A stretch of 64,000 nt of DNA, from the sequence record NC_070950.1. One strand, given 5' to 3'. Below are positions 1 to 64,000 of this stretch, piece after piece. The position numbers and the translations under genes were made by a program. Under the pieces are notes generated by a model. It was not told where the DNA came from and searched no databases. It saw only the letters and a list, made by a program, of their open reading frames with translations. Within the stretch, counting starts at the first letter, position 1. Every line of letters begins with the position of its first letter.

Positions 1-2
1 GC

Positions 3-488
3 AATAAACTCGATTTGATCAAAGATGCCGTAGGTGATGTTTTGGTCATCATGACCAACGTCGCTAAGATGTACGGGGTTGAACCGTCTTCTGTTATTAC
101 CTTTGACGAAGATGAACGAGGAGGGCATTTTGAATGGAGCGCAGGTACGATTGGGTTGATCGCGGACATGTACGCCTTTTGGGGGGAAGCTTTTAGCCTT
201 GTAGAAGATCACGACGTCGAGCGCAATTTTACCGACCTAGACGCCGTCTATTATCCGGTACTCAATATCCTTTATGAGATCGCCCGCCGTTATAACTTTA
301 CGTTGCAGGAAGCCATCGAAGCGTCTTACGACGAGATTAAAGATCGTAAGGGGGTTTTCTATAATGACGTCTTCGTTAAAGAAGCTGACTTTACTCCGGC
401 TTGGGCGGTTGAGACGTTAGTGGATAAAGGTCTGTCGATGTCGGCTCGAGGATATCTCTCCCATTGGTTGGCGAGACAAGCCGGTTAG
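3..488 (+). CDS. MazG-like NTP pyrophosphohydrolase, 5'-truncated by the window edge
   Basis: The frame is open to the edge (NKLDLIKDAVGDVLV). It carries the MazG-type DAVGD motif and the C-terminal EAIEASYDEIKDRKG typical of phage MazG-like proteins. Confidence 0.75.
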   Translation, partial: NKLDLIKDAVGDVLVIMTNVAKMYGVEPSSVITFDEDERGGHFEWSAGTIGLIADMYAFWGEAFSLVEDHDVERNFTDLDAVYYPVLNILYEIARRYNFTLQEAIEASYDEIKDRKGVFYNDVFVKEADFTPAWAVETLVDKGLSMSARGYLSHWLARQAG

Positions 489-498
489 TAATCTTTGT

Positions 499-516
499 GG
501 GTGGGGCTTCCCACCC
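499..516 (+). terminator. GC-rich intergenic hairpin
   Basis: GGGTGGG-gctt-CCCACCC, directly before TTTAGGAG. Confidence 0.5.
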
Positions 517-534
517 CCTATTTAGGAGAAAATT

Positions 535-810
535 ATGGCTCAGGCGCCATCCATAGTTTATTATGCTGCACGCACCACACCGACGGGAATTCTTTTGGTT
601 GGTCAGGATCCTGACACCAAAGAGGTTCGTAAGTTCGATGTACCTAAAGATAAGCTGAACGCCAAATTAGGCGAGAAGTTTCGTTTGAGTTTCGGGGAGT
701 TTCTCAGGGAAGATGAGCCTGACCCGATTATCTTCAGGGTTCATGATCTGAGTAAACCCAAAAAGAAACTCAATCCAAATAAGAAACATGCTAAAAGGAA
801 AAGAAAATGA
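535..810 (+). CDS. hypothetical protein with a very basic C-terminal tail
   Basis: AGGAG SD; ends KPKKKLNPNKKHAKRKRK. Confidence 0.8.
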   Translation: MAQAPSIVYYAARTTPTGILLVGQDPDTKEVRKFDVPKDKLNAKLGEKFRLSFGEFLREDEPDPIIFRVHDLSKPKKKLNPNKKHAKRKRK

Positions 811-1016
811 TCACGGAGATAGTAACTATCGTACTATGTTACTTCGCCGGAGGGTGGTTTTTACATTTACTCTGGTGGCGTAATCAGAGAGCTCCAAAAG
901 AAGGCTACGTCAAAACGTTATTCAAAGCCTGGCTTAGTCCTATATGGCATCTGTTTATTCTTATCGGCCATGCGTTCAAACGGGTAAGTGAATTCTTTTT
1001 GGAAATCTTTAAGTAG
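807..1016 (+). CDS. small membrane protein
   Basis: ATGA overlap with the upstream gene; two hydrophobic segments. Confidence 0.75.
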   Translation: MITEIVTIVLCYFAGGWFLHLLWWRNQRAPKEGYVKTLFKAWLSPIWHLFILIGHAFKRVSEFFLEIFK

Positions 1017-1018
1017 TC

Positions 1019-1243
1019 ATGTTAGAGTTTAAAATTAAATGCGTCAGAGGAAGACGGATGTATAAACTGTTTTCCTTTTTAAGGGAAGTTCTTTACGGGA
1101 GAGGGGTGATTTCTTCTACAGCGATTGACTGGGAGTTGGGAGAAATCACTTTGAGTATCTTTGCGCCGGGAGAAGAAGAAACACTGACAGAAGAAATAAA
1201 ACAGTATTGCGAACAACACAGCTCATTGACTTTTCTATCCTAG
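1019..1243 (+). CDS. hypothetical protein
   Basis: Fills the gap in an operon-like run; no motif recognised. Confidence 0.65.
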   Translation: MLEFKIKCVRGRRMYKLFSFLREVLYGRGVISSTAIDWELGEITLSIFAPGEEETLTEEIKQYCEQHSSLTFLS

Positions 1244-1267
1244 TCTATCTTTTTAGGAACCAACATC

Positions 1268-1516
1268 ATGATGAATAGGTTGAAGTTAAGACTAAAGAAA
1301 AACCTTTCTAAGACCTATCGACAATCCATTAGGTTTGAATCAGATTACCGCTATAGGGTTATCGACCTCGGCAATCATTTTCGTATTGAAAAAAGGATCT
1401 CCGGATATTGGATATTTGCACACTGGATGCGTTTACCGGTTATTTTTAATACCTACGACAGGGCTAAGAACAAGATCATTATTCTCGGCATTCATCACAC
1501 GTTTAAACTCAACTAA
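1268..1516 (+). CDS. basic hypothetical protein
   Basis: Preceded by the conserved leader TTTTAGGAACCAACATC. Confidence 0.75.
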   Translation: MMNRLKLRLKKNLSKTYRQSIRFESDYRYRVIDLGNHFRIEKRISGYWIFAHWMRLPVIFNTYDRAKNKIIILGIHHTFKLN

Positions 1517-1545
1517 TCGATTCACTACTAATTAAGGAAACAAAA

Positions 1546-1968
1546 ATGTATTTATGGTTATTTCGCATTTTAATGGTAATTGCTGTTGCGCTCAATCTTT
1601 ATGGGACGTCGGTTGGTAGCGAGCAAATCGTTTCGTTCGCTGACTGGTTATTTTTACTCTTCACGTCATTCACGATAGGTTGTGTTATCGCTTTGTGTTT
1701 AGTTTACGCCACCCTATTCGCAGCGGGTCAAAAAGTCAAAGATATAGCTAAGAATATCTTAGCTAAAAACGAAGAACGTAAGAAAAAATCATGGTACGGT
1801 CTCAGGGTATGTGTCGGTCGTATCTGGGTATTTGGTTTCATGGCGTTTATGGCTTACTCAGGTTCACCTATTTTGGCTACGCTCAGCATCGTCTTCGTAT
1901 TGATGTCATATGGGCTGAGTTCTTTGATCATGACAAAGGTAAAAGACGTTGTCGCTAAGGAGATTTAA
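1546..1968 (+). CDS. membrane protein (about 4 TM)
   Basis: AAGGA SD; four hydrophobic stretches. Confidence 0.8.
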   Translation: MYLWLFRILMVIAVALNLYGTSVGSEQIVSFADWLFLLFTSFTIGCVIALCLVYATLFAAGQKVKDIAKNILAKNEERKKKSWYGLRVCVGRIWVFGFMAFMAYSGSPILATLSIVFVLMSYGLSSLIMTKVKDVVAKEI

Positions 1969-2216
1969 TGGAGAATATCTCTTTCGGCGATTACCGAAGA
2001 TCGTTAGGGCTGACTAGGACCAATCCTAAGACCGATAAAGAGTTCGCGGTTCCTGATCACGCAGAACGCGTTTACGAGATACCCACAGAGATTGATGTTA
2101 TCGAGGGCGGCGTAAAGCTTGAGTACATTAGCGGAAAGGGTCACGTGTACGCGACATACCGCTGGATCGGCGACATGGGTTGGTGGCGCTGGGAAAGCAG
2201 AAATAAACCAAATTAA
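1968..2216 (+). CDS. hypothetical protein
   Basis: TAATG coupling; AGGAG SD. Confidence 0.75.
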   Translation: MENISFGDYRRSLGLTRTNPKTDKEFAVPDHAERVYEIPTEIDVIEGGVKLEYISGKGHVYATYRWIGDMGWWRWESRNKPN

Positions 2217-2230
2217 CTTTAGGGAATATC

Positions 2231-2683
2231 ATGGCTAACGAATTCAACATTAACGGTAAAAGTATCAATGTGCCTTCAGGCGCGTCCATCAGTTTCTCCA
2301 ATGGAGAACTGTTAATTAACGGCAAACCTCCTTCAGAGATTGAGCCTGGTCAGAACATCACAGTTAATATCGTCGTACAGGGTTCTGTTACGAAAATCGA
2401 TATCGGATCAGGGACTGTCACTGTCAATGGATCGGCCGGGGAAATAAAAACAGCATCCGGCAACGTCAATGTCCAAGGTAATTGCGAGGGTCAGATAACC
2501 ACCGCATCGGGGGATGTGGGCGTTGGCCAAGAAGCAAGAAACGGAATAAAAACCGCGTCTGGTAACGTGACCACAAAGACTATAAAGGGCAACGTTGAAA
2601 CTTCTTCCGGAGATATTCAAGCTGATCAGATCGTCGGTAATGTTAAAACGACTTTCGGCACGATAAAACACCCTCATGGATAA
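2231..2683 (+). CDS. DUF4097-like beta-strand repeat protein
   Basis: Repeats IKTASGNV, ITTASGDV, IKTASGNV, VETSSGDI, VKTTFGTI. Confidence 0.75.
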   Translation: MANEFNINGKSINVPSGASISFSNGELLINGKPPSEIEPGQNITVNIVVQGSVTKIDIGSGTVTVNGSAGEIKTASGNVNVQGNCEGQITTASGDVGVGQEARNGIKTASGNVTTKTIKGNVETSSGDIQADQIVGNVKTTFGTIKHPHG

Positions 2684-2689
2684 ACCATT

Positions 2690-2723
2690 TATACTCCTAC
2701 GGCGATTAAGCCGTAGGAGTATA
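2690..2723 (+). terminator. CTCCTAC/GTAGGAG-family hairpin
   Basis: 14-bp perfect stem TATACTCCTACGGC-gattaa-GCCGTAGGAGTATA. Confidence 0.75.
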
Positions 2724-2776
2724 TTTAAACGGTTATTTTTAGTTATTGAACTTCTCTTCCCTTTTAAGGATTATCT

Positions 2777-3640
2777 ATGAATTTTCAATCTTTGAAGAAA
2801 CTCGTCGGCCCGATTGAGTTATCTTGCATATCCTTCTGTTTGTTATTTATGATATTTAATCTACCGGCGGCTCAGGAGTCGTGGTTAGTCTCCGCAGTAT
2901 GTTATTTGGCTTTATTGTTCTCTGCCAGTTGGTTATTCAAAGCGGCAGGTTGTGTTCTGTGTTATAAAACGGAAGGCGGGTATGATGACGAACACGATCT
3001 AGAACATGTAGAGAACGTATTGCGAGGCGACCTTAGTTCTAAAGAGTGGTCTGCATTAACAGCGTGGCGAGTTCTAGTCGGGGTGGTTGTTCTGTTAGGA
3101 CTGGGAATATGGTACGGGGTGGGTTATTTCACCATGTTCTTTGCATCGCAGGGAATAGGTTTGCTTGTCAAAACCTATTACGATGATTGGAAGAAAAACA
3201 ACCAACCGTTATTAGAGAACGCCCGTAAAGAATTTCTTTTGGCTATTCAAGATGAAGGCGCTATTCTCAGCGGGGCTATTTTTATTAAAGGTCGGGGATC
3301 CTTCATTCTTAAGAAAGGATATAACGCAGCCGAATTTGACGCCATGTTAGATTGGTTAGATTTCGATTACGACCAAGAAGCATTAGAAGACGGATTCATG
3401 ATGATCCAGGGCTTCTTCGAACTCCAAGACAACTATCAAATTCAGCGTTATTGGGATGGGGAAGTTGGAGAATGCTGGGTGGTATTTAAGTGCCATGATC
3501 TAAGTACCATAACCGATCCGTTAACGTTATCGGCCGCATTATTAACCGATAATGAATTCGTAGAGGAATTCGAAGAATACCTCAAACAACATCCAGAAGA
3601 AATAGGATTAGAAAATGAAACCGATCGAACCGGGCTGTAA
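2777..3640 (+). CDS. membrane protein with a soluble acidic C-terminal domain
   Basis: About 4 N-terminal TM segments. The C-terminal part (LDFDYD...QRYWDGEVGECW) resembles a common small phage domain of unknown function. Confidence 0.75.
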   Translation: MNFQSLKKLVGPIELSCISFCLLFMIFNLPAAQESWLVSAVCYLALLFSASWLFKAAGCVLCYKTEGGYDDEHDLEHVENVLRGDLSSKEWSALTAWRVLVGVVVLLGLGIWYGVGYFTMFFASQGIGLLVKTYYDDWKKNNQPLLENARKEFLLAIQDEGAILSGAIFIKGRGSFILKKGYNAAEFDAMLDWLDFDYDQEALEDGFMMIQGFFELQDNYQIQRYWDGEVGECWVVFKCHDLSTITDPLTLSAALLTDNEFVEEFEEYLKQHPEEIGLENETDRTGL

Positions 3641-4055
3641 GTGCCTGATTATTAAAGATATTTATTCTCCTGAGAACGTGGGTAAAGAGGTCACCGTGAT
3701 CAGGGTTTACGATCCCGGTACTCGCTTCTTTTTCTCATTTAAGGACGGTCAGGTGGGGAGCTTTATAACAGCGGGCAGATGTTGGAGTGTGTCTGAAATA
3801 ATCCCCGCCGTAGTGTTTGTGCGGACGGGCGGCGGTCGCATACCCAGCCAGGTCTTTGATATTAACGAATCGGGACGCTGCATCAATGGACTGGTGGGGG
3901 AACCCAGACTCATACGTATCGATGGGGAAGACTTCGACGATAATCCTTATCAGGAGAAGAAACCAATCTCAGATATACTGAGTTCTTTACAAGCCCACTG
4001 GGTCAACTCACCCGAAACATGGGATGAAAATCAAAGGAGGGTTCAACATGGATGA
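3615..4055 (+). CDS. hypothetical protein, N-terminus possibly SH3-like
   Basis: AGGA SD; starts MKPIEPGCKCLII...NVGKEVTV. Confidence 0.7.
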   Translation: MKPIEPGCKCLIIKDIYSPENVGKEVTVIRVYDPGTRFFFSFKDGQVGSFITAGRCWSVSEIIPAVVFVRTGGGRIPSQVFDINESGRCINGLVGEPRLIRIDGEDFDDNPYQEKKPISDILSSLQAHWVNSPETWDENQRRVQHG

Positions 4056-4314
4056 TCTGATGAATTATCTTTGGGTTTTCCTGGCCATATTGGGGATAAA
4101 GTTCATCTTCGCTATTCATAAGGATAGCAAAGAAATGGGATACAGCCCCATCCCAAAAGTGGAATGGCGAGGGGGAGCGTTCTCTGCAGGGCCGGTGGTT
4201 TATTTTCTTTTCGGGTGTGCGATAGGGAATTACCAAAACATTTATTTATGTTTGGGTGTTCTAGCATTAATTATCGTTATTCTCAAATGCGATTTCTTTG
4301 TAAGAGAAGAGTAA
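4048..4314 (+). CDS. small membrane protein (start moved from 4024)
   Basis: GGAGG lies just upstream of the ATG at 4048; three hydrophobic segments. Confidence 0.7.
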   Translation: MDDLMNYLWVFLAILGIKFIFAIHKDSKEMGYSPIPKVEWRGGAFSAGPVVYFLFGCAIGNYQNIYLCLGVLALIIVILKCDFFVREE

Positions 4315-4319
4315 TCTGA

Positions 4320-4345
4320 ATAGACCTAGTTATAACTAGGTCTAT
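4320..4345. repeat. perfect 26-bp palindrome
   Basis: ATAGACCTAGTTATAACTAGGTCTAT equals its own reverse complement. Confidence 0.9.
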
Positions 4346-4350
4346 ATTAC
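4343..4350 (+). promoter_or_regulatory. phiKZ-type early promoter core TATATTAC
   Basis: Exact match to the early consensus known for phiKZ; AACATTTAGGA follows 14 nt later. Confidence 0.7.
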
Positions 4351-4384
4351 CTTTATGCCGAACTAACATTTAGGAATTAAAATC

Positions 4385-4972
4385 ATGATGAATCAATTGA
4401 AGGATTGGATTGACTACACCTCTTACTGGAATACGTATAACCGCGTTCTTCTTCGTAAAGGAGGGATGTACACCGAACAGATCGAACTGGAGCTCACCCC
4501 AATTAACGACGAGTGGGACGAAGTTAAACTCTGTAAAATCCGTAAGCATCGTACGAGCATGGGCCCGGGGGATAAAATTAGTCATCATCTCCATCCTGAC
4601 ATCTTTGCATTGATGGAAGAGAAGCTAGGATATCATTTAGCCCATTTTATCTTTCACTACGATATCTACACTAAGCTAACCAATTACGATGCGAGAAGAT
4701 ACTGGTACTTGCTTGATCGCTATGTCTTTAATGGTGGAGGTGGGATACCTCTGGTGTTGATAGATCCAAGCTTTGATTTGCTGAGAGAGGATTGGGCTAA
4801 AGGGACTTCCTCGGCTTACGCCGACGCTAAACAACGCATTATGGATAGATTGAACATAGGGTTGGATCAGGTAAACAATCTGAGTTTTTTCGGGGATTTA
4901 AGACGCTTGGACATTCACGATCACACACCATTTAGAGTGGGCGTGGCAACTTGGGTGGGGGATAAACGATGA
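4385..4972 (+). CDS. hypothetical protein
   Basis: TTAGGA SD; first gene after the early promoter. Confidence 0.8.
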   Translation: MMNQLKDWIDYTSYWNTYNRVLLRKGGMYTEQIELELTPINDEWDEVKLCKIRKHRTSMGPGDKISHHLHPDIFALMEEKLGYHLAHFIFHYDIYTKLTNYDARRYWYLLDRYVFNGGGGIPLVLIDPSFDLLREDWAKGTSSAYADAKQRIMDRLNIGLDQVNNLSFFGDLRRLDIHDHTPFRVGVATWVGDKR

Positions 4973-5388
4973 AACTCATTCATGGTAGAACTAGGTCGGT
5001 TATCCTCATAGGGAAATACGCCATAAAGCTCCCCTATTTGAAATCCTGGCCGTATTTCGTTAGAGGGTTACTGGACAACATGTTCGAGAAAAGCTATAAC
5101 CGATTCCCTAGTGAGTCATTGGCCCCTTTATTATTTTCTCTTCCTGGTGGTTTCTTAAACGTATACCCACGTTGTAGTGTAATAACCGATCCCAAAGACC
5201 CGCAACTTTGGAAACTATTCAAAAATCTTTACGAAGAGGATAACGAGTACATTTTAAATATCATAGAAGTCGCCGAGCCTTCCAACTTCGGTTATTATCA
5301 AGGTCGAATAGTAGCGATTGACTATGGCCATGGCCAACAGTACTTTTTGAACAAACGTATCGTCGAAGATGAATTGGGATTATTTTGA
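4969..5388 (+). CDS. minimal protein-kinase-like fold protein
   Basis: GRTRSVILIGKYAIKLP (beta1-3 with Lys), DNMFE, PSNFG, IVAIDYG (DFG-like). Confidence 0.6.
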   Translation: MKLIHGRTRSVILIGKYAIKLPYLKSWPYFVRGLLDNMFEKSYNRFPSESLAPLLFSLPGGFLNVYPRCSVITDPKDPQLWKLFKNLYEEDNEYILNIIEVAEPSNFGYYQGRIVAIDYGHGQQYFLNKRIVEDELGLF

Positions 5389-5438
5389 ATTTTTATCTAG
5401 TCAAGCGTGGTTTGGGCGGCTAAACCATAAGGAACGGT

Positions 5439-5684
5439 ATGAGAGATAATTTGGTAATATTGGGTAAGGGGTTCTATTTAGTAAGAACCCAGGCCGGTTT
5501 CAGAAAAGCGATTAAACATAGATTCTCTAATTCTCCGGATATCGCTGAAGAACGACCGTCCAATTATCCACGTTCGTACCCGGCCATTGTGTCCATATCG
5601 ACAGAATACAGGGGGTATTGGTATCCTAGTGTAAACTGGATCCCTTTAAACGACTTACTTGGTCAGATAAAGGAAAGTGAATGA
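5439..5684 (+). CDS. hypothetical protein
   Basis: AAGGA SD; no function recognised. Confidence 0.75.
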   Translation: MRDNLVILGKGFYLVRTQAGFRKAIKHRFSNSPDIAEERPSNYPRSYPAIVSISTEYRGYWYPSVNWIPLNDLLGQIKESE

Positions 5685-5950
5685 AATCGGAAATCATCGT
5701 TACCAGAACGTTCGCTCAGTTAAAAGAACTTCGGATAATGATCAGCCGTAAATTGGTTAAGTCGGCTTCTTTGGTTGAAACTACAGAGGGATGGTCGGTA
5801 GAGTTCAAAACAGAATACGGGGATAGAGTATTCTCTTCGTCAAAGAATGCGTACTATCCAAAGACCTTCAAAGGATTTACAGCACCCATCAAAATGTTGA
5901 GAAAGATGGGATTTGACGAAGTAAAGCTGGTATTTCTAAAGGCCAAATGA
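5681..5950 (+). CDS. hypothetical protein
   Basis: 4-nt overlap with the upstream stop; AAGGA SD. Confidence 0.75.
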   Translation: MKSEIIVTRTFAQLKELRIMISRKLVKSASLVETTEGWSVEFKTEYGDRVFSSSKNAYYPKTFKGFTAPIKMLRKMGFDEVKLVFLKAK

Positions 5951-5971
5951 TATTAATTTAGGAGAAATGAA

Positions 5972-6283
5972 ATGAAATTATTTCTGGTTCGTTCGTCCGA
6001 TAATCATGGGAAATACGAAAGATGGTGGGAATTGGTTGTTGCTGCTAAAGATGAGACGGAAGCAAAAGACATAACGTTCCCGCATCCTGATTTCGTTTCT
6101 GGCGCTTCAGTATTTGAACCAGTCCCTACTGGTGATAGTCATGGTTCGCTATCAGGTCTTCCTTATGGAGAAAAAGGCCGTGGGTATTGGTACCCTAACC
6201 GTGATAACCTCCATGTTATCTGTTTGGGCGAAACTCCTCTTACAGAGCCAGGAGCCATATCAGGGTTTTTCTACCACGCGTAA
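5972..6283 (+). CDS. hypothetical protein, paralogue of 12583..12885
   Basis: AGGAG SD; shares MKLFLV / LVVAA / HP / W..LH..LG blocks with 12583..12885. Confidence 0.75.
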   Translation: MKLFLVRSSDNHGKYERWWELVVAAKDETEAKDITFPHPDFVSGASVFEPVPTGDSHGSLSGLPYGEKGRGYWYPNRDNLHVICLGETPLTEPGAISGFFYHA

Positions 6284-6306
6284 CAAGCATCTTTAGGGGA
6301 AATCTC

Positions 6307-6633
6307 ATGAAAGTAACAATCCAAGTGCTGGAAGACAGAGAAGTCGATATTATCGAGGCCTTAGAAAAAAGTTTGTTCATCCCCCATTTCTATTTCGTGC
6401 ATCGGGGGCGGGATAAAGGAGAATTCTTAGGGGAGGATGACGATTCTATTTTGATCATCTCACAGGAGTTGGTTGATTGTTGTCCTGAACTGGTCGTATT
6501 GGAATGCGGGGATTTGGAAAAACTATGTTTCTCCCAACGACGCACCAAAACCGAAAAAGAGGTTATTATCGAATACCTCAAAGCCAATCGAGAAAAGATT
6601 ATCAAAGTCACTGACTTGCCGGGGTACTATTAA
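6307..6633 (+). CDS. hypothetical protein
   Basis: SD; TAATG coupling to the next gene. Confidence 0.75.
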   Translation: MKVTIQVLEDREVDIIEALEKSLFIPHFYFVHRGRDKGEFLGEDDDSILIISQELVDCCPELVVLECGDLEKLCFSQRRTKTEKEVIIEYLKANREKIIKVTDLPGYY

Positions 6634-7166
6634 TGACTGCTCGTTGGTTCGCAGGGGATTTCCATTTAGGAGATCCTTCTATTATCAAATACCGTAAACA
6701 GTTTAAAACGGTAAAAGAGCACGATGAATTTATCGCCGATACGATTTTGGTTAAGCCTCGTGATCACGACGTGTTAACCATCGTTGGCGACGGATTCATT
6801 AAACCCGAATCGCTGTTCATCCTGAAGAAATTCCCGTATAAGAAACATCTTATCCCGGGGAATCACTGTATGGAGAAAGGCGTTAAGGTTACCGATCTTG
6901 CTGCTTTCTTCGACGTTGTTACCGGATCGTTTAAATGGAAGAGTGGGTTCTTCGTATCCCATGAACCTCAGCATCCTAATCATCTCCGAGGTCGCATCAA
7001 TATCCATGCTCATTTGCATGATAAAGTGATCGAAGACGAACGTTATATCGGGGTGTCGTTAGAACAAACCGGCTATCGTTTAATCCATCACGATGAGATC
7101 TTATCTGGTTCTTATCGTACTTATCGCAAACCAACCCTTGAAGACCATTTACATTTAGGAGAATAG
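6633..7166 (+). CDS. calcineurin-like metallophosphoesterase
   Basis: Motifs GDFHLG, VGD, PGNH, SHEP, HAHLH. Confidence 0.88.
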   Translation: MTARWFAGDFHLGDPSIIKYRKQFKTVKEHDEFIADTILVKPRDHDVLTIVGDGFIKPESLFILKKFPYKKHLIPGNHCMEKGVKVTDLAAFFDVVTGSFKWKSGFFVSHEPQHPNHLRGRINIHAHLHDKVIEDERYIGVSLEQTGYRLIHHDEILSGSYRTYRKPTLEDHLHLGE

Positions 7167-7168
7167 CC

Positions 7169-7465
7169 ATGGCTCGTAAACCTTCTACCGTAGGCGAGAT
7201 TATTAAGAAAGAGTATCTCGAACCGATGAACATGAGTATGATGGAACTCTGCCGTCGGACTCATTCAAGCAATGCCGCTATTTCCCGTCTGCTTAGCGGG
7301 AATACTCGTCTGAGTATTGAGATGGCGTTTAAACTCGCTAAGCTCTTTAACACAACTGAAGAGTTTTGGTTGAATCTTCAACGTCAAGTAGATCTTTACG
7401 AAGCTAAGCGAGATAAAGAGCTTAAGGCGACGTTAAAGAAAATTGTTCCCATTAGTAAGGTGTGA
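7169..7465 (+). CDS. higA: HigA-family antitoxin / XRE HTH protein
   Basis: TVGEIIKKEYLEP...ISRLLSGNTRLSIEMAFKLAKLFNTTEEFWLNLQRQVDL. Confidence 0.88.
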   Translation: MARKPSTVGEIIKKEYLEPMNMSMMELCRRTHSSNAAISRLLSGNTRLSIEMAFKLAKLFNTTEEFWLNLQRQVDLYEAKRDKELKATLKKIVPISKV

Positions 7466-7812
7466 TAATGAGTCCGTTTAATATTTATTTTTCTGCTTCT
7501 CCCCTGGGGTCCGCTATAGGGTTAGCGATCTTGCTAGTCCTTGGGTGGTTTTTTATTTACCGCAGCCCTACAGCGATTAATCAAGTTATCGGTAAACAGA
7601 AACGCGTCTACGTTGTTTTGTTCGTCCTGGTATTTTTTATCGGGAGTTGTTTTAATATAGGTACTCGGCAAGCTGAGCTTAATCGTTCTCAGTTCGACGC
7701 CCAGATGAACACTGAGATCATCAAGAAATCACCTACCTCCACGGAAGTCTTCGATGCCCGTGGTAACTTTAATCAAGCGTTAGATAAAGCAAAAAAGGAA
7801 AATGAACAATGA
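7462..7812 (+). CDS. membrane protein coupled to the SPFH gene
   Basis: Two TM segments and a polar helical tail; overlaps both neighbours by 4 nt. Confidence 0.75.
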   Translation: MIMSPFNIYFSASPLGSAIGLAILLVLGWFFIYRSPTAINQVIGKQKRVYVVLFVLVFFIGSCFNIGTRQAELNRSQFDAQMNTEIIKKSPTSTEVFDARGNFNQALDKAKKENEQ

Positions 7813-8675
7813 AGAAACTTTTCTCAATTGTGGGATTAGTGATGATTGCAACTTTACTCTCTGGATGCGGTCAAATCGTAGAACCTGGTTTTAAAGCCAA
7901 GTTCCTTTCTTCCAGTGGTTACAGTAACGAGATCAAGGAGCCGGGTAAATATCAAGTTTGGTGGGGCGAGAAGTTGATTAAACTTGATACCTCGACCAAA
8001 GCGATATCCATTCCTCTCACTGTTAAGATGGCGGATGAAATGGATTTATCCTTTAGCGTTAACTTCCGTACCCGAGTCGGGGGTAACGATAAAGTCCTGA
8101 ACGCCATGTTTAACGACATTCGGCCTCAGGATACTGATAAGGGTCTGATCATCTCCTTAGATCAGGTATTCTCGGTTTACGGTAATGACGTAGTGAGTAA
8201 CGTTGCTCGTTCCGTAGTGGGGAAATACAAAGTCAGTGAGGTCTCTAAAAACTACGACACAATCAACGAGCAGCTTCAGGCTAAGTTAATCGAAGCGATG
8301 AAGAACAACCCGCTGGAAGTGTCCAACGTGACCGTCGCTAACATTACCTGGCCTAAAGTCATTACTGACGCCATCGAAAAGCAACAAGAACGTGAACTGG
8401 CAATCAAGACAGAAGAAAACCAGCAAGCTATAGAAATGGTCAAACGCACTAACCAGCTCAAACTCGCCGAAGCTGACCGAGAGATCGAACTCACTCGAGC
8501 GAGAACCCTGCGAGATCAGAACGCCATTACCGCCGATGGATTAAGTGATAAACTCATCGCTTATAAAGCGTTAGAGGTTCAACAATCCATGACAGATAAC
8601 AAGTCGGCGGTGTTTGTCCCTTATGAAGCGTTCAATGCACCCGGATTGTCCAACCGAATCTTTAGTGCCAAATAA
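7809..8675 (+). CDS. SPFH/Band 7 domain lipoprotein
   Basis: Lipobox LLSGC; VEPG...PG.Y; ARSVVGKY; VSNVTVANITWP..ITDAIE; C-terminal coiled coil. Confidence 0.85.
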   Translation: MKKLFSIVGLVMIATLLSGCGQIVEPGFKAKFLSSSGYSNEIKEPGKYQVWWGEKLIKLDTSTKAISIPLTVKMADEMDLSFSVNFRTRVGGNDKVLNAMFNDIRPQDTDKGLIISLDQVFSVYGNDVVSNVARSVVGKYKVSEVSKNYDTINEQLQAKLIEAMKNNPLEVSNVTVANITWPKVITDAIEKQQERELAIKTEENQQAIEMVKRTNQLKLAEADREIELTRARTLRDQNAITADGLSDKLIAYKALEVQQSMTDNKSAVFVPYEAFNAPGLSNRIFSAK

Positions 8676-8683
8676 TTAACAAT

Positions 8684-8713
8684 TAATCTGGTTGGATAAG
8701 TCCAACCAGATTA
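8684..8713 (+). terminator. intrinsic terminator-like hairpin
   Basis: 13-bp stem TAATCTGGTTGGA-taag-TCCAACCAGATTA followed by CTTTT. Confidence 0.75.
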
Positions 8714-8729
8714 CTTTTACTTTAGGAGA

Positions 8730-9323
8730 ATGATGATGATCAACTGCTTAGAACCTAACGAATTCGTTCAGTTTAAAGAACAGTGGGATAAATATCTCGA
8801 GGAGGGTCTTCCCGGACTCGATGAAAGAATGAAGGGTCCGATGCTGATCCTGAACGCAATACCTGGGGTAGCGACCCGCTTTTGTTGTTCCGGTCATACC
8901 TTTGAAGAAAGGTTATCATCCCACCCGACCAAAGCGTATTCTCGAGTGCAGAAAAGGAACTTCATTTTTGTCGTTGAAGAAGGTCATGCCGATATTTTCT
9001 TTGCGTTTGAGATACTCTTCAAATTATTGAACAAAGACGAGTTTAGTTTTTGCCGGCCTTCTTTAGAAACCACTCTGCTCAAGAAAAACTTTGGTGAGTC
9101 GGAAACCTATCCGGTTTGGGTATTCGAAATGAATTGGGTTTACGAACTCACCGAGGAAGAAAAAATAAAGGGAAGGGATAAGACCCAGAAAGAACTTTGG
9201 GAGAAACTCCTCAGAGGACTGTTCATGATCACCGATCCAAAGGAACGCCATAAACACCGGGATATTCTGACCGAACCCTATTTCGACCAACCAGGACTTA
9301 TTAGGAAAACACATAATGTTTGA
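8730..9323 (+). CDS. hypothetical protein with a TYW3-like motif
   Basis: GLDERM...LNAIPGVATRFCCSGH resembles the Tyw3 iD..i..lN...T.SSCSGR motif. Confidence 0.45.
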   Translation: MMMINCLEPNEFVQFKEQWDKYLEEGLPGLDERMKGPMLILNAIPGVATRFCCSGHTFEERLSSHPTKAYSRVQKRNFIFVVEEGHADIFFAFEILFKLLNKDEFSFCRPSLETTLLKKNFGESETYPVWVFEMNWVYELTEEEKIKGRDKTQKELWEKLLRGLFMITDPKERHKHRDILTEPYFDQPGLIRKTHNV

Positions 9324-10425
9324 TATCGGCATCGTCGTTGGTAAATTTGCCCCTCTCACCCAGGGGCACATCAACCTCATCACCCAAGCCTCCCTCCAGG
9401 CTAAGAAAGTTATCGTTGTGTTAAGTCATGACAGTCGCTGGTTAGCGCAACAATGTCCTCGTGATCAGAAGGCGTTGACGTTCACTAACCGTCTTCGTTG
9501 GTTACAGCAGCATTACGCCGATTCTGACCACATTGATATTAAATATATCATCGAAGATGACATCCCGGAATTCCCCAACGGATGGAGCGCTTACTGTAAC
9601 CTCCTCAGGAAGATCTACACTGAGGAACAGCACAAGAACTATAAAGGAATCGGATCAGTCGACAACACTCGTCGGATTGCTCAAACCGTGGCCATTTTCA
9701 GTAGTGAAATCGATTACGATAAAGGTTACGAGGAGCATCTTCCTGAAGTCAGTCACGTCGTCGTTGATGCGCATCGTACAGCGGTTCCCATTAGTGCGAC
9801 TAAAATTCGTGAGAATCTTTACGCCAACTGGGAATACCTCCCTTCTATTGTTCGTAAGGACTACACCAAACGGATTGTCATCCTCGGCCAGGAATCTTGC
9901 GGTAAAAGCGTCATGGTCAAGAATCTGGCTAAGATGTTTAATACGTCCTGGGTAGAGGAGTACGGTCGGACGTATTGTGAAACTGAGCTCTGTGGTTCAG
10001 AATCGACACTCCGTAGTGATGATTACCCGATCATCGCTTATCGCCATAAGGAACTGGAAATCCAAGCAATGCGTTCGGCTAACCGCATTTGCATCGTGGA
10101 TACGAACGCATTCATTACCGAGTACTACCATCGGTTGTATGAAGGCAAACCTAATCGTATCGTCTCTGCTATAGCAGCTGAGGAAAACTACGATCTGGTC
10201 ATCGTGCTCGAACCTACGGTGGAATGGGTTGATGACGGCCTTCGTAGTAATCCCGAAAGACAACGGACGACCGAATTATTTAACCTCATGAGTCTGGAGT
10301 TCCCTAACCAGTTCCCGGAAGGAAGAACGTTCCATATTTCTTCCCCTGATTACAAAGTTAGGTTCGACCAGGCTTACGAAATTATCAAAACCTTCACTCA
10401 GCGTGTTAACTCAGGTGAATTTTAA
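9316..10425 (+). CDS. nadR: NadR-like NMN adenylyltransferase / nicotinamide riboside kinase, without HTH
   Basis: VGKFAPLTQGH, ISATKIR, Walker A GQESCGKS, EEYGRTY, IVDTN, WVDDGLR. Confidence 0.92.
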   Translation: MFDIGIVVGKFAPLTQGHINLITQASLQAKKVIVVLSHDSRWLAQQCPRDQKALTFTNRLRWLQQHYADSDHIDIKYIIEDDIPEFPNGWSAYCNLLRKIYTEEQHKNYKGIGSVDNTRRIAQTVAIFSSEIDYDKGYEEHLPEVSHVVVDAHRTAVPISATKIRENLYANWEYLPSIVRKDYTKRIVILGQESCGKSVMVKNLAKMFNTSWVEEYGRTYCETELCGSESTLRSDDYPIIAYRHKELEIQAMRSANRICIVDTNAFITEYYHRLYEGKPNRIVSAIAAEENYDLVIVLEPTVEWVDDGLRSNPERQRTTELFNLMSLEFPNQFPEGRTFHISSPDYKVRFDQAYEIIKTFTQRVNSGEF

Positions 10426-11121
10426 ATGAAAGAACTTTTTAGCGTAATCTATACTGATTTCCAGAGCGGATGGAGTCGTAAGGAATGGCTGTGGTTAGTC
10501 GTAGCCGTCTCGGCTGTTGTAGTTGGGAGTATTTCCGCTTCGCCACTGGAATTCTGGGCGGGGATATTCAACGTCGTCTGCGTTATTCTTGTTGCTAAAG
10601 GCCGACTCTCCAATTACTATTGGGGGCTATTAGGGGTGGTTCTCTACGCGATCGTTTCCTACAAGCAACAACTCTACGGCAACATGGCGCTTAACGTCAT
10701 TTACTTCGGATTCCAATTCTGGGGTATTTACGAATGGCGTAAAACACTGCTGAATAAGACTGATGCTGGCGTTGACGTATCCGTTAGGCGATTGTCACTC
10801 CTTCAGTTCCTTCAGATGACGTTCGTTGTTTTGGCAGGGACCTTTGCAGTAAGCTTGTTCCTTCGTCATATCGGGGATAGTTCACCCGTATTAGATGCGT
10901 TTACGATGGTAGCGAGCTTAATCGCTATGGGCTTGATGGTTAAACAGTATTCCGAACAATGGTTACTCTGGATACTGGTCGATATCGCTTCTATTTACAT
11001 GTGGGTCATTCCTGCTTTAGACCAGCCTGGTTCTTGGTCCATGGTAGCAATGTGGACGGTCATCACCGGTAACGCGCTGTACGGCGCTTACATGTGGTTT
11101 GTTGTTAAGATAAATAAATAA
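10426..11121 (+). CDS. pnuC: PnuC nicotinamide riboside transporter
   Basis: Multi-TM; LVAKGRLSNYYWG, QFWGIYEW, LDAFT, EQWLLWILVD; abuts nadR. Confidence 0.92.
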   Translation: MKELFSVIYTDFQSGWSRKEWLWLVVAVSAVVVGSISASPLEFWAGIFNVVCVILVAKGRLSNYYWGLLGVVLYAIVSYKQQLYGNMALNVIYFGFQFWGIYEWRKTLLNKTDAGVDVSVRRLSLLQFLQMTFVVLAGTFAVSLFLRHIGDSSPVLDAFTMVASLIAMGLMVKQYSEQWLLWILVDIASIYMWVIPALDQPGSWSMVAMWTVITGNALYGAYMWFVVKINK

Positions 11122-11150
11122 ATAATTCCGACAATAGAGGATAAAATATC

Positions 11151-11852
11151 ATGCGTAAGAACTATGACATTAATGCCACTTCAGACGACGTCTTCTTTAA
11201 TCACTCTAAATCATTTAAGCTGGTGAGAAAAGCGATTAAGAAGATCGGTTCAGCAAAATGGGAGGGGGTTTTTAGTGACCCTACCCAAAATGCTGCCCGT
11301 GGGTATGATGAAGAGCGATTTGATAACGTCCTCCGCGCCATGTATTCTGAAGATTTGGCGAGGACCTTGGATTTTGCTATTCATCGCAACGAGATTGCTC
11401 GAATCGATATCGCCATTATGATGATGAAACCTGAAACCAAAATCGATTACCATTTTAGGCACGACATCCCCTATCGTCAATGGGGATTTCTTAGTTTCCG
11501 ATCTGATTTAACAATTACCAGCGCGGATCAGCTCGACAACAATCCCTTTTTCTTCACTACGCTCTTGCGGGAGCTCAAAAGAGCGGGGATTTACGATTAC
11601 AACGTGAACGCGATCAGCGAGCTTTATCAACTTGTACATCTGGCCTCTATCGCGCTGTCGTACACTGGTTTGAGTGGATTGGGGGAATCGGATTCCTACC
11701 AGAACGCAATCGGTGTCGCCATGCAGGTAATTCGTCGTTGGGGCGCGGGAGAGAGTTCTGAAGTTATGAGTGATCTTGATCGAGCCACTCAGATTTGGTC
11801 GCCTTCGGAATCGGACTATGTTAAGTTTTACGAAGAATTGATCATCGGATAA
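11151..11852 (+). CDS. hypothetical protein
   Basis: GAGGA SD; 233 aa. Confidence 0.8.
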   Translation: MRKNYDINATSDDVFFNHSKSFKLVRKAIKKIGSAKWEGVFSDPTQNAARGYDEERFDNVLRAMYSEDLARTLDFAIHRNEIARIDIAIMMMKPETKIDYHFRHDIPYRQWGFLSFRSDLTITSADQLDNNPFFFTTLLRELKRAGIYDYNVNAISELYQLVHLASIALSYTGLSGLGESDSYQNAIGVAMQVIRRWGAGESSEVMSDLDRATQIWSPSESDYVKFYEELIIG

Positions 11853-11894
11853 CGAAGCGTAATTAAATTTAATAGTATGGTCAGTCGACCTAGG

Positions 11895-11921
11895 TGAGAG
11901 TGATCTTGTGGGTTACTCTCA
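11895..11921 (+). terminator. RNA hairpin with G-U pairs
   Basis: TGAGAGTGATC-ttgtg-GGTTACTCTCA: 11 bp including 2 wobble pairs, then TTCCTTT. Confidence 0.55.
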
Positions 11922-11951
11922 TTCCTTTCGTAAATATCGGAGAAATAAAAA

Positions 11952-12467
11952 ATGGCTAAAGAAAACGTTGTTCGTATTCCACTGTATAATTTAGGTAATC
12001 TTTCTTGCGTAGGGTATCGAGAAGGGTGCGGGTATAACGTTAAGATTTATTGGGGCGATTATGTGCTGGCCTCTAAACCTAATCTCACTCAAGCGCTCGA
12101 CTTCGCTTATATCGGGGTTCGGCTCTTCTCCCCGATCCACAGTGAATGGTTAACCAACGATCTGCGTTTAGCTATTTGTGAATCGTTGATAAAAGCCCGT
12201 TTATTAATTGATGGCAATCATAGCGTGGAGCGTTCTTCTGTTCTTTCAGAGGGATTCCTTAAGCATTGGAAAACAGGTGAATCGGGGGTAGAGTATTATC
12301 TGGAAGTACGTCTTGCTAGAGACCCGGGTAAAATAGAAGACGACATCGTTCAAGTCACCTTAAAGTACGACAACGATGGGTGCAGCTTCACACATAGCTT
12401 CAAGAAATACGCTTCCGTTTTCAACTATAAAGAACATTTAGGTCTTTTCAAACAAGTTACCCGCTGA
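11952..12467 (+). CDS. hypothetical protein
   Basis: GGAG SD; 171 aa. Confidence 0.8.
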   Translation: MAKENVVRIPLYNLGNLSCVGYREGCGYNVKIYWGDYVLASKPNLTQALDFAYIGVRLFSPIHSEWLTNDLRLAICESLIKARLLIDGNHSVERSSVLSEGFLKHWKTGESGVEYYLEVRLARDPGKIEDDIVQVTLKYDNDGCSFTHSFKKYASVFNYKEHLGLFKQVTR

Positions 12468-12474
12468 GTCAACC

Positions 12475-12507
12475 TAACTCCTACTCCCGATAAGGGAGTA
12501 GGAGTTA
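12475..12507 (+). terminator. CTCCTAC/GTAGGAG-family hairpin
   Basis: 14-bp stem TAACTCCTACTCCC-gataa-GGGAGTAGGAGTTA. Confidence 0.75.
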
Positions 12508-12532
12508 TTACACATGTAAATAAAAACAGACC

Positions 12533-12574
12533 TTTATTATCTCTATGTGGAATAAACCATAATCTTTTTAGGAG
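12533..12574 (+). promoter_or_regulatory. early-promoter variant plus conserved leader
   Basis: cTTTATTAT, 14 nt, then AACCATAATCTTTTTAGGAG, which is identical to 34515..34534. Confidence 0.6.
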
Positions 12575-12582
12575 CATGTAAC

Positions 12583-12885
12583 GTGAACATCTATTTAGTT
12601 AAACCAATGGAATTTACTGGCGACGAAGATATCAACGGTATGGTCGTTGTAGCACCTGACACCAACACCGCCTTGCTGACCCACCCTCATATCGACGCAG
12701 ACGGCAATACCTTCGAATGGGAAGTCGAAACCAATTCTGAAGCCGGTAACTGGGTGGATGATGAGGGCCGAACTGACATCTTCCACGGTTGCGCTTGGCC
12801 GGCTCCTGATCGTTTACACTGTGTTCTGTTGGGCGTAGCCGCCGACGGGATGGAAGAAGGTATCGTGTTGGTCGATCGTGATTAA
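12583..12885 (+). CDS. acidic hypothetical protein, paralogue of 5972..6283
   Basis: GTG start after AGGAG; shared motif blocks. Confidence 0.75.
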   Translation: MNIYLVKPMEFTGDEDINGMVVVAPDTNTALLTHPHIDADGNTFEWEVETNSEAGNWVDDEGRTDIFHGCAWPAPDRLHCVLLGVAADGMEEGIVLVDRD

Positions 12886-12895
12886 GGGGTAACGC

Positions 12896-13414
12896 ATGAA
12901 AGTCGTTAGATTTGGGAACCTGACCGTTAATAAAGATAACAAGCTGGAGATAACACAGTTTAATTTTTCCAGTGAGTCCAACGGCGAACCCGTCACACCG
13001 GCTGGTATGGTGAAAGCTATTGTCAAATGGCTAAACAGTCATGTCGGGAACACCGATGGGATGTTCAACCCCATCAAAGACTTAAACGGAGTCCCGCTTA
13101 TCGCAGGAGTAAATATCCCAATTGATCAATCCAAGTTGGTTATGCCTAAAAGTGTGGCTTTAGCCGAACTGGATCCTCCTGTTTTTAGCACCAACGAATA
13201 TACGTTCCTGGAAGTAGAGGAACGCGTTTATCAGCTCATAGCGATGCAAATAGGAATAACGCTCACTACCGAAATGGGTGTCATTCCTGGCTCGGTTGAA
13301 CTGATTGATGTGGATGACTCTCGTCCACATCCCGACAATGTCGTAGGTTACTGCCTGACATTAGAAAATCCACCGCGGTATTTCTTGAAAGTTAAGAATA
13401 AAGGAGTTCGGTAA
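12896..13414 (+). CDS. hypothetical protein
   Basis: SD; TAATG coupling downstream. Confidence 0.75.
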   Translation: MKVVRFGNLTVNKDNKLEITQFNFSSESNGEPVTPAGMVKAIVKWLNSHVGNTDGMFNPIKDLNGVPLIAGVNIPIDQSKLVMPKSVALAELDPPVFSTNEYTFLEVEERVYQLIAMQIGITLTTEMGVIPGSVELIDVDDSRPHPDNVVGYCLTLENPPRYFLKVKNKGVR

Positions 13415-14199
13415 TGTTAGAGACCCAGCTTAAAGATCGCCTGACCATCCTGAACACTTTCGAATGGTTTACCTACTTCTGGAATAAATTCGAGGAAGGC
13501 ATGTATGATGTAAGGCGAACCATGCATAGCGCTTCGGTTGCGATTAATAACGGAGATTGCGCGGTAGCCGCTTTAGCGGTAAGTTCCGTTTTGAATCGTC
13601 GACTGGATGTTGACGTTGGAATGGCTCGCAATACTCTTCACGCCTGGGTCACTATCGGTAACGATATCTTCGATACCGAATACCCCACAGGACACGATAT
13701 ATCAAGTTTTAAATCTAAATGGGGCGATCGTATCAGTGAGGTGGTTTTAACACCTGAGACCCTCGTAGAAGAGTTTATGCCGTGCGATCTGGCAGGCGCT
13801 TATCTCGTAAAAGAATTCTGCGGGATAATGTGTGAACCGCATCCTAAAGAAATCGATTTTCTCCTGAATAATCCTACCGAATACGAATCACGGGAGGGCG
13901 TTCACAAAATCGAAAAGGCTATTGCGTTCGCAGTAGAGGAAACTCTGAAAGCTCGCCGGGCAGTAACCACCATCAAACACGAGTCTTACTTCACTGCTAA
14001 AGAAGCCACGATGGATCATGAACTCAAAGATCACGTCAGGGATATCTATTCCGGTATTCTGATCTGCGTACTGGTGGATAAGAACGATTACAAAGTGATC
14101 GGAGAGTCTTATCGCAAAGGACCAGAAACAGAACGCACACTACTGGCGAGATCAAGAGCCAAGTTTATCGCCCTGGATAAACTTAAAGACGTGGCGTGA
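13414..14199 (+). CDS. papain/transglutaminase-like Cys-His-Asp domain fused to a phage gp49 (PF13876)-like domain
   Basis: GDC49AVAAL, H76AWV, FD87TEYP. C-terminal IKHESYFTA...ILICVLVDKNDYKVIGES...LAR. Confidence 0.55.
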   Translation: MLETQLKDRLTILNTFEWFTYFWNKFEEGMYDVRRTMHSASVAINNGDCAVAALAVSSVLNRRLDVDVGMARNTLHAWVTIGNDIFDTEYPTGHDISSFKSKWGDRISEVVLTPETLVEEFMPCDLAGAYLVKEFCGIMCEPHPKEIDFLLNNPTEYESREGVHKIEKAIAFAVEETLKARRAVTTIKHESYFTAKEATMDHELKDHVRDIYSGILICVLVDKNDYKVIGESYRKGPETERTLLARSRAKFIALDKLKDVA

Positions 14200-14223
14200 T
14201 CATTCAATTTAGGAAATAAAATC

Positions 14224-15768
14224 ATGAACGAAGAAAATAAAATCGCGATCGTTTCTCATGGGGAGGTTGTTGAGTTTGATCCTAACAGTGCTGAGCATCG
14301 AAAGATTCTTGAGTCGGCAAATAGGAAACTTATAACGAACGAACTCTACCAGCGAGATTTAAAACGCTTTAAAGACCTGGTTTTGTTTTATCAAAGTGCG
14401 GTTAGCAAAGAAACCATCGATGATAAAATTGAGGAGTTCTTAAGGGCTACCGGGATAAGGTTGGACTATTCTGATCTGGCCATTTTTAACTATGGGTACC
14501 CGGACATAGATGGATACTTCGGTACTCTCTATAACCGCGCAATGGGGATTGAACCCCCTTCTGTGTCTGCTGATGAGAATCCGATAGTTGAACTGAAAGA
14601 AAATAGCTTAAAACCCCAACTCCCCTCAAGCCACACTGGCGGGGAATTATTGTACGATATTCTGCTTCGTAAATTTAACCGTTTCATGCAGAACATAACG
14701 ACCGAGCTTTTAATATTAGGGCGCGGAAGATCCTTAACAACGGAATGTCGGATTGAAACAAACATACTCAGAAAAATAGAGGGGTTTAATAAAGAAACGA
14801 ATCTGGGGCTGGATCGTGAGATCGTACAAAATTGCCCAATCGATGAAAATTTGCAAACTGGGTATTTTAATGTTCTTTTCGTAGGTCTAATTAAACGATC
14901 AGAAGAATTCAGAATGCAAACGATGCCTCTTTCAGAGAAAATAGGGTTTATCCAACCGAAATACGGTAAGGACGAGGGGGTTAAGGCGAATCCAAACATC
15001 CGTTTTTGGTACGATAAGTTTGGAGTGGGTCATGAGATACCTCCCAATAAACCCATGGAAGCAGGTAGTGTTAAACGGAATGAGGGTTGTGTTATGGCTT
15101 ATCAACCATACGGTAACGGGGGATCTGTTCCTTCTCCTGATCCCCGCGATGAAAGTGTAAGGAGTAAAGATACTGTTATTCAAAACAGCGTTTCAATTAG
15201 CCCCGGGAAAGTCAACATAGAGGTGCTTGAGGCAGCATGTCGGACAATGGCCGAAAGTATGAAAGTCATGCACCGCAAGCCCGTCTCTGATGAATTTCGC
15301 GATAAACTTTACGAGGCGCTGGCCGCCTTTTATCATCGACATCACTCTCTAGGAAATGCTTCAAGAGAGTTCCTGTACGGGGATGTTATTTGCATCGAAC
15401 GGTTTAAGCGCGAGTTTGGAATCGTTTTCTCCGCTAGGGACGTGGACGCTTTTCTTAATGGAGTTATGACTATCCCTGTGTTACTCGGCAAATACGTTAG
15501 AGAACGCCATCCCGGTGAAAAGAAAATCACAACTTACCCACAATACGCTTTAGCTCTAAACACATTAACCTCGTTATTGTGTTTGTTTCCCTCAAACGTA
15601 AGGACGAGAGAAGATATTGAACGTGCTAAAGCATTACACGTTCAATTCAATATTCGTTTTGACATTGATATGTCCGAAGAGGATTTTTTAGCGATTATCT
15701 ATCGTCATGGGACTCCCCGCCATTTTCTCAAAAAACACGCTACCACTGAAGCCACTAAAGGTGAATAA
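14224..15768 (+). CDS. large modular hypothetical protein with a repeated helical motif
   Basis: TTTAGGA leader; 514 aa; IE.F...(T/F)(G/N)(I/L) motif three times; Pro-rich linkers. Confidence 0.8.
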   Translation: MNEENKIAIVSHGEVVEFDPNSAEHRKILESANRKLITNELYQRDLKRFKDLVLFYQSAVSKETIDDKIEEFLRATGIRLDYSDLAIFNYGYPDIDGYFGTLYNRAMGIEPPSVSADENPIVELKENSLKPQLPSSHTGGELLYDILLRKFNRFMQNITTELLILGRGRSLTTECRIETNILRKIEGFNKETNLGLDREIVQNCPIDENLQTGYFNVLFVGLIKRSEEFRMQTMPLSEKIGFIQPKYGKDEGVKANPNIRFWYDKFGVGHEIPPNKPMEAGSVKRNEGCVMAYQPYGNGGSVPSPDPRDESVRSKDTVIQNSVSISPGKVNIEVLEAACRTMAESMKVMHRKPVSDEFRDKLYEALAAFYHRHHSLGNASREFLYGDVICIERFKREFGIVFSARDVDAFLNGVMTIPVLLGKYVRERHPGEKKITTYPQYALALNTLTSLLCLFPSNVRTREDIERAKALHVQFNIRFDIDMSEEDFLAIIYRHGTPRHFLKKHATTEATKGE

Positions 15769-15945
15769 ATGCAACCACTGATCAGCCTTAAAGAGTTAGC
15801 CAAACTCCTGGGTGTTTCCGTTAAAACCCTGAAAATTCGTATTAGCAAAGGTACTGTTCCCCAGCCTTTCGTTAGCGAGGGGAAAAATATGCGTTGGATG
15901 CGTTCTGACGTTGAACATCTCTTCTCTAAAGAAGAAGTCGTTTAA
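15769..15945 (+). CDS. AlpA/excisionase-like HTH protein, 58 aa, missing from the ORF track
   Basis: My translation: MQPLISLKELAKLLGVSVKTLKIRISKGTVPQPFVSEGKNMRWMRSDVEHLFSKEEVV. AAAGG SD; abuts the upstream stop. Confidence 0.85.
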   Translation: MQPLISLKELAKLLGVSVKTLKIRISKGTVPQPFVSEGKNMRWMRSDVEHLFSKEEVV

Positions 15946-15947
15946 GT

Positions 15948-15961
15948 TGTAAATATTTACA
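15948..15961. promoter_or_regulatory. 14-bp perfect palindrome within a possible sigma70-like promoter
   Basis: TGTAAATATTTACA, overlapping TTGTAA-N18-TATTGT. Confidence 0.4.
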
Positions 15962-16019
15962 GCCCTGTACTATTGTAATGGTTAACCGACCGTAAACTTT
16001 AATTAAAGGAAAAGAAGTT

Positions 16020-16301
16020 ATGTCTAAAATCAAACTGACCGAAGAACAACTCGCCACCCTGAATGGTTCGGAATCCTTCGTCGTCTCCGGCCTGGCTGCC
16101 GGCAAAGTCTCCCTGGCAACCGACGTGTCGGTCATCACCCTCGATCTCGATCCGGGTCAGCTGACCATCGGCCAAACCCTGAAGATCAAAGACGGCGTCC
16201 TCGTCACGGACAAAGCCCAGGAACAAAAGGCCGAAAAAGCCAAAGGTAAAAACAACCCGTCTCCGGAAATGGCGGCCAAACTTGCCGGCAGCGCCTGCTA
16301 A
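16020..16301 (+). CDS. small protein with strongly biased, host-like codon usage
   Basis: AAAGGA SD; codons heavily C-ending (ACC, GCC, GGC, CTC); own upstream region and terminator. Confidence 0.8.
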   Translation: MSKIKLTEEQLATLNGSESFVVSGLAAGKVSLATDVSVITLDLDPGQLTIGQTLKIKDGVLVTDKAQEQKAEKAKGKNNPSPEMAAKLAGSAC

Positions 16302-16311
16302 GTTAAGGTAA

Positions 16312-16339
16312 AGTAGGAGGGGGGTTTCCTCCTCCTACT
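16312..16339 (+). terminator. CTCCTAC-family hairpin, inverted orientation
   Basis: AGTAGGAGGGGG-gttt-CCTCCTCCTACT with one G-U pair; T-rich tract downstream. Confidence 0.7.
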
Positions 16340-16370
16340 CCCTCGTGTTTATTTTTTGGGAATTTCGTTA

Positions 16371-16934
16371 ATGACCATAAAGACTCTTTCCGGGAGATTA
16401 TTTCTTAACCGAGATAAATCTAATCTCAACAGCGTAAGTTGGTCGGCTAAAGTCACCATTGTCGATTATGAAACGAAAAAGAAAGAAAAAATCCATAACG
16501 AGATTTTTGACGCTAATCTTACCATTCGTAAAGGGAATTCAAGCGTAGTCCTCCATACCAATAATGACGGGGTAGACAAAAATTTTGAATCTTTTTTGTC
16601 TAAGCTTCGGCTCATCAGCACTCACGTTCGTGATTTCGTTGAGCAATGCGAGATTAAGCGCAGTAAACCAACCCAGGTTAAAACCGAGCGCTACTGGTTA
16701 AATGACCCTGAAGGAATCGATAAATCATTTACTGGGTCACTGGTAAAGATATACGATACTTATAGCGACACCATAGAAATAAGTTCCTGTGAGCGATCAG
16801 CGCGTTGGTATATCAATAGTTACCTTAATCGAGGGAAGTCCGAGATTGGCGAACTTATTGTTTTACAGCGCGCCATAGATCGGCTCATTAGAGATATTGG
16901 TATTGTTTTAAAAGAGGTTAAAAATGGGGCGTAA
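16371..16934 (+). CDS. hypothetical protein with an internal tandem duplication (start moved from 16356)
   Basis: GRLFLN...LTIRKG...KLRLI and ERYWLN...IEISSC...ELIVL. Confidence 0.7.
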   Translation: MTIKTLSGRLFLNRDKSNLNSVSWSAKVTIVDYETKKKEKIHNEIFDANLTIRKGNSSVVLHTNNDGVDKNFESFLSKLRLISTHVRDFVEQCEIKRSKPTQVKTERYWLNDPEGIDKSFTGSLVKIYDTYSDTIEISSCERSARWYINSYLNRGKSEIGELIVLQRAIDRLIRDIGIVLKEVKNGA

Positions 16935-17343
16935 GAGTCACGGGGAAGATTATTCCGACGCAGAGCTTGATTTTATCGCAAGCGTAGCGCACAGCGTGCA
17001 ATGTGGGATAGACTATGCCTTTGGTCTACCGGAATTATATCAATGGGGGTTGATGGGAGAGGGGTATAAAGCCCAAATGAAAGCATCCGTCAGAGCCGTT
17101 CTGGTTCATGACAAATCACCAAAATCTCTCCATGGTAGTTGGCTTAGTCGACTAACCCAAGAAGGTTGGGTTCATGGAGAAGTAAAGGATGCGGAAAAGA
17201 AAACCCATCCGTTATTAGTTCCATTCGACGAACTTCCTATCGAATGGAAACTTCGTCTTCGTCAATTCCGAGCAGCAGTCATTCCTTTTAGAAAAACCAA
17301 AAATGCAGTGAGATCTAATCTCATTACCTTTTCAACAAAATAA
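16924..17343 (+). CDS. stand-alone RyR-domain protein
   Basis: LHGSWL...EGWVHGEVKDAEKKTHPLLVPFDELP. Confidence 0.85.
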   Translation: MGRKSHGEDYSDAELDFIASVAHSVQCGIDYAFGLPELYQWGLMGEGYKAQMKASVRAVLVHDKSPKSLHGSWLSRLTQEGWVHGEVKDAEKKTHPLLVPFDELPIEWKLRLRQFRAAVIPFRKTKNAVRSNLITFSTK

Positions 17344-17367
17344 CCTCACTAATTTAGGGCTACGATT

Positions 17368-18111
17368 ATGAGCGAGAACATTCCTTACGTTTACCTTCCT
17401 TCCGACATCAAACACGATTCCGGCGTTGTTTTGAATCGCGATAAGATCAACCGTTCGAAAACGATCATTAAAACGTTGGGGGTCAAAATAAAAGACCACA
17501 ACAACACCGTAAAGATGTTTGATAAAGCGATGTCTGGTGAGCTTTATCAAACCAAGGAGGGGAGAAAATACCGTTCGGTAACCTTCAAGTTACACGCCAA
17601 GCGAAAGAAGGAACTTCTGGAAGCGCTTAAAGCGGAAGAGAAGGTATTACAAGCAATGAAAGAATTCGGCGTGATTCTTCAACAGAATATTTACGATGCT
17701 CAGTCGATGAGTTTCGCTCCTTTCCCTTTAAAAGATTTTCTCGACTCTAAAGCACTCGGCAGTATTCCGGGTAAATCTGAATTGCGGGATCTTCGTCAGT
17801 CGTTAACCAAATTAATTGAAGTGGATCCTGATGCGGTTATCTGGATTGCAAAAAGAAATCTGGACGGGGTTCCGGTTGCTTTTATCGCCGGGCGAGACAA
17901 AGGCGATGACGCCTTCGACATGTCTATTTTCTATTCACACACTGAGGATGCAGAACGGCATAATGAGGTAATGAAATATCTCATTAAGCGTCTAAAATCG
18001 ATAGGGGTCACCCCTATCAGTCTGATCTCGATTTCTCCTGATTTTAGTGCGGCTGGTCACGCAATGGAGAAAATGGGCGGGCGCATGACTTCGGCACAAT
18101 TTGACTTTTAA
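17368..18111 (+). CDS. hypothetical protein, C-terminal half possibly GNAT-like
   Basis: VPVAFI...DMSIFYS...EVMKYLIKRLKSIG...AMEKMGG pattern. Confidence 0.4.
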   Translation: MSENIPYVYLPSDIKHDSGVVLNRDKINRSKTIIKTLGVKIKDHNNTVKMFDKAMSGELYQTKEGRKYRSVTFKLHAKRKKELLEALKAEEKVLQAMKEFGVILQQNIYDAQSMSFAPFPLKDFLDSKALGSIPGKSELRDLRQSLTKLIEVDPDAVIWIAKRNLDGVPVAFIAGRDKGDDAFDMSIFYSHTEDAERHNEVMKYLIKRLKSIGVTPISLISISPDFSAAGHAMEKMGGRMTSAQFDF

Positions 18112-18123
18112 GGGTGATTAAAC

Positions 18124-18798
18124 ATGGGTGTAAATTCTAGAACGATGTCGCTTTCTTACTACAAGACAAAAACGACAGATGAAAAAGACGAGTTTCCTAT
18201 TGACTCCGATATCAATACTGTCATCTTTGATTTCGAAACCGCTTCGCTTGGCATTAATCCAGCGATCCTCAGTATGGGCGCGTTTGCTTTCGATCGGTTT
18301 AGTTTAGAAACCACACAACGTCGAATGAAGAATCCTCAGGATAAGGATACGTTTTATCGTAATCTTAATCTAAAGGAATCGTTCTTCTTGGGTTTCGACA
18401 TCTCCAAAGAAACCGGAGAATGGCATTACAAAAAGAACGGAACTAACCTCGGTAAGATGTTAGAAAACGAGGTTTCTCCCTACGCGGCCTTACGGGAATT
18501 CAAACGCTTCATCATGTCTTATCGCCGTAAGACCGAGGACATGGTTATTCTGATTCGTCGCACTCACGCAGATTACATTTGGTTAGAGAATCTGTGTAAG
18601 CGATTGGATACAGAGATGTTCCTCAGGCACAACGACGTGATTGACATCCCAAGCATCGTGTTTGCTAAAACAGGTGACGTCAAAGGGCATTACACCCTAG
18701 AGGAAAGTTTGTTTGAAGGCCTTGTAAGTCATCATGCGCTGACCGATTGTTATTTGGATGCGCTTCGCATTTGTTCGCTGTACCAAGAAACGAAGTAA
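18124..18798 (+). CDS. DEDDh 3'-5' exonuclease
   Basis: ExoI FDFET, ExoII HADYIWL, ExoIII HHALTDC. Confidence 0.82.
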   Translation: MGVNSRTMSLSYYKTKTTDEKDEFPIDSDINTVIFDFETASLGINPAILSMGAFAFDRFSLETTQRRMKNPQDKDTFYRNLNLKESFFLGFDISKETGEWHYKKNGTNLGKMLENEVSPYAALREFKRFIMSYRRKTEDMVILIRRTHADYIWLENLCKRLDTEMFLRHNDVIDIPSIVFAKTGDVKGHYTLEESLFEGLVSHHALTDCYLDALRICSLYQETK

Positions 18799-18804
18799 AA
18801 ACGC

Positions 18805-18824
18805 AGAGGGGTTAACGCCCCTCT
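18805..18824 (+). terminator. hairpin with T-rich tail
   Basis: AGAGGGG-ttaacg-CCCCTCT followed by TTATTTTGTCTTT. Confidence 0.6.
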
Positions 18825-18856
18825 CTCTTATTTTGTCTTTTTTAGGAATTAACATC

Positions 18857-19153
18857 ATGGGTTTAGAATCTTTCTTTCGTCAATTACTAGATTGGCCTGA
18901 ATACGAAACACCATCGTACTTTATTAAAGACGGGGTATGTACGATTATAGACGGCGAAGACCAAATCAGTTTTCGCATAAGAGATATCAGCCGAATACGT
19001 TTGGTTAACCGCACCGTTAACCTCTACAGCCGCACGGGAATAGAGATCGCGTTCTACGGAAGGAAACCTCGCATTCACGTAGAGAGTTCTTCTGACTTTA
19101 AAGAGTATTTCGTTAAAATGATGTCCGATATCTTCGCTGGAAGGGAATGCTGA
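18857..19153 (+). CDS. hypothetical protein (start moved from 18758)
   Basis: The conserved leader TTTTAGGAATTAACATC precedes the in-frame ATG at 18857. Confidence 0.75.
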   Translation: MGLESFFRQLLDWPEYETPSYFIKDGVCTIIDGEDQISFRIRDISRIRLVNRTVNLYSRTGIEIAFYGRKPRIHVESSSDFKEYFVKMMSDIFAGREC

Positions 19154-19716
19154 TGAAAAGTATCAAACGTAAGTACGTAACGGCTAACGAACTTAAGAAT
19201 AGTAAGTTCATTATCTTCGGGGAAATGCATACAACAGAAGATCGTGATGAAGTCGATTTTTTGATTCGACGGGCTCACACGCTAAAGCCGTTTAAAGTCC
19301 TCTTTAGTGAGGAATGCGGAAGTGAAGTGTTCCTCACACCTAATGCCATTAAGCGAGGACTGGCATTAGAGAAATGGTCAATCAGCGATCGTTCGTTTAA
19401 ATTAGCGTTAGAGCTCGGGTTACAAGTCGTAGGGTGCGATCTTTGGGATAAATCCGTTTACGCCTGGGATAAGAAAGACGAGAACGGAATCTACACAGAT
19501 TGTCGACGTAGCTTCGCATTAAGAGAGCAGTTTATGATCGATCAGATCATGGGGCTGTGCAACCCTAACAATCCACATGTGCGTGGCTGTATGATCGTAG
19601 GAGACAGTCACCTAAGGATGACAAAAAATCCCGTTATGGGGGATGCCAGTGCGCTTGGCAAGCTTGTTTATAATCGGGGGTTAATCCTTCGTAGTGACAT
19701 TGGGGAAGTGGCATGA
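19147..19716 (+). CDS. EreA/ChaN/TIKI-like fold protein
   Basis: IIFGEMH, LFSEE, LREQFM, IVGDSHL. Confidence 0.55.
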   Translation: MLMKSIKRKYVTANELKNSKFIIFGEMHTTEDRDEVDFLIRRAHTLKPFKVLFSEECGSEVFLTPNAIKRGLALEKWSISDRSFKLALELGLQVVGCDLWDKSVYAWDKKDENGIYTDCRRSFALREQFMIDQIMGLCNPNNPHVRGCMIVGDSHLRMTKNPVMGDASALGKLVYNRGLILRSDIGEVA

Positions 19717-20141
19717 GAATATTCTTAATTCAGGAAAATTTTTGTAGTCGTGAATTCTTTTCTCTTTTAAAGGATTACGGGGTTCCTAAGGGGAATCTGG
19801 ATACGAATAAGGATGGGTATATCTACGTTCGCACCGGGATAGAGCCAAAGGAAATTATCCGGCGAATTAAGCTGGCCGATAGTCGCAAAATGAAAGTTGT
19901 TTTCATTATTCCGCATTATCTCAACCAGAGTAAAGAGCTGTACGCGGCTCTCAAGGACGATGGTCACAATTGGGAGAATCACCTAAGCATAGTCGGAAAT
20001 CATTTGGAAGAAGCCGATTATGTTGATTTTGTCAGAGACGACAACCTCACAGATATTGTAAAGATCATTCAGCGCGTTAAAACTGAGTGGGGTCGGGTCA
20101 CCCATCCCGCTTATTCGTCTATTTTTGGTTCAGTTAACTGA
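19713..20141 (+). CDS. hypothetical protein
   Basis: ATGA overlap; 142 aa. Confidence 0.75.
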   Translation: MRIFLIQENFCSREFFSLLKDYGVPKGNLDTNKDGYIYVRTGIEPKEIIRRIKLADSRKMKVVFIIPHYLNQSKELYAALKDDGHNWENHLSIVGNHLEEADYVDFVRDDNLTDIVKIIQRVKTEWGRVTHPAYSSIFGSVN

Positions 20142-20149
20142 AAACCCAA

Positions 20150-20185
20150 TACTCGCCACCTTTATGTTTAAAGGTGGAGTGAGTA
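20150..20185 (+). terminator. intergenic hairpin
   Basis: CCACCTTTA-tgtt-TAAAGGTGG with outer TACTC/GAGTA arms. Confidence 0.55.
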
Positions 20186-20201
20186 GAATAATTGGTCGGA
20201 G

Positions 20202-20630
20202 ATGATCATGAGACTATCCCAGTATAAAGATCTATTACAAAGTGTTTCGGCTGAGCCGATTCGGTTTAACTCTGAGTTCTACGAAAAAGTTATCCCTTTC
20301 CCTATTACAGGGAAAGACTCTACTAAGGCGCATTGGAGTTTGGTATTAAATCGCCCAGTTTCGGTAGAAGCGGCTTTCCTCAAATACGCGACTGGGGTCT
20401 TCGTTGATTTCGGGGAATACTTTACGATAAAGGAGCCGTTATCCTTAGCGGACTTCGTATTCCAATATAGCCGTAACGGCGGGTTTCAGTTAACGGAGTA
20501 TTTCACTCACTTTATTCCCGCCCCCGATATCACCAGCCCATACGGCTGGGCTACGGTATCACGTAACCCCTTAAATATTAAAGCGCACTACGATCTGTTC
20601 GTGGGGAACCCCAAGTTCATTAAAAAATAA
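20202..20630 (+). CDS. hypothetical protein
   Basis: GGAG SD; 142 aa. Confidence 0.75.
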   Translation: MIMRLSQYKDLLQSVSAEPIRFNSEFYEKVIPFPITGKDSTKAHWSLVLNRPVSVEAAFLKYATGVFVDFGEYFTIKEPLSLADFVFQYSRNGGFQLTEYFTHFIPAPDITSPYGWATVSRNPLNIKAHYDLFVGNPKFIKK

Positions 20631-20653
20631 TCACATATTTAATTGGAGGGATT

Positions 20654-21061
20654 ATGGCTAGATTTAAAAGACGCGGCGGTTACCGTTCCGATCATGGGCC
20701 GGAAGCTGAGTCCCTGAAGATAGAATTAATTCTCAATACGGGGTTGATTAACGAGCTTACAGAAGCGATAAAAGAGAGAAAATATTCAAGATTGCAACTC
20801 CAAATAGCTTACCACAATTACCGTCGGAGTCATTTAAATAAAACACAACCATTGACCGAATTGGAAAAGAACGCCCACATCGCAAAAATAGATCGGGTGA
20901 GCCGGATCCTTGCGGGGCTTTGCCTGCAGCATAAAGCCGCCGTCGGCAGACAAATCACCCTCAAGAGTCAATACCGAGAGGCATACACTGAGTATTATCG
21001 GGCTAACGGAATCAACACACATTTAATAATAGGGAGTTGGGGTTACATCCCGACCTCCTAA
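20654..21061 (+). CDS. basic hypothetical protein
   Basis: GGAGG SD; starts MARFKRRGG. Confidence 0.75.
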   Translation: MARFKRRGGYRSDHGPEAESLKIELILNTGLINELTEAIKERKYSRLQLQIAYHNYRRSHLNKTQPLTELEKNAHIAKIDRVSRILAGLCLQHKAAVGRQITLKSQYREAYTEYYRANGINTHLIIGSWGYIPTS

Positions 21062-21085
21062 GAAACCCTTTTAGGAACTAACATC

Positions 21086-21883
21086 ATGACAGACCAATGT
21101 GAGTGGAAAGACGTTTATGTGACAGGCTGCAATCATGTAAATGATAAGATCATGTTAAAATATCGCCCTCAGTTTAGTACGATGGAAGAACATGATAATG
21201 AAACCTGGGGTCTTCTCGACCAAGTCCCAGAAGATAAAATCGTTATCTTCTTAGGTGACAACTTCCTCAGTCCAGAAAGTCTAATAAGACTAAAACAGTA
21301 TAAGTTTTACAAAGTCCACGTACTCGGTAACCACGATCTCCAAAACGGAGTGAATATAAAAATGATTACCGACGTGATGGATGAAGTCCATGGCAGCATT
21401 AAAATGGACGGGATATGGTTCTCGCACATCCCGATGCATAAACACGCTTTAGGGCATGGTTATATTAACATCCACGCTCACATGCATACCGACACGTTAT
21501 ACGACGATCGTTACGTCAACGTAAGTATGGAGGCGACTAATTATCGTTTATTCTCTGTCGATGAAATACTGAACGGCAAGTACGTTCCTTTTTCCTTCCT
21601 CCCTAAAGGAAAAACAGAATCCTTAGATTTAACTGTCCCGATAAACGTTACTCGGTTTATTCTCGACGAAGAGATCTTTGATCAGGAAGGCAACTTGGTC
21701 GCAGAAATTAAATCAGTTGACGCCAGCCGCCCAATGAAGATAGACGTGAATATAAAAATGTTGCTTAGTGAATTTAAAGCGCATTTTAAATCACCTACCC
21801 AGTTCAAATTCGTCGCAGGTAGGGGGGAGGTTCACTCTAAAATTGTTTTCAACAAAATATCAACTCAGGAGTTATCATCGTGA
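21086..21883 (+). CDS. second metallophosphoesterase with a C-terminal extension
   Basis: TGCNH (replacing DxH), LGD, LGNHD, SHIP, HAHMH; clearly similar to 6633..7166. Confidence 0.82.
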   Translation: MTDQCEWKDVYVTGCNHVNDKIMLKYRPQFSTMEEHDNETWGLLDQVPEDKIVIFLGDNFLSPESLIRLKQYKFYKVHVLGNHDLQNGVNIKMITDVMDEVHGSIKMDGIWFSHIPMHKHALGHGYINIHAHMHTDTLYDDRYVNVSMEATNYRLFSVDEILNGKYVPFSFLPKGKTESLDLTVPINVTRFILDEEIFDQEGNLVAEIKSVDASRPMKIDVNIKMLLSEFKAHFKSPTQFKFVAGRGEVHSKIVFNKISTQELSS

Positions 21884-22236
21884 AAGAGGAAAGATTACTG
21901 CAGCTCATTGCTTCTTCTAAAGTTCTCGAAGTCGTCACAATCACCCATAAAGAACTCCTGGAAATTGCAGAGTGTCGGATTCAGGTAAAAACCTTTTATC
22001 CCGACATTGTTGATCGTTACCTCGGTTATCTCAAAAACTCTCCTGAACTAGGTACGGGTAAAACCAAAACGTCGCATCTCATCTGGATGCTGGAGAGTAT
22101 AAGGGATAATTCTGAAATGTCCCTTACTAAGAAACATCGTTGGTTGGGATACATTCAAGGTATTATGGTTTCTCACGGTATTCTTGATGTAGACGAAGAA
22201 CGTGACAGCACCAGAGAGATTTTCAGGGGATTGTGA
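21880..22236 (+). CDS. hypothetical protein, small helical phage family
   Basis: HLIWML...KKHRWLGYIQG...EER. Confidence 0.75.
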   Translation: MKEERLLQLIASSKVLEVVTITHKELLEIAECRIQVKTFYPDIVDRYLGYLKNSPELGTGKTKTSHLIWMLESIRDNSEMSLTKKHRWLGYIQGIMVSHGILDVDEERDSTREIFRGL

Positions 22237-22296
22237 TGACCAAGAACGGTGCGGGTAAACAACTTTACGTAAAACTTAATAACCTGGGGAAATAAA

Positions 22297-22890
22297 ATGG
22301 CGAATATTGAATTAATAAAGCAAACCAACGAAGAGGCGTTCAGTAATCCGCTTCCTGGCGATCTCTGGCACGAGATGTTTAACGAACAGCTCCGGGTCAT
22401 TAAGGTTAATGACGACGGGTCCTTATTTATCAGATACTCCCCATCTGGAATAAACCAGATCTTGAAGATTAATCGCTCGCAGTTCGCCCTTATGTTAAAG
22501 TACAAACATAATGATAATTTTTGTCTTGACGTGATAAGGGGCAAGAGTGTTTTCGATCTCCCAAGAAAGATCAGTAACGGTTTATTCGTTAAATTTGAAG
22601 ACAGCGGTTTAAGCTGCCGGGTAGTGGAGATCTTTAAAGACGTTTACGTTGTTGCAGACGCTAGCGCGCTGACTAACCTTTGCCTGGAAGTTGGGATGAA
22701 GAAGCCGTTAGTTCCCGATAATTTGCGTTATCCTTTAATCGTTCATCTTGGCGGGGTAGGTCAAGCCGATGAGTTACTAAAAGAAACCTCTCTAGCAAAA
22801 ATTAATCGCATCTTTGACTCGGTCAATTACAATAACTCGGTCAAAACGATTTACGGCTATAATCACTGGTTGGTATTCCGTAATTTTTAA
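22297..22890 (+). CDS. hypothetical protein
   Basis: SD; N-terminal PLPGDLWHEMF block. Confidence 0.75.
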   Translation: MANIELIKQTNEEAFSNPLPGDLWHEMFNEQLRVIKVNDDGSLFIRYSPSGINQILKINRSQFALMLKYKHNDNFCLDVIRGKSVFDLPRKISNGLFVKFEDSGLSCRVVEIFKDVYVVADASALTNLCLEVGMKKPLVPDNLRYPLIVHLGGVGQADELLKETSLAKINRIFDSVNYNNSVKTIYGYNHWLVFRNF

Positions 22891-22899
22891 GGATTCTAA

Positions 22900-23337
22900 A
22901 TGAGCTTACGCGCTTTGTATTGTGGTGGTGTCGTTAAAAATGGAATAGTGGCTTGGGGTAACCATATCCCGGTCACTCATCGAGAAACTTTCCTTCAATT
23001 TAAATTTCAACTCAAAGGATGTAAATCGGCTGGGTTCTTAGGGGACGAAGAAGGGTATTTGAAAATTTATGGTAAGAGTATTAGTCTCGGTATCGAGGCT
23101 AACGATTTTACTAATAAACGAATCAGGGCGGGTCAAGACAACTACCGGTTCTTCCGTTGCATGGTGACCGTAGGTAACTACGAATTCCCGTTATTATTTT
23201 GCGGAACTTACGAACCCGAGTTCTTTGAGTTACGTAAGGAAATCACCAGAGACGAGCTTGGCGATGCGTTGAGTCAGCTCGAACAACTGGGCTGCAATTA
23301 TGTCAGCAACGATCGCAGAACCGTTAACTGGCTTTAG
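22900..23337 (+). CDS. hypothetical protein
   Basis: AAGGA SD; 145 aa. Confidence 0.75.
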   Translation: MSLRALYCGGVVKNGIVAWGNHIPVTHRETFLQFKFQLKGCKSAGFLGDEEGYLKIYGKSISLGIEANDFTNKRIRAGQDNYRFFRCMVTVGNYEFPLLFCGTYEPEFFELRKEITRDELGDALSQLEQLGCNYVSNDRRTVNWL

Positions 23338-23346
23338 GAAAATGAA

Positions 23347-24570
23347 ATGTTCGAATATCTCATTCAGATAAATCAGGTTCTCTCTTCTGTTCCTATTATC
23401 GGTGGGAGTTTAGCGGTAGCCTTAGGCGGCGGGATCATTGCCGCCTTCTGGAAAGGTCCAGCGTTACTCTCGAGGATTTTTAACTCCACTGTTGTGGTTT
23501 CCTTCACTCTTAATAACTCAGGGTGGGGCAATAATACCAAGCACTACATTGCGTTTATTAAATGGTTTAACCGTTCAGATATTCTTAAGATAACGCGATC
23601 TACTGGTTACGAGGCCGTTTACGACAGCTCTGGTAAAGGGCCTAGTGTCGGCAGTCATTTATTTCGATTTAAGAATAAATGGTACTATCTCAAAATCAAA
23701 GAACTCCCTTCTACGGGAAGCGAGCGTGAGAAGAAAGAGATATGTATAAAGACGTTAGGGTGTTCTGTCAGCATTTTCGACGATCTCTTCGAGGCCTTTA
23801 AGGATAAGACAGATGACGACGGAGAACTCAAAGTAAAACGGTTCAGGGACAATCACTGGTACGACGCCTGTCTTCTCAGCAGGAGGTCGTGGGATACCGT
23901 CATCTTAAACAAAGAAAAGAAGGTGGAAATAGTCGAACTCATCGAAGAGTTTTACGCGTCGAGGGAGTGGTACCGAGAAAGAGGAATACCGTATAAACTC
24001 GTTATTGTATTGTACGGCCCGGCTGGGACGGGTAAGAGTACCGTTATCAAAGCGTTAGCACGCCTGTTTAACAAAAACCTTAACCTCATTTATCTTCACC
24101 AAATGACGGATAACACCTTCCCGGCCAGCATAGAGACGGTAGAGCAAGATTCTTTTATTGCCATAGAGGATTTTGATACGGTTTCTTCTATAGGGTCGAG
24201 GACCAAACCTAAGGAGGAGAAAGATCCGTTCCAAATAGACCTTTCAGACGGAGGATTAAACCTGACCACTGTTTTAAATACATTGGATGGGATCGCTGAA
24301 TTGAACGGTCAGGTCATCTTTATGTCCACCAATCATCTTGAAAAGATCGATAGTGCGCTGATTCGAACCGGTAGGGTAGATGCAAAAATCCATATCGGGT
24401 TTTTAGGTAAAGAAGAGGTCGGAGACTTCATTCAGATGATGTATCCCGGAACGGAAGCTGATTTGGATTTTGTTACAGAAATCTCTGGGTCGGATCTTCA
24501 GTCGTATGCGTTAGCCAACAAAAGAAATTCGGAAGGTTTCTTAAAAGAGCTTAAGGACCATTTTAAATAA
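23347..24570 (+). CDS. BCS1-like membrane-anchored AAA+ ATPase
   Basis: N-terminal TM; Walker A LYGPAGTGKS; Walker B IAIEDFD; LNTLDGI; STNH; DSALIRTGRVD. Confidence 0.88.
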   Translation: MFEYLIQINQVLSSVPIIGGSLAVALGGGIIAAFWKGPALLSRIFNSTVVVSFTLNNSGWGNNTKHYIAFIKWFNRSDILKITRSTGYEAVYDSSGKGPSVGSHLFRFKNKWYYLKIKELPSTGSEREKKEICIKTLGCSVSIFDDLFEAFKDKTDDDGELKVKRFRDNHWYDACLLSRRSWDTVILNKEKKVEIVELIEEFYASREWYRERGIPYKLVIVLYGPAGTGKSTVIKALARLFNKNLNLIYLHQMTDNTFPASIETVEQDSFIAIEDFDTVSSIGSRTKPKEEKDPFQIDLSDGGLNLTTVLNTLDGIAELNGQVIFMSTNHLEKIDSALIRTGRVDAKIHIGFLGKEEVGDFIQMMYPGTEADLDFVTEISGSDLQSYALANKRNSEGFLKELKDHFK

Positions 24571-24594
24571 CCTTTTATTTTAGGACAAACATCG

Positions 24595-25149
24595 ATGATT
24601 TTACAAGCAGTTAGCGTCGGTGGTAAGAAAACCACCATAGAAATAGAAGAAGGGCTTGTTAATGTTTGGCTGTTAGCTAAGCACGACGTCTTCTTACAAA
24701 ACTTACCTCCTCTGGTTTGTCATGCGTTGATTAAAGAACATATCGAACGCAATATTACCCGTCGACCCGACATTCCTTTAACAGCCCAAGTACGCGAGCT
24801 GATGTACCGTGATATTACCATTAAGCTCAACGGTAAACCAAACTCGGTCATTCCCGTAATTAAAGTAAGGCCGAGTAAAACCAGAAACCAGCTGAACCGA
24901 ATCGTCAAAGAGTACTTCACGGTAAACAGCATGGAGTTCGATAAGAAACTCACTGTTGGGGAAATGCGTAAATTGGAGAAATACCTCCTTTCTTTTTACA
25001 AAGAACCTGTGGAGATCCACAAGAAAGAATTCCCTAATGGGGTTTATAAACTCACCGGCGTGGAATACGAAAATGAGCGGTTTGAAATAACCTTCTCTGA
25101 CGATTTCTTCTTCGCCTTATTTAAAGGACCTGAATACCGTGTTCAATAA
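24595..25149 (+). CDS. hypothetical protein
   Basis: TTTTAGGA..AACATC leader. Confidence 0.75.
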   Translation: MILQAVSVGGKKTTIEIEEGLVNVWLLAKHDVFLQNLPPLVCHALIKEHIERNITRRPDIPLTAQVRELMYRDITIKLNGKPNSVIPVIKVRPSKTRNQLNRIVKEYFTVNSMEFDKKLTVGEMRKLEKYLLSFYKEPVEIHKKEFPNGVYKLTGVEYENERFEITFSDDFFFALFKGPEYRVQ

Positions 25150-25558
25150 TGTCATTTTATTTGTCTATGACGACAGCGAGCTCGCCACCCAGTACACCGT
25201 GGCTAATAAAGGTGGGGCAAGAAGATTAACAACCCCAGGTCACAGTGTTCTCTTATCTGACGTCAAAGACAGAGTGGGGAAAAGCAGTTTCCATAACAGC
25301 ATTGTGGTATTTCTACGAGGAGGGGTTTTCTTTGTTTTCATGTGCGGGTCCGTTCTATACGGATTGGTGGGTGATCTCGATCACCTTCTGGATCACTTGT
25401 TGAAGATCAGGGACGAACTCAATACTCGGGCAGACATACGCAATCGGACAATACTGCATATCTCCGAGGCAGGGTTCGGGCGGTACGACATCATTCCGAC
25501 CATCGATCCCGTCGCGCACAAGGCATTGGCCGATTACCAAAATAATAAATTATTCTAA
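25139..25558 (+). CDS. hypothetical protein
   Basis: Overlaps the upstream stop; AAAGGA SD. Confidence 0.65.
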   Translation: MFNNVILFVYDDSELATQYTVANKGGARRLTTPGHSVLLSDVKDRVGKSSFHNSIVVFLRGGVFFVFMCGSVLYGLVGDLDHLLDHLLKIRDELNTRADIRNRTILHISEAGFGRYDIIPTIDPVAHKALADYQNNKLF

Positions 25559-25561
25559 CAG

Positions 25562-25593
25562 TTACTGGAGTGGGGATGACCCCACTCCAGTAA
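25562..25593 (+). terminator. intrinsic terminator
   Basis: 14-bp stem TTACTGGAGTGGGG-atga-CCCCACTCCAGTAA with a long T tract. Confidence 0.85.
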
Positions 25594-25623
25594 GTTATTT
25601 TTTTTTTCATATTATTTTAAAAC

Positions 25624-25631
25624 TATATTAC
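25624..25631 (+). promoter_or_regulatory. phiKZ-type early promoter
   Basis: TTTTAAAAc-TATATTAC, exact core. Confidence 0.75.
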
Positions 25632-25674
25632 CTAAACGTATAGACGACTTCTTTTATTTAACTGGAGTAGTAAA

Positions 25675-25923
25675 ATGATTTATTTCGATTTAGATTTTTT
25701 ACTCGGGTCAAAAATCACGAAAGAAGAATTTAAGGAGCTATTTCCGGATGCAGATCCGGACCATCTATCCTGTTCCTCTACCGAGGAGGAAATTGATTTC
25801 GAAAATGCTTTTTGTGCGGAAGATCCTTATGATTCGGAAATCCTTCACCGATCCGTACCCATAATCGAAGGATCAAAATCAGATTTAATTTCGTCATACA
25901 AATTAGCGGAGGATGAGATATGA
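25675..25923 (+). CDS. small highly acidic early protein
   Basis: 22 D/E against 6 K/R in 82 aa; GGAG SD. Confidence 0.75.
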   Translation: MIYFDLDFLLGSKITKEEFKELFPDADPDHLSCSSTEEEIDFENAFCAEDPYDSEILHRSVPIIEGSKSDLISSYKLAEDEI

Positions 25924-26912
25924 TTATTGCTTTAAAAACGTTTGTTGGTAGTAAACTGTTTGGATTAGAAACAGAGAATTCGGATACGGATATAAAGGGA
26001 ATTTATATTCCTTCTGCTAAGGATATTCTCTTACATCGTTATCACCCTGTGATCGATAAATCTTCTAATAAGGGGACTTATCGAGCCAACAAGCCGGAAG
26101 ATACAGATGAAGTCTATTTCTCTTTGGACAAATTTATCGAGCTTCTCATAAAAGCCGATACAACAGCTTTCGATATGCTGCACGCACCAGAAAGCAAAAT
26201 CCTCATCTCCACTGACATTCATCATGAGCTTTGGAGAAACCGGTCCAAGTTTTATACTAGCCGATTGGATGGTCTGTTCGGGCAGGTTATTACCGAAGCG
26301 AATACTTACGGTGTTCGGAGTATGCGAGCCGCCGCTTTAAAAGAGGTCGTTGAAATCGTTTCTTCGTGGGATGATTTTAAATTGTCGGGCTGCAGATTGG
26401 GTGGACTGATTTCTCAGCTCCCAGTCGATAACGTGTACACGCGTATAACGCGGGATGAGACACAGAGGGCCGGGTGTCAGGATTTCTATGAAATTCTAGA
26501 TCGTAAATTTCAGTACACCATCTCGGCTTTGAAATTCAAAACTGCTATTCTGGAATTATGGTCCTCCTACGGAGAAAGGGTTAAGAAGGTGGAGTTATCT
26601 GGGGGTAATGATTGGAAGGCGTTAAGCCATGCTTTCAGAATCGGATATCAGCTGTTAGATATCTATCGAGAGGGCGATTACACCTTCCCTTTAAAGCAAA
26701 GCTCTACGATTATGAAAATTAAACTCGGGGAGGTTTCAGAAGAAGAATCAAGAGAAATGCTGAATCAACTCATTTCCGATGTTAAAACTGCAGCAGGTAA
26801 ATCCGGACTTCCTACTGAAATCGATCCAGAGCCATGGTACGATTGGGTGGCAGACGTTTACGCCGGGGTAGTTAAGAAAGCTTATTTACCTAAGGGGTTT
26901 AGATTATCATGA
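25920..26912 (+). CDS. Pol-beta superfamily nucleotidyltransferase (RlaP/PF10127-like)
   Basis: FVGSKLFGLETENSDTDIKGIY (GS...DxD), D.L, DWKALSHAFR, YP/FP-L...KIKLG. Confidence 0.8.
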   Translation: MIIALKTFVGSKLFGLETENSDTDIKGIYIPSAKDILLHRYHPVIDKSSNKGTYRANKPEDTDEVYFSLDKFIELLIKADTTAFDMLHAPESKILISTDIHHELWRNRSKFYTSRLDGLFGQVITEANTYGVRSMRAAALKEVVEIVSSWDDFKLSGCRLGGLISQLPVDNVYTRITRDETQRAGCQDFYEILDRKFQYTISALKFKTAILELWSSYGERVKKVELSGGNDWKALSHAFRIGYQLLDIYREGDYTFPLKQSSTIMKIKLGEVSEEESREMLNQLISDVKTAAGKSGLPTEIDPEPWYDWVADVYAGVVKKAYLPKGFRLS

Positions 26913-27091
26913 CATCAGCAATGATTTTAGGAAGTTGTTTTGTGGTAGGGGGTTTTATCTTCCTTTACGTCTTAATCAGAATCTTAATTAAGAACAGCTT
27001 AGATGCCTTTGACAAAATGTTCGTTGCTGGGGCTGGGTTAACTGCCGTTGGGCTTATTATATTTTCTTGCGGTCTAATCCAAGGAGTCTGA
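26909..27091 (+). CDS. small 2-TM membrane protein
   Basis: 4-nt overlap; two hydrophobic helices. Confidence 0.7.
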   Translation: MTSAMILGSCFVVGGFIFLYVLIRILIKNSLDAFDKMFVAGAGLTAVGLIIFSCGLIQGV

Positions 27092-27115
27092 CACGCAAGA
27101 TCTGGAGGAGTAACA

Positions 27116-27382
27116 ATGAAATATTTTTTAGGGTTATTAGTTTTGTGTTGTGGTTTGTCTTATGCGAAAAATTCTACAGTAACCGGGAGTTGCGTTGCGA
27201 TGGATCATTACGAAAAGACGGTCTATCAGTGCAGCGATGGAACGGTAACCGTCATGGACCAAGACAACGCGACCATTTGTCGTCCTAATGATTCTGCTGT
27301 AACTGGAGGTGCTCAGCGCTGCTACCGGGTGGATTTAAAAACCGGGGAATCGCATGAAATGGAAAAAGGAGTTAACAAATGA
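27116..27382 (+). CDS. small secreted Cys-containing protein
   Basis: GGAGGAG SD; signal peptide ending SYA; four Cys in the mature part. Confidence 0.7.
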   Translation: MKYFLGLLVLCCGLSYAKNSTVTGSCVAMDHYEKTVYQCSDGTVTVMDQDNATICRPNDSAVTGGAQRCYRVDLKTGESHEMEKGVNK

Positions 27383-27591
27383 TCGATTTCTTTTTCGCTC
27401 CGGTTTCTAAGGGATGGTTTATCGTTCAGGTCATGTGCACGGTTTACGTTTTACTAAAATGTGTAACGTCCTATATCGACTACTGCAAGAACCCGAATAA
27501 AACTGATCTGATCATTTATTGGATTCAGGCGGGACTCGGGATAATCGTAACAACAAAAACGATTTGCTTCTTGGCGGCTGGGAGTTTCTAA
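27379..27591 (+). CDS. small membrane protein
   Basis: AGGAG SD; two hydrophobic segments. Confidence 0.7.
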   Translation: MIDFFFAPVSKGWFIVQVMCTVYVLLKCVTSYIDYCKNPNKTDLIIYWIQAGLGIIVTTKTICFLAAGSF

Positions 27592-27906
27592 ATGAAAAGT
27601 GTTCCTGAGTTAAGTAAATTGAACGATGTTTACGCTTGGGTCCGTCGTATAAACGAACACTACCCCAGACTGTGGGTAGAGGGTTATATGGTGATCGGTA
27701 ATATAAACCGGCCGGTTTTATTCTCAACCTTCGCAGATCTTAGTTGTCTCCATGCCGTATGGGATCGGGAGTTCGCCGGTAAAGAATTCTTTTTAGAGGA
27801 TAAACTGGTGTTAAGGGTGAAATGTTCCCAGTCAACCAGGGATAAACTCAGACGCTTGAAAATCCACAGTACCCTGGAGGTTCCTTTGGTATGGAACATG
27901 AATTAA
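27592..27906 (+). CDS. hypothetical protein
   Basis: Abuts the upstream stop; GGGAG SD. Confidence 0.7.
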   Translation: MKSVPELSKLNDVYAWVRRINEHYPRLWVEGYMVIGNINRPVLFSTFADLSCLHAVWDREFAGKEFFLEDKLVLRVKCSQSTRDKLRRLKIHSTLEVPLVWNMN

Positions 27907-28229
27907 AAATAGCTTTAGCGAGTTACGGAAGATTAACTATATTAAACCCACTCAGGGGGATCATAGGCCATTTTGTCCCAAGATTAATAGTAGAGTGGTC
28001 AGTAGAAGAAAGAACGCTCAGATTCCGTCCTAGCGGCACTGAGGGGAATAAGTATTATAAAGGGTTTATTAAGTTAAGTCCTACCGCATGCGTCCATTTA
28101 ATAGCGCCTATTCTTAGAAAAGCAGAATACGGTAAAAAGATGGATAATCCAGATATCGTTGAAGTTCTCGGGCATACTGTCACGATCAAAGTCAAAGAAC
28201 AAGACGGCTGGTATTGCGCACAATTTTAA
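27891..28229 (+). CDS. hypothetical protein
   Basis: GGAGG upstream; overlapping arrangement. Confidence 0.7.
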   Translation: MEHELKIALASYGRLTILNPLRGIIGHFVPRLIVEWSVEERTLRFRPSGTEGNKYYKGFIKLSPTACVHLIAPILRKAEYGKKMDNPDIVEVLGHTVTIKVKEQDGWYCAQF

Positions 28230-28256
28230 CTCGAGTATCAATTTAGGAAAAATATC

Positions 28257-28706
28257 ATGCAATTAGATAACATTTGGTTTTTCGGCATAGACGCAGAAGA
28301 TCTAGAAAATTTTAAAGCGATCTTTACCGTAGAAGGGTTAAAGGAACCCTTCGATTTTAATTTCATTCCCTTCACCATTTCGCCTCAGTCGATGGTCGCT
28401 CACACTAAAGAACTGACGATCACGCTTTACCCCGTTAAAGAGAAAATTTTATTAAATGGTAAAGTAGAACAAACGATCTTTAAAGGTTCCGACGGAAGGT
28501 TGTATTTTAACCTGGGTTCGATTATCCAGGTGATGAATAGTCAAATAGCCGCCTTTGTAGCCAAATCCTTTTCTGGGTTTAATAAACTGGGCTGGTTTAT
28601 TAAAGAGATCGACGGAAGTTTTATCCTATTCAACGTCCAGAGCTTCAGTGACGAGGGGTTGATTAAACTGTATCGATCCTCTAGCGTAACCGATAGCTCT
28701 AATTAA
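28257..28706 (+). CDS. hypothetical protein
   Basis: TTTAGGA leader. Confidence 0.75.
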   Translation: MQLDNIWFFGIDAEDLENFKAIFTVEGLKEPFDFNFIPFTISPQSMVAHTKELTITLYPVKEKILLNGKVEQTIFKGSDGRLYFNLGSIIQVMNSQIAAFVAKSFSGFNKLGWFIKEIDGSFILFNVQSFSDEGLIKLYRSSSVTDSSN

Positions 28707-28715
28707 GGAAACCTT

Positions 28716-28907
28716 ATGGTAATCTCAAACGCTGTTATCGTGTTGGTGGTTTGGCTCACCGTTATCCCTCTCCTAATCTGGGAGACGCGTAACGACGGTT
28801 ACAAGCCGTTGAAGCGCTATATCTTCATCGTCATATGGCCTATCTCTGCGGTAGGGATATTTTTACATATCGTCTGGCAACTCCTGAAATATAAAGGATG
28901 GAAATAA
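28716..28907 (+). CDS. small 2-TM membrane protein
   Basis: AAGGA SD; two hydrophobic segments. Confidence 0.7.
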   Translation: MVISNAVIVLVVWLTVIPLLIWETRNDGYKPLKRYIFIVIWPISAVGIFLHIVWQLLKYKGWK

Positions 28908-29254
28908 TGGGAATATTCTACGCCGGATTAATCCTTATTACCGGCCTTTTATTCGGGGTGGGATACTTGCTCTTTAAAAAGAGAAAAGACCCGCAGCTGG
29001 TATACTGGGACGACTGGATAAAACTTCATTGGAAGAAGTTTTTAATTGTCTTAATGATCTCGCTGGGTGTTTATACTCTAATTTGTATCAAGCCCCTTTA
29101 CCACACAACCAAATGTTACTTCTACGGTAAAACGTATAAGACATACACCGAATACAGTTGGATTCTTGGTGAGTGTTTGTATAAAGGTAAGACGGGGGCG
29201 ATGTTGCCTTTGCAGATCACTCGGGATAATCCAGACGGAGACGTCGAGGAGTAG
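28907..29254 (+). CDS. membrane protein with a periplasmic Cys pair (start 28898 or 28907)
   Basis: TAATG coupling; two TM segments, then C.FYGK...GEC. Confidence 0.7.
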   Translation: MGIFYAGLILITGLLFGVGYLLFKKRKDPQLVYWDDWIKLHWKKFLIVLMISLGVYTLICIKPLYHTTKCYFYGKTYKTYTEYSWILGECLYKGKTGAMLPLQITRDNPDGDVEE

Positions 29255-29257
29255 AAC

Positions 29258-29695
29258 ATGATTTGGGTAAAACAAGCCTGTTCGTTATGGTACGAAAAAA
29301 GAACATTGAAGGACTGGGGTGAGATCCTCACTTTTATTAGTATGTTCTGTCTGATTGTAACACTATGTGCAAGTTTTGCAACTAGTTCTGTTCTTTGGCT
29401 AACATTGTGTGCGATCAATATAGTGCTGATGATTTCTTTAGGGCCTTTGTTCGACTGGTTACACAAAAACAAATCCACGATCGTAATGAGGGTAGAACGC
29501 GAAAGGATGTTAAAAGATCCTTTCGATAGCATGATCCATGCTTATCTGGAAACAGACGGTGCTGATATTGAAGAACTGTTGGACGTACTGCGAATGGATT
29601 CGTTTACGTTACACAATCAAATTAAAAACACGGAGCTTAAAAGTAGGGTGTCTGACGCTATCGCCAAGATGCACCGAAAACAAAGCTCAAATTAA
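29258..29695 (+). CDS. membrane protein
   Basis: GAGGAG SD; two TM segments and a helical tail. Confidence 0.7.
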   Translation: MIWVKQACSLWYEKRTLKDWGEILTFISMFCLIVTLCASFATSSVLWLTLCAINIVLMISLGPLFDWLHKNKSTIVMRVERERMLKDPFDSMIHAYLETDGADIEELLDVLRMDSFTLHNQIKNTELKSRVSDAIAKMHRKQSSN

Positions 29696-29707
29696 TTAGG
29701 AAAACAA

Positions 29708-30571
29708 ATGAAAACAGCAGAACAACAGTATTTGGATTTAGGGTTTCGCATTGTCGAAGAAGGTGTGTGGGTAGAAAACAAACGAACCGGCGTTCGTTGT
29801 CTAACTGTGGCCAATGAAACTCTTCATTACGACGTGGAAAACGGGTTGACTCCTGTTCTCTCCACCCGCCCCGTCCCTTATAAAGGAGGGTTAGGGGAGT
29901 CCATCGCTTACTTGCAAGGGAAAGGGAACGCCGCTGAATTCCGTGAGTTGGGTTCCAACACCTGGAACTCTAATGCCAACGAGAACGAAGCCTGGCTGAA
30001 CAATCCTAACCGTAAAGGCGAGGATGACATGGGTCGGGTCTATGGCGTTCAAGGACGTGATTGGACTAACCAATTCGGCGCTAAGTTAGACCAGCTGAAG
30101 AAAATCATCGACAACCTTAATCGAGGAATTGATGATCGCGGAGAGATTCTGACTTTCTGGAATCCCGGGGAATTTGAATATGGGTGTTTGCGTCCTTGTA
30201 TGCACACGCACCAGTTTACCCTACTCGGCAATAAACTCCACCTCACCTCGGTGCAAAGAAGCTTCGATTGGGCGTTAGGTGGGCCGGCAAATATGCTTCA
30301 ATGTTATTTCTTCTTACAGTTGATGGCTCAGGTCACGGGACATACCGCCGGTCAGGTCACTCATCACGTGGTCAACGCGCATATCTACGAGAACCAGCTG
30401 GAGTTGGCTAAAGAGCAACTCAAAAGAACTCCTCACCGAACAGATACTCAGTTCTGGGTTAATCCAAATATCCGCACCCTGGAAGATATCGATAAGATGA
30501 CCAAGAACGACGTCAAACTTATCGGTTACTTCAGCGACTACGACCCGATCAAATATCCGTTTACGGTGTAA
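29708..30571 (+). CDS. thyA: thymidylate synthase
   Basis: RTGV, LRPCMH, QRSFD, NAHIYENQ. Includes the WNSNANENEAWL.NPNRKGEDDMGRVYGVQGR insert typical of Vibrio/Pasteurella-type ThyA. Confidence 0.96.
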   Translation: MKTAEQQYLDLGFRIVEEGVWVENKRTGVRCLTVANETLHYDVENGLTPVLSTRPVPYKGGLGESIAYLQGKGNAAEFRELGSNTWNSNANENEAWLNNPNRKGEDDMGRVYGVQGRDWTNQFGAKLDQLKKIIDNLNRGIDDRGEILTFWNPGEFEYGCLRPCMHTHQFTLLGNKLHLTSVQRSFDWALGGPANMLQCYFFLQLMAQVTGHTAGQVTHHVVNAHIYENQLELAKEQLKRTPHRTDTQFWVNPNIRTLEDIDKMTKNDVKLIGYFSDYDPIKYPFTV

Positions 30572-30590
30572 CTCGCAATAAAACAAAAAC

Positions 30591-30622
30591 TTTATCCTAC
30601 CTGGATTCCCAGGTAGGATAAA
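30591..30622. terminator. bidirectional terminator
   Basis: TTTATCCTACCTGG-attc-CCAGGTAGGATAAA between convergent genes. Confidence 0.8.
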
Positions 30623-30628
30623 TAAAGT

Positions 30629-31009
30629 TTATCTTTTTTGGATGACGTTGCCCTCAGCTTTACGTTTGGTAAAATGAGAGGATCCGCAGAGTCGGACAAA
30701 CACCCACATTACAAGCCAGTAGCGCCAGCTGAGTTTTAAACGATAACGCATATTGTCTCGGAAGAGATTGTCGCACTCTTTCCTTTCGTATAACCCGGAA
30801 CCGTACATGTAATCGTGCACAGCCGCAGCCGGGAAATATTTATAGTAAGCTGGGTATAAACCCTGTAGCCAACGAGGAACACTCGCACCGTCCGTTACCA
30901 AGCCTTTAGGGACGGTGACTTCTGGGGTCGGGTAATCTTCTCTGAACCGAAATTTATCCTCGGTTATAACGTAGTCAAGCGGGATGTCGGTAAAACTAAA
31001 TTCTTCCAT
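30629..31009 (-). CDS. DUF1353-domain protein
   Basis: VPKGLVTDGASVPR, AAAVHDYMY, RKECDNLF. Confidence 0.88.
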   Translation of the reverse strand: MEEFSFTDIPLDYVITEDKFRFREDYPTPEVTVPKGLVTDGASVPRWLQGLYPAYYKYFPAAAVHDYMYGSGLYERKECDNLFRDNMRYRLKLSWRYWLVMWVFVRLCGSSHFTKRKAEGNVIQKR

Positions 31010-31085
31010 TTCGCTATTCTCTGAATTAGTTAGTAATAAACGATCATAGCATTTTAGACTTTCGACACATAGAAGTTTTCAGTTC

Positions 31086-31093
31086 TATATTAC
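31086..31093 (+). promoter_or_regulatory. phiKZ-type early promoter
   Basis: Exact cTATATTAC; AACCTATC follows 14 nt later. Confidence 0.75.
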
Positions 31094-31131
31094 TGTTATG
31101 TAAACACAACCTATCATTAAGGAAAGGCATC

Positions 31132-31617
31132 GTGAAACTCGTTAATCAAAAAGTTTATATTGTTAAGCCAGGCGATACGCTGTCAGAAATAGCAAACCAT
31201 TTTTGTGGGAATCCTGCTATCGGATACGATATAGCTGAGGACAACGGCATTATCAACGCCGGACTCATCTATCAAGGGCAAAGAATCTGGATAAGGGAGG
31301 GATTTCTAAAGGAAGAATTTAAGGGCTCTCCTAATACCCAACCCAAAGAAGAACCTTTCAGAAAAGGTCAGGTCGTTCATATCGCTCAGTCCGGCGTTCT
31401 AACAAGACCAAAACTTACCGACTGGGTTGAAAGTATCGATCATCTAATCGATGGCTGTTTTTTAATTGTACAAGACCAAGATCAGAATCGCTCTTCGGTC
31501 CTGGTCCAAGATAACAAGAAGCAGTTTTATTACTTCGATCTGAACGAATCAAGAGAAGTGGTTAGGGTTCAAGGAGCGATAGAAATCTGCCCTGGTCGTT
31601 TTATGGCGTTAGGTTAA
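31132..31617 (+). CDS. LysM-domain protein with no signal peptide
   Basis: YIVKPGDTLSEIA...IAEDNGI.NAGLIYQGQRIWI. Confidence 0.88.
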   Translation: MKLVNQKVYIVKPGDTLSEIANHFCGNPAIGYDIAEDNGIINAGLIYQGQRIWIREGFLKEEFKGSPNTQPKEEPFRKGQVVHIAQSGVLTRPKLTDWVESIDHLIDGCFLIVQDQDQNRSSVLVQDNKKQFYYFDLNESREVVRVQGAIEICPGRFMALG

Positions 31618-31634
31618 ATCCAACTGAGGGTTAC

Positions 31635-32030
31635 ATGAAAAAGATTATAATCTACACAGCCCCGAGGTCAAGCTTCTTAGGGGCGGGACTCAAAGAAAAA
31701 CTTTTAAAGGAACTGGAAGTGACTTTCGGTTATCTCTTTGATGTACAGGAGATAACCGAAATGGGGATTGAACTAACGGCGCACGAATTCATCATTTCCG
31801 ATGAAGGATTCAATATTCTCGCTAAGGAGTGGGAGAATAAGTTTGAGGATCCGGAGATTCACAAGATGGAGGACGTTTACATGTTCCCGTCTGAGTTACG
31901 TAAAGCAAGCTTGGATAAGTTGAAAGGGGTTAGGGAACTCTTTACGATTAGAGTCGCAACCTTCCTTTCATGCTTACCAGAAGAAACGGCAGTTTTAATC
32001 GAAGCTCAACCCGTCGAAGAAGACGAATAA
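31635..32030 (+). CDS. acidic hypothetical protein, tandem paralogue 1
   Basis: GAGGG SD; aligns with the next ORF. Confidence 0.75.
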   Translation: MKKIIIYTAPRSSFLGAGLKEKLLKELEVTFGYLFDVQEITEMGIELTAHEFIISDEGFNILAKEWENKFEDPEIHKMEDVYMFPSELRKASLDKLKGVRELFTIRVATFLSCLPEETAVLIEAQPVEEDE

Positions 32031-32047
32031 CTTTAGGATTTAACATC

Positions 32048-32425
32048 ATGTATGAGGTTACTGTTTACCATTTCTCCAGACAAGAACTGGAAAAGAAAGA
32101 TCAGGATTTCTTCGAAGACCTGACCAAGAACGAAGGTTGGGTAGAAGACATCGAAGATATTGAAATGGCACTGGGTTCCAGGGAGGGTTGCATTGAAGGT
32201 CAAGAATTCAGATTACCCGTCTCTGCTTTAGATATCCTGGAAATGAAATGGGAGGGGCGTTTTGACTCTGGCATTTGCATGTGTTCCGCCATTTACTATT
32301 TCTCGCCTGAATGCATTGAATCCGTATGTCGCGATCTTTCCGATCATGGTACTCGGGAGGCCGCTCTCTTAGCAGAGTACCTGCAGGGCATCCCCGATAC
32401 CGAAATCGTCGTTATCGAAATCTAA
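32048..32425 (+). CDS. acidic hypothetical protein, tandem paralogue 2 (start moved from 31970)
   Basis: TTTAGGATTTAACATC leader before the ATG at 32048. Confidence 0.75.
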   Translation: MYEVTVYHFSRQELEKKDQDFFEDLTKNEGWVEDIEDIEMALGSREGCIEGQEFRLPVSALDILEMKWEGRFDSGICMCSAIYYFSPECIESVCRDLSDHGTREAALLAEYLQGIPDTEIVVIEI

Positions 32426-32452
32426 TTGCTGTGTAGTTGTGGTAGTTCTTTT

Positions 32453-32477
32453 GGGGGCCTTCGGGCCCTCCTTTTTT
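32453..32477 (+). terminator. intrinsic terminator with a cUUCGg loop
   Basis: GGGGGCC-ttcg-GGCCCTC followed by CTTTTTT. Confidence 0.8.
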
Positions 32478-32489
32478 AAGGAAAGTGAA

Positions 32490-32930
32490 ATGCGGGAAGA
32501 CAGAAATATTTATCGTAACACAGCTTATATCAACGATCGTTATGAGAGGATAGGTGATGCAGTAGAGGTAACACTATTTTCTTTTTCGACGTTTGAAATA
32601 GAGCAGAAAATCGTGTTTGAGTGGGTCAAGAAAAATCCCGCTATCAAACTCGAACTTTATCGAGGTCTGAGTGATAAAGATTCACCAGTAAATATCTGCG
32701 GGTCCGTTACTAATATAAGGATCAACCCCCTAGATTTCAAAGTCACCGGTACACTTCGACCCGAAGGAAGAATGCGCAAAATACTGGAAGATACCATCAA
32801 TCGGCATCAGCCTGTCACCATTAACATGCGAGGGATATTTGATTTTAGACATTCCGTTTATCGTTGTACCGAAATCAAAGGTCTGGTGCTAATGTCTGAC
32901 TTTAGTGCCTATCGTAAAAGGAGTATTTAA
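32490..32930 (+). CDS. hypothetical protein, possibly a degenerate prohead-protease-like fold (start moved from 32439)
   Basis: AAGGA SD; NICGSVTN...VTGTLRPEG...INMRG. Confidence 0.4.
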   Translation: MREDRNIYRNTAYINDRYERIGDAVEVTLFSFSTFEIEQKIVFEWVKKNPAIKLELYRGLSDKDSPVNICGSVTNIRINPLDFKVTGTLRPEGRMRKILEDTINRHQPVTINMRGIFDFRHSVYRCTEIKGLVLMSDFSAYRKRSI

Positions 32931-32950
32931 CTTCCATAATTTTTTAAATC

Positions 32951-32958
32951 GATATTAC
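32951..32958 (+). promoter_or_regulatory. early-promoter variant
   Basis: TTTTTAAATc-GATATTAC. Confidence 0.55.
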
Positions 32959-33018
32959 CACTGTGTCTCAAAATAAAACTTTTTAGGTTGTTTTAACATC
33001 ACTTAGGAGTACGCCCGT

Positions 33019-33393
33019 ATGCGTTATCAACATTTTTCTATCGTCTCTTCCAAAGAAGCATTTTCCATTCGTCTTTCTTACATCCTGCAACATCTGAACA
33101 AAACAGAAACTCAGCGCTCTATCGCGGAGTATTGTGGGGTGAGCACGAGTACCATCTCCGCCATCTGCAACGAGCACGTCCAGTATGTATCCCTCAATAC
33201 GCTGATGAAAATCGCGGATAAACTGAAACTCAACTACGAGGTTGTCTTTAAAGGCAATCGCGGTAAAGTGAGTAACTTTGTTACTGTTGAATCCGCCGTG
33301 GATTACATGAAGCTCGGCAAGCTGAACCCCGTTCGTAAAAATGTGATGAAGGGTAGCTCCCCTGCATTTAAAGGACGGGTGGCGACGCATTAA
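33019..33393 (+). CDS. XRE/Cro-C1 HTH protein
   Basis: TQRSIAEYCGVSTSTISAICN...SLNTLMKIADKL; AGGAG SD. Confidence 0.85.
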   Translation: MRYQHFSIVSSKEAFSIRLSYILQHLNKTETQRSIAEYCGVSTSTISAICNEHVQYVSLNTLMKIADKLKLNYEVVFKGNRGKVSNFVTVESAVDYMKLGKLNPVRKNVMKGSSPAFKGRVATH

Positions 33394-33398
33394 TCATG

Positions 33399-33422
33399 GT
33401 GGGGGTCCGCAAGGGCTCCCAC
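33399..33422 (+). terminator. GNRA-loop hairpin terminator
   Basis: GTGGGGGTCC-gcaa-GGGCTCCCAC with 2 G-U pairs; T-rich downstream. Confidence 0.7.
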
Positions 33423-33454
33423 GCTATTTATCAATTTATTTTTTAGGATAAAAC

Positions 33455-34012
33455 ATGACCATTATCGTAGGGGTTGTAAAAGAAAAATCGTTAAGTGCGG
33501 ACCGTTATATACTGGATTATAAGCAGATCAACAAAACAGTGTCTTCGGTTTCACGCTACACCGAGAGTAAATTAAAAATATCTCCGGACAATCATTTTTG
33601 TTATGTCTTCTGTGGCGAACAAAAAGAAGAGATTGTTCCATTGGTTCTTAACTATTTACTCAGATTCGAAAAAGGTCTGGTAAAGGAAGACGAATTTATT
33701 CATTGCGGACTTAAATCCTGCGACTCCCTCATTGTGATGTCCGCGAGACATTTTTATTCAATTCAGTTAAATGAAAAACAGGGGGTTTTAGAAGTTCAAA
33801 TTCGTTTGGATGGCGCGGTCACCTATCCTTTTTTAAACAACCATATGGTCGCCGGACTCGATCTCCCAGGGGAAGTAATTCGTCAAGCACTGATGGAAGC
33901 CAATCTCATTCTCCACACCGATGAAAATGAAGTTGATGTAGTCCATCAAAAAGACCTCACTCTTATTAAGAAAGCCACCAAAAAGGAAATTAAAAATGCT
34001 CTTTTATCTTAA
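33455..34012 (+). CDS. Ntn-hydrolase (HslV/proteasome beta-like) protein
   Basis: M-T1-IIVG...SAD15R...SK38L...CG53 resembles the T1/D17/K33/G47 pattern. Confidence 0.5.
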   Translation: MTIIVGVVKEKSLSADRYILDYKQINKTVSSVSRYTESKLKISPDNHFCYVFCGEQKEEIVPLVLNYLLRFEKGLVKEDEFIHCGLKSCDSLIVMSARHFYSIQLNEKQGVLEVQIRLDGAVTYPFLNNHMVAGLDLPGEVIRQALMEANLILHTDENEVDVVHQKDLTLIKKATKKEIKNALLS

Positions 34013-34454
34013 CAAGCGGGTTATCGTTGACAGCGTAGCGAACATCTTTATGTTAGCGGACGATACTCCTCACGTCGAGTTCTTATTGGATGGCGACAAA
34101 CGATGGGCTTTCATTCCCTATCATGAAAATAACGGCAGTACGTTATCTGCGGCTATCTCAGTGAATGAGCACGGTGTTTGTTATAATGCGCATTTCAACT
34201 ATAAAACGTTAAGTCTCGATCGTCGTATTCCGTTACCCTCTAATTTGTTAAAAGCCTTTCAAACAGGGGGAGATTCCGACTACTGTAACAACATGCACGT
34301 CGCTAAGGCCGCTTTCTATCACTATAACTGTACCTTTGACGAATTCCAAGCATTGCTAAATAAATCAGGCCGGGAGTACAAAATGTTTGATTTATTAGCG
34401 GTCTCTAAAAGACTTAAGACGATGCAGCCGGAACAATTTAACTGGGTTATTTAA
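33996..34454 (+). CDS. hypothetical protein
   Basis: AAGGA SD; overlaps the upstream gene. Confidence 0.75.
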   Translation: MLFYLNKRVIVDSVANIFMLADDTPHVEFLLDGDKRWAFIPYHENNGSTLSAAISVNEHGVCYNAHFNYKTLSLDRRIPLPSNLLKAFQTGGDSDYCNNMHVAKAAFYHYNCTFDEFQALLNKSGREYKMFDLLAVSKRLKTMQPEQFNWVI

Positions 34455-34492
34455 AACCAAGATTCCTATTATACGTTAAAGAATTTTGGATC

Positions 34493-34534
34493 TATATCAC
34501 CGTCTTGATGCACTAACCATAATCTTTTTAGGAG
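34493..34534 (+). promoter_or_regulatory. early-promoter variant plus conserved leader
   Basis: cTATATCAC-N14-AACCATAATCTTTTTAGGAG. Confidence 0.65.
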
Positions 34535-34544
34535 TATTAACATC

Positions 34545-36122
34545 GTGAACGTTCGTGGCGTAAAAGTAAAAGCAGAAACCCGTCAAATTATTGATAACAC
34601 CGTAGAGCTCGTTGCAACCGCGGTAACCTCGACCATGGGCCCTAACGGCAAGCTGGTTGTTATTGACGAAACGGGTAATCCTAAAATGACCAAGGATGGG
34701 GTGACAGTAGCGCGCTCTATCCGTTTGGATGATCGGGCAATGGACATCATCGCCAAGATGATCACCGAAGCCTCGATCAAAACGGATGCCGAATGTGGCG
34801 ATGGGACCACCACCACTGTATTCTTAACAAGAGCGTTTTATAACGCCTTTAAAGATAAACTGGATTTCATGACCAAACGCCGGGTGGAAGAGTTAACCAA
34901 AGAAACGATCGAAATGCTCAAAGGAATGACGAAGGTTATTTCTCTTGATAGCCCAGTCCTTCACAATCTGGCGTTAACAACCAGTAATAACGATCTGGAT
35001 ATCGTGGATAAACTCTACGATATCTTTAAGACCATACCTGATCCCATGATTGATTATCGTCGGGGTGTAACAGGTATTGACGAGATCGAATACAGTAAGG
35101 GCAAGGAATTCACAGGCGGGTACGCGCACCCTACTTTCACTAAAGATGGAAGTGGTAGCCCGATTACGATCGAATCGGGTTATGCGTGCATCTTTGAAGG
35201 GAAGTTCAGTATTCCAGATGACGAGTCGGAATTCCTGAAGCTCTTCGATGAGATCACTGAAAGGGGATATCGTCAGACTGTTGTTATCGCACGTGAATTC
35301 GACGAACACACCCTGATGGTGATGAACAAAATGAATCACGTTATGCTGACGCAGAAACTGGTGGAGGAACCGGTTTTCATTCCCGTGCGGGTTCAGGCTA
35401 TCGGAACAGCGGGAGTGGGGATCATTGGAGATATTGCAACGGTACTGGGATTAAACCAGGATGTGGACTATTCAGGTTGGAAGTCTCGCAACTATGAAGT
35501 ACGCCCCATTGAAAACGTTGTAGTGAAAGGCGCGCTATTCTTTGTGGGTAGCATGTCCGATGATGTCTCGGAACGTACAGTAAAGCGTATCGCGCAAATT
35601 AAAGATCAAATCGATAACTTGCCAGCTGCTCAGAAACACACGCCTTTGGCGAAGATCCTGAGACACCGTATCTCTACTCTGATGGGTAACCGAGTGACTG
35701 TAACCGTTGGAGGAGAAACCGCTTCCGACATCAAAGAACGACTGGATCGATTTGAAGACGTCGGTCGGGCTATCGCATCAGCGTTAACTAACGGCGTCCT
35801 TCCGGGCATTGGTTATTCATTGGCTTATGTTGGTAGTGAGCTGGTGAAGAAATATCCTGACGATTCTATAGTGAAACTGTACGCCGATGTATTGGGCGAG
35901 CAGCTTCACATGTTGATGGGTCGGGAATTCAATGATCCTGAATTAGTCTATGTCAATCTGGCTACTGGGGAAACCGGTAAGCATCCTCAAGACATCAACG
36001 TCTGGGATGCGCAGTTAGCCACAGTCACTGCGTTAAGGGCTGGTGTCAGCACTGCTATCTCTTTGGCGAGCACCGATACGTTAATTATCGGTAGTCGTGC
36101 AGGTGGTGCGGATATTCCCTGA
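34545..36122 (+). CDS. groEL: phage chaperonin, GroEL-like
   Basis: TMGPNG, TKDGVTVA, GDGTTT, TVGGET, GVLPGIG; 525 aa. Confidence 0.93.
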   Translation: MNVRGVKVKAETRQIIDNTVELVATAVTSTMGPNGKLVVIDETGNPKMTKDGVTVARSIRLDDRAMDIIAKMITEASIKTDAECGDGTTTTVFLTRAFYNAFKDKLDFMTKRRVEELTKETIEMLKGMTKVISLDSPVLHNLALTTSNNDLDIVDKLYDIFKTIPDPMIDYRRGVTGIDEIEYSKGKEFTGGYAHPTFTKDGSGSPITIESGYACIFEGKFSIPDDESEFLKLFDEITERGYRQTVVIAREFDEHTLMVMNKMNHVMLTQKLVEEPVFIPVRVQAIGTAGVGIIGDIATVLGLNQDVDYSGWKSRNYEVRPIENVVVKGALFFVGSMSDDVSERTVKRIAQIKDQIDNLPAAQKHTPLAKILRHRISTLMGNRVTVTVGGETASDIKERLDRFEDVGRAIASALTNGVLPGIGYSLAYVGSELVKKYPDDSIVKLYADVLGEQLHMLMGREFNDPELVYVNLATGETGKHPQDINVWDAQLATVTALRAGVSTAISLASTDTLIIGSRAGGADIP

Positions 36123-36131
36123 TGCGTTTTA

Positions 36132-36149
36132 GGGGAAGGAAACTTCCCC
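36132..36149 (+). terminator. GAAA-loop hairpin
   Basis: GGGGAAG-gaaa-CTTCCCC after groEL. Confidence 0.55.
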
Positions 36150-36164
36150 ATTGGGAGAATTTTT

Positions 36165-36422
36165 ATGGGCGTTAACACTTCGTCAATTAAAAATTCTAAT
36201 AATAGACAACATAATAATTACAGCGATTCATCCTCCGCTCCGATTCAGTTGGATCGTTCGGGGGAAATTGTCGACGCCAGAACTAAGCTAACAGTTACTG
36301 GTGAAATTCCTCTTCGAAAGTTACCCACTTTCTCAAACCCACCGCAAAGAACAATAAGAGACGATAAAAAACCTTCATCACTCTGGGGGATGGTTAGAGC
36401 TCTGTTCTTTGTATTCATGTGA
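36165..36422 (+). CDS. hypothetical protein, low-complexity N-terminus and hydrophobic C-terminus
   Basis: GGGAG SD; fills the gap after groEL. Confidence 0.55.
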   Translation: MGVNTSSIKNSNNRQHNNYSDSSSAPIQLDRSGEIVDARTKLTVTGEIPLRKLPTFSNPPQRTIRDDKKPSSLWGMVRALFFVFM

Positions 36423-36425
36423 TAC

Positions 36426-36455
36426 TATTCCTCTACCCACGTGGGTAGAGGAATA
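36426..36455. repeat. perfect 30-bp palindrome, probable terminator
   Basis: TATTCCTCTACCCAC|GTGGGTAGAGGAATA; T tracts downstream. Confidence 0.85.
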
Positions 36456-36490
36456 ATAATACTTTTTTATTTTTTAAGGTTATCTCACTC

Positions 36491-37078
36491 ATGGCTAAAA
36501 TTTATTTCTACTTCTCTTCGATGAATTCCGGGAAGACTACCGGTTTGTTACAATCAGCCTACAACTACACTGAAAGAGGGATGTCCGTCTTACTTCTTAA
36601 GCCTAAACTTGATAATAGAGAAGGAGAAGACGCGATAATTAAATCAAGGATAGGATTAGAAAGCGAATGTGTTTTCATTCCTGATAACGACGATGAATTA
36701 GTCGATCTTATTCATAATAACAAAGGTGTTTCGGCTATATTTATCGACGAGGTTCAATTCGTCTCCCCGCATACACTGGCCGGACTAATGACCTTGTGCG
36801 ATAATTACGACATTCCTCTTCTCTGCTATGGTCTCCGGAACGCCTATGACGGAAAAGGGTTCCCGGGCTCTGATTTCTTATTGCGTCACGCTGATAAACT
36901 GGTTGAATGCAAATCGATTTGTTGGTGTGGTAAAAAGGCGACCCACAACATGATGGTTGTCGATGGGAAGGTGGTAAGGGAAACCACGTCAGGGGGAAAT
37001 ATGGTTGTCGGCGGTAATGAACTGTATCACGCCGTTTGCAGGTATCATTTCTTCGAAGGCAAATACAAAGAAGATTAA
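36491..37078 (+). CDS. tdk: thymidine kinase (TK1 type)
   Basis: FSSMNSGKTT, FIDEVQF, CYGLR, CWCGKKA, AVCRYH. Confidence 0.95.
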   Translation: MAKIYFYFSSMNSGKTTGLLQSAYNYTERGMSVLLLKPKLDNREGEDAIIKSRIGLESECVFIPDNDDELVDLIHNNKGVSAIFIDEVQFVSPHTLAGLMTLCDNYDIPLLCYGLRNAYDGKGFPGSDFLLRHADKLVECKSICWCGKKATHNMMVVDGKVVRETTSGGNMVVGGNELYHAVCRYHFFEGKYKED

Positions 37079-37098
37079 CTTATATTTATTTTGAGATC

Positions 37099-37106
37099 TA
37101 CATTAT
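37099..37106 (+). promoter_or_regulatory. early-promoter variant
   Basis: TATTTTGAGATc-TACATTAT. Confidence 0.5.
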
Positions 37107-37156
37107 CATGGTGTAAGCATAGTACGTTTTTATTTTCCTTTTTAGGAGCTAACATC

Positions 37157-37651
37157 ATGATGAGTCAACTTGTAAATATTCTGAGTGAGCACAGATCAGC
37201 GTTTATTTGGCCTTCCAACATCCTGCAGTTAGAAGATGAATACTTCTATCTCTCGGTCAAGATTACGGAGAGTGGTGTGGTCAAATGTATCTTCCGGAAC
37301 AAACTCACCAAAGACGTCCGTAAGTTCGACTTCTCTGACATCATTTTTGATAAAGAGGGGTTATGGGATTACTTCAATGCGATCGGCAAAGAAGTCTACG
37401 CCATTGGGATTGACTACGGTAAAGGGTTCCAGCTGAAGATGTTGTTTGAGCCGATTAAGGCGATGATCACCGATAAGGCGCATAAGCCTTATAATGGGCA
37501 TCTTCCAAGAGACGTAAGAGCACCACTGTTTTCCCCGGTTAACGCCCGCAGTATTTATCTCGACGAAAACGGCGAAGTCACACTCGATGGCTTCGAATGG
37601 GCTTCTCGTGGATTGCAATTAAAAATCATCGAAGAGCTCTTAATTAGCTAA
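37157..37651 (+). CDS. hypothetical protein (start moved from 37091)
   Basis: TTTTAGGAGCTAACATC leader before the ATG at 37157. Confidence 0.75.
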   Translation: MMSQLVNILSEHRSAFIWPSNILQLEDEYFYLSVKITESGVVKCIFRNKLTKDVRKFDFSDIIFDKEGLWDYFNAIGKEVYAIGIDYGKGFQLKMLFEPIKAMITDKAHKPYNGHLPRDVRAPLFSPVNARSIYLDENGEVTLDGFEWASRGLQLKIIEELLIS

Positions 37652-37694
37652 TTAATGTTATGCTAATTAGCTCATCACTGTAAAGAGGATTAAG

Positions 37695-38171
37695 ATGAAA
37701 AACCTGCTCGATTTAGTGCTCAAATTTTTCATTGGGCTTAACCCAGGCCTGGCCGTACTGATGGAAGGTGGTTCGATCGTCAATGTGGTTGAAAAACCAG
37801 AAATCGATCGTTACGCCGGTGATATCATGCGTCCGGACGGCACAACCAAGCTTCTGTCGGTAACCTGGAAACCGGGTACATTTAAAGGCGTGTTCGGCCT
37901 CGATCCAGCCTTTGCTCCCGTCACGCAGGATGAAGCAGGCACAACCGAAGGTATCTTCCTGAAGACCGACGGCACGCCTTACTTTGCGTTGACGGCTGAA
38001 AATGCTACCGAAGCCAAAATCGAAGAAATCCTCGGATATGCTTTCGAAGAAGGCACGGTCGCAGTAGACACCGAAACCAAAAAGGTCAGCTTCGCAACGT
38101 CTACTATCGTTGCTGAAGTCGATCTGGTCGTTATCGAAGCGGCTCCGGTGGCCGACGGCCAACTGCCGTAA
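37695..38171 (+). CDS. acidic, codon-biased protein, possibly late/virion
   Basis: GAGGA SD; TATG (late-promoter-like) upstream; biased codons. Confidence 0.75.
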   Translation: MKNLLDLVLKFFIGLNPGLAVLMEGGSIVNVVEKPEIDRYAGDIMRPDGTTKLLSVTWKPGTFKGVFGLDPAFAPVTQDEAGTTEGIFLKTDGTPYFALTAENATEAKIEEILGYAFEEGTVAVDTETKKVSFATSTIVAEVDLVVIEAAPVADGQLP

Positions 38172-38179
38172 TAAGTAAC

Positions 38180-38213
38180 CTACTCCTACGCCCTTAACGG
38201 GGCGTAGGAGTAG
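38180..38213 (+). terminator. CTCCTAC/GTAGGAG-family hairpin
   Basis: 14-bp stem CTACTCCTACGCCC-ttaacg-GGGCGTAGGAGTAG. Confidence 0.8.
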
Positions 38214-38240
38214 TTCGTTAATTATAACTGACTTTTTTAA

Positions 38241-38248
38241 TATATAAC
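38241..38248 (+). promoter_or_regulatory. early-promoter variant
   Basis: TTTTTTAA-TATATAAC, then the TTTAGGA leader. Confidence 0.45.
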
Positions 38249-38276
38249 CACCAACGTTCATTTAGGACATAACACC

Positions 38277-38483
38277 ATGTTGTATGACGCAATTGAAGTT
38301 TGTTTTATCGTAATTTCCATTCTTTCCTTTATCTGGGTAATGAAGAAGAAAGGAACCGGGGCGATGTTAATTATTGCGTTTTCTATTGTTGTCGTGGCAG
38401 GATGTCGTTATCAAGATAACGCCGATACCGAACAAGCTTTAGAACATCCAAAATATACCAAATCTAACTGCGGCTGCTTATAA
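38277..38483 (+). CDS. small membrane protein with an internal lipobox
   Basis: TM segment, then MKKKGTGAMLIIAFSIVVVAGC. Confidence 0.65.
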   Translation: MLYDAIEVCFIVISILSFIWVMKKKGTGAMLIIAFSIVVVAGCRYQDNADTEQALEHPKYTKSNCGCL

Positions 38484-38495
38484 GAGGAACTGATT

Positions 38496-38789
38496 ATGTT
38501 TTATGATTTAGTCAAGGTTTGCAAGGAACTCGTATTCTCCCACACTTTCAACGAAAGCAATCCTGACAAGGGTTACTTCGATACCTGGAAGTGGCGTAAG
38601 TTACTCATTAACGTGGTAAGCGTAACGTATCACACCCCTAAGCTTGCCGCGCTCAGTCCGCTCTTAAAGGCCATTTCCAGTAAAGTAGACGGACTGACGA
38701 TTTCCCCGCAAACTGACAGCCAAGGACGGGTCACGCGAATCACTGTGACACACAATAATAAATCGGTAGGTTTCAGATTCAAACGTTAA
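38496..38789 (+). CDS. hypothetical protein
   Basis: GAGGA SD. Confidence 0.75.
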   Translation: MFYDLVKVCKELVFSHTFNESNPDKGYFDTWKWRKLLINVVSVTYHTPKLAALSPLLKAISSKVDGLTISPQTDSQGRVTRITVTHNNKSVGFRFKR

Positions 38790-38802
38790 AGGAATAAAGA
38801 CC

Positions 38803-39375
38803 ATGGGATACATCGAGCTTAAACACGGAACTGATAAAGACTACGTTCCCTATCGCACCAACGACATCTACGAGTTAGATGAAGATATCACCGTCTTAAC
38901 CGACGACACTCGGGTTATTGACGAAAATAAAGAAACCTACTTTTTTGTGCCAGGGGTGGACGCAGAAAACATCAAGGTTAAGGTCGGTGACGTGAACCAG
39001 TTTTTACTATTCTGGTCTGTAAAGGAAGGTGTCGAGGTCAGACTCGTTTCGTTTGGAACTGGGAGAAAAACCACAAAGGTGGTTGGTTTCCTCATGACTG
39101 AATTCCATCACCATTCCATTTACGCCTGCGTGTTCTCGGCTCTGTTACATCGAGAATCGAAAATGAATCTCCGTAGCAATAAGTTAGCGACGGGGATCAT
39201 GTGTAAATTACTTCATCGTTGTCTCAAAAGTTTTAAGCTCCAGCATCCTTCGCTTGGACGGATCTGTCTCGATATCGTATCTGATAATGGCGTTATCAAG
39301 TACGTTAACCAACACGGTAATTTCAGTGGATTGTATTATCGATTCAATCCAGGGTTTAAACCAGAATTACGCTAG
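38803..39375 (+). CDS. hypothetical protein
   Basis: AAAGGA SD. Confidence 0.78.
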   Translation: MGYIELKHGTDKDYVPYRTNDIYELDEDITVLTDDTRVIDENKETYFFVPGVDAENIKVKVGDVNQFLLFWSVKEGVEVRLVSFGTGRKTTKVVGFLMTEFHHHSIYACVFSALLHRESKMNLRSNKLATGIMCKLLHRCLKSFKLQHPSLGRICLDIVSDNGVIKYVNQHGNFSGLYYRFNPGFKPELR

Positions 39376-39383
39376 GAAAAAAC

Positions 39384-39926
39384 ATGTCGGAAATCATCAG
39401 TTACAATAAAGCGCAGCTGGTTAATGGGTTCGAACTCGTTTGCCATCATCGCACCATTCACCTGTTCGAAGATGTTTTCGAAAAGGGCAGGTACAATAAA
39501 GAGTTCGTTGCTAAATTTGACGAACTGGAAGTATTTTTGGATGTTCGTTACGCGATCATCTTAGGGAGAAAAGATAAAGACCTCACACTGCATCTAATTC
39601 GCAGTAATGCGGCTCGTGAGATCGTCAGCTGGGATTATCATTACAAATCTAACGATAACAACCCCGACAATTGGAAGATGGAAGCCATCGGACAGTTTAT
39701 CATCAGTGATATGGAGCAGGGATATTTCTCCCTCTCCCCTGGCTATCGAAGCGACATTAATGATCTTCTGACTTACATTGGCGGTCAAGAGAAAGAGGTC
39801 AATATTCGCAATACCGAAATCAGCGTCAGCGAAGGTAAATTTAACTTCGTCGGTCGGAACGGCCAGCTCGGCCCGGGTTTGTTGTCAGAGACTAAACCAG
39901 TTAACCTCATACAGCTATGGGCGTAA
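39384..39926 (+). CDS. hypothetical protein
   Basis: TAGGA SD. Confidence 0.78.
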   Translation: MSEIISYNKAQLVNGFELVCHHRTIHLFEDVFEKGRYNKEFVAKFDELEVFLDVRYAIILGRKDKDLTLHLIRSNAAREIVSWDYHYKSNDNNPDNWKMEAIGQFIISDMEQGYFSLSPGYRSDINDLLTYIGGQEKEVNIRNTEISVSEGKFNFVGRNGQLGPGLLSETKPVNLIQLWA

Positions 39927-39963
39927 TAATACTCCTACTCCCGTATCGGGAGTAGGAGTATTA
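39927..39963. terminator. bidirectional terminator of the CTCCTAC family
   Basis: 17-bp stem TAATACTCCTACTCCCG-tat-CGGGAGTAGGAGTATTA between convergent genes. Confidence 0.85.
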
Positions 39964-39975
39964 GCTTTTTGTTTT

Positions 39976-42030
39976 TTAGAAAAGGTCTAAAACCGAAGAT
40001 GCAGATTTAGGAAGCGGCAAGGTAGGTAATTCGAGATCCATTAACTCCAATGCCTCTTCTCCACCGATAGCCCTCAATGAAGGATTATTCAGTGTACTCT
40101 GAGATAACAGCTCTTCAACGTTGTCCCTCGACCACTGTAGAATATCGATGGACCGGGTCATGATATTGATTTCTTTACCGGTGTCCAACTCGATCATCCA
40201 GAAGAAGCAAGGTTTATCCTGACCTTGTCTGAAGATACGCGCCTTGGTCTGTTTCAGCTCGTAATCCCTCCAAGGAGCATCCATGAGAATCTCCTGGTTA
40301 GCCACGACCATGTGCGCGGATTCTCTCAAGGATCTGAAGGTGGTAACCGCTGGGTTCAAATCAGGTTCCGTATCAAACCGTTTGATCAGGATGTCTTTAG
40401 ACTGATCGGCATCACCGTAAATCAATAGCGGTTTAAACCCTTCCTTGTTAAGCACACTATAGACTTCATTCAGCACATCCACATAAGACGTAAAGATCAG
40501 TGTTTTCTTCTCTACGTTGTTTATCATGGATGGAAGTCCTGCATGCGCAACAACGGCCCTTACGGCTTCTATACGGGCCTTACCCAACACATTACCTAAA
40601 GCCTCCCCTCTTATCTTCAAGCCAACGTACTTAACGGCCGATTTGATATTGCGGAACTGTTTCAGCTGTTCTCCACGTAATCTAGCTTCAATGTCGATTT
40701 CGACGTTCTTAGCGTACTGGGAATCAGCTGAGTCAGTAAAGTTGTTATAACCGTGAGTTCTGAACCGATTCACGATCTGTTTGTATTTAACCAGTTCGCC
40801 CAACTTACCGTTGTCATCTTTAACGTAGCTTTCGTAATCGTCTAAAACGTGATTAAAGAAAGCCAAAAACATCGGCATGTTTTGTTCGTAGAACTTGACT
40901 CGGTTCTGTATGTAAGAAAGCATTTCGAGTCTAATGGCTTTCAACGTGAATCGTTCGCCATTAGGAACGGTAACCGGAACCATTTCTACCGGTGGCTCCT
41001 CACCCATATCAAAGAGAGAATCAATGACGTAACGTGTTCTACCCAACCGATGGGCCAGAAGGGTGTTAAGTTTATCCCTGGATAGCCCGTAAGACTTCAT
41101 GAAACGCTCTCTGGCGTTACCTTTAAAGAAAGGATCTATCAGTGCAAAGATCGAATATGCTTCCCTTGCCATGGCTTTTAGCGGTGTTCCTGACATAGGA
41201 AGAGCATCGTTAAACGGATAGTGATCAGCAGCTTTAATGATATTCTGAGTTTGTTTAGAACTCAGCTCGTTAAAGTTGTGGGATTCGTCTACAACGAGAG
41301 AAACTCCGCCTTTACCAGCCGCTTCGAAAACTTGGTCAAGGATCTTAAAGAAATCAGGGTTTCTTGTATAATCAATGTGAATAAGGAAGTATTCGCAAGA
41401 AGGATCAAACGGTTTATTTTGACGGGTACTCCAATACTTAGGAGGATCAACAAAAACCTTCTCTTCCATATGCAGCTTCCAGACGGTATTGATGCCTGCG
41501 TCTGGGCAAATGATAATGTGTTTTTTATTTCCCGTCAGTCGGGTCCACATAAGGCTAGTGAAAGTCTTTCCGCTTCCGGCCTTGGCATCCAGCAAAAGTC
41601 CTTTAAGATGGTGCGACTTTTTAACCATTTTGTAAGTGGATAAAAAACCCCATTGAGTGTCATAAGGTTTTATTTTAAACTGTTTTAAAAAAGAAGCTTT
41701 GTCTATCGGATAAGCTGTAGGGGTAACAGTATCCTTTATCCAGGTATCCGTTCTGAGTTTTATTTGGAGTTCGTTAAGGTTCTTACGACTACTCCAAGTA
41801 TTTCTCGACTGGAGGATCTTTGTTATTAGATGATCCAACTCCAATAAGAAAAAGTTATCCGTAACGAACTTATTGGACCCAACACGTCTGAACATATAAC
41901 GACCTGGCGTGCTTGTGCCATACGCGGTCTGTATGTCGTCATTAAAGTTACGGAAGTTAACATGATTGATTTCCGTAATAGTCGGTCCTTGTTTAACATC
42001 AGGCCCAAAGATATAGTTTAACATCACCAA
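39976..42030 (-). CDS. SF2 (SNF2/DExH-like) helicase, a phiKZ-like core gene
   Basis: Walker A AKAGSGKT, DESH, MSGTP, LIFTSY, QTKARIFRQGQ. Confidence 0.88.
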   Translation of the reverse strand: MVMLNYIFGPDVKQGPTITEINHVNFRNFNDDIQTAYGTSTPGRYMFRRVGSNKFVTDNFFLLELDHLITKILQSRNTWSSRKNLNELQIKLRTDTWIKDTVTPTAYPIDKASFLKQFKIKPYDTQWGFLSTYKMVKKSHHLKGLLLDAKAGSGKTFTSLMWTRLTGNKKHIIICPDAGINTVWKLHMEEKVFVDPPKYWSTRQNKPFDPSCEYFLIHIDYTRNPDFFKILDQVFEAAGKGGVSLVVDESHNFNELSSKQTQNIIKAADHYPFNDALPMSGTPLKAMAREAYSIFALIDPFFKGNARERFMKSYGLSRDKLNTLLAHRLGRTRYVIDSLFDMGEEPPVEMVPVTVPNGERFTLKAIRLEMLSYIQNRVKFYEQNMPMFLAFFNHVLDDYESYVKDDNGKLGELVKYKQIVNRFRTHGYNNFTDSADSQYAKNVEIDIEARLRGEQLKQFRNIKSAVKYVGLKIRGEALGNVLGKARIEAVRAVVAHAGLPSMINNVEKKTLIFTSYVDVLNEVYSVLNKEGFKPLLIYGDADQSKDILIKRFDTEPDLNPAVTTFRSLRESAHMVVANQEILMDAPWRDYELKQTKARIFRQGQDKPCFFWMIELDTGKEINIMTRSIDILQWSRDNVEELLSQSTLNNPSLRAIGGEEALELMDLELPTLPLPKSASSVLDLF

Positions 42031-42054
42031 TCACCCGTTATTAGGAGTAGTAAA

Positions 42055-43332
42055 ATGAATTCTGTCGACATCAACACCTATAAGAAGTTCTTCTCTGCTG
42101 TTGCCGCTGAACTGTTCAGTAATCTGGAAGATCTCAAAATCGTTTCCCATCGTCACGCGCTGTTAAATATTCTGTTTATCGACGGGATCAAAATCAGTAC
42201 GGGTGAACGTCGCCGCTATGCCTTCCACGAAAAGCATCTGAAGGCGGTCAAAGAACGCATTAACCTGGGCGACTTCTCTTTCCTCGATGAGCAGGTTCGG
42301 GATAAAGATTTCCAGCCGCGACAGTATAAAGGCGTCGAAATCGATCACGCTTACGGCTATGTGGTCAGCGCGGTCCCGGTCTTCACTTCCATGGAACAGC
42401 GCGGCACCGGCGATAAGGAATTCGACAACATGACCACCGGCCAACTGGCACGCGTCGATCAGTGGTTCACCGACTACTCTAAGAAAGAAACCGACCAGCT
42501 GAAAACCATCGCTGACTTGACCGAAGCCTGGGGTAAATTCACCACGACGGTCAAGGATCACGATCTCTACTTCGGATTCGACATCGAAGATCATAAAATC
42601 AGTCTGACGCTGGATAAAGCGCCTCCTATCGCTGATGAGATCAAGATCCTTCGTCAGCCGGTTACCCTGGAGCAACTCGCTGAGTTCTCTGAAGATGACC
42701 AGAAACACATTGCTGGTGTTCAGGCTGCCATCGACAAGATGAACGAACTCACTTCAGGGTTCTTCGGCATCGAGCTGGGTAACAAATACCTCACCCAATT
42801 CCGTGAGCGTATTTGGGAGCAGAACTTCTCCATGCCGCTTCAGTACCAGACCAACATCGTCTATGAGTTCACCGATAACACGCCTGAAACTCGTGCCCTC
42901 GTAGAGGAACAAGTCGAAAAGGTTATCAGTCTGCTGAAAGATAAAGAAGCCGAGCTGGGTAATCGCGTCTACCTCGACACTAACTCGCTGGCGACCTTCG
43001 TTATTAACGAAGAAGGCGCTAACGAATACTACGATTACCCAGTGGTCCGTGAGATGTGGTCGAAGTTCGTTCGTTCGTTCGGTAAAGCGATCCTCAACCT
43101 GATGAACCAGACCGAATCGGTTTACTTCAAACCCTACATCTCTAAGGTAACCAAAGTGGAAACCGAAGAAACTGTAGCGGCGCCGGCTCGTGGCGAAACG
43201 CCGCATCTGGTTGCAGTGGATGAACCGGCTTTTGTAGACGGTGATGCAGAAGTGGTAGTTGAGGACGATTCTGCCCAGGATGAAACCTATGCGCTCGAAG
43301 GCAACGCTCAGGCTCCTAGCCAAACCGTTTAA
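42055..43332 (+). CDS. abundant-type hypothetical protein with an acidic tail
   Basis: AGGAG SD; 425 aa; strong codon bias; C-terminus rich in E/D/A. Confidence 0.85.
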   Translation: MNSVDINTYKKFFSAVAAELFSNLEDLKIVSHRHALLNILFIDGIKISTGERRRYAFHEKHLKAVKERINLGDFSFLDEQVRDKDFQPRQYKGVEIDHAYGYVVSAVPVFTSMEQRGTGDKEFDNMTTGQLARVDQWFTDYSKKETDQLKTIADLTEAWGKFTTTVKDHDLYFGFDIEDHKISLTLDKAPPIADEIKILRQPVTLEQLAEFSEDDQKHIAGVQAAIDKMNELTSGFFGIELGNKYLTQFRERIWEQNFSMPLQYQTNIVYEFTDNTPETRALVEEQVEKVISLLKDKEAELGNRVYLDTNSLATFVINEEGANEYYDYPVVREMWSKFVRSFGKAILNLMNQTESVYFKPYISKVTKVETEETVAAPARGETPHLVAVDEPAFVDGDAEVVVEDDSAQDETYALEGNAQAPSQTV

Positions 43333-43350
43333 TCGATAACACAAAGAAAC

Positions 43351-43382
43351 TATTCCTCCTACCCTTACGGGTAGGAGGAATA
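43351..43382. terminator. bidirectional terminator of the CTCCTAC family
   Basis: TATTCCTCCTACCC-ttac-GGGTAGGAGGAATA. Confidence 0.82.
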
Positions 43383-43398
43383 TATTTCTGTTATTTTT

Positions 43399-44058
43399 TT
43401 ACGGCGTTTGTTCATTCTTAGCGGCTATTAACGCAGCCTCTAATTCCTGAATGTACAATTGTTGTTTGGTTATGGTTTCGGCTTGCTTAGCAAGTTTGAT
43501 TTGATCCGTCTCAGCATTAGCGATGGCGTTAAGCCGAGTAGATTCAAATATTTCCGCATCTTCTTTCGAGACATAAGCCCTGGTAGGAATACTACCAATG
43601 TAGCTCTTCGCGTTGACAAGTCCGAAGTTAGTTTTCGCGTAATCTTGGAAGTGATCGATCAACGTGTTAATTTTATCCGCCATCTGAGGAGGGCACGCTC
43701 CCAGGTCGGTGTAAACAACAAATCTTTCAAAGATCACCCCGTCAATTAGGGGAAAGGATTTGATATAGGTGCTGGGAATATAAACCGGAGATCCGTTTTT
43801 AGAGGTCAGGGTGATGATCGCCCCGTTATTCTCTTCTACCAGATCTAAGATACTTTCATAAGCATCTTCTGATATCCCCACTGGTTCGAACATCAATCCC
43901 CAAACATCAATATTCCTGTTTCGGAACTGTGCCGCTGTACAGACGTCTTCCACTTTATAAAAGATGGACTCGTCGACCACTGTTGTAAAAGGTGTGATCG
44001 CGGTAAATTGTCCCGCGGCATAGAGTGAAGGAATGACGTTTTTATCAGTGTCTGCCAT
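43399..44058 (-). CDS. probable virion structural protein
   Basis: 219 aa with a C-terminal coiled coil; sits in the phiKZ-like core block. The structural role is inferred. Confidence 0.55.
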   Translation of the reverse strand: MADTDKNVIPSLYAAGQFTAITPFTTVVDESIFYKVEDVCTAAQFRNRNIDVWGLMFEPVGISEDAYESILDLVEENNGAIITLTSKNGSPVYIPSTYIKSFPLIDGVIFERFVVYTDLGACPPQMADKINTLIDHFQDYAKTNFGLVNAKSYIGSIPTRAYVSKEDAEIFESTRLNAIANAETDQIKLAKQAETITKQQLYIQELEAALIAAKNEQTP

Positions 44059-44068
44059 GGACTAACCT

Positions 44069-45406
44069 CTATTCGGTAATAATCCCGTCTTTAATAAACT
44101 GGGCCTTGGTCACCATTTGGAATCGGGTGGATCCCACTTGAATGGTTGCGAAGAGAATATTGTCCTTGACCAGACGTTTGATCCCTGCCGGCACCAGACC
44201 GTCTTCAGTTAACACTTCTGCTCCGCTGATCAGTGTTTGCATGGCGGTGATGAAGTCGGTTGTGGCCGTAGACATCCATGCGAACTGGGAATCGGTAGAA
44301 GGGATGAGCTGATAATCAGGGTAGAGTTCTTTGATTTTAGTAACTCCGTTAAAGTTCGTCGGTTTACCGGCGAAACAGACTTTAGCGGATTTATAAAGGA
44401 AAGGAACAACCTGCGCTGATTTTATGATATTATCTGACGTAAAACCTATGAGGTATTTCGTCGGATTTGTTAAAAGTGTTTCGTAGCTGGCAATCGGAGA
44501 GTACAGCGAACTTCCATCTGTTTTATTCTCCAGGCCTAATTCATCCCAATAAGGGATCGCAACAAACTGCGTCGGGTTAAAAAGATCAGGGATGGCGTTC
44601 TCCCAATCCTCTTCACTTTCAGACGTTAATGCCAAAATGGCATTCGCTATCTCGGTGTAGATCTGATCTTCCTGATCGTCAGCGTTACCGTAAACCAACA
44701 CAGTGAAATAAACGGTGTTGTAATTCGCGGTGTTTACCAGATCATAGACTTTGAACGGATAGACGAAACGAGAACTGTATCGGTATTCGCCATCATTGGT
44801 TGCTGCTAAGACGCGTTGCTCGATCACGCTAGGGGTTTCTTGAGCAAGTCTGGTAGCAAGCTGCTGATAATTCAGTGTGACGAGTTTATCGATTTCGTCA
44901 TCTGGAAGCACCAGGATAGGGACGATTTCGCAATAAGGATATTCCGCTTCAAAGTAAGCATTAGCGAACCAGATTTTAAAATAAACGGTATCCCCGTTAG
45001 TCAGCGTCTGGGTACCCTCAATATGAGAAGGAAGATAAATGACACTATTCGTGACCATCGTTCCTACACCGCTGAATACTACCCCGGCGGTAAATTGTGC
45101 TTGCACTAACTGCAAGCATGCTGTACTATCGTTAGTTAATACTCCGGCCACCGCTTGCTGATAAAGCCACTGAGCGATGTCCAGCTGTTTGTTTTTTGTT
45201 TCGTCCGGCATGATTTCGGCAACATCATCCTTCACGCCATAAAAATTAATTAAGGTGGGGATGTGATCATCGCTGCGATAGAAACCCGGATCTTTCGAAT
45301 ACGCTCTCGTTTTGCTAGACAGCTCCCCTAACGGGGAAACCACTTTCTCGTGGTTATCACTTAGCGCCGCAATAGCACTAAATGAAAGGTATGAATATTT
45401 GCTCAT
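44069..45406 (-). CDS. probable virion structural protein
   Basis: 445 aa, acidic, rich in T/N/Q; core-block context. Confidence 0.55.
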   Translation of the reverse strand: MSKYSYLSFSAIAALSDNHEKVVSPLGELSSKTRAYSKDPGFYRSDDHIPTLINFYGVKDDVAEIMPDETKNKQLDIAQWLYQQAVAGVLTNDSTACLQLVQAQFTAGVVFSGVGTMVTNSVIYLPSHIEGTQTLTNGDTVYFKIWFANAYFEAEYPYCEIVPILVLPDDEIDKLVTLNYQQLATRLAQETPSVIEQRVLAATNDGEYRYSSRFVYPFKVYDLVNTANYNTVYFTVLVYGNADDQEDQIYTEIANAILALTSESEEDWENAIPDLFNPTQFVAIPYWDELGLENKTDGSSLYSPIASYETLLTNPTKYLIGFTSDNIIKSAQVVPFLYKSAKVCFAGKPTNFNGVTKIKELYPDYQLIPSTDSQFAWMSTATTDFITAMQTLISGAEVLTEDGLVPAGIKRLVKDNILFATIQVGSTRFQMVTKAQFIKDGIITE

Positions 45407-45432
45407 AATGTCGTCCGTTAAGGAAAGTGAAA

Positions 45433-45840
45433 ATGTTTCCCATAGCCAAAGAACTGGTGGATAGGTTCATAGAATGGCTCCTCAGGCGCGCGTCTGGAGA
45501 GACTTTAGAAGAAAAACAGAACTCGGCTATTCGGTATATTTCCTACGTTGCCGGGGGATTATTGTGGGCGGTTTTGACCCTCGTCGTCATCGATATTAAT
45601 TTATCTTTACGTATACACGCAACTGAAGGCGCTGCGGCAGCGGTTAACAAAATGTTCTCTACGGATAGGAACCCTATAGATGAACTGATTAAAATCAACC
45701 GCACGTTAAGCGACAGGGTAGAATCGCTCAGGGAAGAAAATATTCTTTTAATCAAAGATAACTTGCGTCTATTGGATCAAACTAAAGTCATGGAAGATGT
45801 TGTAAAAACCTGCAAAAGACCGTCAACCAAAAAACAGTAA
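45433..45840 (+). CDS. single-TM protein with a C-terminal coiled coil (start 45427 or 45433)
   Basis: AAGGA SD; TM YVAGGLLWAVLTLVVI; heptad-like region. Confidence 0.7.
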   Translation: MFPIAKELVDRFIEWLLRRASGETLEEKQNSAIRYISYVAGGLLWAVLTLVVIDINLSLRIHATEGAAAAVNKMFSTDRNPIDELIKINRTLSDRVESLREENILLIKDNLRLLDQTKVMEDVVKTCKRPSTKKQ

Positions 45841-45847
45841 TATTTTT

Positions 45848-45881
45848 ATACTAGGGATCCCAAATATGGGATCCCTAGTAT
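45848..45881 (+). terminator. long hairpin
   Basis: 15-bp stem ATACTAGGGATCCCA-aata-TGGGATCCCTAGTAT. Confidence 0.7.
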
Positions 45882-45906
45882 TACACAATGACAAAGGCCT
45901 TGAACT

Positions 45907-47397
45907 ATGTCTGAGATTAATCTCGTTTATTATTTAGTGAGTCGAAAAGTAGAAGGTAAGAAAACAGAAAGGGCTTGCGCAGGCGCTTTCGGTTATTCTT
46001 ACGATGTATCCGTGGTGGGTAAGAAGAAGTTACAGAAAGACGTTCCGACTACGGTAGGGTATTATGTCGGGAATACAACGAGCAACGGAACTGTAGTAGA
46101 ACCGATCGATTCTCTTTCTGTGGTTGTTTCGGATAGGGCTCTGGAAATAGAAGCTCAACTGGACTTACTCAAAGTTATTCTGGAGGACGCTGTAGAACAT
46201 GAGGATGTTAAGAACATCGGGTTAATTGGGAAATACCCATTGCTCGAAAAGCTTCTTACAGTGGACCCTTCCAAAATCGTAGAAAAGGAATATAAGTTAG
46301 GTAAAACGGAATTTAATAAAGAGGCAGTTAAATCTCTTACAGATATCCAAGCTCTTATGGATAAACTAAAGGGAAGAAGTAAACTCGTCTTTAACTTCAC
46401 ACTAAGTGTTGAAGGTGGGATGGGCCCTAAGATGGCGTGGCAGTCGGCTGGTATCGCCGAGGTTGAAACGGTTTGGGGAATGGAACCCATCGCGGTTTTA
46501 TACCGTCAACCGATGAAAACTTTCCTTAATCCGGAGAGCGACTTTAACCGCATCATTTGTGGCAGCCGGTGGTATTTTAACACTGGCGAAGGTAACGACT
46601 TCTACGAGCTAAAAGAAGGATACCGCCGGTATGGTTTCGGTAAAGTCGAGAAAGATAAGAAGTATTACGGTAAGCTCACCCCAGATGTGACTTATTCCTC
46701 TTTCTACACACAGACACCGATAGCACTGTTGGATAAGCTTTACGACTATACCGAGAAAAGGACACATAACCCTAAAGGGTTGATGCTCGCCGGGAACATG
46801 CAGTTCGTCAGATCTAAGGAAATAGCCAGGCTTATCGATAACTGCCCTGGGGTAGTGAGAGAAAAGGACTTGATTGTTCCTTTTAGAATGGGTTCTCAGG
46901 ACGAACCTACTTTGGTGGAGCTGATTGACCCGCCTGGACTCACTTACCGGATTTCTGATGTCATGGAAGAACATGACATTATCTTACACAGTTTCTTAAA
47001 TAAAGACGAGTTCAATAAATTCGGGCAATATCAAAAGTTCTACGATATAACGAATGTCATTTTTGAGAAGATCCCAAATAAAAAAGGGGAGATCAAGTTA
47101 AAGCTTCAACCGGACTTCACCCAAAATACCCAAACGTTTAAAGTCAACGTAGAACACCGCAAAGCGGTTAAAGCAGTACCTATAACGTTGAGCGTCGGAT
47201 ACGATTTACCAGAGCGAAATGCGTTTAACTCAGTAAAGGATCCCGATGTTCAAGTTTGGGTTAACATTGACGAAGCCAACGACGGATGTTTGATCTACCG
47301 CATCATTGTTAAAGCGGAAGACTGGATTTACATACATGCGTCCGGATGCGCTAATGTAAGGGTCTTGAATAAAGCCGAGCTAGGTAGAAAAGATTAA
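45907..47397 (+). CDS. phiKZ-like RNase H homologue, catalytic acids apparently missing
   Basis: AGAFGYSY, VPTTVGY, TVVEPID, GK...D..YS, VGYDLPERN; lies next to uvsX, as in related phages. Confidence 0.6.
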   Translation: MSEINLVYYLVSRKVEGKKTERACAGAFGYSYDVSVVGKKKLQKDVPTTVGYYVGNTTSNGTVVEPIDSLSVVVSDRALEIEAQLDLLKVILEDAVEHEDVKNIGLIGKYPLLEKLLTVDPSKIVEKEYKLGKTEFNKEAVKSLTDIQALMDKLKGRSKLVFNFTLSVEGGMGPKMAWQSAGIAEVETVWGMEPIAVLYRQPMKTFLNPESDFNRIICGSRWYFNTGEGNDFYELKEGYRRYGFGKVEKDKKYYGKLTPDVTYSSFYTQTPIALLDKLYDYTEKRTHNPKGLMLAGNMQFVRSKEIARLIDNCPGVVREKDLIVPFRMGSQDEPTLVELIDPPGLTYRISDVMEEHDIILHSFLNKDEFNKFGQYQKFYDITNVIFEKIPNKKGEIKLKLQPDFTQNTQTFKVNVEHRKAVKAVPITLSVGYDLPERNAFNSVKDPDVQVWVNIDEANDGCLIYRIIVKAEDWIYIHASGCANVRVLNKAELGRKD

Positions 47398-47407
47398 CTT
47401 GGTTGAA

Positions 47408-47443
47408 TATAACAGTTAGGGTCGTGAGACCCTAACTGTTATA
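47408..47443. terminator. bidirectional terminator
   Basis: 16-bp stem with a GTGA loop between convergent genes. Confidence 0.82.
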
Positions 47444-47447
47444 CTAT

Positions 47448-48245
47448 TTACTTTAATTTACCCAGTTCTGCTGTTTGAGATTCAAAAACAGCAGTCAGCT
47501 CATTTAAGAGAACCAACCCAGCGCCAGTAACATTAATCAACGTGTTGTACGTATTAATGGTATCCTGGAGTGTTTTTAAACTATCCTTGTCGAAGACCAA
47601 CTGGGACGTTTTGATCTTGTCGACGATGATATTCCCCAGGTGATAAACTTCGTCAATACGATCAGCGAGGGAACGAATGTCCGAGGACTTAATACCCGAT
47701 ACCGCTCCATTGAAATGTTCGACAGTATCGTAGAAGGATTTGAACGAATCGTAAAACTGATTAAGCCGATGGTGGGTATTGCGAGAAGACTGAATCCCTT
47801 CCATAAAGGACTGCAGGTCGTTGGCCAGCGTATCCGTCTTGGTGACGCTGAACCAGAACGAAGAACCGACTGTCCCCGTCTTAGCAACGTCTTTCAGCCA
47901 CTTGTAAATGCGACCGGATTCCGTTAACGCGGTAGAAAGCAGCAGCGCAGTGGAAGAAACCATTTTAACATAATAGCTCCATTCTGTTTTCTCCGGATCA
48001 AAATAAGCCGGACCGGTCAAAGGAACCATTGTATGTTTAAAGTAATTTACTGTGGCGAGGTGTTTGGCTGTCTTGCCGTAATCGATGGTGTGGGCCGATG
48101 ATTTAAGTTGACGAAACGCCTCTTTAAATCCACGTGATATTTCGGTCATTTTAAGTGAAAGAGACTCACCGACAGAAAGTTTTTCAGAACCGTCTATACC
48201 GAAAATAACAGGTTGCTTAACCTGTTCGATAAAACTGTTATTCAT
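47448..48245 (-). CDS. core hypothetical, possibly a virion protein
   Basis: GGAG SD; 265 aa, helical. Confidence 0.7.
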   Translation of the reverse strand: MNNSFIEQVKQPVIFGIDGSEKLSVGESLSLKMTEISRGFKEAFRQLKSSAHTIDYGKTAKHLATVNYFKHTMVPLTGPAYFDPEKTEWSYYVKMVSSTALLLSTALTESGRIYKWLKDVAKTGTVGSSFWFSVTKTDTLANDLQSFMEGIQSSRNTHHRLNQFYDSFKSFYDTVEHFNGAVSGIKSSDIRSLADRIDEVYHLGNIIVDKIKTSQLVFDKDSLKTLQDTINTYNTLINVTGAGLVLLNELTAVFESQTAELGKLK

Positions 48246-48304
48246 TACTGGCGCTCCGTATTATTAGGTCAATAGCGTTTTTCATAGAATCCAAGAGGTA
48301 AACG

Positions 48305-49759
48305 ATGAGTACCCCTTTTCAATTTTTACAAAATGTAAAAAGCAGCCCGATGGTTCACATCGGTTTTAACTATAGTCCGCTTTTTGATATGATCAATGGC
48401 CGATTCTTTAAGGGATACGACGAACAGTATTACCTGAACGGTGGGATCATGGACAACAACGCCACAGTAGGAGGAAGCAACACGCAGAAAACCGGACAGT
48501 TGGTATTTGCCTGCCGTCGTTTCCTGCAGCGATTCCCTATGGGGGTAATCATCTATGTTGACAGCGAGTCCACGTTAGATATTGGGCGATTGGCTGATGC
48601 TGTCGATGCTGATTTCGGCATCCCTGGGTACTTCTACGATGAGATCTTCGACAAACGGTTCATCTATAAAACGAGTAAAGATGAATTCGATGGTACCGCT
48701 TTCCACAATCTCATCAAAGACGCTTACAACAACTTCAAGGACAACAAAGATAACCCGGACATGTATGTCCAAACTCCGTTCCTGGATAAAGAAAATAAAC
48801 GGATCAAATGTATTGCGCCGATCATGGTTATCTGTGATTCTTTAAGCGACCTTCGTTTCACCGAGGCTTCCGCCAAATTCACAGAAGGTGACGTGGACGA
48901 GGGTGGTAAGAAACGTACTCGTGATATGGAGTTCGGTAACCTCAAACGCGTTGTCTTTGAAGACTCCAGCAACCTGGGTGGCATCGCCGGCCTCAGACTG
49001 TGGTGGGTGGGTCAGATCGCCGACATGATTAATATGGACGGGAAGCCGATGGAGAAACAGTCCACCTTCATCCGTCCAGGTAAGAAAATCGCCAAGTGCC
49101 CTAAAGCAATTCTCCAGTTACCGAGTATCGGTTATGAGATCATTAAAGGTAGTGGGTTGAAAGTCGATCAAGAATGGATGTACCCGAATCCATTCGGTCG
49201 CGATGTTGTTATCGACGCCGACGCCAGAGAAAACCCGGATTTATTACTTTACAGCTTTACAATGTATCGTAATAAAGGCGGGAGTTCCGGACTACAATGT
49301 TCGTTCATCGGTTCTCAGTCAGACGGGATCCAGGAAGGACTGAGCATGTATCACACCATTAAAACCGACGGTTATTTCGGTTTAAGTGTGGGTAGTAAAG
49401 TCAGCCACGCTTGTGACCTCATGCCGGACCTTAAGGTTGGTCGAACCACCATTCGTAAAATCGTCAATGAGAACCACCAATTCTACAGGGCGATTACTAT
49501 CTGTTACCAGATGTGGTTCATGCAGAACTATTGGATGCGTTTGGATCACAAATACCGCATGACGCCAGCCGAATTATATGCGAAGGTGGCTGAAGCCGGT
49601 TACGACTGGACAGAACTATTGGAAAACTCCGTCGATTACTGGCATCTCAACCCGGACATCAAGAAACATACTCTGACCACCATGCAGCTGTTGGCTGTTG
49701 CGTGCGGAGAAGGTTCTATTCCGTGGGCTTCTAATCGTTTATTAAAGCAAGCGGCATAA
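48305..49759 (+). CDS. uvsX: UvsX/RecA-like recombinase
   Basis: P-loop VGGSNTQKTG, YVDSESTLD, VICDSLS, GQIAD, RNKGGSSG. Confidence 0.82.
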   Translation: MSTPFQFLQNVKSSPMVHIGFNYSPLFDMINGRFFKGYDEQYYLNGGIMDNNATVGGSNTQKTGQLVFACRRFLQRFPMGVIIYVDSESTLDIGRLADAVDADFGIPGYFYDEIFDKRFIYKTSKDEFDGTAFHNLIKDAYNNFKDNKDNPDMYVQTPFLDKENKRIKCIAPIMVICDSLSDLRFTEASAKFTEGDVDEGGKKRTRDMEFGNLKRVVFEDSSNLGGIAGLRLWWVGQIADMINMDGKPMEKQSTFIRPGKKIAKCPKAILQLPSIGYEIIKGSGLKVDQEWMYPNPFGRDVVIDADARENPDLLLYSFTMYRNKGGSSGLQCSFIGSQSDGIQEGLSMYHTIKTDGYFGLSVGSKVSHACDLMPDLKVGRTTIRKIVNENHQFYRAITICYQMWFMQNYWMRLDHKYRMTPAELYAKVAEAGYDWTELLENSVDYWHLNPDIKKHTLTTMQLLAVACGEGSIPWASNRLLKQAA

Positions 49760-49765
49760 TTTGAA

Positions 49766-49783
49766 GGGGAGGGAGACCTCCCC
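49766..49783 (+). terminator. GAGA-loop hairpin
   Basis: GGGGAGG-gaga-CCTCCCC followed by TACTTTT. Confidence 0.65.
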
Positions 49784-49814
49784 CTACTTTTATTATTTAA
49801 GGATTATTAGGGTT

Positions 49815-50183
49815 ATGATTAAACCAGAACTAACCATTTTGATTGTCTCGGATTCTAACTTTAAGAATCTTTGTGATGACCCGACGAGTTATGTCGAAAA
49901 GCTCTACGGGATCTTAAACAATCGGTATAAGGTTCCTATCAAGATCATTACGGTCAGTGGCCGTTACGGACTCAGCGCAATCGATAGTAACATTGAGACG
50001 CTCGATGTTGAAGATCGCAATAAGACGCTGTTCACCCAAACTATCGAGAACCACGCAGCGGTATTTGACGAACTGCAGATCATTTCTTTAAGTAACATCG
50101 TGGATCCCTTTATAGAAGGTGTAGCGGACACCATGAGTGCGTTACAAAAGAACATTACTCGTTATTCGTACAAACGTAAGTAG
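49815..50183 (+). CDS. hypothetical protein (start moved from 49761)
   Basis: AAGGA and AGGG lie upstream of the ATG at 49815; the longer start runs through the hairpin. Confidence 0.7.
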   Translation: MIKPELTILIVSDSNFKNLCDDPTSYVEKLYGILNNRYKVPIKIITVSGRYGLSAIDSNIETLDVEDRNKTLFTQTIENHAAVFDELQIISLSNIVDPFIEGVADTMSALQKNITRYSYKRK

Positions 50184-50189
50184 GTTAAC

Positions 50190-50864
50190 ATGGGTAACAG
50201 AAAAGCTGCCGAAGACGTTATTTTGGATTTCGTGGGTAAACTCACTAAAGGTGGGTTTAACCTGAAGGTCTATACCGACCTTTTTAAAAACATGAACGAC
50301 GCTCAGTTTGAACAGTTCATCGATAAGATCGATAAACAAGGCGGTATGCCGCTATGGACGTCCAACTGGGATAAGAACGAGCACATCGAATACGACACTG
50401 TCCTCGGACTAGCCAAAGAATACGGGGTAGAACTCGAGACCCAACTCATTATCACCGATGAAGACACTGGTGTAGAACTCATTACACCAGAAACTTATTT
50501 GGTCGGGATAGCCGAGATCCGTAAACAGCGTCAGATGCTCGTCAAAAAGTTTGGGGCCGCTAAAGACGATACCAGCACCGACGACTTAACGGGTCAGGTT
50601 GTTGGGGATAGCCGAGGGACAGGTATTTCCTCCCCAGAGATTAAGATCCTTATGGCGCTCGGACTCAACACCGTGGCAAAAGAGATCTACGATGTCAAAG
50701 GCGGTGATGAAAAGGCATTGGACGTTTACAGAACAGAACTCATGGAGACTGGATCAACTAACGTTAACAACGCCTTGAAGCGGGGCAGTGGTGTCAAATC
50801 CCTTCAGACCACCCACTATCTGTTTAACGCCAGACACATCGAAAACAATATCGATAAGAGGTAA
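50190..50864 (+). CDS. virion RNA polymerase beta C-terminal subunit (phiKZ gp149-like)
   Basis: RQMLVKK...DDLTGQV.GDSRG...SSPE..IL.ALG...EIYDVKGGD matches the RpoB C-terminal TqQP..GGqR.GEME...AyGa...E...vKSdD region. Confidence 0.8.
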   Translation: MGNRKAAEDVILDFVGKLTKGGFNLKVYTDLFKNMNDAQFEQFIDKIDKQGGMPLWTSNWDKNEHIEYDTVLGLAKEYGVELETQLIITDEDTGVELITPETYLVGIAEIRKQRQMLVKKFGAAKDDTSTDDLTGQVVGDSRGTGISSPEIKILMALGLNTVAKEIYDVKGGDEKALDVYRTELMETGSTNVNNALKRGSGVKSLQTTHYLFNARHIENNIDKR

Positions 50865-50866
50865 CG

Positions 50867-51295
50867 ATGGAACACATCAATCGAGCCGTAGAGGTCTGGG
50901 CTCAAGAATTTGCAACGCTGGCAGAAATCGACGAACTCAAAGTTCTGCAAGATGCGATCAGTAATGCGATCATTACGAAGAGCATCCTTTCTTTTGATGA
51001 AGGCGTTTCTGAGCTCGAGCAAAGTTTATCCGCCCAGCCTGAATACTACGATCAAATCCATGGTGTGATCTTCCGGCTATTGGCTGAGGTTCCTTTGGAT
51101 AAGCTTAAAGCTGAACTTAACGAGATCGTTACGGAAATGAATGAAACCGGGTATTTCAAACACTTACGCCCCACTCTGGATACTCCGATGGATGTTTTCT
51201 GTTTCGTTTTAAAGATCTACTACAAACAGATCATTGCGGAGCTGGGTCGACACATTCAAATCCCTACGAAGAAAACTCGCCCTACCAACGTGTAA
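50867..51295 (+). CDS. core hypothetical protein
   Basis: GAGG SD; helical and acidic. Confidence 0.78.
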   Translation: MEHINRAVEVWAQEFATLAEIDELKVLQDAISNAIITKSILSFDEGVSELEQSLSAQPEYYDQIHGVIFRLLAEVPLDKLKAELNEIVTEMNETGYFKHLRPTLDTPMDVFCFVLKIYYKQIIAELGRHIQIPTKKTRPTNV

Positions 51296-51304
51296 AGGAT
51301 TCTC

Positions 51305-52003
51305 ATGAACACGCTTAACGTTTACACCGAACTCGATTCACTTTTTGATTCCCGGCGTGCGACTTTGGAATCACTCCTCCCTAGTAATGAAACCTGGGAA
51401 GGTGTTTACGCCAAGCAGTATAAAGAACGTAAGCTGGATCTATTCGAACGAAAAGAACTCGGGATAACCCAATCCATTTACGAACAGGCTTATGACAAAA
51501 GAGACCTGTCTTTGTTCACCAACATCAAACCGACTCAAGTACTGAGCAAGCTCCTGCTGTTAGTACTGGATAGCGAACAACTGGTCGGTAAACCAATCGC
51601 TTTAAACGTCGTCAACATCACCATTAATCTTTATCCCTACGATCTTGACGAAGATTTGGTTAACGAGTTAGAAAAGAATATCAAACAAGCTTTGGTTTTC
51701 AAAAATGAACTCACTTTTGTTTCCAAACCTCCTACCGAACTCGATGCGAAATATTTTAAAAACTTTGATAACGTTTTTAAATACGACATCCTGATCGGTA
51801 AAGATTCTAAAACGTTCATGGAATCCTTAGCGAAAACTCCTATTAAAGACACGAAGTTCTTCGTACCGGATCTTTACGTTAAACAACCGGATAACGGGAT
51901 CGTTTGCTCCCCTGAAGAACTTGTTGAAAGTTTTAGTTTAGTGCTTGCGCCAGCGCTTACATTACTTTGCGTCCGACATAGCGTTTATGATTACATGGAA
52001 TAA
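51305..52003 (+). CDS. core hypothetical protein
   Basis: AAGGA SD; starts VYTELDSLFDSR. Confidence 0.8.
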   Translation: MNTLNVYTELDSLFDSRRATLESLLPSNETWEGVYAKQYKERKLDLFERKELGITQSIYEQAYDKRDLSLFTNIKPTQVLSKLLLLVLDSEQLVGKPIALNVVNITINLYPYDLDEDLVNELEKNIKQALVFKNELTFVSKPPTELDAKYFKNFDNVFKYDILIGKDSKTFMESLAKTPIKDTKFFVPDLYVKQPDNGIVCSPEELVESFSLVLAPALTLLCVRHSVYDYME

Positions 52004-52005
52004 CA

Positions 52006-52030
52006 GGAGAGAGGGCAATGCCCTCTCTCC
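52006..52030. terminator. bidirectional terminator
   Basis: GGAGAGAGGGC-aat-GCCCTCTCTCC. Confidence 0.75.
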
Positions 52031-52034
52031 CATT

Positions 52035-52529
52035 TTATACTGATGGCTTAACAATTTCACCTTCAAAGTCAACTGATATGGCGCCCATATCAAGTTCTTT
52101 GTCTTTGATCCTGCCGATATCGGCAAGTTGTGAAAGAGGAACATTAGGATCCAGGAAGGTAGGTTGACCTGGCGCGAAACTAGGAAGTTTTAATTCACCG
52201 GTGCTTAATGACTGAAGTGCGTCGACCATTTGTTTGAATGAAACTTTGTTGTCTTCATTCTCTTTTTTCTTCGCACGTTCTTTTCGATCATCCCTTACTG
52301 ATTTTTCAAGTTGGGTCAGCAAGGAGGAGATCGCTTCCAGTAGTTTAGGATCACCTGGTTTATTGGAGTAAGCCATAGAGGCGATGTCCAGTATCATACT
52401 ACGGTGCGACTGCACTGCCTGAATGAGCTGAGTCTGTTCAATATCTTCGTCAGTCGGATGGAGAGCAGCATTGATTGCAGACATCACCTTTTCTATCCGT
52501 ATCTGAACGGGTGCTTTTTCGTCCATCAT
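52035..52529 (-). CDS. core hypothetical protein
   Basis: 164 aa; coiled coil with a basic patch. Confidence 0.75.
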   Translation of the reverse strand: MMDEKAPVQIRIEKVMSAINAALHPTDEDIEQTQLIQAVQSHRSMILDIASMAYSNKPGDPKLLEAISSLLTQLEKSVRDDRKERAKKKENEDNKVSFKQMVDALQSLSTGELKLPSFAPGQPTFLDPNVPLSQLADIGRIKDKELDMGAISVDFEGEIVKPSV

Positions 52530-52542
52530 AATTTTTTAAACC

Positions 52543-52550
52543 TACATTAT
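52543..52550 (+). promoter_or_regulatory. early-promoter variant
   Basis: TTTTTTAAACc-TACATTAT, the same core as 37099. Confidence 0.5.
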
Positions 52551-52599
52551 CTGAGTAGTGGAATAAATAAAATGTTTTTAGCCCTTAGGGAACGTTAAC

Positions 52600-53193
52600 A
52601 TGCTTAAGAAATTTTTCAACTGGCTGGGGTTTAAAAGCAAATCGATAGGTAAGGCAGATACCCCGTTAGACGTCATAGAACGCATCAGGGAAGGCTTTCT
52701 TCCTAAGAACATGCGAAGCTTAGATAAACCTTTGTCTCTTCTATACGATTTAATTAAGACGCTTCCTGAGCTGGAATACAATGATTATAAAAAGTTACAG
52801 CGTAACACAGTTAAGGTTAGATCGCTGAGTTCGTTAGACATGTTCCATCTTTTAAAATCATCGGTTTTATCCAGCCAAGCAGAATATATGGATGCGGTGC
52901 AACGTTTAAATAGTGTCGCTACCGAAAGGCCCTTTCTTCATTGGTACTCTGGAGAGGAAAGCGCTGTCGCACTTAACGAATTGTTTTTAAAACTTCTACC
53001 TAAAATAATCCTTTTCCACCAACTTAACAACCAGAGTACATTTCAGCAGAATGAAGACATGGGTGGATTTACGAATATCGAAATCCGGTTCTTTAGTTCT
53101 GTTCAGCTAAGATATATGGTCGAAGACTATATTAGCATGTTGGAAGTGTTACTCTCACATCATTTTGGAGGCTCGGTTGAAGAAGCCCACTAA
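52600..53193 (+). CDS. core hypothetical protein
   Basis: TAGGGA SD. Confidence 0.78.
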   Translation: MLKKFFNWLGFKSKSIGKADTPLDVIERIREGFLPKNMRSLDKPLSLLYDLIKTLPELEYNDYKKLQRNTVKVRSLSSLDMFHLLKSSVLSSQAEYMDAVQRLNSVATERPFLHWYSGEESAVALNELFLKLLPKIILFHQLNNQSTFQQNEDMGGFTNIEIRFFSSVQLRYMVEDYISMLEVLLSHHFGGSVEEAH

Positions 53194-53593
53194 ACATCCT
53201 GTAGAACTTGAAATCTCTAAGTTGTCCAATAACTCATGTGCCGACAGTGATCTGGCCGACGAGCCCGCAAGGTTATTCCGTAAGCTTTTACGTAAACTTA
53301 ACATGAATGTTGACAAGCTCTGTTTGCTTATGAACGAATATGTTAAGTGGACCGTGACGGGAGAGGACGAGGCTGAAATCAGAAAAAGACGTTCCTACAC
53401 AATGGGGAATATTAAAGACACTTACTTTAAGAACCCCACACTGACTTTCAGCAAACTTATCGAGGGATTAAGTATCCTGAGAATGAGCAAAGTGGAAGTT
53501 ATTCTACGGGTCTACGATAAGAAAGGTAACATGACCGAGGTTTCAGAAACTGTGAGAATCATCAGTAGCCCCGACGACAAAAAAGACGATTAA
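53177..53593 (+). CDS. core hypothetical protein (TTG start at 53177)
   Basis: GGAGG lies 5 nt before the TTG at 53177. Confidence 0.7.
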   Translation: MKKPTKHPVELEISKLSNNSCADSDLADEPARLFRKLLRKLNMNVDKLCLLMNEYVKWTVTGEDEAEIRKRRSYTMGNIKDTYFKNPTLTFSKLIEGLSILRMSKVEVILRVYDKKGNMTEVSETVRIISSPDDKKDD

Positions 53594-53605
53594 TCTTATA
53601 GCCCG

Positions 53606-53633
53606 AATACTCCTACCTTAGGGTAGGAGTATT
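53606..53633 (+). terminator. CTCCTAC/GTAGGAG-family hairpin
   Basis: AATACTCCTACC-ttag-GGTAGGAGTATT. Confidence 0.75.
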
Positions 53634-53665
53634 TAACCCTATTATTTATTTTTTAGGATATCGTC

Positions 53666-54784
53666 ATGGACTTAAATCCCAGCACTATTTTCGACAATAT
53701 CAATTTTAATTCTCCAGTAGAAGACATCAAAAAAGAAGCGGATACTAAACTCGCTGATTTAAAAGGTAGCGTTCTTAACCCTATCAGCTCTAGTACCGCA
53801 AGGATTAAAGACGGGATCGCCCTGTTAAACAACATGGACACTAAGTTTAAGCAAGCGGTGACGGAATTTAAATCTGACGTCATGGGCGTTGCCAACAGTA
53901 TTATCGGTACCCTTCAAGATGGGTACTTCACCATTAATGAATTAGTAAGTATGGTCATAGGTGCTTATACCAGCCTGACTAATCTTGCTAACATTGGGGA
54001 CGATCTAAAATCCATACTGGGGACTAACGTCAGCAATATCGACGGGTTCTTAGATCGGTTCAGCAACATCTTCGTCAACAGCATTAACACGAAGGTAAGA
54101 GCTAGCGGGTACAAATCCAACACGGTTAGTAAAGGTGGCGAATTCCTCACCATCACTCAGAGTAATAACAATCCGTCTTCTCAAGCCATCATCGCAGCGT
54201 TGGGCAAGCTGTCAGTAGGTGATCTTCAGGATTCTTACGATAGTTCAGTTTCTACCGCGGTATACAGCACCCTCTTAGCACAAGCCGTTTCCAGTGGATT
54301 GACTTCTTCCTACGCCGATCTTTATAACAAGATCACGGATAAAACCGAAGCCGATAAGGCAGTTGTCTCAGCAATAGGTAACGCCCTTGCTAACGGCGAT
54401 CTGACTTCAATTGAAAATCTCTTAGCGTTGATTACTAACAGCGGAGCGAAACTCACTATTGGTTCCACCTATCCCAATGCTGCCGAAACCCTGTTAAGTA
54501 AATATAAACCTCTGGATTCTCAAGATGTTTCAGATTACCCGGCTATCTCCGAACAGCTGAAAACTATCTTGGTTCTCTTTGGGGGAGTGAATTGGTGGAA
54601 GGTTTACACCGCGTTAGGTTGGGTTCCTAATTTACTTATCGCTTCTAAGCTCTCAAGTAGCGTCAGAGATATTTGGATGGAAGACTCTGAACTCTTTGCA
54701 TTAGTGGCTTGCAAAGGTTTCTTTAAAGAGATGACCGCACGTAAAGCCTTCTTAACCAACTTTCCACAAACCCCGATAAGTTAA
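53666..54784 (+). CDS. probable virion (tail) structural protein
   Basis: 372 aa, rich in S/N/A/L; lies next to the tail module. Confidence 0.55.
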   Translation: MDLNPSTIFDNINFNSPVEDIKKEADTKLADLKGSVLNPISSSTARIKDGIALLNNMDTKFKQAVTEFKSDVMGVANSIIGTLQDGYFTINELVSMVIGAYTSLTNLANIGDDLKSILGTNVSNIDGFLDRFSNIFVNSINTKVRASGYKSNTVSKGGEFLTITQSNNNPSSQAIIAALGKLSVGDLQDSYDSSVSTAVYSTLLAQAVSSGLTSSYADLYNKITDKTEADKAVVSAIGNALANGDLTSIENLLALITNSGAKLTIGSTYPNAAETLLSKYKPLDSQDVSDYPAISEQLKTILVLFGGVNWWKVYTALGWVPNLLIASKLSSSVRDIWMEDSELFALVACKGFFKEMTARKAFLTNFPQTPIS

Positions 54785-54819
54785 ATAACTACCGTCTCCC
54801 AAAGGGAGACGGTAGTTAT
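54785..54819. terminator. bidirectional terminator
   Basis: 16-bp stem ATAACTACCGTCTCCC-aaa-GGGAGACGGTAGTTAT. Confidence 0.82.
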
Positions 54820-54837
54820 AATTAGATCATTTTTTTT

Positions 54838-56988
54838 TTATCTTGGGAATTGTTGGTGGAAAAGGCGTCCGACATCATTTAGGATCGAGTCGTTCACGAT
54901 ACCCGCGATATTACCCGCAGAAACAGACTGACTTATCGAGTTCTTAGCCGTGGTTAATCTCCTTGATAATTTGTTCCATCTTAAAACGGTATCAAGGTAA
55001 TCCGACCCGGATAATCTCGTAATGTAGTCGGTATATTTCCCGGTATCGATCAACATCCTGTTAACCGCTTCAGCAGGGTTCGTCATATCGAGTAAAGAGA
55101 CTGCCCTGGAGATAGGAAGCGAGACATGTTTCTCTAAATCGACAAAGGAGATATCAACGGTACAGTTCAACGGTTTACGGTCTTTCTTCCAACCACCAAC
55201 ACCTTGTCCAAAGGAGATCGTTGCGGAATCGACCATACACGTTCTCATGATGGCACGACTCTTAGAAAAGATCTTACACAGGAAGGGCGATGTGTGAGCT
55301 GAAGGACCCGCGCTTAACGGCAGAATGATCGGCATCAATAATGATAGCGGAACCCAGATATTCATCAGTTGCGAATAAGGGTGTGCGTAAGTCGCCTCAA
55401 AATAGAAACGATAAGTTTCTTTATGTAGGTTCGCTGACGATTCGGCCCAGTGATCCGGAATGTTGATATAAGAGTTGTTCATTAACGCCATGGGAATGTT
55501 AGCGATCCCTATAGAGTTAATCCCACCCATAGCGACTTCTTTCAATCCACTAATAACGCCGTCAACAACACCTACACCTGTCATGCCTCCGGCTAGATCA
55601 AAACGAAGATCGTTAGCCGCCTTTGACATACTGTTGAATTTATCCGCTACGGCTGACTGAGTGGCAGAGCTAGAGAAGTTATCCGTTACCTCACCTAAAT
55701 GTTCTACTCGCCAAGTAATAGCATCTAACCCGCCGTACCAGGAAGTCTTAACGAGATCAGCAACCTGTCCCGCCCACGAAGAGTCAGTGACGTTATCCGT
55801 AGCCGCGGTTAATCTCGCTGTAACGGATTCCAGACTCTCCGAAGCAGAGGAGAACTCACCTTGCCCAGAAGAGGCCGTGGTGGTCGTTCCGCTTCCGTCA
55901 GTATTCATTGACGAAGCATCAGATGGTGCGGTAGTCGCTGTCCCTGTCCCGGTCGTATCCGTGGTAATTGCTTGCGGGAGTATGCTCGTGTAAGCATCTT
56001 GATCGGTAAACGCCGAGGCTTTCTCCGGGTAATACCCTTCTTCTTTAGCACGATATTTACCGGTGGTGTTCAATTCCTTTTGCATCAACTCATTGACACC
56101 ATACTGTTTCCCAGAGAGAGTTTCGGCATTGAACTGGATGTTTTTGGCAATATCTGCCATCGCATCGTATTTTTCCTGAGCGGAGTTAATGATGCGTTCG
56201 TTGAGCTTCTCAATTTCGGATAAGAACTTCCGATATTTCCTCGTCCCTAGTGAGACCAGTCGAATAACGTCTATTGTTCCGTCGTCGTTAATACAGTCCG
56301 GAAATAATGCGTTTAATCGCGCTATTTCATTATAGTAATTCCCGGCTTCTTCTGGGTCAACACCATTGATAGGTGCTCCTGGCGGTTTCTTAATAGCAAG
56401 AACGGGTTTTATAAATCCTTGAGCTGTAGCAACGTCGTTTAAGAAGTTATTAGCTGCAGTCAGGTACATCCCCATGCTAGGCTTCACGTAATAATACTGA
56501 TTGCGCGGGGTATCCATGAGGAAGTCTAAGAACGTCATCCCGATACTGATCAGCTGGATGGGCCAGAATGCCAAAGTCCCTAACCCCTGACCGAAGTAGA
56601 AAGCCAGGCTGGGGCTACGACCTTTATTAGCCTGAATAGCCGCTACTGGGTCGAACATGCGTTCTAAGAAAGTCAGTATCCCTGTGAATTCCGGAACCCC
56701 AACAGTGATAGTAAGAAGAGACGCATTATCGTCATAGATCTTCTTATACTGTGTTCCCATCCCGCCGTATGAGGAAGACAAAAATTGGGAATAACGCGGG
56801 TCTGTTGCCGGTCCAAATTGAGGGACTGGGTTGATGTACCGATTATCCCCAATCGCACTACTGAAAAAGTTGTAATAAAGGTCTTTGTTAAGGTGATCTC
56901 GGATAGTGACGTTATCTATCCCAGTGCACATTAATTTGAAAGACTTAGCGATGAGATTTCTATCTCGTAAAGATATGCTGTTAGCCAC
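54838..56988 (-). CDS. tail/baseplate-associated structural protein downstream of the tape-measure-like gene
   Basis: AGGAGA SD with a GTG start; 716 aa; central T/S/G-rich linker; synteny with phiKZ-like tail loci (inferred). Confidence 0.65.
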   Translation of the reverse strand: MANSISLRDRNLIAKSFKLMCTGIDNVTIRDHLNKDLYYNFFSSAIGDNRYINPVPQFGPATDPRYSQFLSSSYGGMGTQYKKIYDDNASLLTITVGVPEFTGILTFLERMFDPVAAIQANKGRSPSLAFYFGQGLGTLAFWPIQLISIGMTFLDFLMDTPRNQYYYVKPSMGMYLTAANNFLNDVATAQGFIKPVLAIKKPPGAPINGVDPEEAGNYYNEIARLNALFPDCINDDGTIDVIRLVSLGTRKYRKFLSEIEKLNERIINSAQEKYDAMADIAKNIQFNAETLSGKQYGVNELMQKELNTTGKYRAKEEGYYPEKASAFTDQDAYTSILPQAITTDTTGTGTATTAPSDASSMNTDGSGTTTTASSGQGEFSSASESLESVTARLTAATDNVTDSSWAGQVADLVKTSWYGGLDAITWRVEHLGEVTDNFSSSATQSAVADKFNSMSKAANDLRFDLAGGMTGVGVVDGVISGLKEVAMGGINSIGIANIPMALMNNSYINIPDHWAESSANLHKETYRFYFEATYAHPYSQLMNIWVPLSLLMPIILPLSAGPSAHTSPFLCKIFSKSRAIMRTCMVDSATISFGQGVGGWKKDRKPLNCTVDISFVDLEKHVSLPISRAVSLLDMTNPAEAVNRMLIDTGKYTDYITRLSGSDYLDTVLRWNKLSRRLTTAKNSISQSVSAGNIAGIVNDSILNDVGRLFHQQFPR

Positions 56989-57004
56989 GCCGTGTCTCCT
57001 GATT

Positions 57005-57024
57005 GGTGGGGCTTTCGCCCCACC
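57005..57024 (-). other. GAAA-tetraloop hairpin between co-oriented late genes
   Basis: Minus strand GGTGGGGC-gaaa-GCCCCACC with no U tract, then AGGAG. Confidence 0.6.
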
Positions 57025-57030
57025 GTATGG

Positions 57031-60000
57031 TTATTTGCTCGTATACCCCATCCTAGGATCTGGAGCTTTCTGGTTCTGGATTTCTTTAAGCAATTGAGCG
57101 AGTAAATCGTTAGTTCTTCCTTGGGCTTGAACTTGAGCCGTTGCGACCGGATCGGGTTGCTGAACCGGTTTAGCCAACGGAGTTGGCGGCGCAGAAGTAC
57201 TTTGCTCGGTCGGGACCTTAACACGATTAAGTGGGTTAGCCGGATCGGATTTGTACGCGACCGATCCCTCACTCACCGGGGTAGAAGGCACAGCTCCGAT
57301 AGGTTTAGGTCCTTGATTAACCGACGGAGTAGTAATCGCTGAAACTGCCGCGACACTGTTAGCTGTTCCTACGTTTTCCGATTTCATCGTAGGCGGTTTG
57401 GCGTCAGGGCTGACAGAGGAAACCGAACTCGGAGGAGTTTCCCCAGAAGAGGAAGGCGTCGCTCCAGCATTAGGATCCACCGTCAACTCATTGGAAGTCA
57501 AACGTTTCATATACTGCTGATAAAGTCTTGTCCTCGCCGGCATATCAGGCAAGCCGTTGGGGTTAAGTCCTTGAGCTGCATATTCAAACGAGTTGTTCTT
57601 CACAATGGACTGAAGTCGTTTACCGTTACTGCCGTTGGAGAGATACCAGATCAAGGTTTTCGCCATGACTTCTGGATCAGTGGAAACCAACTCTGGATTC
57701 TTAACAAGGTCTTTCCCCACATACTGAGAGGCAGCTCTGAAGTTATCCTTACCCGTAAGCTGAATGAACCCACGGCCTCTGTAAAGCCATCCGTCGTTAG
57801 GACCACTGTTACCCATCCTACCACCATAAACCGCGTTAGCGATGGCCTGAGGGCCCCCAGCTACGATCTGCTGAGCCTGCGCCATGGACTTCACTCTACC
57901 TGGGAAAATTTCCAACAACCGACCTGGCTTGTAGTTCATGCCTTCCGCGGTATTTTTAAATCCTCCGCTTTCAAAGTTAGCCAGAGCCAACATTTCAGCA
58001 ATAAGACGAGGATCCGTGAAGCCGGCCTTAATCATCTCCTTCATGATTAATTGCTCTGCGGCTTTCTGGGGAACGCTAACACCTTTGTCTCCACCTCCCG
58101 ACCCGCCTACCGGAGTGACACCAGAAAGATCAACTGTCGACGTATCGGTATTACCCGTAATAGGTTTATAGTTGATAACTGGCTGACCACCCGCGATGAC
58201 GTTATCACTCGTTGCAGCAGTCGCAACAGCCTGATTTAATCCACCCTCACCCATTGAGTGAGCCGAAGTATACGGAACGACTTCTTTAGCTCCAGAAGCT
58301 TTAACTTCTTTGTCACCAAAATTCAATTTCGCATTCTTCGCGGCGGTATCGAGGTTATTAACGATTGCTTTAACCTGAGGTGTGATCGACCCAGAAGTCG
58401 TATTAGTGAATGGCGACCATTTAACCTCCCAAACGGAAGTCGGGGTTTTACCGATATTCACTTTGAGCCCTAAAAGCTCTTTTGCGAAATCAAAAGCGTT
58501 AGTGGCAGTCATGGACTTCCAACCCGCGCTTGGTTTCACCCCCCTCATGATCCTCACGTATTTCACCCACGCCATGCAGACTGGGAGGAAACGATCCCTG
58601 AACCACGTACACCATTGGTTAGCTTGGTCGTCAGTTATTCTGAATGAGTTCTTAAAGAGGTTATACACCGCACCTGTGGTAGAAGTAAATCTTGCATCGT
58701 TACCGATTACGCTGATGTAATCCTCGCAATACCGTTCTAACTTCAACACAGCTTCAACACGCCATGGGATGTGTTCCGTATCACCGTAGGCTGCTAATCT
58801 TAATGCGGTTATCCCGGCCAGAGGTTTATCGCCTCCTGGTAAAAGATCGGTGATGTTGATTTCCATGACCGATTTTGTTACCGGATAACGTTTATTGATC
58901 TCTTCAATATCAGAACGATCCTCGTACGTCCCACCCATTCTCATTTTAAGACTAGACCACCAACCTGCCTTCTCAGATTTTTCAACCTGTTCGGCGGAGG
59001 TCTTCATGGTCACGACGCCTTCTTTCTCTATCCCCTCAGCTGTTCTTCCGTGTCTTTCGTTAAAGCTTTTCAGTTCGTCCAAATACAACCTAACCTGATT
59101 AATGGTTTGGTCTTTACCCATTATAGGCGTGGCTTCATCGAACTGAGCGGCTATCTGATAAGGATAAGGATTGATGGTACCGATCCTGTCGTTGATGGTG
59201 GAGACAGTAGAGTACAATTTAGCGTCGGTCGATTTATCGAACGTCTCAAAATCCCTGTACCCCGCGGTATCGATCGCAGAAGCGTAAGTCAGGAAAATAG
59301 GTTTGAAACGAAGATTAAACCAAGTGAAGTAAGCCTGCTGCTGGCCCTTGTCATTGGCTTGAGGTATGAAGCTTTGGAATATCTGTTCGAGAGGGGCTGA
59401 TTTAGCTATTGAAGCCACCCCAGCGGTTACGACGACATATTCGCGTAAAGCTTCTTCAGCAGATCTGATCTTAGCGGCTAAATCTGACTCGACGTCCTTG
59501 ATACCATATTGAGCCATACGAAGTTTGAACTGCGACCCTTTGCCTTTGGCGTAATACTTATAGATCAAATACCCGGCACCTGCAACTGCCCCAATCCCCA
59601 ACGTTACTGGATTAAATAACAGAGGAGCGACGGCAGTAGCCAAAGCACCTGTGCCCGATACAATAGCTGACCCGGCAGCACTCGCACCAGAAGCAATAGC
59701 TGATCCGATCCCGAGGTTAATCCCCATAGCCGACATGGCGCTAGAACCCAAAGATACCGCCGAAGCCGCAGTAAGCGTGTTGCTCGCTACATCCTTCCAG
59801 TTAGTCCCTTCGTGCTCTTCATTGGTGGCGTCGAGGTACATTCCTAATCCAGCGGTAGCCAAACCAGCTAAGCCGAATTTAAATGCCCTTCCTCTACCTA
59901 CCCTACCGCCTCTGGTTCTTCTTCCTCTACGTCTCCCTGAAGCCCCTCCTGCGGCATCAACGATATCGTCAACACCATCGGATGCCCTACGACCCAGCAG

Positions 60001-63000
60001 ACCAACAGTAAGGATCTTAGCTAACGACGTTAACCCACCTACAATAGCGGGCAGAGTAGTAATACCGAGAGTTAAGAATTTGGAGAGTTTAGCGCCAAGT
60101 CCGACGACTCCGCCCAAAATTGTTCCCATGGGGTTCTTAACAAGACCCAGAAGTCCATTAAGGAATCCGCCTTCTTTCTTCTCCCCATCTCGAGAACCAG
60201 AACCTCTCTCTCCCTCTCCATGACCGGCAAGATCGATAATAGCGTCTTGATACCGTGATTCACGTTCAGCTTTCGCTTTACGTTCCTTATCTTCTAAGGA
60301 GTTTAGGCGGACATCATCCGTGTTTCCCATTCGGCTTGTTTCATTAACAATATCAGCCTTGATATCCGGCATGTCGTTAATGTCATAACCAAACTTACGG
60401 CAAAGCAGAGCGTAAATACGATCGACCGAATTGGTAATAGGCGTATAGTCCGCGGTTACAAGATCATTGATCTTATCTCCAGCTCGCTTACCGTAACCTT
60501 TAGCTCGATCACCCAGTTTCCTACCCAGGTCAAGAAGTTTACCACCCATTACTCCCGTCATACGTTTGAGGGATTCTATTTTCATCCCCCCAGATGTAAT
60601 GAGCCCATCCTCGTATTCGGCTTGGGTAATAATGACGTCGCCGTTCTCATCATACACCGGTCCGTCGATATCTCTCCAACCCTTTACAGGAACAACGCTA
60701 CCATTCAAACGTTTGAAGTATTTACCGTTCTCAAAACCCTTCCTTGTCAGAACAGGGGAATCCTCTCCGACTCGATAAACATCCATTTGGGTTATTCGAT
60801 TGGCGATACCCTGACCCATCCCTTTCAATCGGTTAAGAGGATCTAACCAGTTAAAGAGTTTTAATCCGGCTGATTTCACCGCGTTTAAGCCACGAAGCAC
60901 GACGGCCTTGCCTTCGGCACTGAACAGTTTACCCGAAAGACGTTTAGCGGAGATCACGACCTTGGTTCCGAGATCAACGATCGATCCTTTGATCTCTTTC
61001 CAGCTGGTGATAATTTTCTTTAACACTTTGTCGTAATACTGACGGGCTCTGAGTTTACGCGCTTCGAGTATCGGATCTTCACTCTCCCCATCGTAAATGT
61101 CTTCATCGTCACTGACGTCTCTGGCGTCCGCCATACTACGAACTTTGGTATATAACGCCCAGGCTGCAGCACCGCCACCGATCAACGCCGCTGTTTTAGG
61201 ATCGTGAATCGCCAATCCCGCTAACCCACCTAACATCCCACCCAGCATCAGTGGTTCGTGAGCCAGCAGTTTATCCATGCCAGCACTGAAAATATCCTTA
61301 ATCCCACCAAGACTTTTAATGCGGTCGAGGATGGTTTTCTTCTGTGCGGTATCAGCGGCATCTTCAGCATCAGTTTTGGGCTTATTCACCTCGGCTGGCT
61401 GACGAGAAAGGATTTGTTTCAGGACTTCCAATTGTTCCTGATTAATATCCCTTATTCCCATTACAGAATCCGTTAAAGATTTAACTTGCTCTGGGCTTAA
61501 TGCATTTCCGTCTTGTCTACCAGGAATCCCGAGTTTAAGCTGCTCGGTGAGTTCCGATAGCGCGGTAACTAATTTACCGGAATCCTTCCCGGACAACCCG
61601 CGACGGTTATTGATAATGGTTTTCGAATTACCCCCACCCATTCCACCACGAGTAGGGAGAGGACCTACGTCATCCTCTTCGATAAGGCCTTCGTTACCAT
61701 TAAGCTCTGATTTTAATCGATCCCATATCGCATCGGTGTTAAAGAAATCTGACCCGTTTTCACTATTAATCAAATTCATTTCTCTTAATAGTGGATCGTA
61801 ACCAGCGTTTCGTAACAAATCGATTTGCTGAGAAATATTAGGGAGATAACCTTTGAGGTTTTTGGCTCGCAGACTAAGATCGGCCGCCAAACGTTTACTT
61901 TTAGCGGTCGGCATGTTCAACTGAGCTTTAATACCAGCCAGCCCAGATTTTTTAGCCGCTTCAATATGCTGGTCGGTTAGTCTGAACGACCCCCGCATCA
62001 CTTGTTCAATTTCTTTACGAATCGATGGGGTTAGACCGTCTTCGTCTTCCATCCCGAAATAGTTGAACGGGTTAAACCCTTTATCTTGGTCGACGTCTCT
62101 CGCCAAACGATAAGATAAGAAACGTTTAGCCTCTGGTGACAACGTTCCATTTTTGTCAATCGCAGAAACCATGTCGGACGTACCTGAGGCCAGTCCGCTA
62201 AATTCTCTACCGTTCAACAGATTACGTTTAACGGCATTTTGAGTTTGTTTATGACTTAAGAACTTCCCGCTACGGTAATCGAAACGTTCTTCTTTCAGGT
62301 TATCGTTACCCGTACGAATTTTTTCCAGGCTCAGATGAAGCTTAGCGAACCACCCAGGAATGATTTCATTTAACGTACGATCGGATTGACTGCTCCAGTA
62401 GCTGGGCTGAGTCAAATCCATCAAGTTACGTTTCTTGAGTTCGTACTGTTTACCACGGGAATCGTTGATATTAAAAGAAAGATCGTTTAATCTATTTCCC
62501 AGGAAATTTTTACCTGTTTGTTTTAAACGCCACGCTCTTTCACTTAACCGTTTTTCACCGGGAGCAAGTGAGTCAAGGTAATCGTCGTAGGTGGAAAAGT
62601 CTTCTTCGTAGTTAGCGTTATTGCGGAGAATGGTTCCTGCTAAACCAGCCGCGTTAGTTCCGGCGTATGACAGAACACTACCCAACTGTTCCAACTTGCG
62701 GTATTGCCGGCGGATGTTTTTGGCTTCTTTTGGATAGAGGGTCGCAAGTTTATTAATAAGCTTAGCGCCCTGCCCAGATTTAAAGAAAGCCGGTCCTCTC
62801 TCAATGACCTCGTTAGCTAGCATCTGCCCGATAATGGTTCCCATATTGAGACCCATTCCTTCGGACATCTCCATCCCCATTCTACCAGCGCCAACCATTC
62901 CGCTTAAACTAGAAAGCATCCCCTCTCTGGCTTCTTTACCGAACGTCTCGGACAGATAACCCATCACCCCACCGGACCTACGTCCAATTGTGGAGAAGAT

Positions 63001-63837
63001 AGAATCGCGTAATCTGCCTTTAGCCGCCATGGCCAGGGAAGTTTTCTCGTAATCGCTCTTACCTGAATTAAGAGTGATCTTTTTAAGCTCGTCAATCTGA
63101 CGATGCATCGAGGCTTCCATGAACTTGTAGTATTTAGCGTTGGTTAAATGCATCCGAGCCAATAAGTTGATTTTAACCGCATCGTTCTTAGCCTGGATTT
63201 TATTCTGGTAACGCAAAATGCCTTGAAGGGTGGTTGAGATTCCGCCTAACAGCGAATTGGTTGCTTGTTGCTGAGCTAATTGACGACCGCCAACTACCGC
63301 GGTCATGTTGTTGATAGCCCGCCCAATACCCACCATCGTTCCTGTCTGCTGGGCCGTAACTCCGCTTATAAAACCGGCTAAGCCATCTTCATCGACTTCT
63401 CCCATACTTGGATCAGAAGGTGTGTATCCTCCTTGATCCCAATGGCTAAAGTCCTTATTACTGAAGGTCTCCAACCCCTGGGCAATTTTATTAGGAACCT
63501 TGTCGCCGTGGCGGTCTAAGGTCATCTGAGCAATTGCCTGGAGATCTTCCACCATATCTTTTGATCCGGCTTTGACCTCACTTAGGATCTCCTGCTTCTT
63601 CCAATCAAACTCTCTTTTTAAATCAAAGACAGTCCCAAATGATTTTGGGAGGAGCATTTTAGCCGTTCTCAACCTACCTTCTGAACTTCCTATCGTACCG
63701 CTGTGGAGCTCACTGAGAAAACCACTCCCCATGCTCGCAAAGAAACCTTTTTTAGGTGCGTTATCGAAGTCGAAGTCGAAATCTATATCGCCGGCGAACG
63801 GGTCGTCTCCCCAATCGTCGAAATCATCTTTAGCCAT
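57031..63837 (-). CDS. tape-measure-like tail protein with a GH19 peptidoglycan hydrolase domain (phiKZ gp181-like position)
   Basis: 2268 aa; FESGG, YGGRMGN, YRGRGFIQLTGKDNF, LVKNPELV; Gly/Ala-rich hydrophobic middle; divergent from the RNAP beta' gene. Confidence 0.88.
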   Translation of the reverse strand: MAKDDFDDWGDDPFAGDIDFDFDFDNAPKKGFFASMGSGFLSELHSGTIGSSEGRLRTAKMLLPKSFGTVFDLKREFDWKKQEILSEVKAGSKDMVEDLQAIAQMTLDRHGDKVPNKIAQGLETFSNKDFSHWDQGGYTPSDPSMGEVDEDGLAGFISGVTAQQTGTMVGIGRAINNMTAVVGGRQLAQQQATNSLLGGISTTLQGILRYQNKIQAKNDAVKINLLARMHLTNAKYYKFMEASMHRQIDELKKITLNSGKSDYEKTSLAMAAKGRLRDSIFSTIGRRSGGVMGYLSETFGKEAREGMLSSLSGMVGAGRMGMEMSEGMGLNMGTIIGQMLANEVIERGPAFFKSGQGAKLINKLATLYPKEAKNIRRQYRKLEQLGSVLSYAGTNAAGLAGTILRNNANYEEDFSTYDDYLDSLAPGEKRLSERAWRLKQTGKNFLGNRLNDLSFNINDSRGKQYELKKRNLMDLTQPSYWSSQSDRTLNEIIPGWFAKLHLSLEKIRTGNDNLKEERFDYRSGKFLSHKQTQNAVKRNLLNGREFSGLASGTSDMVSAIDKNGTLSPEAKRFLSYRLARDVDQDKGFNPFNYFGMEDEDGLTPSIRKEIEQVMRGSFRLTDQHIEAAKKSGLAGIKAQLNMPTAKSKRLAADLSLRAKNLKGYLPNISQQIDLLRNAGYDPLLREMNLINSENGSDFFNTDAIWDRLKSELNGNEGLIEEDDVGPLPTRGGMGGGNSKTIINNRRGLSGKDSGKLVTALSELTEQLKLGIPGRQDGNALSPEQVKSLTDSVMGIRDINQEQLEVLKQILSRQPAEVNKPKTDAEDAADTAQKKTILDRIKSLGGIKDIFSAGMDKLLAHEPLMLGGMLGGLAGLAIHDPKTAALIGGGAAAWALYTKVRSMADARDVSDDEDIYDGESEDPILEARKLRARQYYDKVLKKIITSWKEIKGSIVDLGTKVVISAKRLSGKLFSAEGKAVVLRGLNAVKSAGLKLFNWLDPLNRLKGMGQGIANRITQMDVYRVGEDSPVLTRKGFENGKYFKRLNGSVVPVKGWRDIDGPVYDENGDVIITQAEYEDGLITSGGMKIESLKRMTGVMGGKLLDLGRKLGDRAKGYGKRAGDKINDLVTADYTPITNSVDRIYALLCRKFGYDINDMPDIKADIVNETSRMGNTDDVRLNSLEDKERKAKAERESRYQDAIIDLAGHGEGERGSGSRDGEKKEGGFLNGLLGLVKNPMGTILGGVVGLGAKLSKFLTLGITTLPAIVGGLTSLAKILTVGLLGRRASDGVDDIVDAAGGASGRRRGRRTRGGRVGRGRAFKFGLAGLATAGLGMYLDATNEEHEGTNWKDVASNTLTAASAVSLGSSAMSAMGINLGIGSAIASGASAAGSAIVSGTGALATAVAPLLFNPVTLGIGAVAGAGYLIYKYYAKGKGSQFKLRMAQYGIKDVESDLAAKIRSAEEALREYVVVTAGVASIAKSAPLEQIFQSFIPQANDKGQQQAYFTWFNLRFKPIFLTYASAIDTAGYRDFETFDKSTDAKLYSTVSTINDRIGTINPYPYQIAAQFDEATPIMGKDQTINQVRLYLDELKSFNERHGRTAEGIEKEGVVTMKTSAEQVEKSEKAGWWSSLKMRMGGTYEDRSDIEEINKRYPVTKSVMEINITDLLPGGDKPLAGITALRLAAYGDTEHIPWRVEAVLKLERYCEDYISVIGNDARFTSTTGAVYNLFKNSFRITDDQANQWCTWFRDRFLPVCMAWVKYVRIMRGVKPSAGWKSMTATNAFDFAKELLGLKVNIGKTPTSVWEVKWSPFTNTTSGSITPQVKAIVNNLDTAAKNAKLNFGDKEVKASGAKEVVPYTSAHSMGEGGLNQAVATAATSDNVIAGGQPVINYKPITGNTDTSTVDLSGVTPVGGSGGGDKGVSVPQKAAEQLIMKEMIKAGFTDPRLIAEMLALANFESGGFKNTAEGMNYKPGRLLEIFPGRVKSMAQAQQIVAGGPQAIANAVYGGRMGNSGPNDGWLYRGRGFIQLTGKDNFRAASQYVGKDLVKNPELVSTDPEVMAKTLIWYLSNGSNGKRLQSIVKNNSFEYAAQGLNPNGLPDMPARTRLYQQYMKRLTSNELTVDPNAGATPSSSGETPPSSVSSVSPDAKPPTMKSENVGTANSVAAVSAITTPSVNQGPKPIGAVPSTPVSEGSVAYKSDPANPLNRVKVPTEQSTSAPPTPLAKPVQQPDPVATAQVQAQGRTNDLLAQLLKEIQNQKAPDPRMGYTSK

Positions 63838-63857
63838 TTTAACCTCGTGGTGCGAAT

Positions 63858-64000
63858 ATGCAACCTACTAATATTACGTTATTGAACCCAAACAAAGTGG
63901 CTTGGGCTCTCATGAAAGCCGTGACGTCAACAGACGTCCATGAGGGGATGACCAACAACCTTCATGAAGATGGTTTATACTCTCCAACAATCTTCGGTCG
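63858..64000 (+). CDS. N-terminus of the virion RNAP beta' subunit (phiKZ gp180-like), running off the window
   Basis: My translation: MQPTNITLLNPNKVAWALMKAVTSTDVHEGMTNNLHEDGLYSPTIFG, with the RpoC-type GL....IFG motif. Not in the ORF track. Confidence 0.75.
   Translation, partial: MQPTNITLLNPNKVAWALMKAVTSTDVHEGMTNNLHEDGLYSPTIFG

Follow-up and report, generated by a model that had tools for sequence, protein, structure and literature searches.

Early promoters of the phiKZ family, attributed to the virion RNA polymerase, have been mapped in phiKZ and 201phi2-1 and predicted in OBP, EL and N1M2. In phiKZ, 28-32 such promoters have been described, with 5'UTRs of 31-40 nt, and the early-promoter motif is reported to lie at the primary start site of PHIKZ054 (PMC8244752). 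A conserved terminator motif, BCCYCCCCHWWDGGGRRGGBYTTAT, is also known from phiKZ (PMC10914365). In T4-type phages, PeSL cassettes of about 50 copies, conserved over ~100 bp, combine an integral stem-loop with an early promoter of sigma-70 consensus, and 10 of the 14 genes that differ between phi1 and RB49 adjoin such a cassette (PMC2839356). Here we analysed a window of 64,000 nt (NC_070950.1), which corresponds to positions 124001-188000 of Klebsiella phage Miami (MT701590), a phiKZ-like jumbo phage with a chimallin gene (gp281, nuclear shell protein, phrog_4795) and annotated RNA polymerase beta-type subunits (gp232, gp233, gp299 and gp300). The original prediction had proposed that a hairpin, an early promoter and a leader recur in this order, possibly as units that bound exchangeable gene modules, and that no such description was known for phiKZ-like phages. 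Promoter and terminator motifs are in fact well described in these phages, as outlined above; a role in shuffling is indeed not described, nor was it seen here. All sequences quoted in that prediction were found in their places.

The core noted earlier proved to be part of a 46-nt motif, roughly A-N2-T-rich-AG-N2-C TATATTAY Y-N4-TG-TA. Upstream of the core TATATTAY it has A at -15, a T-rich block from -12 to -7, AG at -5/-4 and a C at -1 that never varies; downstream of it come a free spacer of 4 nt and TG(T)A at about +13 to +16. With a seed matrix built from 10 sites, 23 matches reached 12 bits or more, every one of them on the + strand, as compared to about one expected; refinement of the 46-nt weight matrix ended with 24 sites, whose leave-one-out scores range from 12 to 41 bits. 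Because this refinement used the matrix's own matches, bias is absent only from the seed-stage result and from the leave-one-out scores. The whole Miami genome thus carries 24 copies against about one expected by chance; all 24 are intergenic and oriented as the next annotated gene, and nine fall inside the window. A false positive is possible among the lowest-scoring three to five sites (12-16 bits). The exact core TATATTAC by itself was not significant (4 matches against 2.1 expected). The motif is found upstream of chimallin gp281 and of the PhuZ tubulin gene.

The nine motif copies in the window are all on the + strand. They lie at 4317-4363 (core TATATTAC at 4343-4350, before gp148; leave-one-out score 16.4 bits), 12507-12553 (core TTTATTAT at 12533-12540, before gp163; 31.2 bits, kept in five relatives), 15940-15986 (core TGTACTAT at 15966-15973, before gp168; 24.8 bits), 25598-25644 (core TATATTAC at 25624-25631, before gp185; 33.2 bits) and 31060-31106 (core TATATTAC at 31086-31093, before the LysM gene gp198; 37.4 bits), the last of these in a divergent intergenic region and without a hairpin. 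Three further copies also lack a hairpin, namely 32925-32971 (core GATATTAC at 32951-32958, before gp202, an HTH regulator; 35.1 bits), 34467-34513 (core TATATCAC at 34493-34500, before gp205, a GroEL-like chaperonin; 12.1 bits) and 37073-37119 (core TACATTAT at 37099-37106, before gp208; 32.5 bits). The ninth is at 52517-52563 (core TACATTAT at 52543-52550, before gp227; 21.1 bits), and its 4-nt spacer occurs in four variants across six genomes. The copy at 34467-34513 is the weakest member of the motif and is identical across all relatives. Seven of the eight promoter sites predicted earlier (4343, 12533, 25624, 31086, 32951, 34493 and 37099) are therefore members of the motif, the eighth (38180-38277) is not, and the copies before gp168 and gp227 had been missed.

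The motif aligns position by position with the early-promoter consensus of N1M2, OBP, 201phi2-1, EL and phiKZ (PMC7058600, Table 2). As in the phiKZ family, the core (TATATTAC/TATATTAT) is preceded by a T-rich block and a TTTCA-like element and followed 4-5 nt downstream by a GTG/TGTA block; family members likewise have 20-35 copies per genome, co-oriented before operons of small genes, with one before chimallin. The predicted promoters of Miami differ from those of N1M2 and OBP, which have A at -1, by the invariant C at this position, and A-15 and AG at -5/-4 are fixed. The deduced 5'UTR has a median of 39 nt (range about 25-50 nt), in agreement with the 31-40 nt of phiKZ, and the 24 copies agree with the 28-32 early promoters of that phage.

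A different reader of the motif, either a non-virion phage polymerase acting at middle or late promoters or the sigma-70 polymerase of the host, appears unlikely. A TTnnACA block (ACA/TT at -25 to -19), spaced 18-19 nt from the core on its upstream side, bears a loose resemblance to a -35 box, and two segments, 4321-4348 and 31062-31091, score as sites in a loose sigma-70 scan. However, sigma-70-like sites occur at background level (32 against 35 expected, and 33 against 29.7 expected), and the invariant C-1, A-15 and G+14 are not sigma-70 features. Middle and late promoters of phiKZ and 201phi2-1 also have other published motifs, the middle one being TACT-centred, and the Miami motif is the one assigned to early genes in the transcript maps of 201phi2-1 and phiKZ. 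RNA libraries contained Miami sequence as low-depth metagenome contigs only, which are uninformative on start sites.

Four hairpins cited earlier, all on the + strand, were recovered by a terminator scan and are annotated as terminators in GenBank. The first (4320-4345, after gp147; 11 pairs, dG -15.8; GenBank terminator at genome positions 128319-128348) is of terminator type; the 3' arm shares sequence with the upstream portion of the gp148 promoter and runs straight into the core. The hairpin at 12478-12509, ACTCCTACTCCC-GATA-AGGGAGTAGGAGT followed by TTATT (dG -25.8), belongs to a conserved sequence family with six near-identical genome copies plus variants, and it recurs in all five relatives. 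The third (25562-25607, after gp184) has 14 pairs at 25562-25593 and a T10 run (dG -27.5), and the fourth (38180-38213, after gp209; 14 pairs) is a variant of the conserved family. A T tract after the hairpin, proposed as a regular element, is clear at 25562 and is not clear at the other three. Another family member, at 39927-39963 between the convergent genes gp213 and gp214, is likely a bidirectional terminator. The conserved family accounts for only part of the 48 annotated terminators of Miami. It resembles the phiKZ motif. Like the terminators of phiKZ and 201phi2-1, its members have a C-rich 5' arm and a G-rich 3' arm around an A/T-rich loop of 4 nt and are followed by TTAT or a T run; many operon ends share almost one sequence, and some copies are bidirectional. 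The Miami stem differs (ACTCCTACTCCC/GGGAGTAGGAGT), and the Miami terminators are predicted ones. The sequence evidence thus supports hairpins that act as intrinsic terminators in the style of phiKZ.

Genome-wide, a strong hairpin ends within 60 nt upstream of only 10-11 of the 24 promoters, and of three of the nine in the window; the parts of the proposed cassette therefore do not form a fixed composite unit. The site at 38180-38277, put forward as a fourth cassette, has the hairpin and lacks the promoter: between 38200 and 38280 no canonical promoter was found, the best matrix score being -9.9 bits with the invariant C at -1 missing.

The TTTAGGA element of the leader is also not specific to the proposed cassettes. 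The largest repeat family in the window, TTTAGGAAnTAACATCATG, has seven copies, of which five are at promoterless junctions. TTTAGGA is thus present as claimed, but TTTAGGA...ATCATG is a general translation-initiation consensus and not a part of a cassette. The leaders at 12555-12577 (AACCATAATCTTTTTAGGAGCAT) and 34515-34537 (AACCATAATCTTTTTAGGAGTAT), both on the + strand, match at 22 of 23 nt and both precede GTG AAC, which confirms the 20-nt identity noted before. It is an old shared leader subtype, found in the relatives too, and not a sign of recent exchange. The distance of 14 nt from core to AAC held true at the four sites named for it; genome-wide, AAC is at +22 in seven and at +17 in six of the 24 promoters, with 0-3 at other offsets, so that the preference is real but only a weak tendency.

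We therefore read the recurring pattern, with a probability of about 0.8, as the boundary between transcription units, with an early promoter, in a phiKZ-like jumbo phage that encodes chimallin. The intrinsic-terminator hairpin, often of the conserved family with C-rich arm, 4-nt loop, G-rich arm and TTAT/T run, would end the upstream operon, and the 46-nt promoter following it would restart transcription. By homology, the polymerase that reads the promoter is probably the multisubunit enzyme packaged in the virion, the Miami promoters would act early, and transcription would most likely start at or near the conserved G at +14. The resulting 5'UTR of about 25-50 nt would end in a strong translation-initiation region, TTTAGGAG...AACATC ATG, which is used before many promoterless genes as well. 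The joint occurrence of hairpin and promoter reflects that each marks an operon border; the two are not one mobile unit. The functional part of the original prediction, namely terminator, early promoter and Shine-Dalgarno leader, finds support in the genome-wide motif statistics, in the conservation among the five relatives and in the published consensus. For the Miami group, this gives a map with 24 candidate early promoters, the conserved family of terminators and a consensus for translation initiation, which is of use in annotating and engineering phages and in choosing regulatory parts.

The motif is real, oriented and intergenic, and comparison with five relatives of Miami (92-96% identity) showed it to be under purifying selection. 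Orthologous pairs differ at 1.2-1.4% of positions from -15 to +7 and at 4.2% over the whole motif, as against 13.3% at four-fold degenerate sites. The four bases following the core are hypervariable.

The five relatives also bear on the view that copies of hairpin, promoter and leader recombine as mobile cassettes of the PeSL kind, with the genes between them inserted, deleted or swapped, possibly via mini-circles. The loci do resemble PeSLs in the order of stop codon, hairpin, early promoter, Shine-Dalgarno and start, and in their position within a block of small function-unassigned genes that varies among relatives; the overlap of hairpin and promoter at 4320-4350 recalls one PeSL subclass. 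Half of the promoters (12 of 24) are in a 90-kb variable block that makes up 36% of the genome. A few individual events fit this view (genome positions hereafter). VB_ZK_P1 has a 684-bp insert at Miami 217849-217910 that carries its own promoter and is flanked by a 62-nt repeat consisting of a terminator hairpin and T run; in phiKp_32 the block 112719-115097 between two promoters is replaced; and the cores of promoters 128343 and 155086 are the exact points where homology with some relatives restarts. Two versions of promoter 213027 occur, and one of them equals promoter 161099 at the variable positions, which would fit ectopic conversion.

However, breakpoints show no association with promoters, contrary to the prediction that synteny would break at the cassettes. 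Between 74 and 164 kb, 6 of 12 promoter junctions and 66 of 143 others contain a breakpoint (odds ratio 1.17, p = 1.0); for junctions with promoter or terminator the figures are 17 of 28 and 55 of 127 (p = 0.14). At a distance limit of 30 nt, the 196 unique breakpoints include nine near a promoter and 22 near a promoter or terminator, as compared to 108 near any gene edge. Of the 58 cases in which a gene was cleanly gained or lost, eight touch a promoter, four of these eight being TnpB elements, against the 10 of 14 in phi1/RB49. Clean deletions are instead joined at Shine-Dalgarno/ATG microhomology, e.g. TTTTAGGAAyTAACATCATG, and HNH or LAGLIDADG homing endonuclease genes account for many of the 1-1.5 kb insertions. 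Unlike PeSLs, the Miami motif is not sigma-70-like, has a hairpin at ~40% of its copies, is conserved over ~46 nt, is present in 24 copies and is not associated with gene gain or loss among close relatives. Shuffling by PeSL-like units is therefore very unlikely to explain the pattern and, as a general mechanism, is largely refuted. Promoter cassettes do not organise gene turnover in the variable block of the Miami group; this turnover comes from gene-start microhomology and from selfish genes, i.e. homing endonucleases and TnpB.

At three orthologous promoters a small TnpB element lies directly behind the core, and phage EL shows the same arrangement. Eight TnpB copies were found in seven genomes, of which five follow YATYAT of a promoter core and three do not. 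The proteins have OrfB_IS605, Cas12f1-like TNB and HTH_OrfB_IS605 domains (PF01385, PF07282, PF12323), and the gene is followed by a conserved, putatively structured right end of ~110 nt with a multi-helix fold and compensatory pairs in the eight copies, which had no Rfam match. The elements resemble the IS200/IS605 family, whose TnpB elements have a right-end guide RNA, in domain architecture and perhaps also in the conserved right end and in a short fixed motif abutting on the left; the copies have diverged from one another and occupy different positions in closely related phages. They are unlike that family in that no adjoining TnpA was seen at any copy and in that the left-flank motif is the phage promoter core, which places the tnpB gene 27 nt behind the core (38 nt in EL).

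That five of eight copies are directly 3' of a core might suggest that the core is kept mainly as a target-adjacent motif for TnpB, with no promoter. We regard this as extremely improbable, as 23 of the 24 Miami sites are without an element, KPN8 and YC1 have ~23-24 motif sites and zero TnpB, the 46 nt are conserved on both sides of the core with an orientation that is always that of the downstream gene, and the same motif is mapped as a promoter in other phages. With the core taken as an early promoter, a tentative and rather doubtful proposal is that it serves as the preferred landing site of TnpB in chimallin jumbo phages, the element spreading by RNA-guided cutting of empty promoters. TnpB would insert directly 3' of ...ATTAT, its left end would supply a working initiation region, making tnpB an early gene, and copies would spread between co-infecting genomes. 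The four free bases that follow the core would act as the seed in the guided target; their hypervariability would follow, as only there could the promoter change to escape cutting. If so, promoters would be hot spots of gene insertion via a guided nuclease and not via PeSL-type recombination, and the occurrence of TnpB exactly behind a phage promoter core in two genera, beside a hypervariable 4-nt spacer, would mean that an RNA-guided nuclease element has in nature become adapted to a transcription signal of a virus, a side finding that could outweigh the promoter map in importance. Natural phage pairs that differ only by a TnpB element make a direct test possible. The flanking repeats of TnpB measure ~10 nt at one copy and 6 nt at two, and the 6-nt repeat at these two insertions departs from what is expected of the IS200/IS605 family.

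Megablast of positions 4000-14000 of the window returned 100% identity with 128000-138000 of MT701590, the genome of Klebsiella phage Miami, and the window therefore corresponds to record 124001-188000, + strand. Miami is a jumbo phage of 253 kb. Its gene content includes RNA-polymerase beta-type subunits, a tubulin and the nuclear shell protein gp281 (phrog_4795), which identifies it as a phiKZ-like, chimallin-encoding phage. The genome announcement of Miami does not include a promoter analysis (PMC7844079). For whole-genome work, its sequence was put together from six annotated stretches. Record 74-164 kb is a single long block with some 150 small genes on the + strand, mostly of unknown function, and the interval of the original prediction falls within this block. 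Window sequence was contained in 24 sequencing runs, all as assembled metagenome contigs; four RNA-type runs checked on window 30600-36599 carried fragments at a depth of 2-12 and yielded no usable transcript ends.

The original prediction described a recurring cassette of hairpin, early promoter and leader, and every sequence it quoted was found where it had been placed. The exact 8-mer core TATATTAC gave 4 matches as against 2.1 expected, which is uninformative by itself, and hence a 46-nt weight matrix was used instead. Alignment of candidate sites revealed that conservation reaches far past the core 8-mer. The matrix, covering -26 to +20 and seeded with ten sites, detected 23 sites at a threshold of ≥12 bits in the whole Miami genome, all 23 on the + strand, whereas about 1 was expected from Markov shuffles at the same threshold. 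At convergence it comprised 24 sites, whose leave-one-out scores ranged from 12 to 41 bits. Conservation was complete or nearly so for A at -15, the T-rich stretch from -12 to -7, A at -5, G at -4, C at -1, the core T-A-T-A-T-T-A-Y and the Y that follows it at +8; a T at +13 with G at +14 was present in 21 of the 24. Every site was intergenic and oriented toward the next annotated gene. Nine cores lie in the window, at 4343, 12533, 15966, 25624, 31086, 32951, 34493, 37099 and 52543; seven of these had been recognised earlier, while 15966 and 52543 had been missed. The fourth cassette proposed (38180-38277) has its terminator and Shine-Dalgarno sequence but lacks a promoter, the best score there being -10 bits. 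A fixed spacing of 14 nt between core and AAC proved to be a weak but real tendency, with AAC at +22 in 7/24 sites and at +17 in 6/24. Past the window end, the motif site at record 198619-198687 (window 74619) has an annotated terminator about 40 nt downstream and its next gene 120 nt away; this promoter and terminator could yield a short transcript or provide attenuation.

The Miami motif aligns position by position with the published consensus strings of its relatives, namely TBYAWWWWWTTTCARRYAKATATTATYWAAGTGWA for N1M2, ...TTTRARR-BTATATTACDWHDGTG for 201phi2-1, WTTTYAAACCTACATTATY for EL and TATATTAC for phiKZ (PMC7058600). In phiKZ, 28-32 early promoters of this class are read by the virion polymerase; in the published description, an extended -10 element is accompanied by a T-rich block farther upstream, and their 5'UTRs are mostly 31-40 nt long (PMC8244752; PMC10914365). 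The motif of 201phi2-1 lies about 10 bp upstream of mapped starts (PMC11512511). In Miami the ATG lies a median of 53 nt from the start of the core, so that a transcription start close to the conserved +14 G would give a 5'UTR of about 39 nt. One Miami site precedes the chimallin gene and another the PhuZ tubulin gene; in the phiKZ study, the primary start site of PHIKZ054 carries the early-promoter motif (PMC8244752). A scan for sigma-70-like sites gave no enrichment over background. Whole genomes of five relatives, KPN8, BUCTxx100, YC1, phiKp_32 and VB_ZK_P1, were compared with Miami, 85-91% of which they have in common at 92-96% identity. The motif proved to be under strong conservation among them: orthologous promoter pairs differed by 1.2-1.4% over -15 to +7, and divergence of the motif overall was 4.2% as compared to 13.3% at four-fold degenerate sites.

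The four hairpins of the proposed cassettes are indeed strong (dG -16 to -28), and GenBank lists them as terminators; a clear T run, said to follow all of them, is present only at 25562. A family of near-identical hairpins, ACTCCTACTCCC-NNNN-GGGAGTAGGAGT followed by TTAT, has six copies in Miami and many in each relative; terminator-family hairpins are located at window 12478-12509, 38180-38213 and 39927-39963 and at record 85167, 101258, 115059 and 201054. In style they correspond to the conserved terminator motif of phiKZ, BCCYCCCCHWWDGGGRRGGBYTTAT (PMC10914365). Since the motif matches published promoters and the hairpins resemble phiKZ terminators, both halves of the cassette are of kinds known in this phage family. 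A strong hairpin ended ≤60 nt upstream of only 10-11 of the 24 promoters (3/9 within the window), and most of the 48 annotated terminators had no promoter behind them; hairpin and promoter adjoin because both occupy operon borders. The most enriched intergenic words were TTTAGGA, T runs and hairpin arms. TTTAGGA could not be retained as a cassette component, as the largest repeat family in the window, the translation-initiation region TTTAGGAAnTAACATCATG, has five of its seven copies at promoter-free junctions. Judged from sequence, the parts appear to be early promoters, terminators and translation-initiation regions of kinds already known from the phiKZ family, here newly recognised for the Miami group.

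The 20-nt leader identity between 12555 and 34515 holds, extending to 22/23 over 23 nt. Recent exchange was considered as its source and rejected, since the pair is similar in the relatives too (phiKp_32 and YC1 show two or three differences), and alignments against all five showed no breakpoint at 12555 or 34515. A second similar promoter-leader pair was found at record 87007/213027. Both pairs look like old promoter-leader subtypes rather than traces of recent exchange. For the promoter at record 213027 the six genomes have two versions, one of which is identical to the promoter at record 161099 (window 37099) at the variable positions (TACATTAT CATG G); this sharing could be due to conversion between promoter copies.

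The cassettes had been proposed as boundaries of exchangeable modules, similar to the promoter-early stem-loop (PeSL) units of T4-type phages, with gene gain and loss expected to break at them. Taking as a breakpoint any edge of an insertion, deletion or replacement of ≥30 bp in the alignments, we obtained 196 unique breakpoints against the five relatives, mostly in record 78-164 kb. A gene edge lay within 30 nt of 108 of them, a promoter within 30 nt of 9, and a promoter or annotated terminator within that distance of 22. The variable block contains 155 gene junctions, and a breakpoint was present at 6/12 of those with a promoter and at 66/143 of the others (odds ratio 1.17, p = 1.0), a test that is weak against a small effect because it includes only 12 promoter junctions. 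For promoter-or-terminator junctions the figures were 17/28 versus 55/127 (p = 0.14). Our own gene caller reproduced 57 of 65 annotated starts, with exact stop positions, and the mismatched starts add some noise to these statistics. Clean presence/absence events touched a promoter, either inside the differential segment or ≤80 nt from it, in 8 of 58 cases, the comparable PeSL figure in phi1/RB49 being 10/14 (PMC2839356). A few events do resemble PeSL exchange: a 684-bp insert in VB_ZK_P1 with its own promoter, flanked by a 62-nt terminator-hairpin repeat; a phiKp_32 block replaced between two promoters; and two promoters with the core as the exact point from which homology continues. Their number does not exceed the base rate. 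Thus, synteny breakpoints were not associated with cassette positions, an outcome that the original prediction had itself named as counting against module shuffling; the module-boundary claim was unsupported, and the original observation as a whole was partly confirmed.

Clean deletions in the relatives were joined at homologies of 15-20 nt consisting of Shine-Dalgarno sequence, spacer and ATG (TTTTAGGAAyTAACATCATG). Such joints were TTTTAGGAA(T/C)TAACATCATG at record 142859/145069 (window 18859/21069), TTTAGG(A/G)GAAAT..ATGAAA at record 129980/130292 (window 5980/6292) and GGAGAATAAA(T/A)AATG at record 214383/214816. In these deletions the common translation-initiation consensus serves as the site of recombination. 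Homing endonuclease genes accounted for several of the 1-1.5-kb insertions found in relatives, being of the HNH type at Miami record 34005, 160491 and 192613, LAGLIDADG at 148035 (window 24035) and NUMOD1 at 250532. The HNH gene at record 160491-160522 (window 36491), 1.0 kb long and present in KPN8, BUCTxx100, phiKp_32 and VB_ZK_P1, lies between a terminator and the thymidine kinase gene, with a 32-nt repeat of the tk start on either side. A 1.39-kb stretch of Miami (record 235456-236844), within the 1.4-kb gap between gp282 and gp283 and free of annotated genes, is missing from KPN8, BUCTxx100 and YC1.

Two features appear worth further work, the association of TnpB with promoters and a hypervariable spacer. 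Miami gp287, annotated as a putative transposase, is a TnpB protein of the IS200/IS605 family with OrfB_IS605, Cas12f1-like TNB and HTH_OrfB_IS605 domains. Seven copies with 68-80% amino-acid identity were found in the six genomes, none of them in KPN8 or YC1. In four, the ATG lies exactly 27 nt past the first core base of a site scoring 18-34 bits, the cores being GATATTAT, TATATTAT, TACATTAT or TATATCAT. Three of these begin immediately 3' of the 8-nt core and occupy three different orthologous promoters whose empty forms are present in other genomes, viz. Miami record 238481 (element 238488-239755, outside the window), the VB_ZK_P1 counterpart of Miami record 38452 and the phiKp_32 counterpart of Miami record 107038; three promoter-associated breakpoints are due to TnpB insertion. 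The fourth is a 1392-bp insertion that includes its own promoter. The remaining three copies are elsewhere, not at a core. In VB_ZK_P1, one copy replaces 214 nt inside the gp154 metallophosphatase gene (window 6794-7007, record 130794-131007) and another lies at the start of gp211 (window 38499/38500), just past the fourth proposed cassette, neither of them at a promoter. Related copies are located at VB_ZK_P1 82177, phiKp_32 147036 and 119897, and 41045 of Pseudomonas phage EL. The TnpB of EL, a phage of a different genus, shows 52% identity. It too follows immediately after a site resembling an early promoter, CCATTTTTGAACC TATATTAT, for which the Miami matrix gives 12.5 bits, and its ATG is 38 nt past the core start. 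No relevant publication on TnpB at phage promoters emerged from a literature search.

All eight copies (six genomes and EL) have in common a conserved stretch of about 110 nt 3' of the TnpB stop codon. The predicted fold of this right end has multiple helices supported by compensatory changes, as a right-end guide RNA would be expected to have; the element matched no Rfam family. The last six core bases were repeated at the right end in two insertions, and 18 nt of the empty site were lost at one copy. The target motif of TnpB may be the 3' end of the core or a sequence overlapping it.

Positions +8 to +11 after the core were the most variable near the 24 promoters when Miami was compared with the five relatives. 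Pooled divergence of this 4-nt spacer was 19.5%, whereas four-fold sites diverged by 13.3% and the remainder of the motif by 4.2%. Substitutions occurred as multi-base blocks: at least three of the four bases had changed in 11 promoter-by-relative pairs, where about 1 was expected, and single-base changes were rarer than expected. Such variability could arise from plain lack of constraint together with multi-base mutation. The pairs are non-independent because the relatives share ancestry, and we estimate seven or eight separate events. Conversion between promoters and scars left by element insertion are further possible sources. The variability might also reflect escape from RNA-guided cutting by TnpB, in which case the spacer would be the seed beside a target motif that is itself unable to change. 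At window 52543, the spacer (52551-52554) reads CTGA, CAAG, AGAA or TAAA among the six genomes between identical flanks, and further variable spacers are found at window 4351-4354 and 31094-31097.

Follow-up and report, generated by a model that had tools for sequence, protein, structure and literature searches.

The locus described here raises the question of whether a phage nucleotide sponge has been joined to an enzyme, and what a protein built in this way might do. Sponges such as Acb4 are a main phage route to silence CBASS-type immunity, and a first-pass annotation of the DNA had proposed that one open reading frame fuses a Cys-His-Asp protease or transglutaminase-like domain to a sponge domain of this kind, with an immune second messenger switching on the enzyme. 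We examined this proposal in a window of 64,000 nucleotides taken from sequence record NC_070950.1.

The gene CPT_Miami_165 and its carriers

CPT_Miami_165 occupies positions 13414..14199 on the plus strand and comprises 261 codons followed by a TGA stop. Read directly from the sequence, the frame is intact: it is a real open reading frame, as first proposed, with no internal stop and with a Shine-Dalgarno sequence, AAGGAG, at 13401..13406 (plus strand), 7 nt 5' of the ATG, where the ribosome-binding site is also annotated in the Miami record. The ATG overlaps by one base the TAA stop of the upstream frame at 12896..13414. In record MT701590.1 (Klebsiella phage Miami), whose coordinates equal those of the window plus 124000, the product is QPB09260.1, a ‘hypothetical protein’. 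Miami is a chimallin-encoding, nucleus-forming jumbo phage with a 253-kb genome.

The same 261-residue protein is found in six phages (Miami, KPN8, YC1, BUCTxx100, VB_ZK_P1, and phiKp_32) and is intact in three metagenome clusters (P0001-P0003). A 167-residue relative (P0004) comes from a 1364-base ENA contig with a coverage of ~1x; its likeness to the Miami gene stops near residue 151-155, and the remainder of the contig matches nothing within the 64-kb window; it may be a naturally short form or a product of misassembly. Sequence comparison reveals a real two-module protein with established domain boundaries, consisting of an enzyme-like N-terminal domain and a diverged Acb4/gp49-like C-terminal domain. 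The window holds no second copy of either module. A NadR-like/PnuC NAD+ salvage pair is encoded 2.3 kb upstream on the same strand. PADLOC returned nothing for CPT_Miami_165 or its neighbours, except a mad1-like match of a 58-residue DNA-binding protein. A scan for sigma-70 promoters and terminators, a model not applicable to chimallivirus promoters, found fewer sites than in shuffled sequences.

A conserved Cys-His-Asp set in the N-terminal module

The N-terminal domain (residues 1-183; 13414..13962, plus strand) belongs to PHROG 6870, a family found only in jumbo phages, whose profile it matches along its full length (E 2.2e-27, residues 12-176 on profile positions 10-170 of 174). Elsewhere, the members are stand-alone proteins of ~160-195 residues, such as OBP_078, SA002_1130, pEa_SNUABM_37_122, and RAY_117. 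A HMMER search of 1.84 billion representative proteins gave 29 non-self matches, all to the N-terminal domain only, and none of the longer relatives (233-507 residues) carries an Acb4-like part. The fusion is limited to Miami-like phages, and the N-terminal domain occurs alone everywhere else. Its origin from adjacent genes was considered and rejected, as no gp49-like frame lies within 3 kb of the stand-alone gene in four phage records and twelve IMG/VR loci. The AlphaFold model of this domain has a pLDDT above 90 over residues about 10-180, and its structural matches in BFVD are proteins of Serratia phage Moabite, G9I9X0, and Klebsiella phage FBKp24, with target TM scores of 0.78-0.84.

The putative catalytic core (residues 45-90; 13546..13683, plus strand) is delineated by conservation, by model secondary structure, and by weak family matches. 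It contains the motifs N45-x-G47-D48-C49, H76-A77-W78-V79, and F86-D87, with the codons for Cys49, His76, and Asp87 at 13558-13560, 13639-13641, and 13672-13674 (all plus strand). The triad proposed in the first-pass annotation (GDC49, H76AWV, FD87) is therefore where it was said to be. Among 34 aligned sequences with 19-35% identity to CPT_Miami_165, each of the three residues is kept in 32, and all three are missing together from one and the same pair of sequences; this degree of sequence conservation is beyond chance. In the model, Cys49 opens a helix (residues 49-63) that is followed by strands 68-72, 77-81, and 84-86, all with a pLDDT of 91-98; His76 leads into the second of these strands, and Asp87 follows the third.

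The motif, its spacing, and the predicted secondary structure lead us to infer a transglutaminase/papain-like fold. Two family models match one and the same stretch of the domain: Transglut_core3, PF13471 (E 0.005, 17.2 bits against a gathering score of 26, residues 32-90), and the NCBIfam model lasso_biosyn_B2, NF033537 (E 0.14, 12.5 bits against a cut-off of 33, residues 31-88). Any Transglut_core3 match is seen in only 2 of the 34 family members, and Pfam matches to YunG and Phage_YunG-like in two and four relatives, respectively (E at least 0.005), are too weak to use. With Foldseek, no PDB entry matched the full model with E < 1 (best E 1.4), a profile of the domain found no PDB sequence with E under 0.5, and a tblastn search of plasmids with the catalytic core, aimed at annotated transglutaminase-like genes, gave no match. 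The papain/transglutaminase assignment of the first-pass annotation thus holds at the level of the motif and the weak PF13471 and lasso B2 matches, but it found no counterpart among the solved structures searched with Foldseek.

A non-enzymatic role also deserves consideration, in which the Cys-His-Asp set is structural or ligand-binding and the N-terminal domain is, for example, another sponge or an inhibitor docking onto a host protein, making CPT_Miami_165 a fusion of the sponge-sponge type. The published partners of Acb4 are themselves sponges (bioRxiv 10.1101/2025.07.12.664507), and the missing solved hydrolase and sub-threshold family scores would fit. We nevertheless regard such a role as very unlikely, given that 32 of 34 very distant relatives retain each of Cys, His, and Asp, which disappear only as a set, that a model with a pLDDT above 90 places the Cys at a helix N-terminus and the His and Asp on the next strands, and that the C-x26-H-x10-D spacing and H-A-W-V context fit the Transglut_core3/lasso B2 region.

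The C-terminal module and its relation to Acb4

The C-terminal domain (residues 186-261; 13969..14196, plus strand) is defined by profile, tblastn, and model evidence. The gp49-family pattern first noticed in residues ~183-261 is real but weak, and covers residues about 186-256. The domain keeps the motifs I187..E190-x-Y-F-T-A195, C218-V-L-V221, N224, and V228-x-G-E-S232, as well as P237-E238, R246, A249, A253, and K256. The first-pass annotation was right that PF13876 includes Acb4, which is a tetrameric cGAMP sponge against CBASS with a dsRBD-like topology (Chang et al., bioRxiv 10.1101/2024.12.30.630793). The PF13876 model itself scores the isolated domain at only 15.2 bits, below the gathering score of 27 (E 0.032, profile positions 9-45 of 82), and the whole protein at E 0.22, whereas other profile methods indicate remote homology. 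An hhalign comparison of the Miami-group domains with ten gp49 proteins gave a probability of 94.6% (E 7e-8, 73 columns). An HMM built from these ten proteins scores the domain at 25.6 bits, against a maximum of 11.4 among 2000 shuffles. A second HMM, from 107 gp49 proteins, gives CPT_Miami_165 22.5 bits and, when run against 618 six-frame ORF pieces of the window, retrieves this frame alone (E 4e-5; next best 0.65). In tblastn, the domain found 141 weak non-self matches in register over query positions 16/18-88, and all eight that were checked are PF13876 proteins (E 1e-31 to 1e-37). The gp49 profile, in turn, reaches the Acb4 structure 9E4W with E 1.7e-7.

The structural model points the same way. 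It has a mean pLDDT of 80.8 and displays the fold of Acb4, in which helices flank three antiparallel strands; in line with the first-pass annotation, Acb4 is its nearest solved match. The 13 best Foldseek matches in the PDB are all chains of 9E4W (E 4e-3 to 7e-2, probability 0.99-1.00), with TM scores of 0.55-0.62 over 88-91 columns, and weaker matches include the dsRBD proteins 8dgi_N and 8igd_B. The alignment behind this model consists mostly of gp49 sequences, so that the structural resemblance to Acb4 and the sequence match are not independent lines of evidence. A model made from Miami-type sequences alone has a pLDDT of 35-71 in this domain and a different first strand.

Could the pattern have arisen by chance or convergence, with residues 186-261 an unrelated extension? 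The Pfam match falls short of the threshold and spans only half of the profile, the best Foldseek E-value is only 4e-3 for a model guided by the gp49 alignment, and several direct searches were empty: HMMER (E <= 0.001) found no relative of the domain beyond the Miami cluster among the 1.84 billion representatives, a word-based search with the domain alone found no relatives, and phmmer with the whole protein and with the C-terminal domain against PDB sequences yielded noise (E >= 0.65) without recovering 9E4W. Against this stand the unanimous PF13876 identity of the checked matches, which span the whole domain in register, the hhalign probability, the failure of any of the 2000 shuffles to reach half of the real score, the single hit among the 618 pieces of the window, and the run of Acb4 chains at the head of the PDB matches. 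A chance resemblance is therefore most improbable, and profile and model evidence together identify the domain as a remote but consistent homologue and fold match of Acb4. An NCBIfam MobB match on residues 176-231 (16.5 bits, cut-off 76) was treated as noise.

The domain has diverged considerably, and the caveat in the first-pass annotation about its C-terminal part was well placed. It keeps 21 of the 48 aligned columns that are at least 90% conserved among the 107 gp49 members, while 12 more conserved columns have no counterpart. The conserved C-terminal motif is absent, and the N-terminal helix motif is replaced by a linker helix. The family's last helix, which follows α4 and helps form the pocket (Chang et al., bioRxiv 10.1101/2024.12.30.630793), is missing, and the domain ends at the equivalent of SPO1 residue ~83 of 96. 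In SPO1 Acb4, the ligand pocket is formed by the β3-α4 loop and helix α4, and F48 stacks on the base (Chang et al., bioRxiv 10.1101/2024.12.30.630793). A profile alignment to 9E4W places the equivalent of loop and helix at residues 233-261 (14110..14196, plus strand), a segment with 8 Lys and Arg residues and a net charge of +4, against family means of 4.0 and -0.2. The whole domain contains 14 Lys and Arg, against a mean of 7.4 and a maximum of 11 in the 107 members. Ten ligand contacts of SPO1 Acb4 were compared (K36, F48, E49, V56, Y57, F62, N63, I66, T70, and K81). Only F48 and I66 have conservative counterparts (Tyr226 and Leu244); the residues opposite E49, V56, Y57, F62, N63, and T70 are K, R, K, E, R, and R, in that order, K36 aligns with G, and K81 with D259. 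As the contacts are mostly replaced, chiefly by Arg or Lys, a ligand of this domain need not be that of SPO1 Acb4.

These changes also suit a rather unlikely reading in which the domain descends from gp49/Acb4 and has given up binding immune signals, serving instead to multimerise or target the thiol enzyme, either as an oligomerisation module or as a dsRBD-like module for RNA binding. The lost helix, the replaced contacts, and the excess of Arg and Lys would agree with it, as would the dsRBD-like topology and the two dsRBD proteins among the weaker matches. The retained parts are the sheet-forming core motifs, and this core makes the dimer interface in Acb4 (Chang et al., bioRxiv 10.1101/2024.12.30.630793). 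Three observations argue for a ligand, however. First, the loop and α4 segment is invariant across Miami-like phages despite synonymous change, which suggests a functional rather than a merely structural constraint. Second, nucleotide sponges typically have a basic pocket (bioRxiv 10.1101/2025.07.12.664507). Third, contact positions vary inside the family too: they differ between SPO1 Acb4 and enterobacterial gp49 proteins, and yet 3'3'-cGAMP was bound by every one of eight homologues picked across the family (Chang et al., bioRxiv 10.1101/2024.12.30.630793).

How the two modules might work together

Both modules are under strong purifying selection. In three phage pairs, the C-terminal domain shows 0 nonsynonymous against 3-7 synonymous differences, and its dN/dS is about 0.10-0.12 in the remaining pairs; that of the N-terminal domain is 0.06-0.13. 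The least conserved segment is the connecting helix and linker (residues 160-185; 13891..13968, plus strand), where the AlphaFold model has a helix over residues 160-183 and confidence drops past residue 180. Identity is 58-77% in the connecting helix, 81-96% in the N-terminal domain, and 92-100% in the C-terminal domain.

Using this information, we propose a composite model, to which we give about even chances of being correct: CPT_Miami_165 would be a Miamivirus counter-defence protein made of an Acb4-like and a thiol-hydrolase-like module. It may have arisen in the Miamivirus lineage, when a shortened, diverged Acb4/gp49 domain was appended to the C-terminus of an older PHROG 6870 protein. 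The product would act in the host cytoplasm. Its Acb4-like module would oligomerise, by analogy with the Acb4 tetramer, and would bind a phosphate-rich, nucleotide-type immune signal, while the thiol-hydrolase module may target an amide, isopeptide, or thioester bond in a protein or peptide. The two would function next to each other within a single chain, like the modules of the Acb4-Tad2 and Acb4-Sequestin fusions, and oligomerisation would also gather several enzyme domains.

The original proposal couples the modules more tightly: an Acb4-like sensor binds an immune second messenger and allosterically activates the Cys-His-Asp enzyme to attack the defence. Both domains do share one chain and are both under purifying selection, the C-terminal domain is the most conserved part, and the pocket segment looks remodelled rather than decayed, as would be expected after a change of role. 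The enzyme-like domain, however, stands alone in every other carrier phage and so needs no sensor there, and the connecting helix, the most variable part of the protein, is more in keeping with a spacer than with an allosteric relay. In the Acb4 fusions known so far, the modules are independent, the Tad2 and PF21825 chains being described as independent sponges on one polypeptide (bioRxiv 10.1101/2025.07.12.664507), and our literature search gave no case in which a sensor with a sponge fold controls an enzyme. Ligand gating is thus distinctly unlikely, and our analysis favours the side-by-side arrangement as the most likely one.

The side-by-side model extends to other phages. The fusion partners of sponges have been used to discover new anti-defence proteins (bioRxiv 10.1101/2025.07.12.664507), and by the same logic other chimalliviruses encode candidate counter-defence enzymes in their stand-alone PHROG 6870 proteins. 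The fusion points to an enzyme-like family, a conserved accessory gene of nucleus-forming jumbo phages, as a candidate counter-defence factor. A more ambitious version, which we consider unlikely, is that PHROG 6870 represents a new class of counter-defence enzyme that inactivates a protein of nucleotide-signalling defence and that, in Miamivirus, is coupled to a remodelled Acb4-type oligomer. The enzyme, a thiol peptidase, isopeptidase, or deamidase, would cleave the cyclase or effector or strip an activating conjugate, and one protein would both absorb the signal and disable the source or the target of that signal, or else the signal would recruit or activate it.

If the inference is true, a sponge-family member is added to the chimalliviruses, and the Acb4 fold would tolerate the loss of its terminal helices and a recharged pocket, possibly with a different ligand. 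It would also nominate a Cys-His-Asp enzyme as protein-directed counter-defence against nucleotide signalling, a type that we did not find described in the literature searched. Should the C-terminal domain be only a scaffold, the gene would still be a clean case of a sponge fold re-used.

Comparison with known systems

The N-terminal domain resembles Transglut_core3 (PF13471) and lasso B2 (NF033537) proteins in the order and spacing of Cys...His-x-Trp...Asp, with the Cys at the start of a helix, and its predicted model resembles transglutaminase-like cysteine peptidases in having a helix with the Cys followed by strands bearing the His and Asp. It differs from those peptidases in its sub-threshold scores, in the lack of a Foldseek match to a solved member, and in the long helices that enclose the core, which are particular to the jumbo-phage family. 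Its true homologues are OBP gp078 (Pseudomonas), RAY gp117 (Erwinia), SA002 MGA_113 (Salmonella), and the Moabite and FBKp24 proteins, which have no described function. They share the triad with residues 1-183 of CPT_Miami_165 at 30-35% identity and target TM scores of 0.78-0.84, but they are stand-alone proteins of 160-195 residues with no gp49-like frame within 3 kb, whereas the Miami protein is fused.

Among chimalliviruses, a parallel is Tad1 of phiKZ, a sponge for CBASS and Thoeris signals and, according to a 2026 review, so far the sole anti-defence protein described in jumbo phages (PMC13282480). CPT_Miami_165 would likewise be a sponge-type protein of a chimallivirus, as judged by homology, although Tad1 has an unrelated fold, belongs to an unrelated family, and lacks an enzyme-like fusion. 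Acb4 proper (SPO1, PDB 9E4W, and the N4 gp49/Sf6 gene 66 family) is also phage-encoded, shares motifs in register across the strands and α4, and has in its base-stacking F48 the counterpart of Tyr226. It is a stand-alone protein of 96-130 residues, whereas the Miami domain follows a 183-residue N-terminal domain, lacks the first helix motif and the last helix, has most contact positions replaced, and is far more basic than the 107 gp49 members.

The first-pass annotation took sponges to be, as a rule, small proteins that stand alone, a view that is outdated: fusions of Acb4 to Tad2 and to PF21825 (Sequestin) are common, with 91 instances reported (bioRxiv 10.1101/2025.07.12.664507), so fusion as such is not new. 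The Acb4-Tad2 and Acb4-Sequestin proteins (for example, of Pasteurella phage Pm86 and Pseudomonas phage YH6) share with CPT_Miami_165 the joining of an Acb4-family domain to a second module in one phage polypeptide. Their partners, however, are small sponge domains without catalytic motifs, as opposed to a 183-residue Cys-His-Asp domain, and in the Miami protein the Acb4-like part is C-terminal and truncated. The publications on Acb4 fusions that we consulted mention no enzyme partner, and a wider literature search found no sponge-enzyme fusion and no transglutaminase-like anti-defence protein, in keeping with the earlier impression that this architecture had not been described. What is new here is an Acb4-like domain fused to an enzyme-like domain.

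The CPT_Miami_165 locus and its conservation

Klebsiella phage Miami (MT701590.1 / NC_070950.1), a member of genus Miamivirus with a genome of 253,383 bp, matches window segment 12500-15800 at 100% identity, and the coordinate in the Miami MT701590.1 record equals the window coordinate + 124000. A published list of phages that encode chimallin and form a nucleus includes Miami as 'a distant relative of RAY' (bioRxiv 10.1101/2023.02.24.529968). The open reading frame at 13414..14199 on the plus strand is CPT_Miami_165 (QPB09260.1), a 261-residue product recorded as 'hypothetical protein'. The gene is preceded in the sequence by an AAGGAG ribosome-binding site (13401-13406, plus strand) and lies within a run of small same-strand genes, the upstream stop codon overlapping its ATG; the Miami record also carries a terminator at window 12478-12509 (record 136478-136509). 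The first-pass annotation had read the product as an enzyme-like domain followed by a nucleotide-sponge domain, and this two-domain architecture is borne out: a PHROG 6870 domain occupies residues 1-183 and a gp49/Acb4-related domain residues 186-261.

Both flanking plus-strand genes, at 12896-13414 (172 aa; no Pfam, PHROG or PADLOC match) and 14224-15768 (514 aa; no Pfam or PADLOC match, marginal PHROG phrog_2775 at E 0.041), are conserved beside the gene in the fetched Miami-like loci of VB_ZK_P1, phiKp_32 and KPN8. CPT_Miami_167 (15769-15945, plus strand), a 58-residue 'putative DNA-binding protein', matches PADLOC mad1 (mads_1) at E 6e-7. Further upstream, at 9316-11121 on the plus strand, lies NadR-like CPT_Miami_159, followed directly by a gene for a PnuC nicotinamide-riboside/NMN transporter (Pfam NMN_transporter, E 2.5e-43; PHROG 1880). 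This phage-borne NAD+ salvage pair, 2.3 kb upstream of CPT_Miami_165 on the same strand, may be relevant to NAD+-depleting defences and, as context only, is consistent with a host-interaction neighbourhood.

The 261-residue protein recurs at 92-100% identity in Miami, YC1, KPN8, BUCTxx100, VB_ZK_P1 and phiKp_32, and at 83-95% identity in three metagenome clusters. In a codon comparison of four phages, the N-terminal domain has a dN/dS of 0.06-0.13; residues 186-261 show 0 nonsynonymous against 3-7 synonymous differences in three phage pairs and a dN/dS of about 0.10-0.12 in the remaining three. Protein identity is highest in the C-terminal domain (92-100%), followed by the N-terminal domain (81-96%) and the connecting helix, residues 160-185 (58-77%). 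Because the gene is shared among Miami-like phages and clusters and carries these substitution and identity patterns, the fusion is real rather than a sequencing artefact, and selection acts on both halves.

The N-terminal domain

PHROG 6870 matches residues 12-176 (E 2.2e-27), and its profile is 174 positions long, so the family is normally stand-alone. Relatives found by tblastn at 30-37% identity belong to jumbo phages of Erwinia, Salmonella and Pseudomonas, where they are independent genes of 166-179 aa (OBP_078, ACSA002_1130, pEaSNUABM37_00122 and RAY_117). When 1.84 billion representatives were searched exhaustively by HMMER with the full-length profile, 29 non-self proteins came up, all matching query positions up to 182 only; in IMG/VR, 12 loci from 62-287 kb contigs match only residues up to 178. 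A gp49-like part is present in 0/29 distant relatives, including those of 233-507 aa, a gp49-like ORF lies within 3 kb of the stand-alone gene at 0/16 loci, and the window holds no second copy of either domain. The fusion is thus confined to the Miami group.

Two side observations concern relatives of the gene. An ENA contig of 1364 bases at ~1x coverage (NODE_4305) carries a version with 86% identity that is 167 aa long; its likeness to CPT_Miami_165 ends near residue 151-155, the remaining 200 bases of the contig match nothing in the window, and the gene is a naturally short form or else an artefact of assembly. Salmonella phage SA002 (locus L002:3916-4527) and Erwinia phage RAY (locus L005:4459-5073) encode a ~204-residue protein whose N-terminal NAD+-binding domain is DNA-ligase-like (PF22745; E 4e-29 and 3e-3, respectively) downstream of the stand-alone gene, with one gene between in SA002 and two in RAY.

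In a 34-sequence alignment, N45, G47, D48, C49, A53, H76, D87, G93, D125 and G128 are near-invariant, with C49, H76 and D87 each present in 32/34 sequences. The only two exceptions, the metagenomic proteins P0025 (383 aa) and P0030 (385 aa), have lost all three (H/E/T and H/N/S at these columns), as expected for residues working together; both have probably become non-catalytic. The AlphaFold model has pLDDT > 90 across about residues 10-180, and in it Cys49 starts helix 49-63, His76 enters strand 77-81, and Asp87 lies just past strand 84-86. A cysteine at a helix start with His and Asp on the next strands is the layout of transglutaminase-like and papain-like thiol enzymes. Two independent libraries match the same putative catalytic-core stretch weakly: Pfam Transglut_core3 over residues 32-90 (E 0.005; 17.2 bits, below the cut-off of 26) and NCBIfam lasso peptide B2 over residues 31-88 (E 0.14). 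Foldseek of the model against the PDB gave a best E of 1.4, a family-profile search of PDB sequences gave none below E 0.5, and BFVD matches comprise only uncharacterised homologues (Serratia phage Moabite, G9I9X0, Klebsiella phage FBKp24 and Vibrio phage USC-1). Because conservation, model layout and weak library matches are set against the lack of a PDB match, we regard the domain as a probable Cys-His-Asp thiol hydrolase whose transglutaminase-like core is a likeness rather than demonstrated superfamily membership.

Kinship and divergence of the C-terminal domain

SPO1 Acb4, a 96-residue protein with helices flanking three antiparallel strands, belongs to PF13876 (1,331 homologues), as the first-pass annotation had correctly suggested; its tetramer holds four 3'3'-cGAMP molecules in pockets built from the β3-α4 loop of one protomer and α4 and α5 of another, and 8/8 homologues tested bind this ligand (Chang et al., bioRxiv 10.1101/2024.12.30.630793). 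The proposed membership of the Miami domain stands at the level of profiles and falls short of the Pfam cut-off: PF13876 itself scores 15.2 bits against a cut-off of 27 (E 0.032; positions 9-45 of 82 only). Outside the Miami cluster, neither HMMER (1.84 billion representatives) nor a word-based search found relatives. When residues 170-261 were compared by tblastn with 50,697 phage records, 141 weak non-self matches resulted (E 0.1-10, identity mostly 28-35%); of the matches listed, nearly all cover query 16/18-88 in register, and 8/8 fetched are bona fide PF13876 proteins (115-124 aa, E 1e-31 to 1e-37). Hhalign of Miami-group domains against ten gp49 proteins gave 94.6% probability (E 7e-8, 73 columns). 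An HMM of these ten, which were selected for similarity to the query, scores 25.6 bits, against an average of -0.4 and a maximum of 11.4 over 2000 shuffles, and an HMM of 107 PF13876 members, collected by means of a profile dominated by gp49, gives 22.5 bits and picks this ORF alone from the window's 618 ORF pieces. SPO1 Acb4 (PDB 9E4W) is matched by the gp49 profile at E 1.7e-7.

The structural comparison agrees, on a model that depends on the sequence match and so is not independent evidence. Built from a 108-row alignment (residues 170-261, mean pLDDT 80.8), it retrieves 9E4W chains in the first 13 PDB ranks (E 4e-3 to 7e-2, probability 0.99-1.00; TM 0.55-0.62 over 88-91 columns), followed by unrelated proteins at E of at least 0.08 and, lower still, a few dsRBD proteins. 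An earlier model from Miami-type sequences only had pLDDT 35-71 here, yet contained three strands and then a long helix. NCBIfam MobB also matches 13939-14106 (residues 176-231; E 0.007, and 0.0007 in one relative) in all four Miami-type sequences; at 16.5 bits, far under the cut-off of 76, it was treated as noise.

The suspected divergence of this domain is confirmed and extensive. Against the 107 gp49 proteins it keeps 21/48 aligned columns that are at least 90% conserved, namely strand and core motifs (I..E.YFTA, CVLV, N, V.GES, PE and R..A...A..K), while 12 further conserved columns have no counterpart. A linker helix replaces the family's N-terminal helix motif, and whereas the family has a conserved helix after α4, the Miami domain lacks it, ending where SPO1 Acb4 has residue about 83 of its 96. 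Most SPO1 contact positions are replaced, as mapped by profile alignment (9E4W chain index = native number + 1): F48 corresponds to Tyr226, E49 to Lys227, V56 to Arg234, Y57 to Lys235, F62 to Glu240, N63 to Arg241, I66 to Leu244, T70 to Arg248, and K81 to Asp259 with Lys258 adjacent. The lost helix and the replaced contacts make a scaffold or RNA-binding module a serious rival to signal binding. The domain contains 14 Lys and Arg residues (family mean 7.4, maximum 11), and the pocket-equivalent segment 233-261 has a net charge of +4, whereas the family averages -0.2. This segment is invariant across Miami-like phages: it was remodelled and then fixed rather than decaying.

A two-tool reading and known Acb4 fusions

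The most economical reading is that CPT_Miami_165 is a two-tool counter-defence protein, whose catalysis, oligomeric state, ligand and target we infer. One tool would be an Acb4-like module that oligomerises and binds a signal, its pocket altered and more basic; the second would be a thiol hydrolase directed at a protein target. The first-pass annotation had instead proposed a ligand-gated switch, in which an immune signal on the Acb4-like domain turns on the enzyme. This is possible but less likely, because the enzyme domain occurs without any sensor in other phages, no other segment varies as much as the connecting helix, and known Acb4 fusions are modular. The two-tool reading would turn the PHROG 6870 proteins that stand alone in other chimalliviruses into candidate counter-defence enzymes.

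Acb4 is already known to be joined to other modules. Acb4-Tad2 fusions are described as frequent, one of them blocking both CBASS and Thoeris, PF21825 (Sequestin)-Acb4 fusions number 91 instances, and a new sponge family was discovered through the fusion partners of sponges (bioRxiv 10.1101/2025.07.12.664507). Some Acb4 homologues have 'additional extensions', and the Miami protein is absent from the family table of Chang et al. Supplementary table 3 of that work (bioRxiv 10.1101/2024.12.30.630793) includes ~240-residue proteins of Klebsiella phages Menlow and May with an N-terminal Acb4 and a long C-terminal extension. In the papers searched, no Acb4-family domain is described as fused to one that resembles an enzyme. 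The domain order in Menlow and May is opposite to that of the Miami protein, where the Acb4-like domain is C-terminal. The new aspect, relative to the papers searched, is the pairing of a sponge-family domain with an enzyme-like partner in a jumbo phage.
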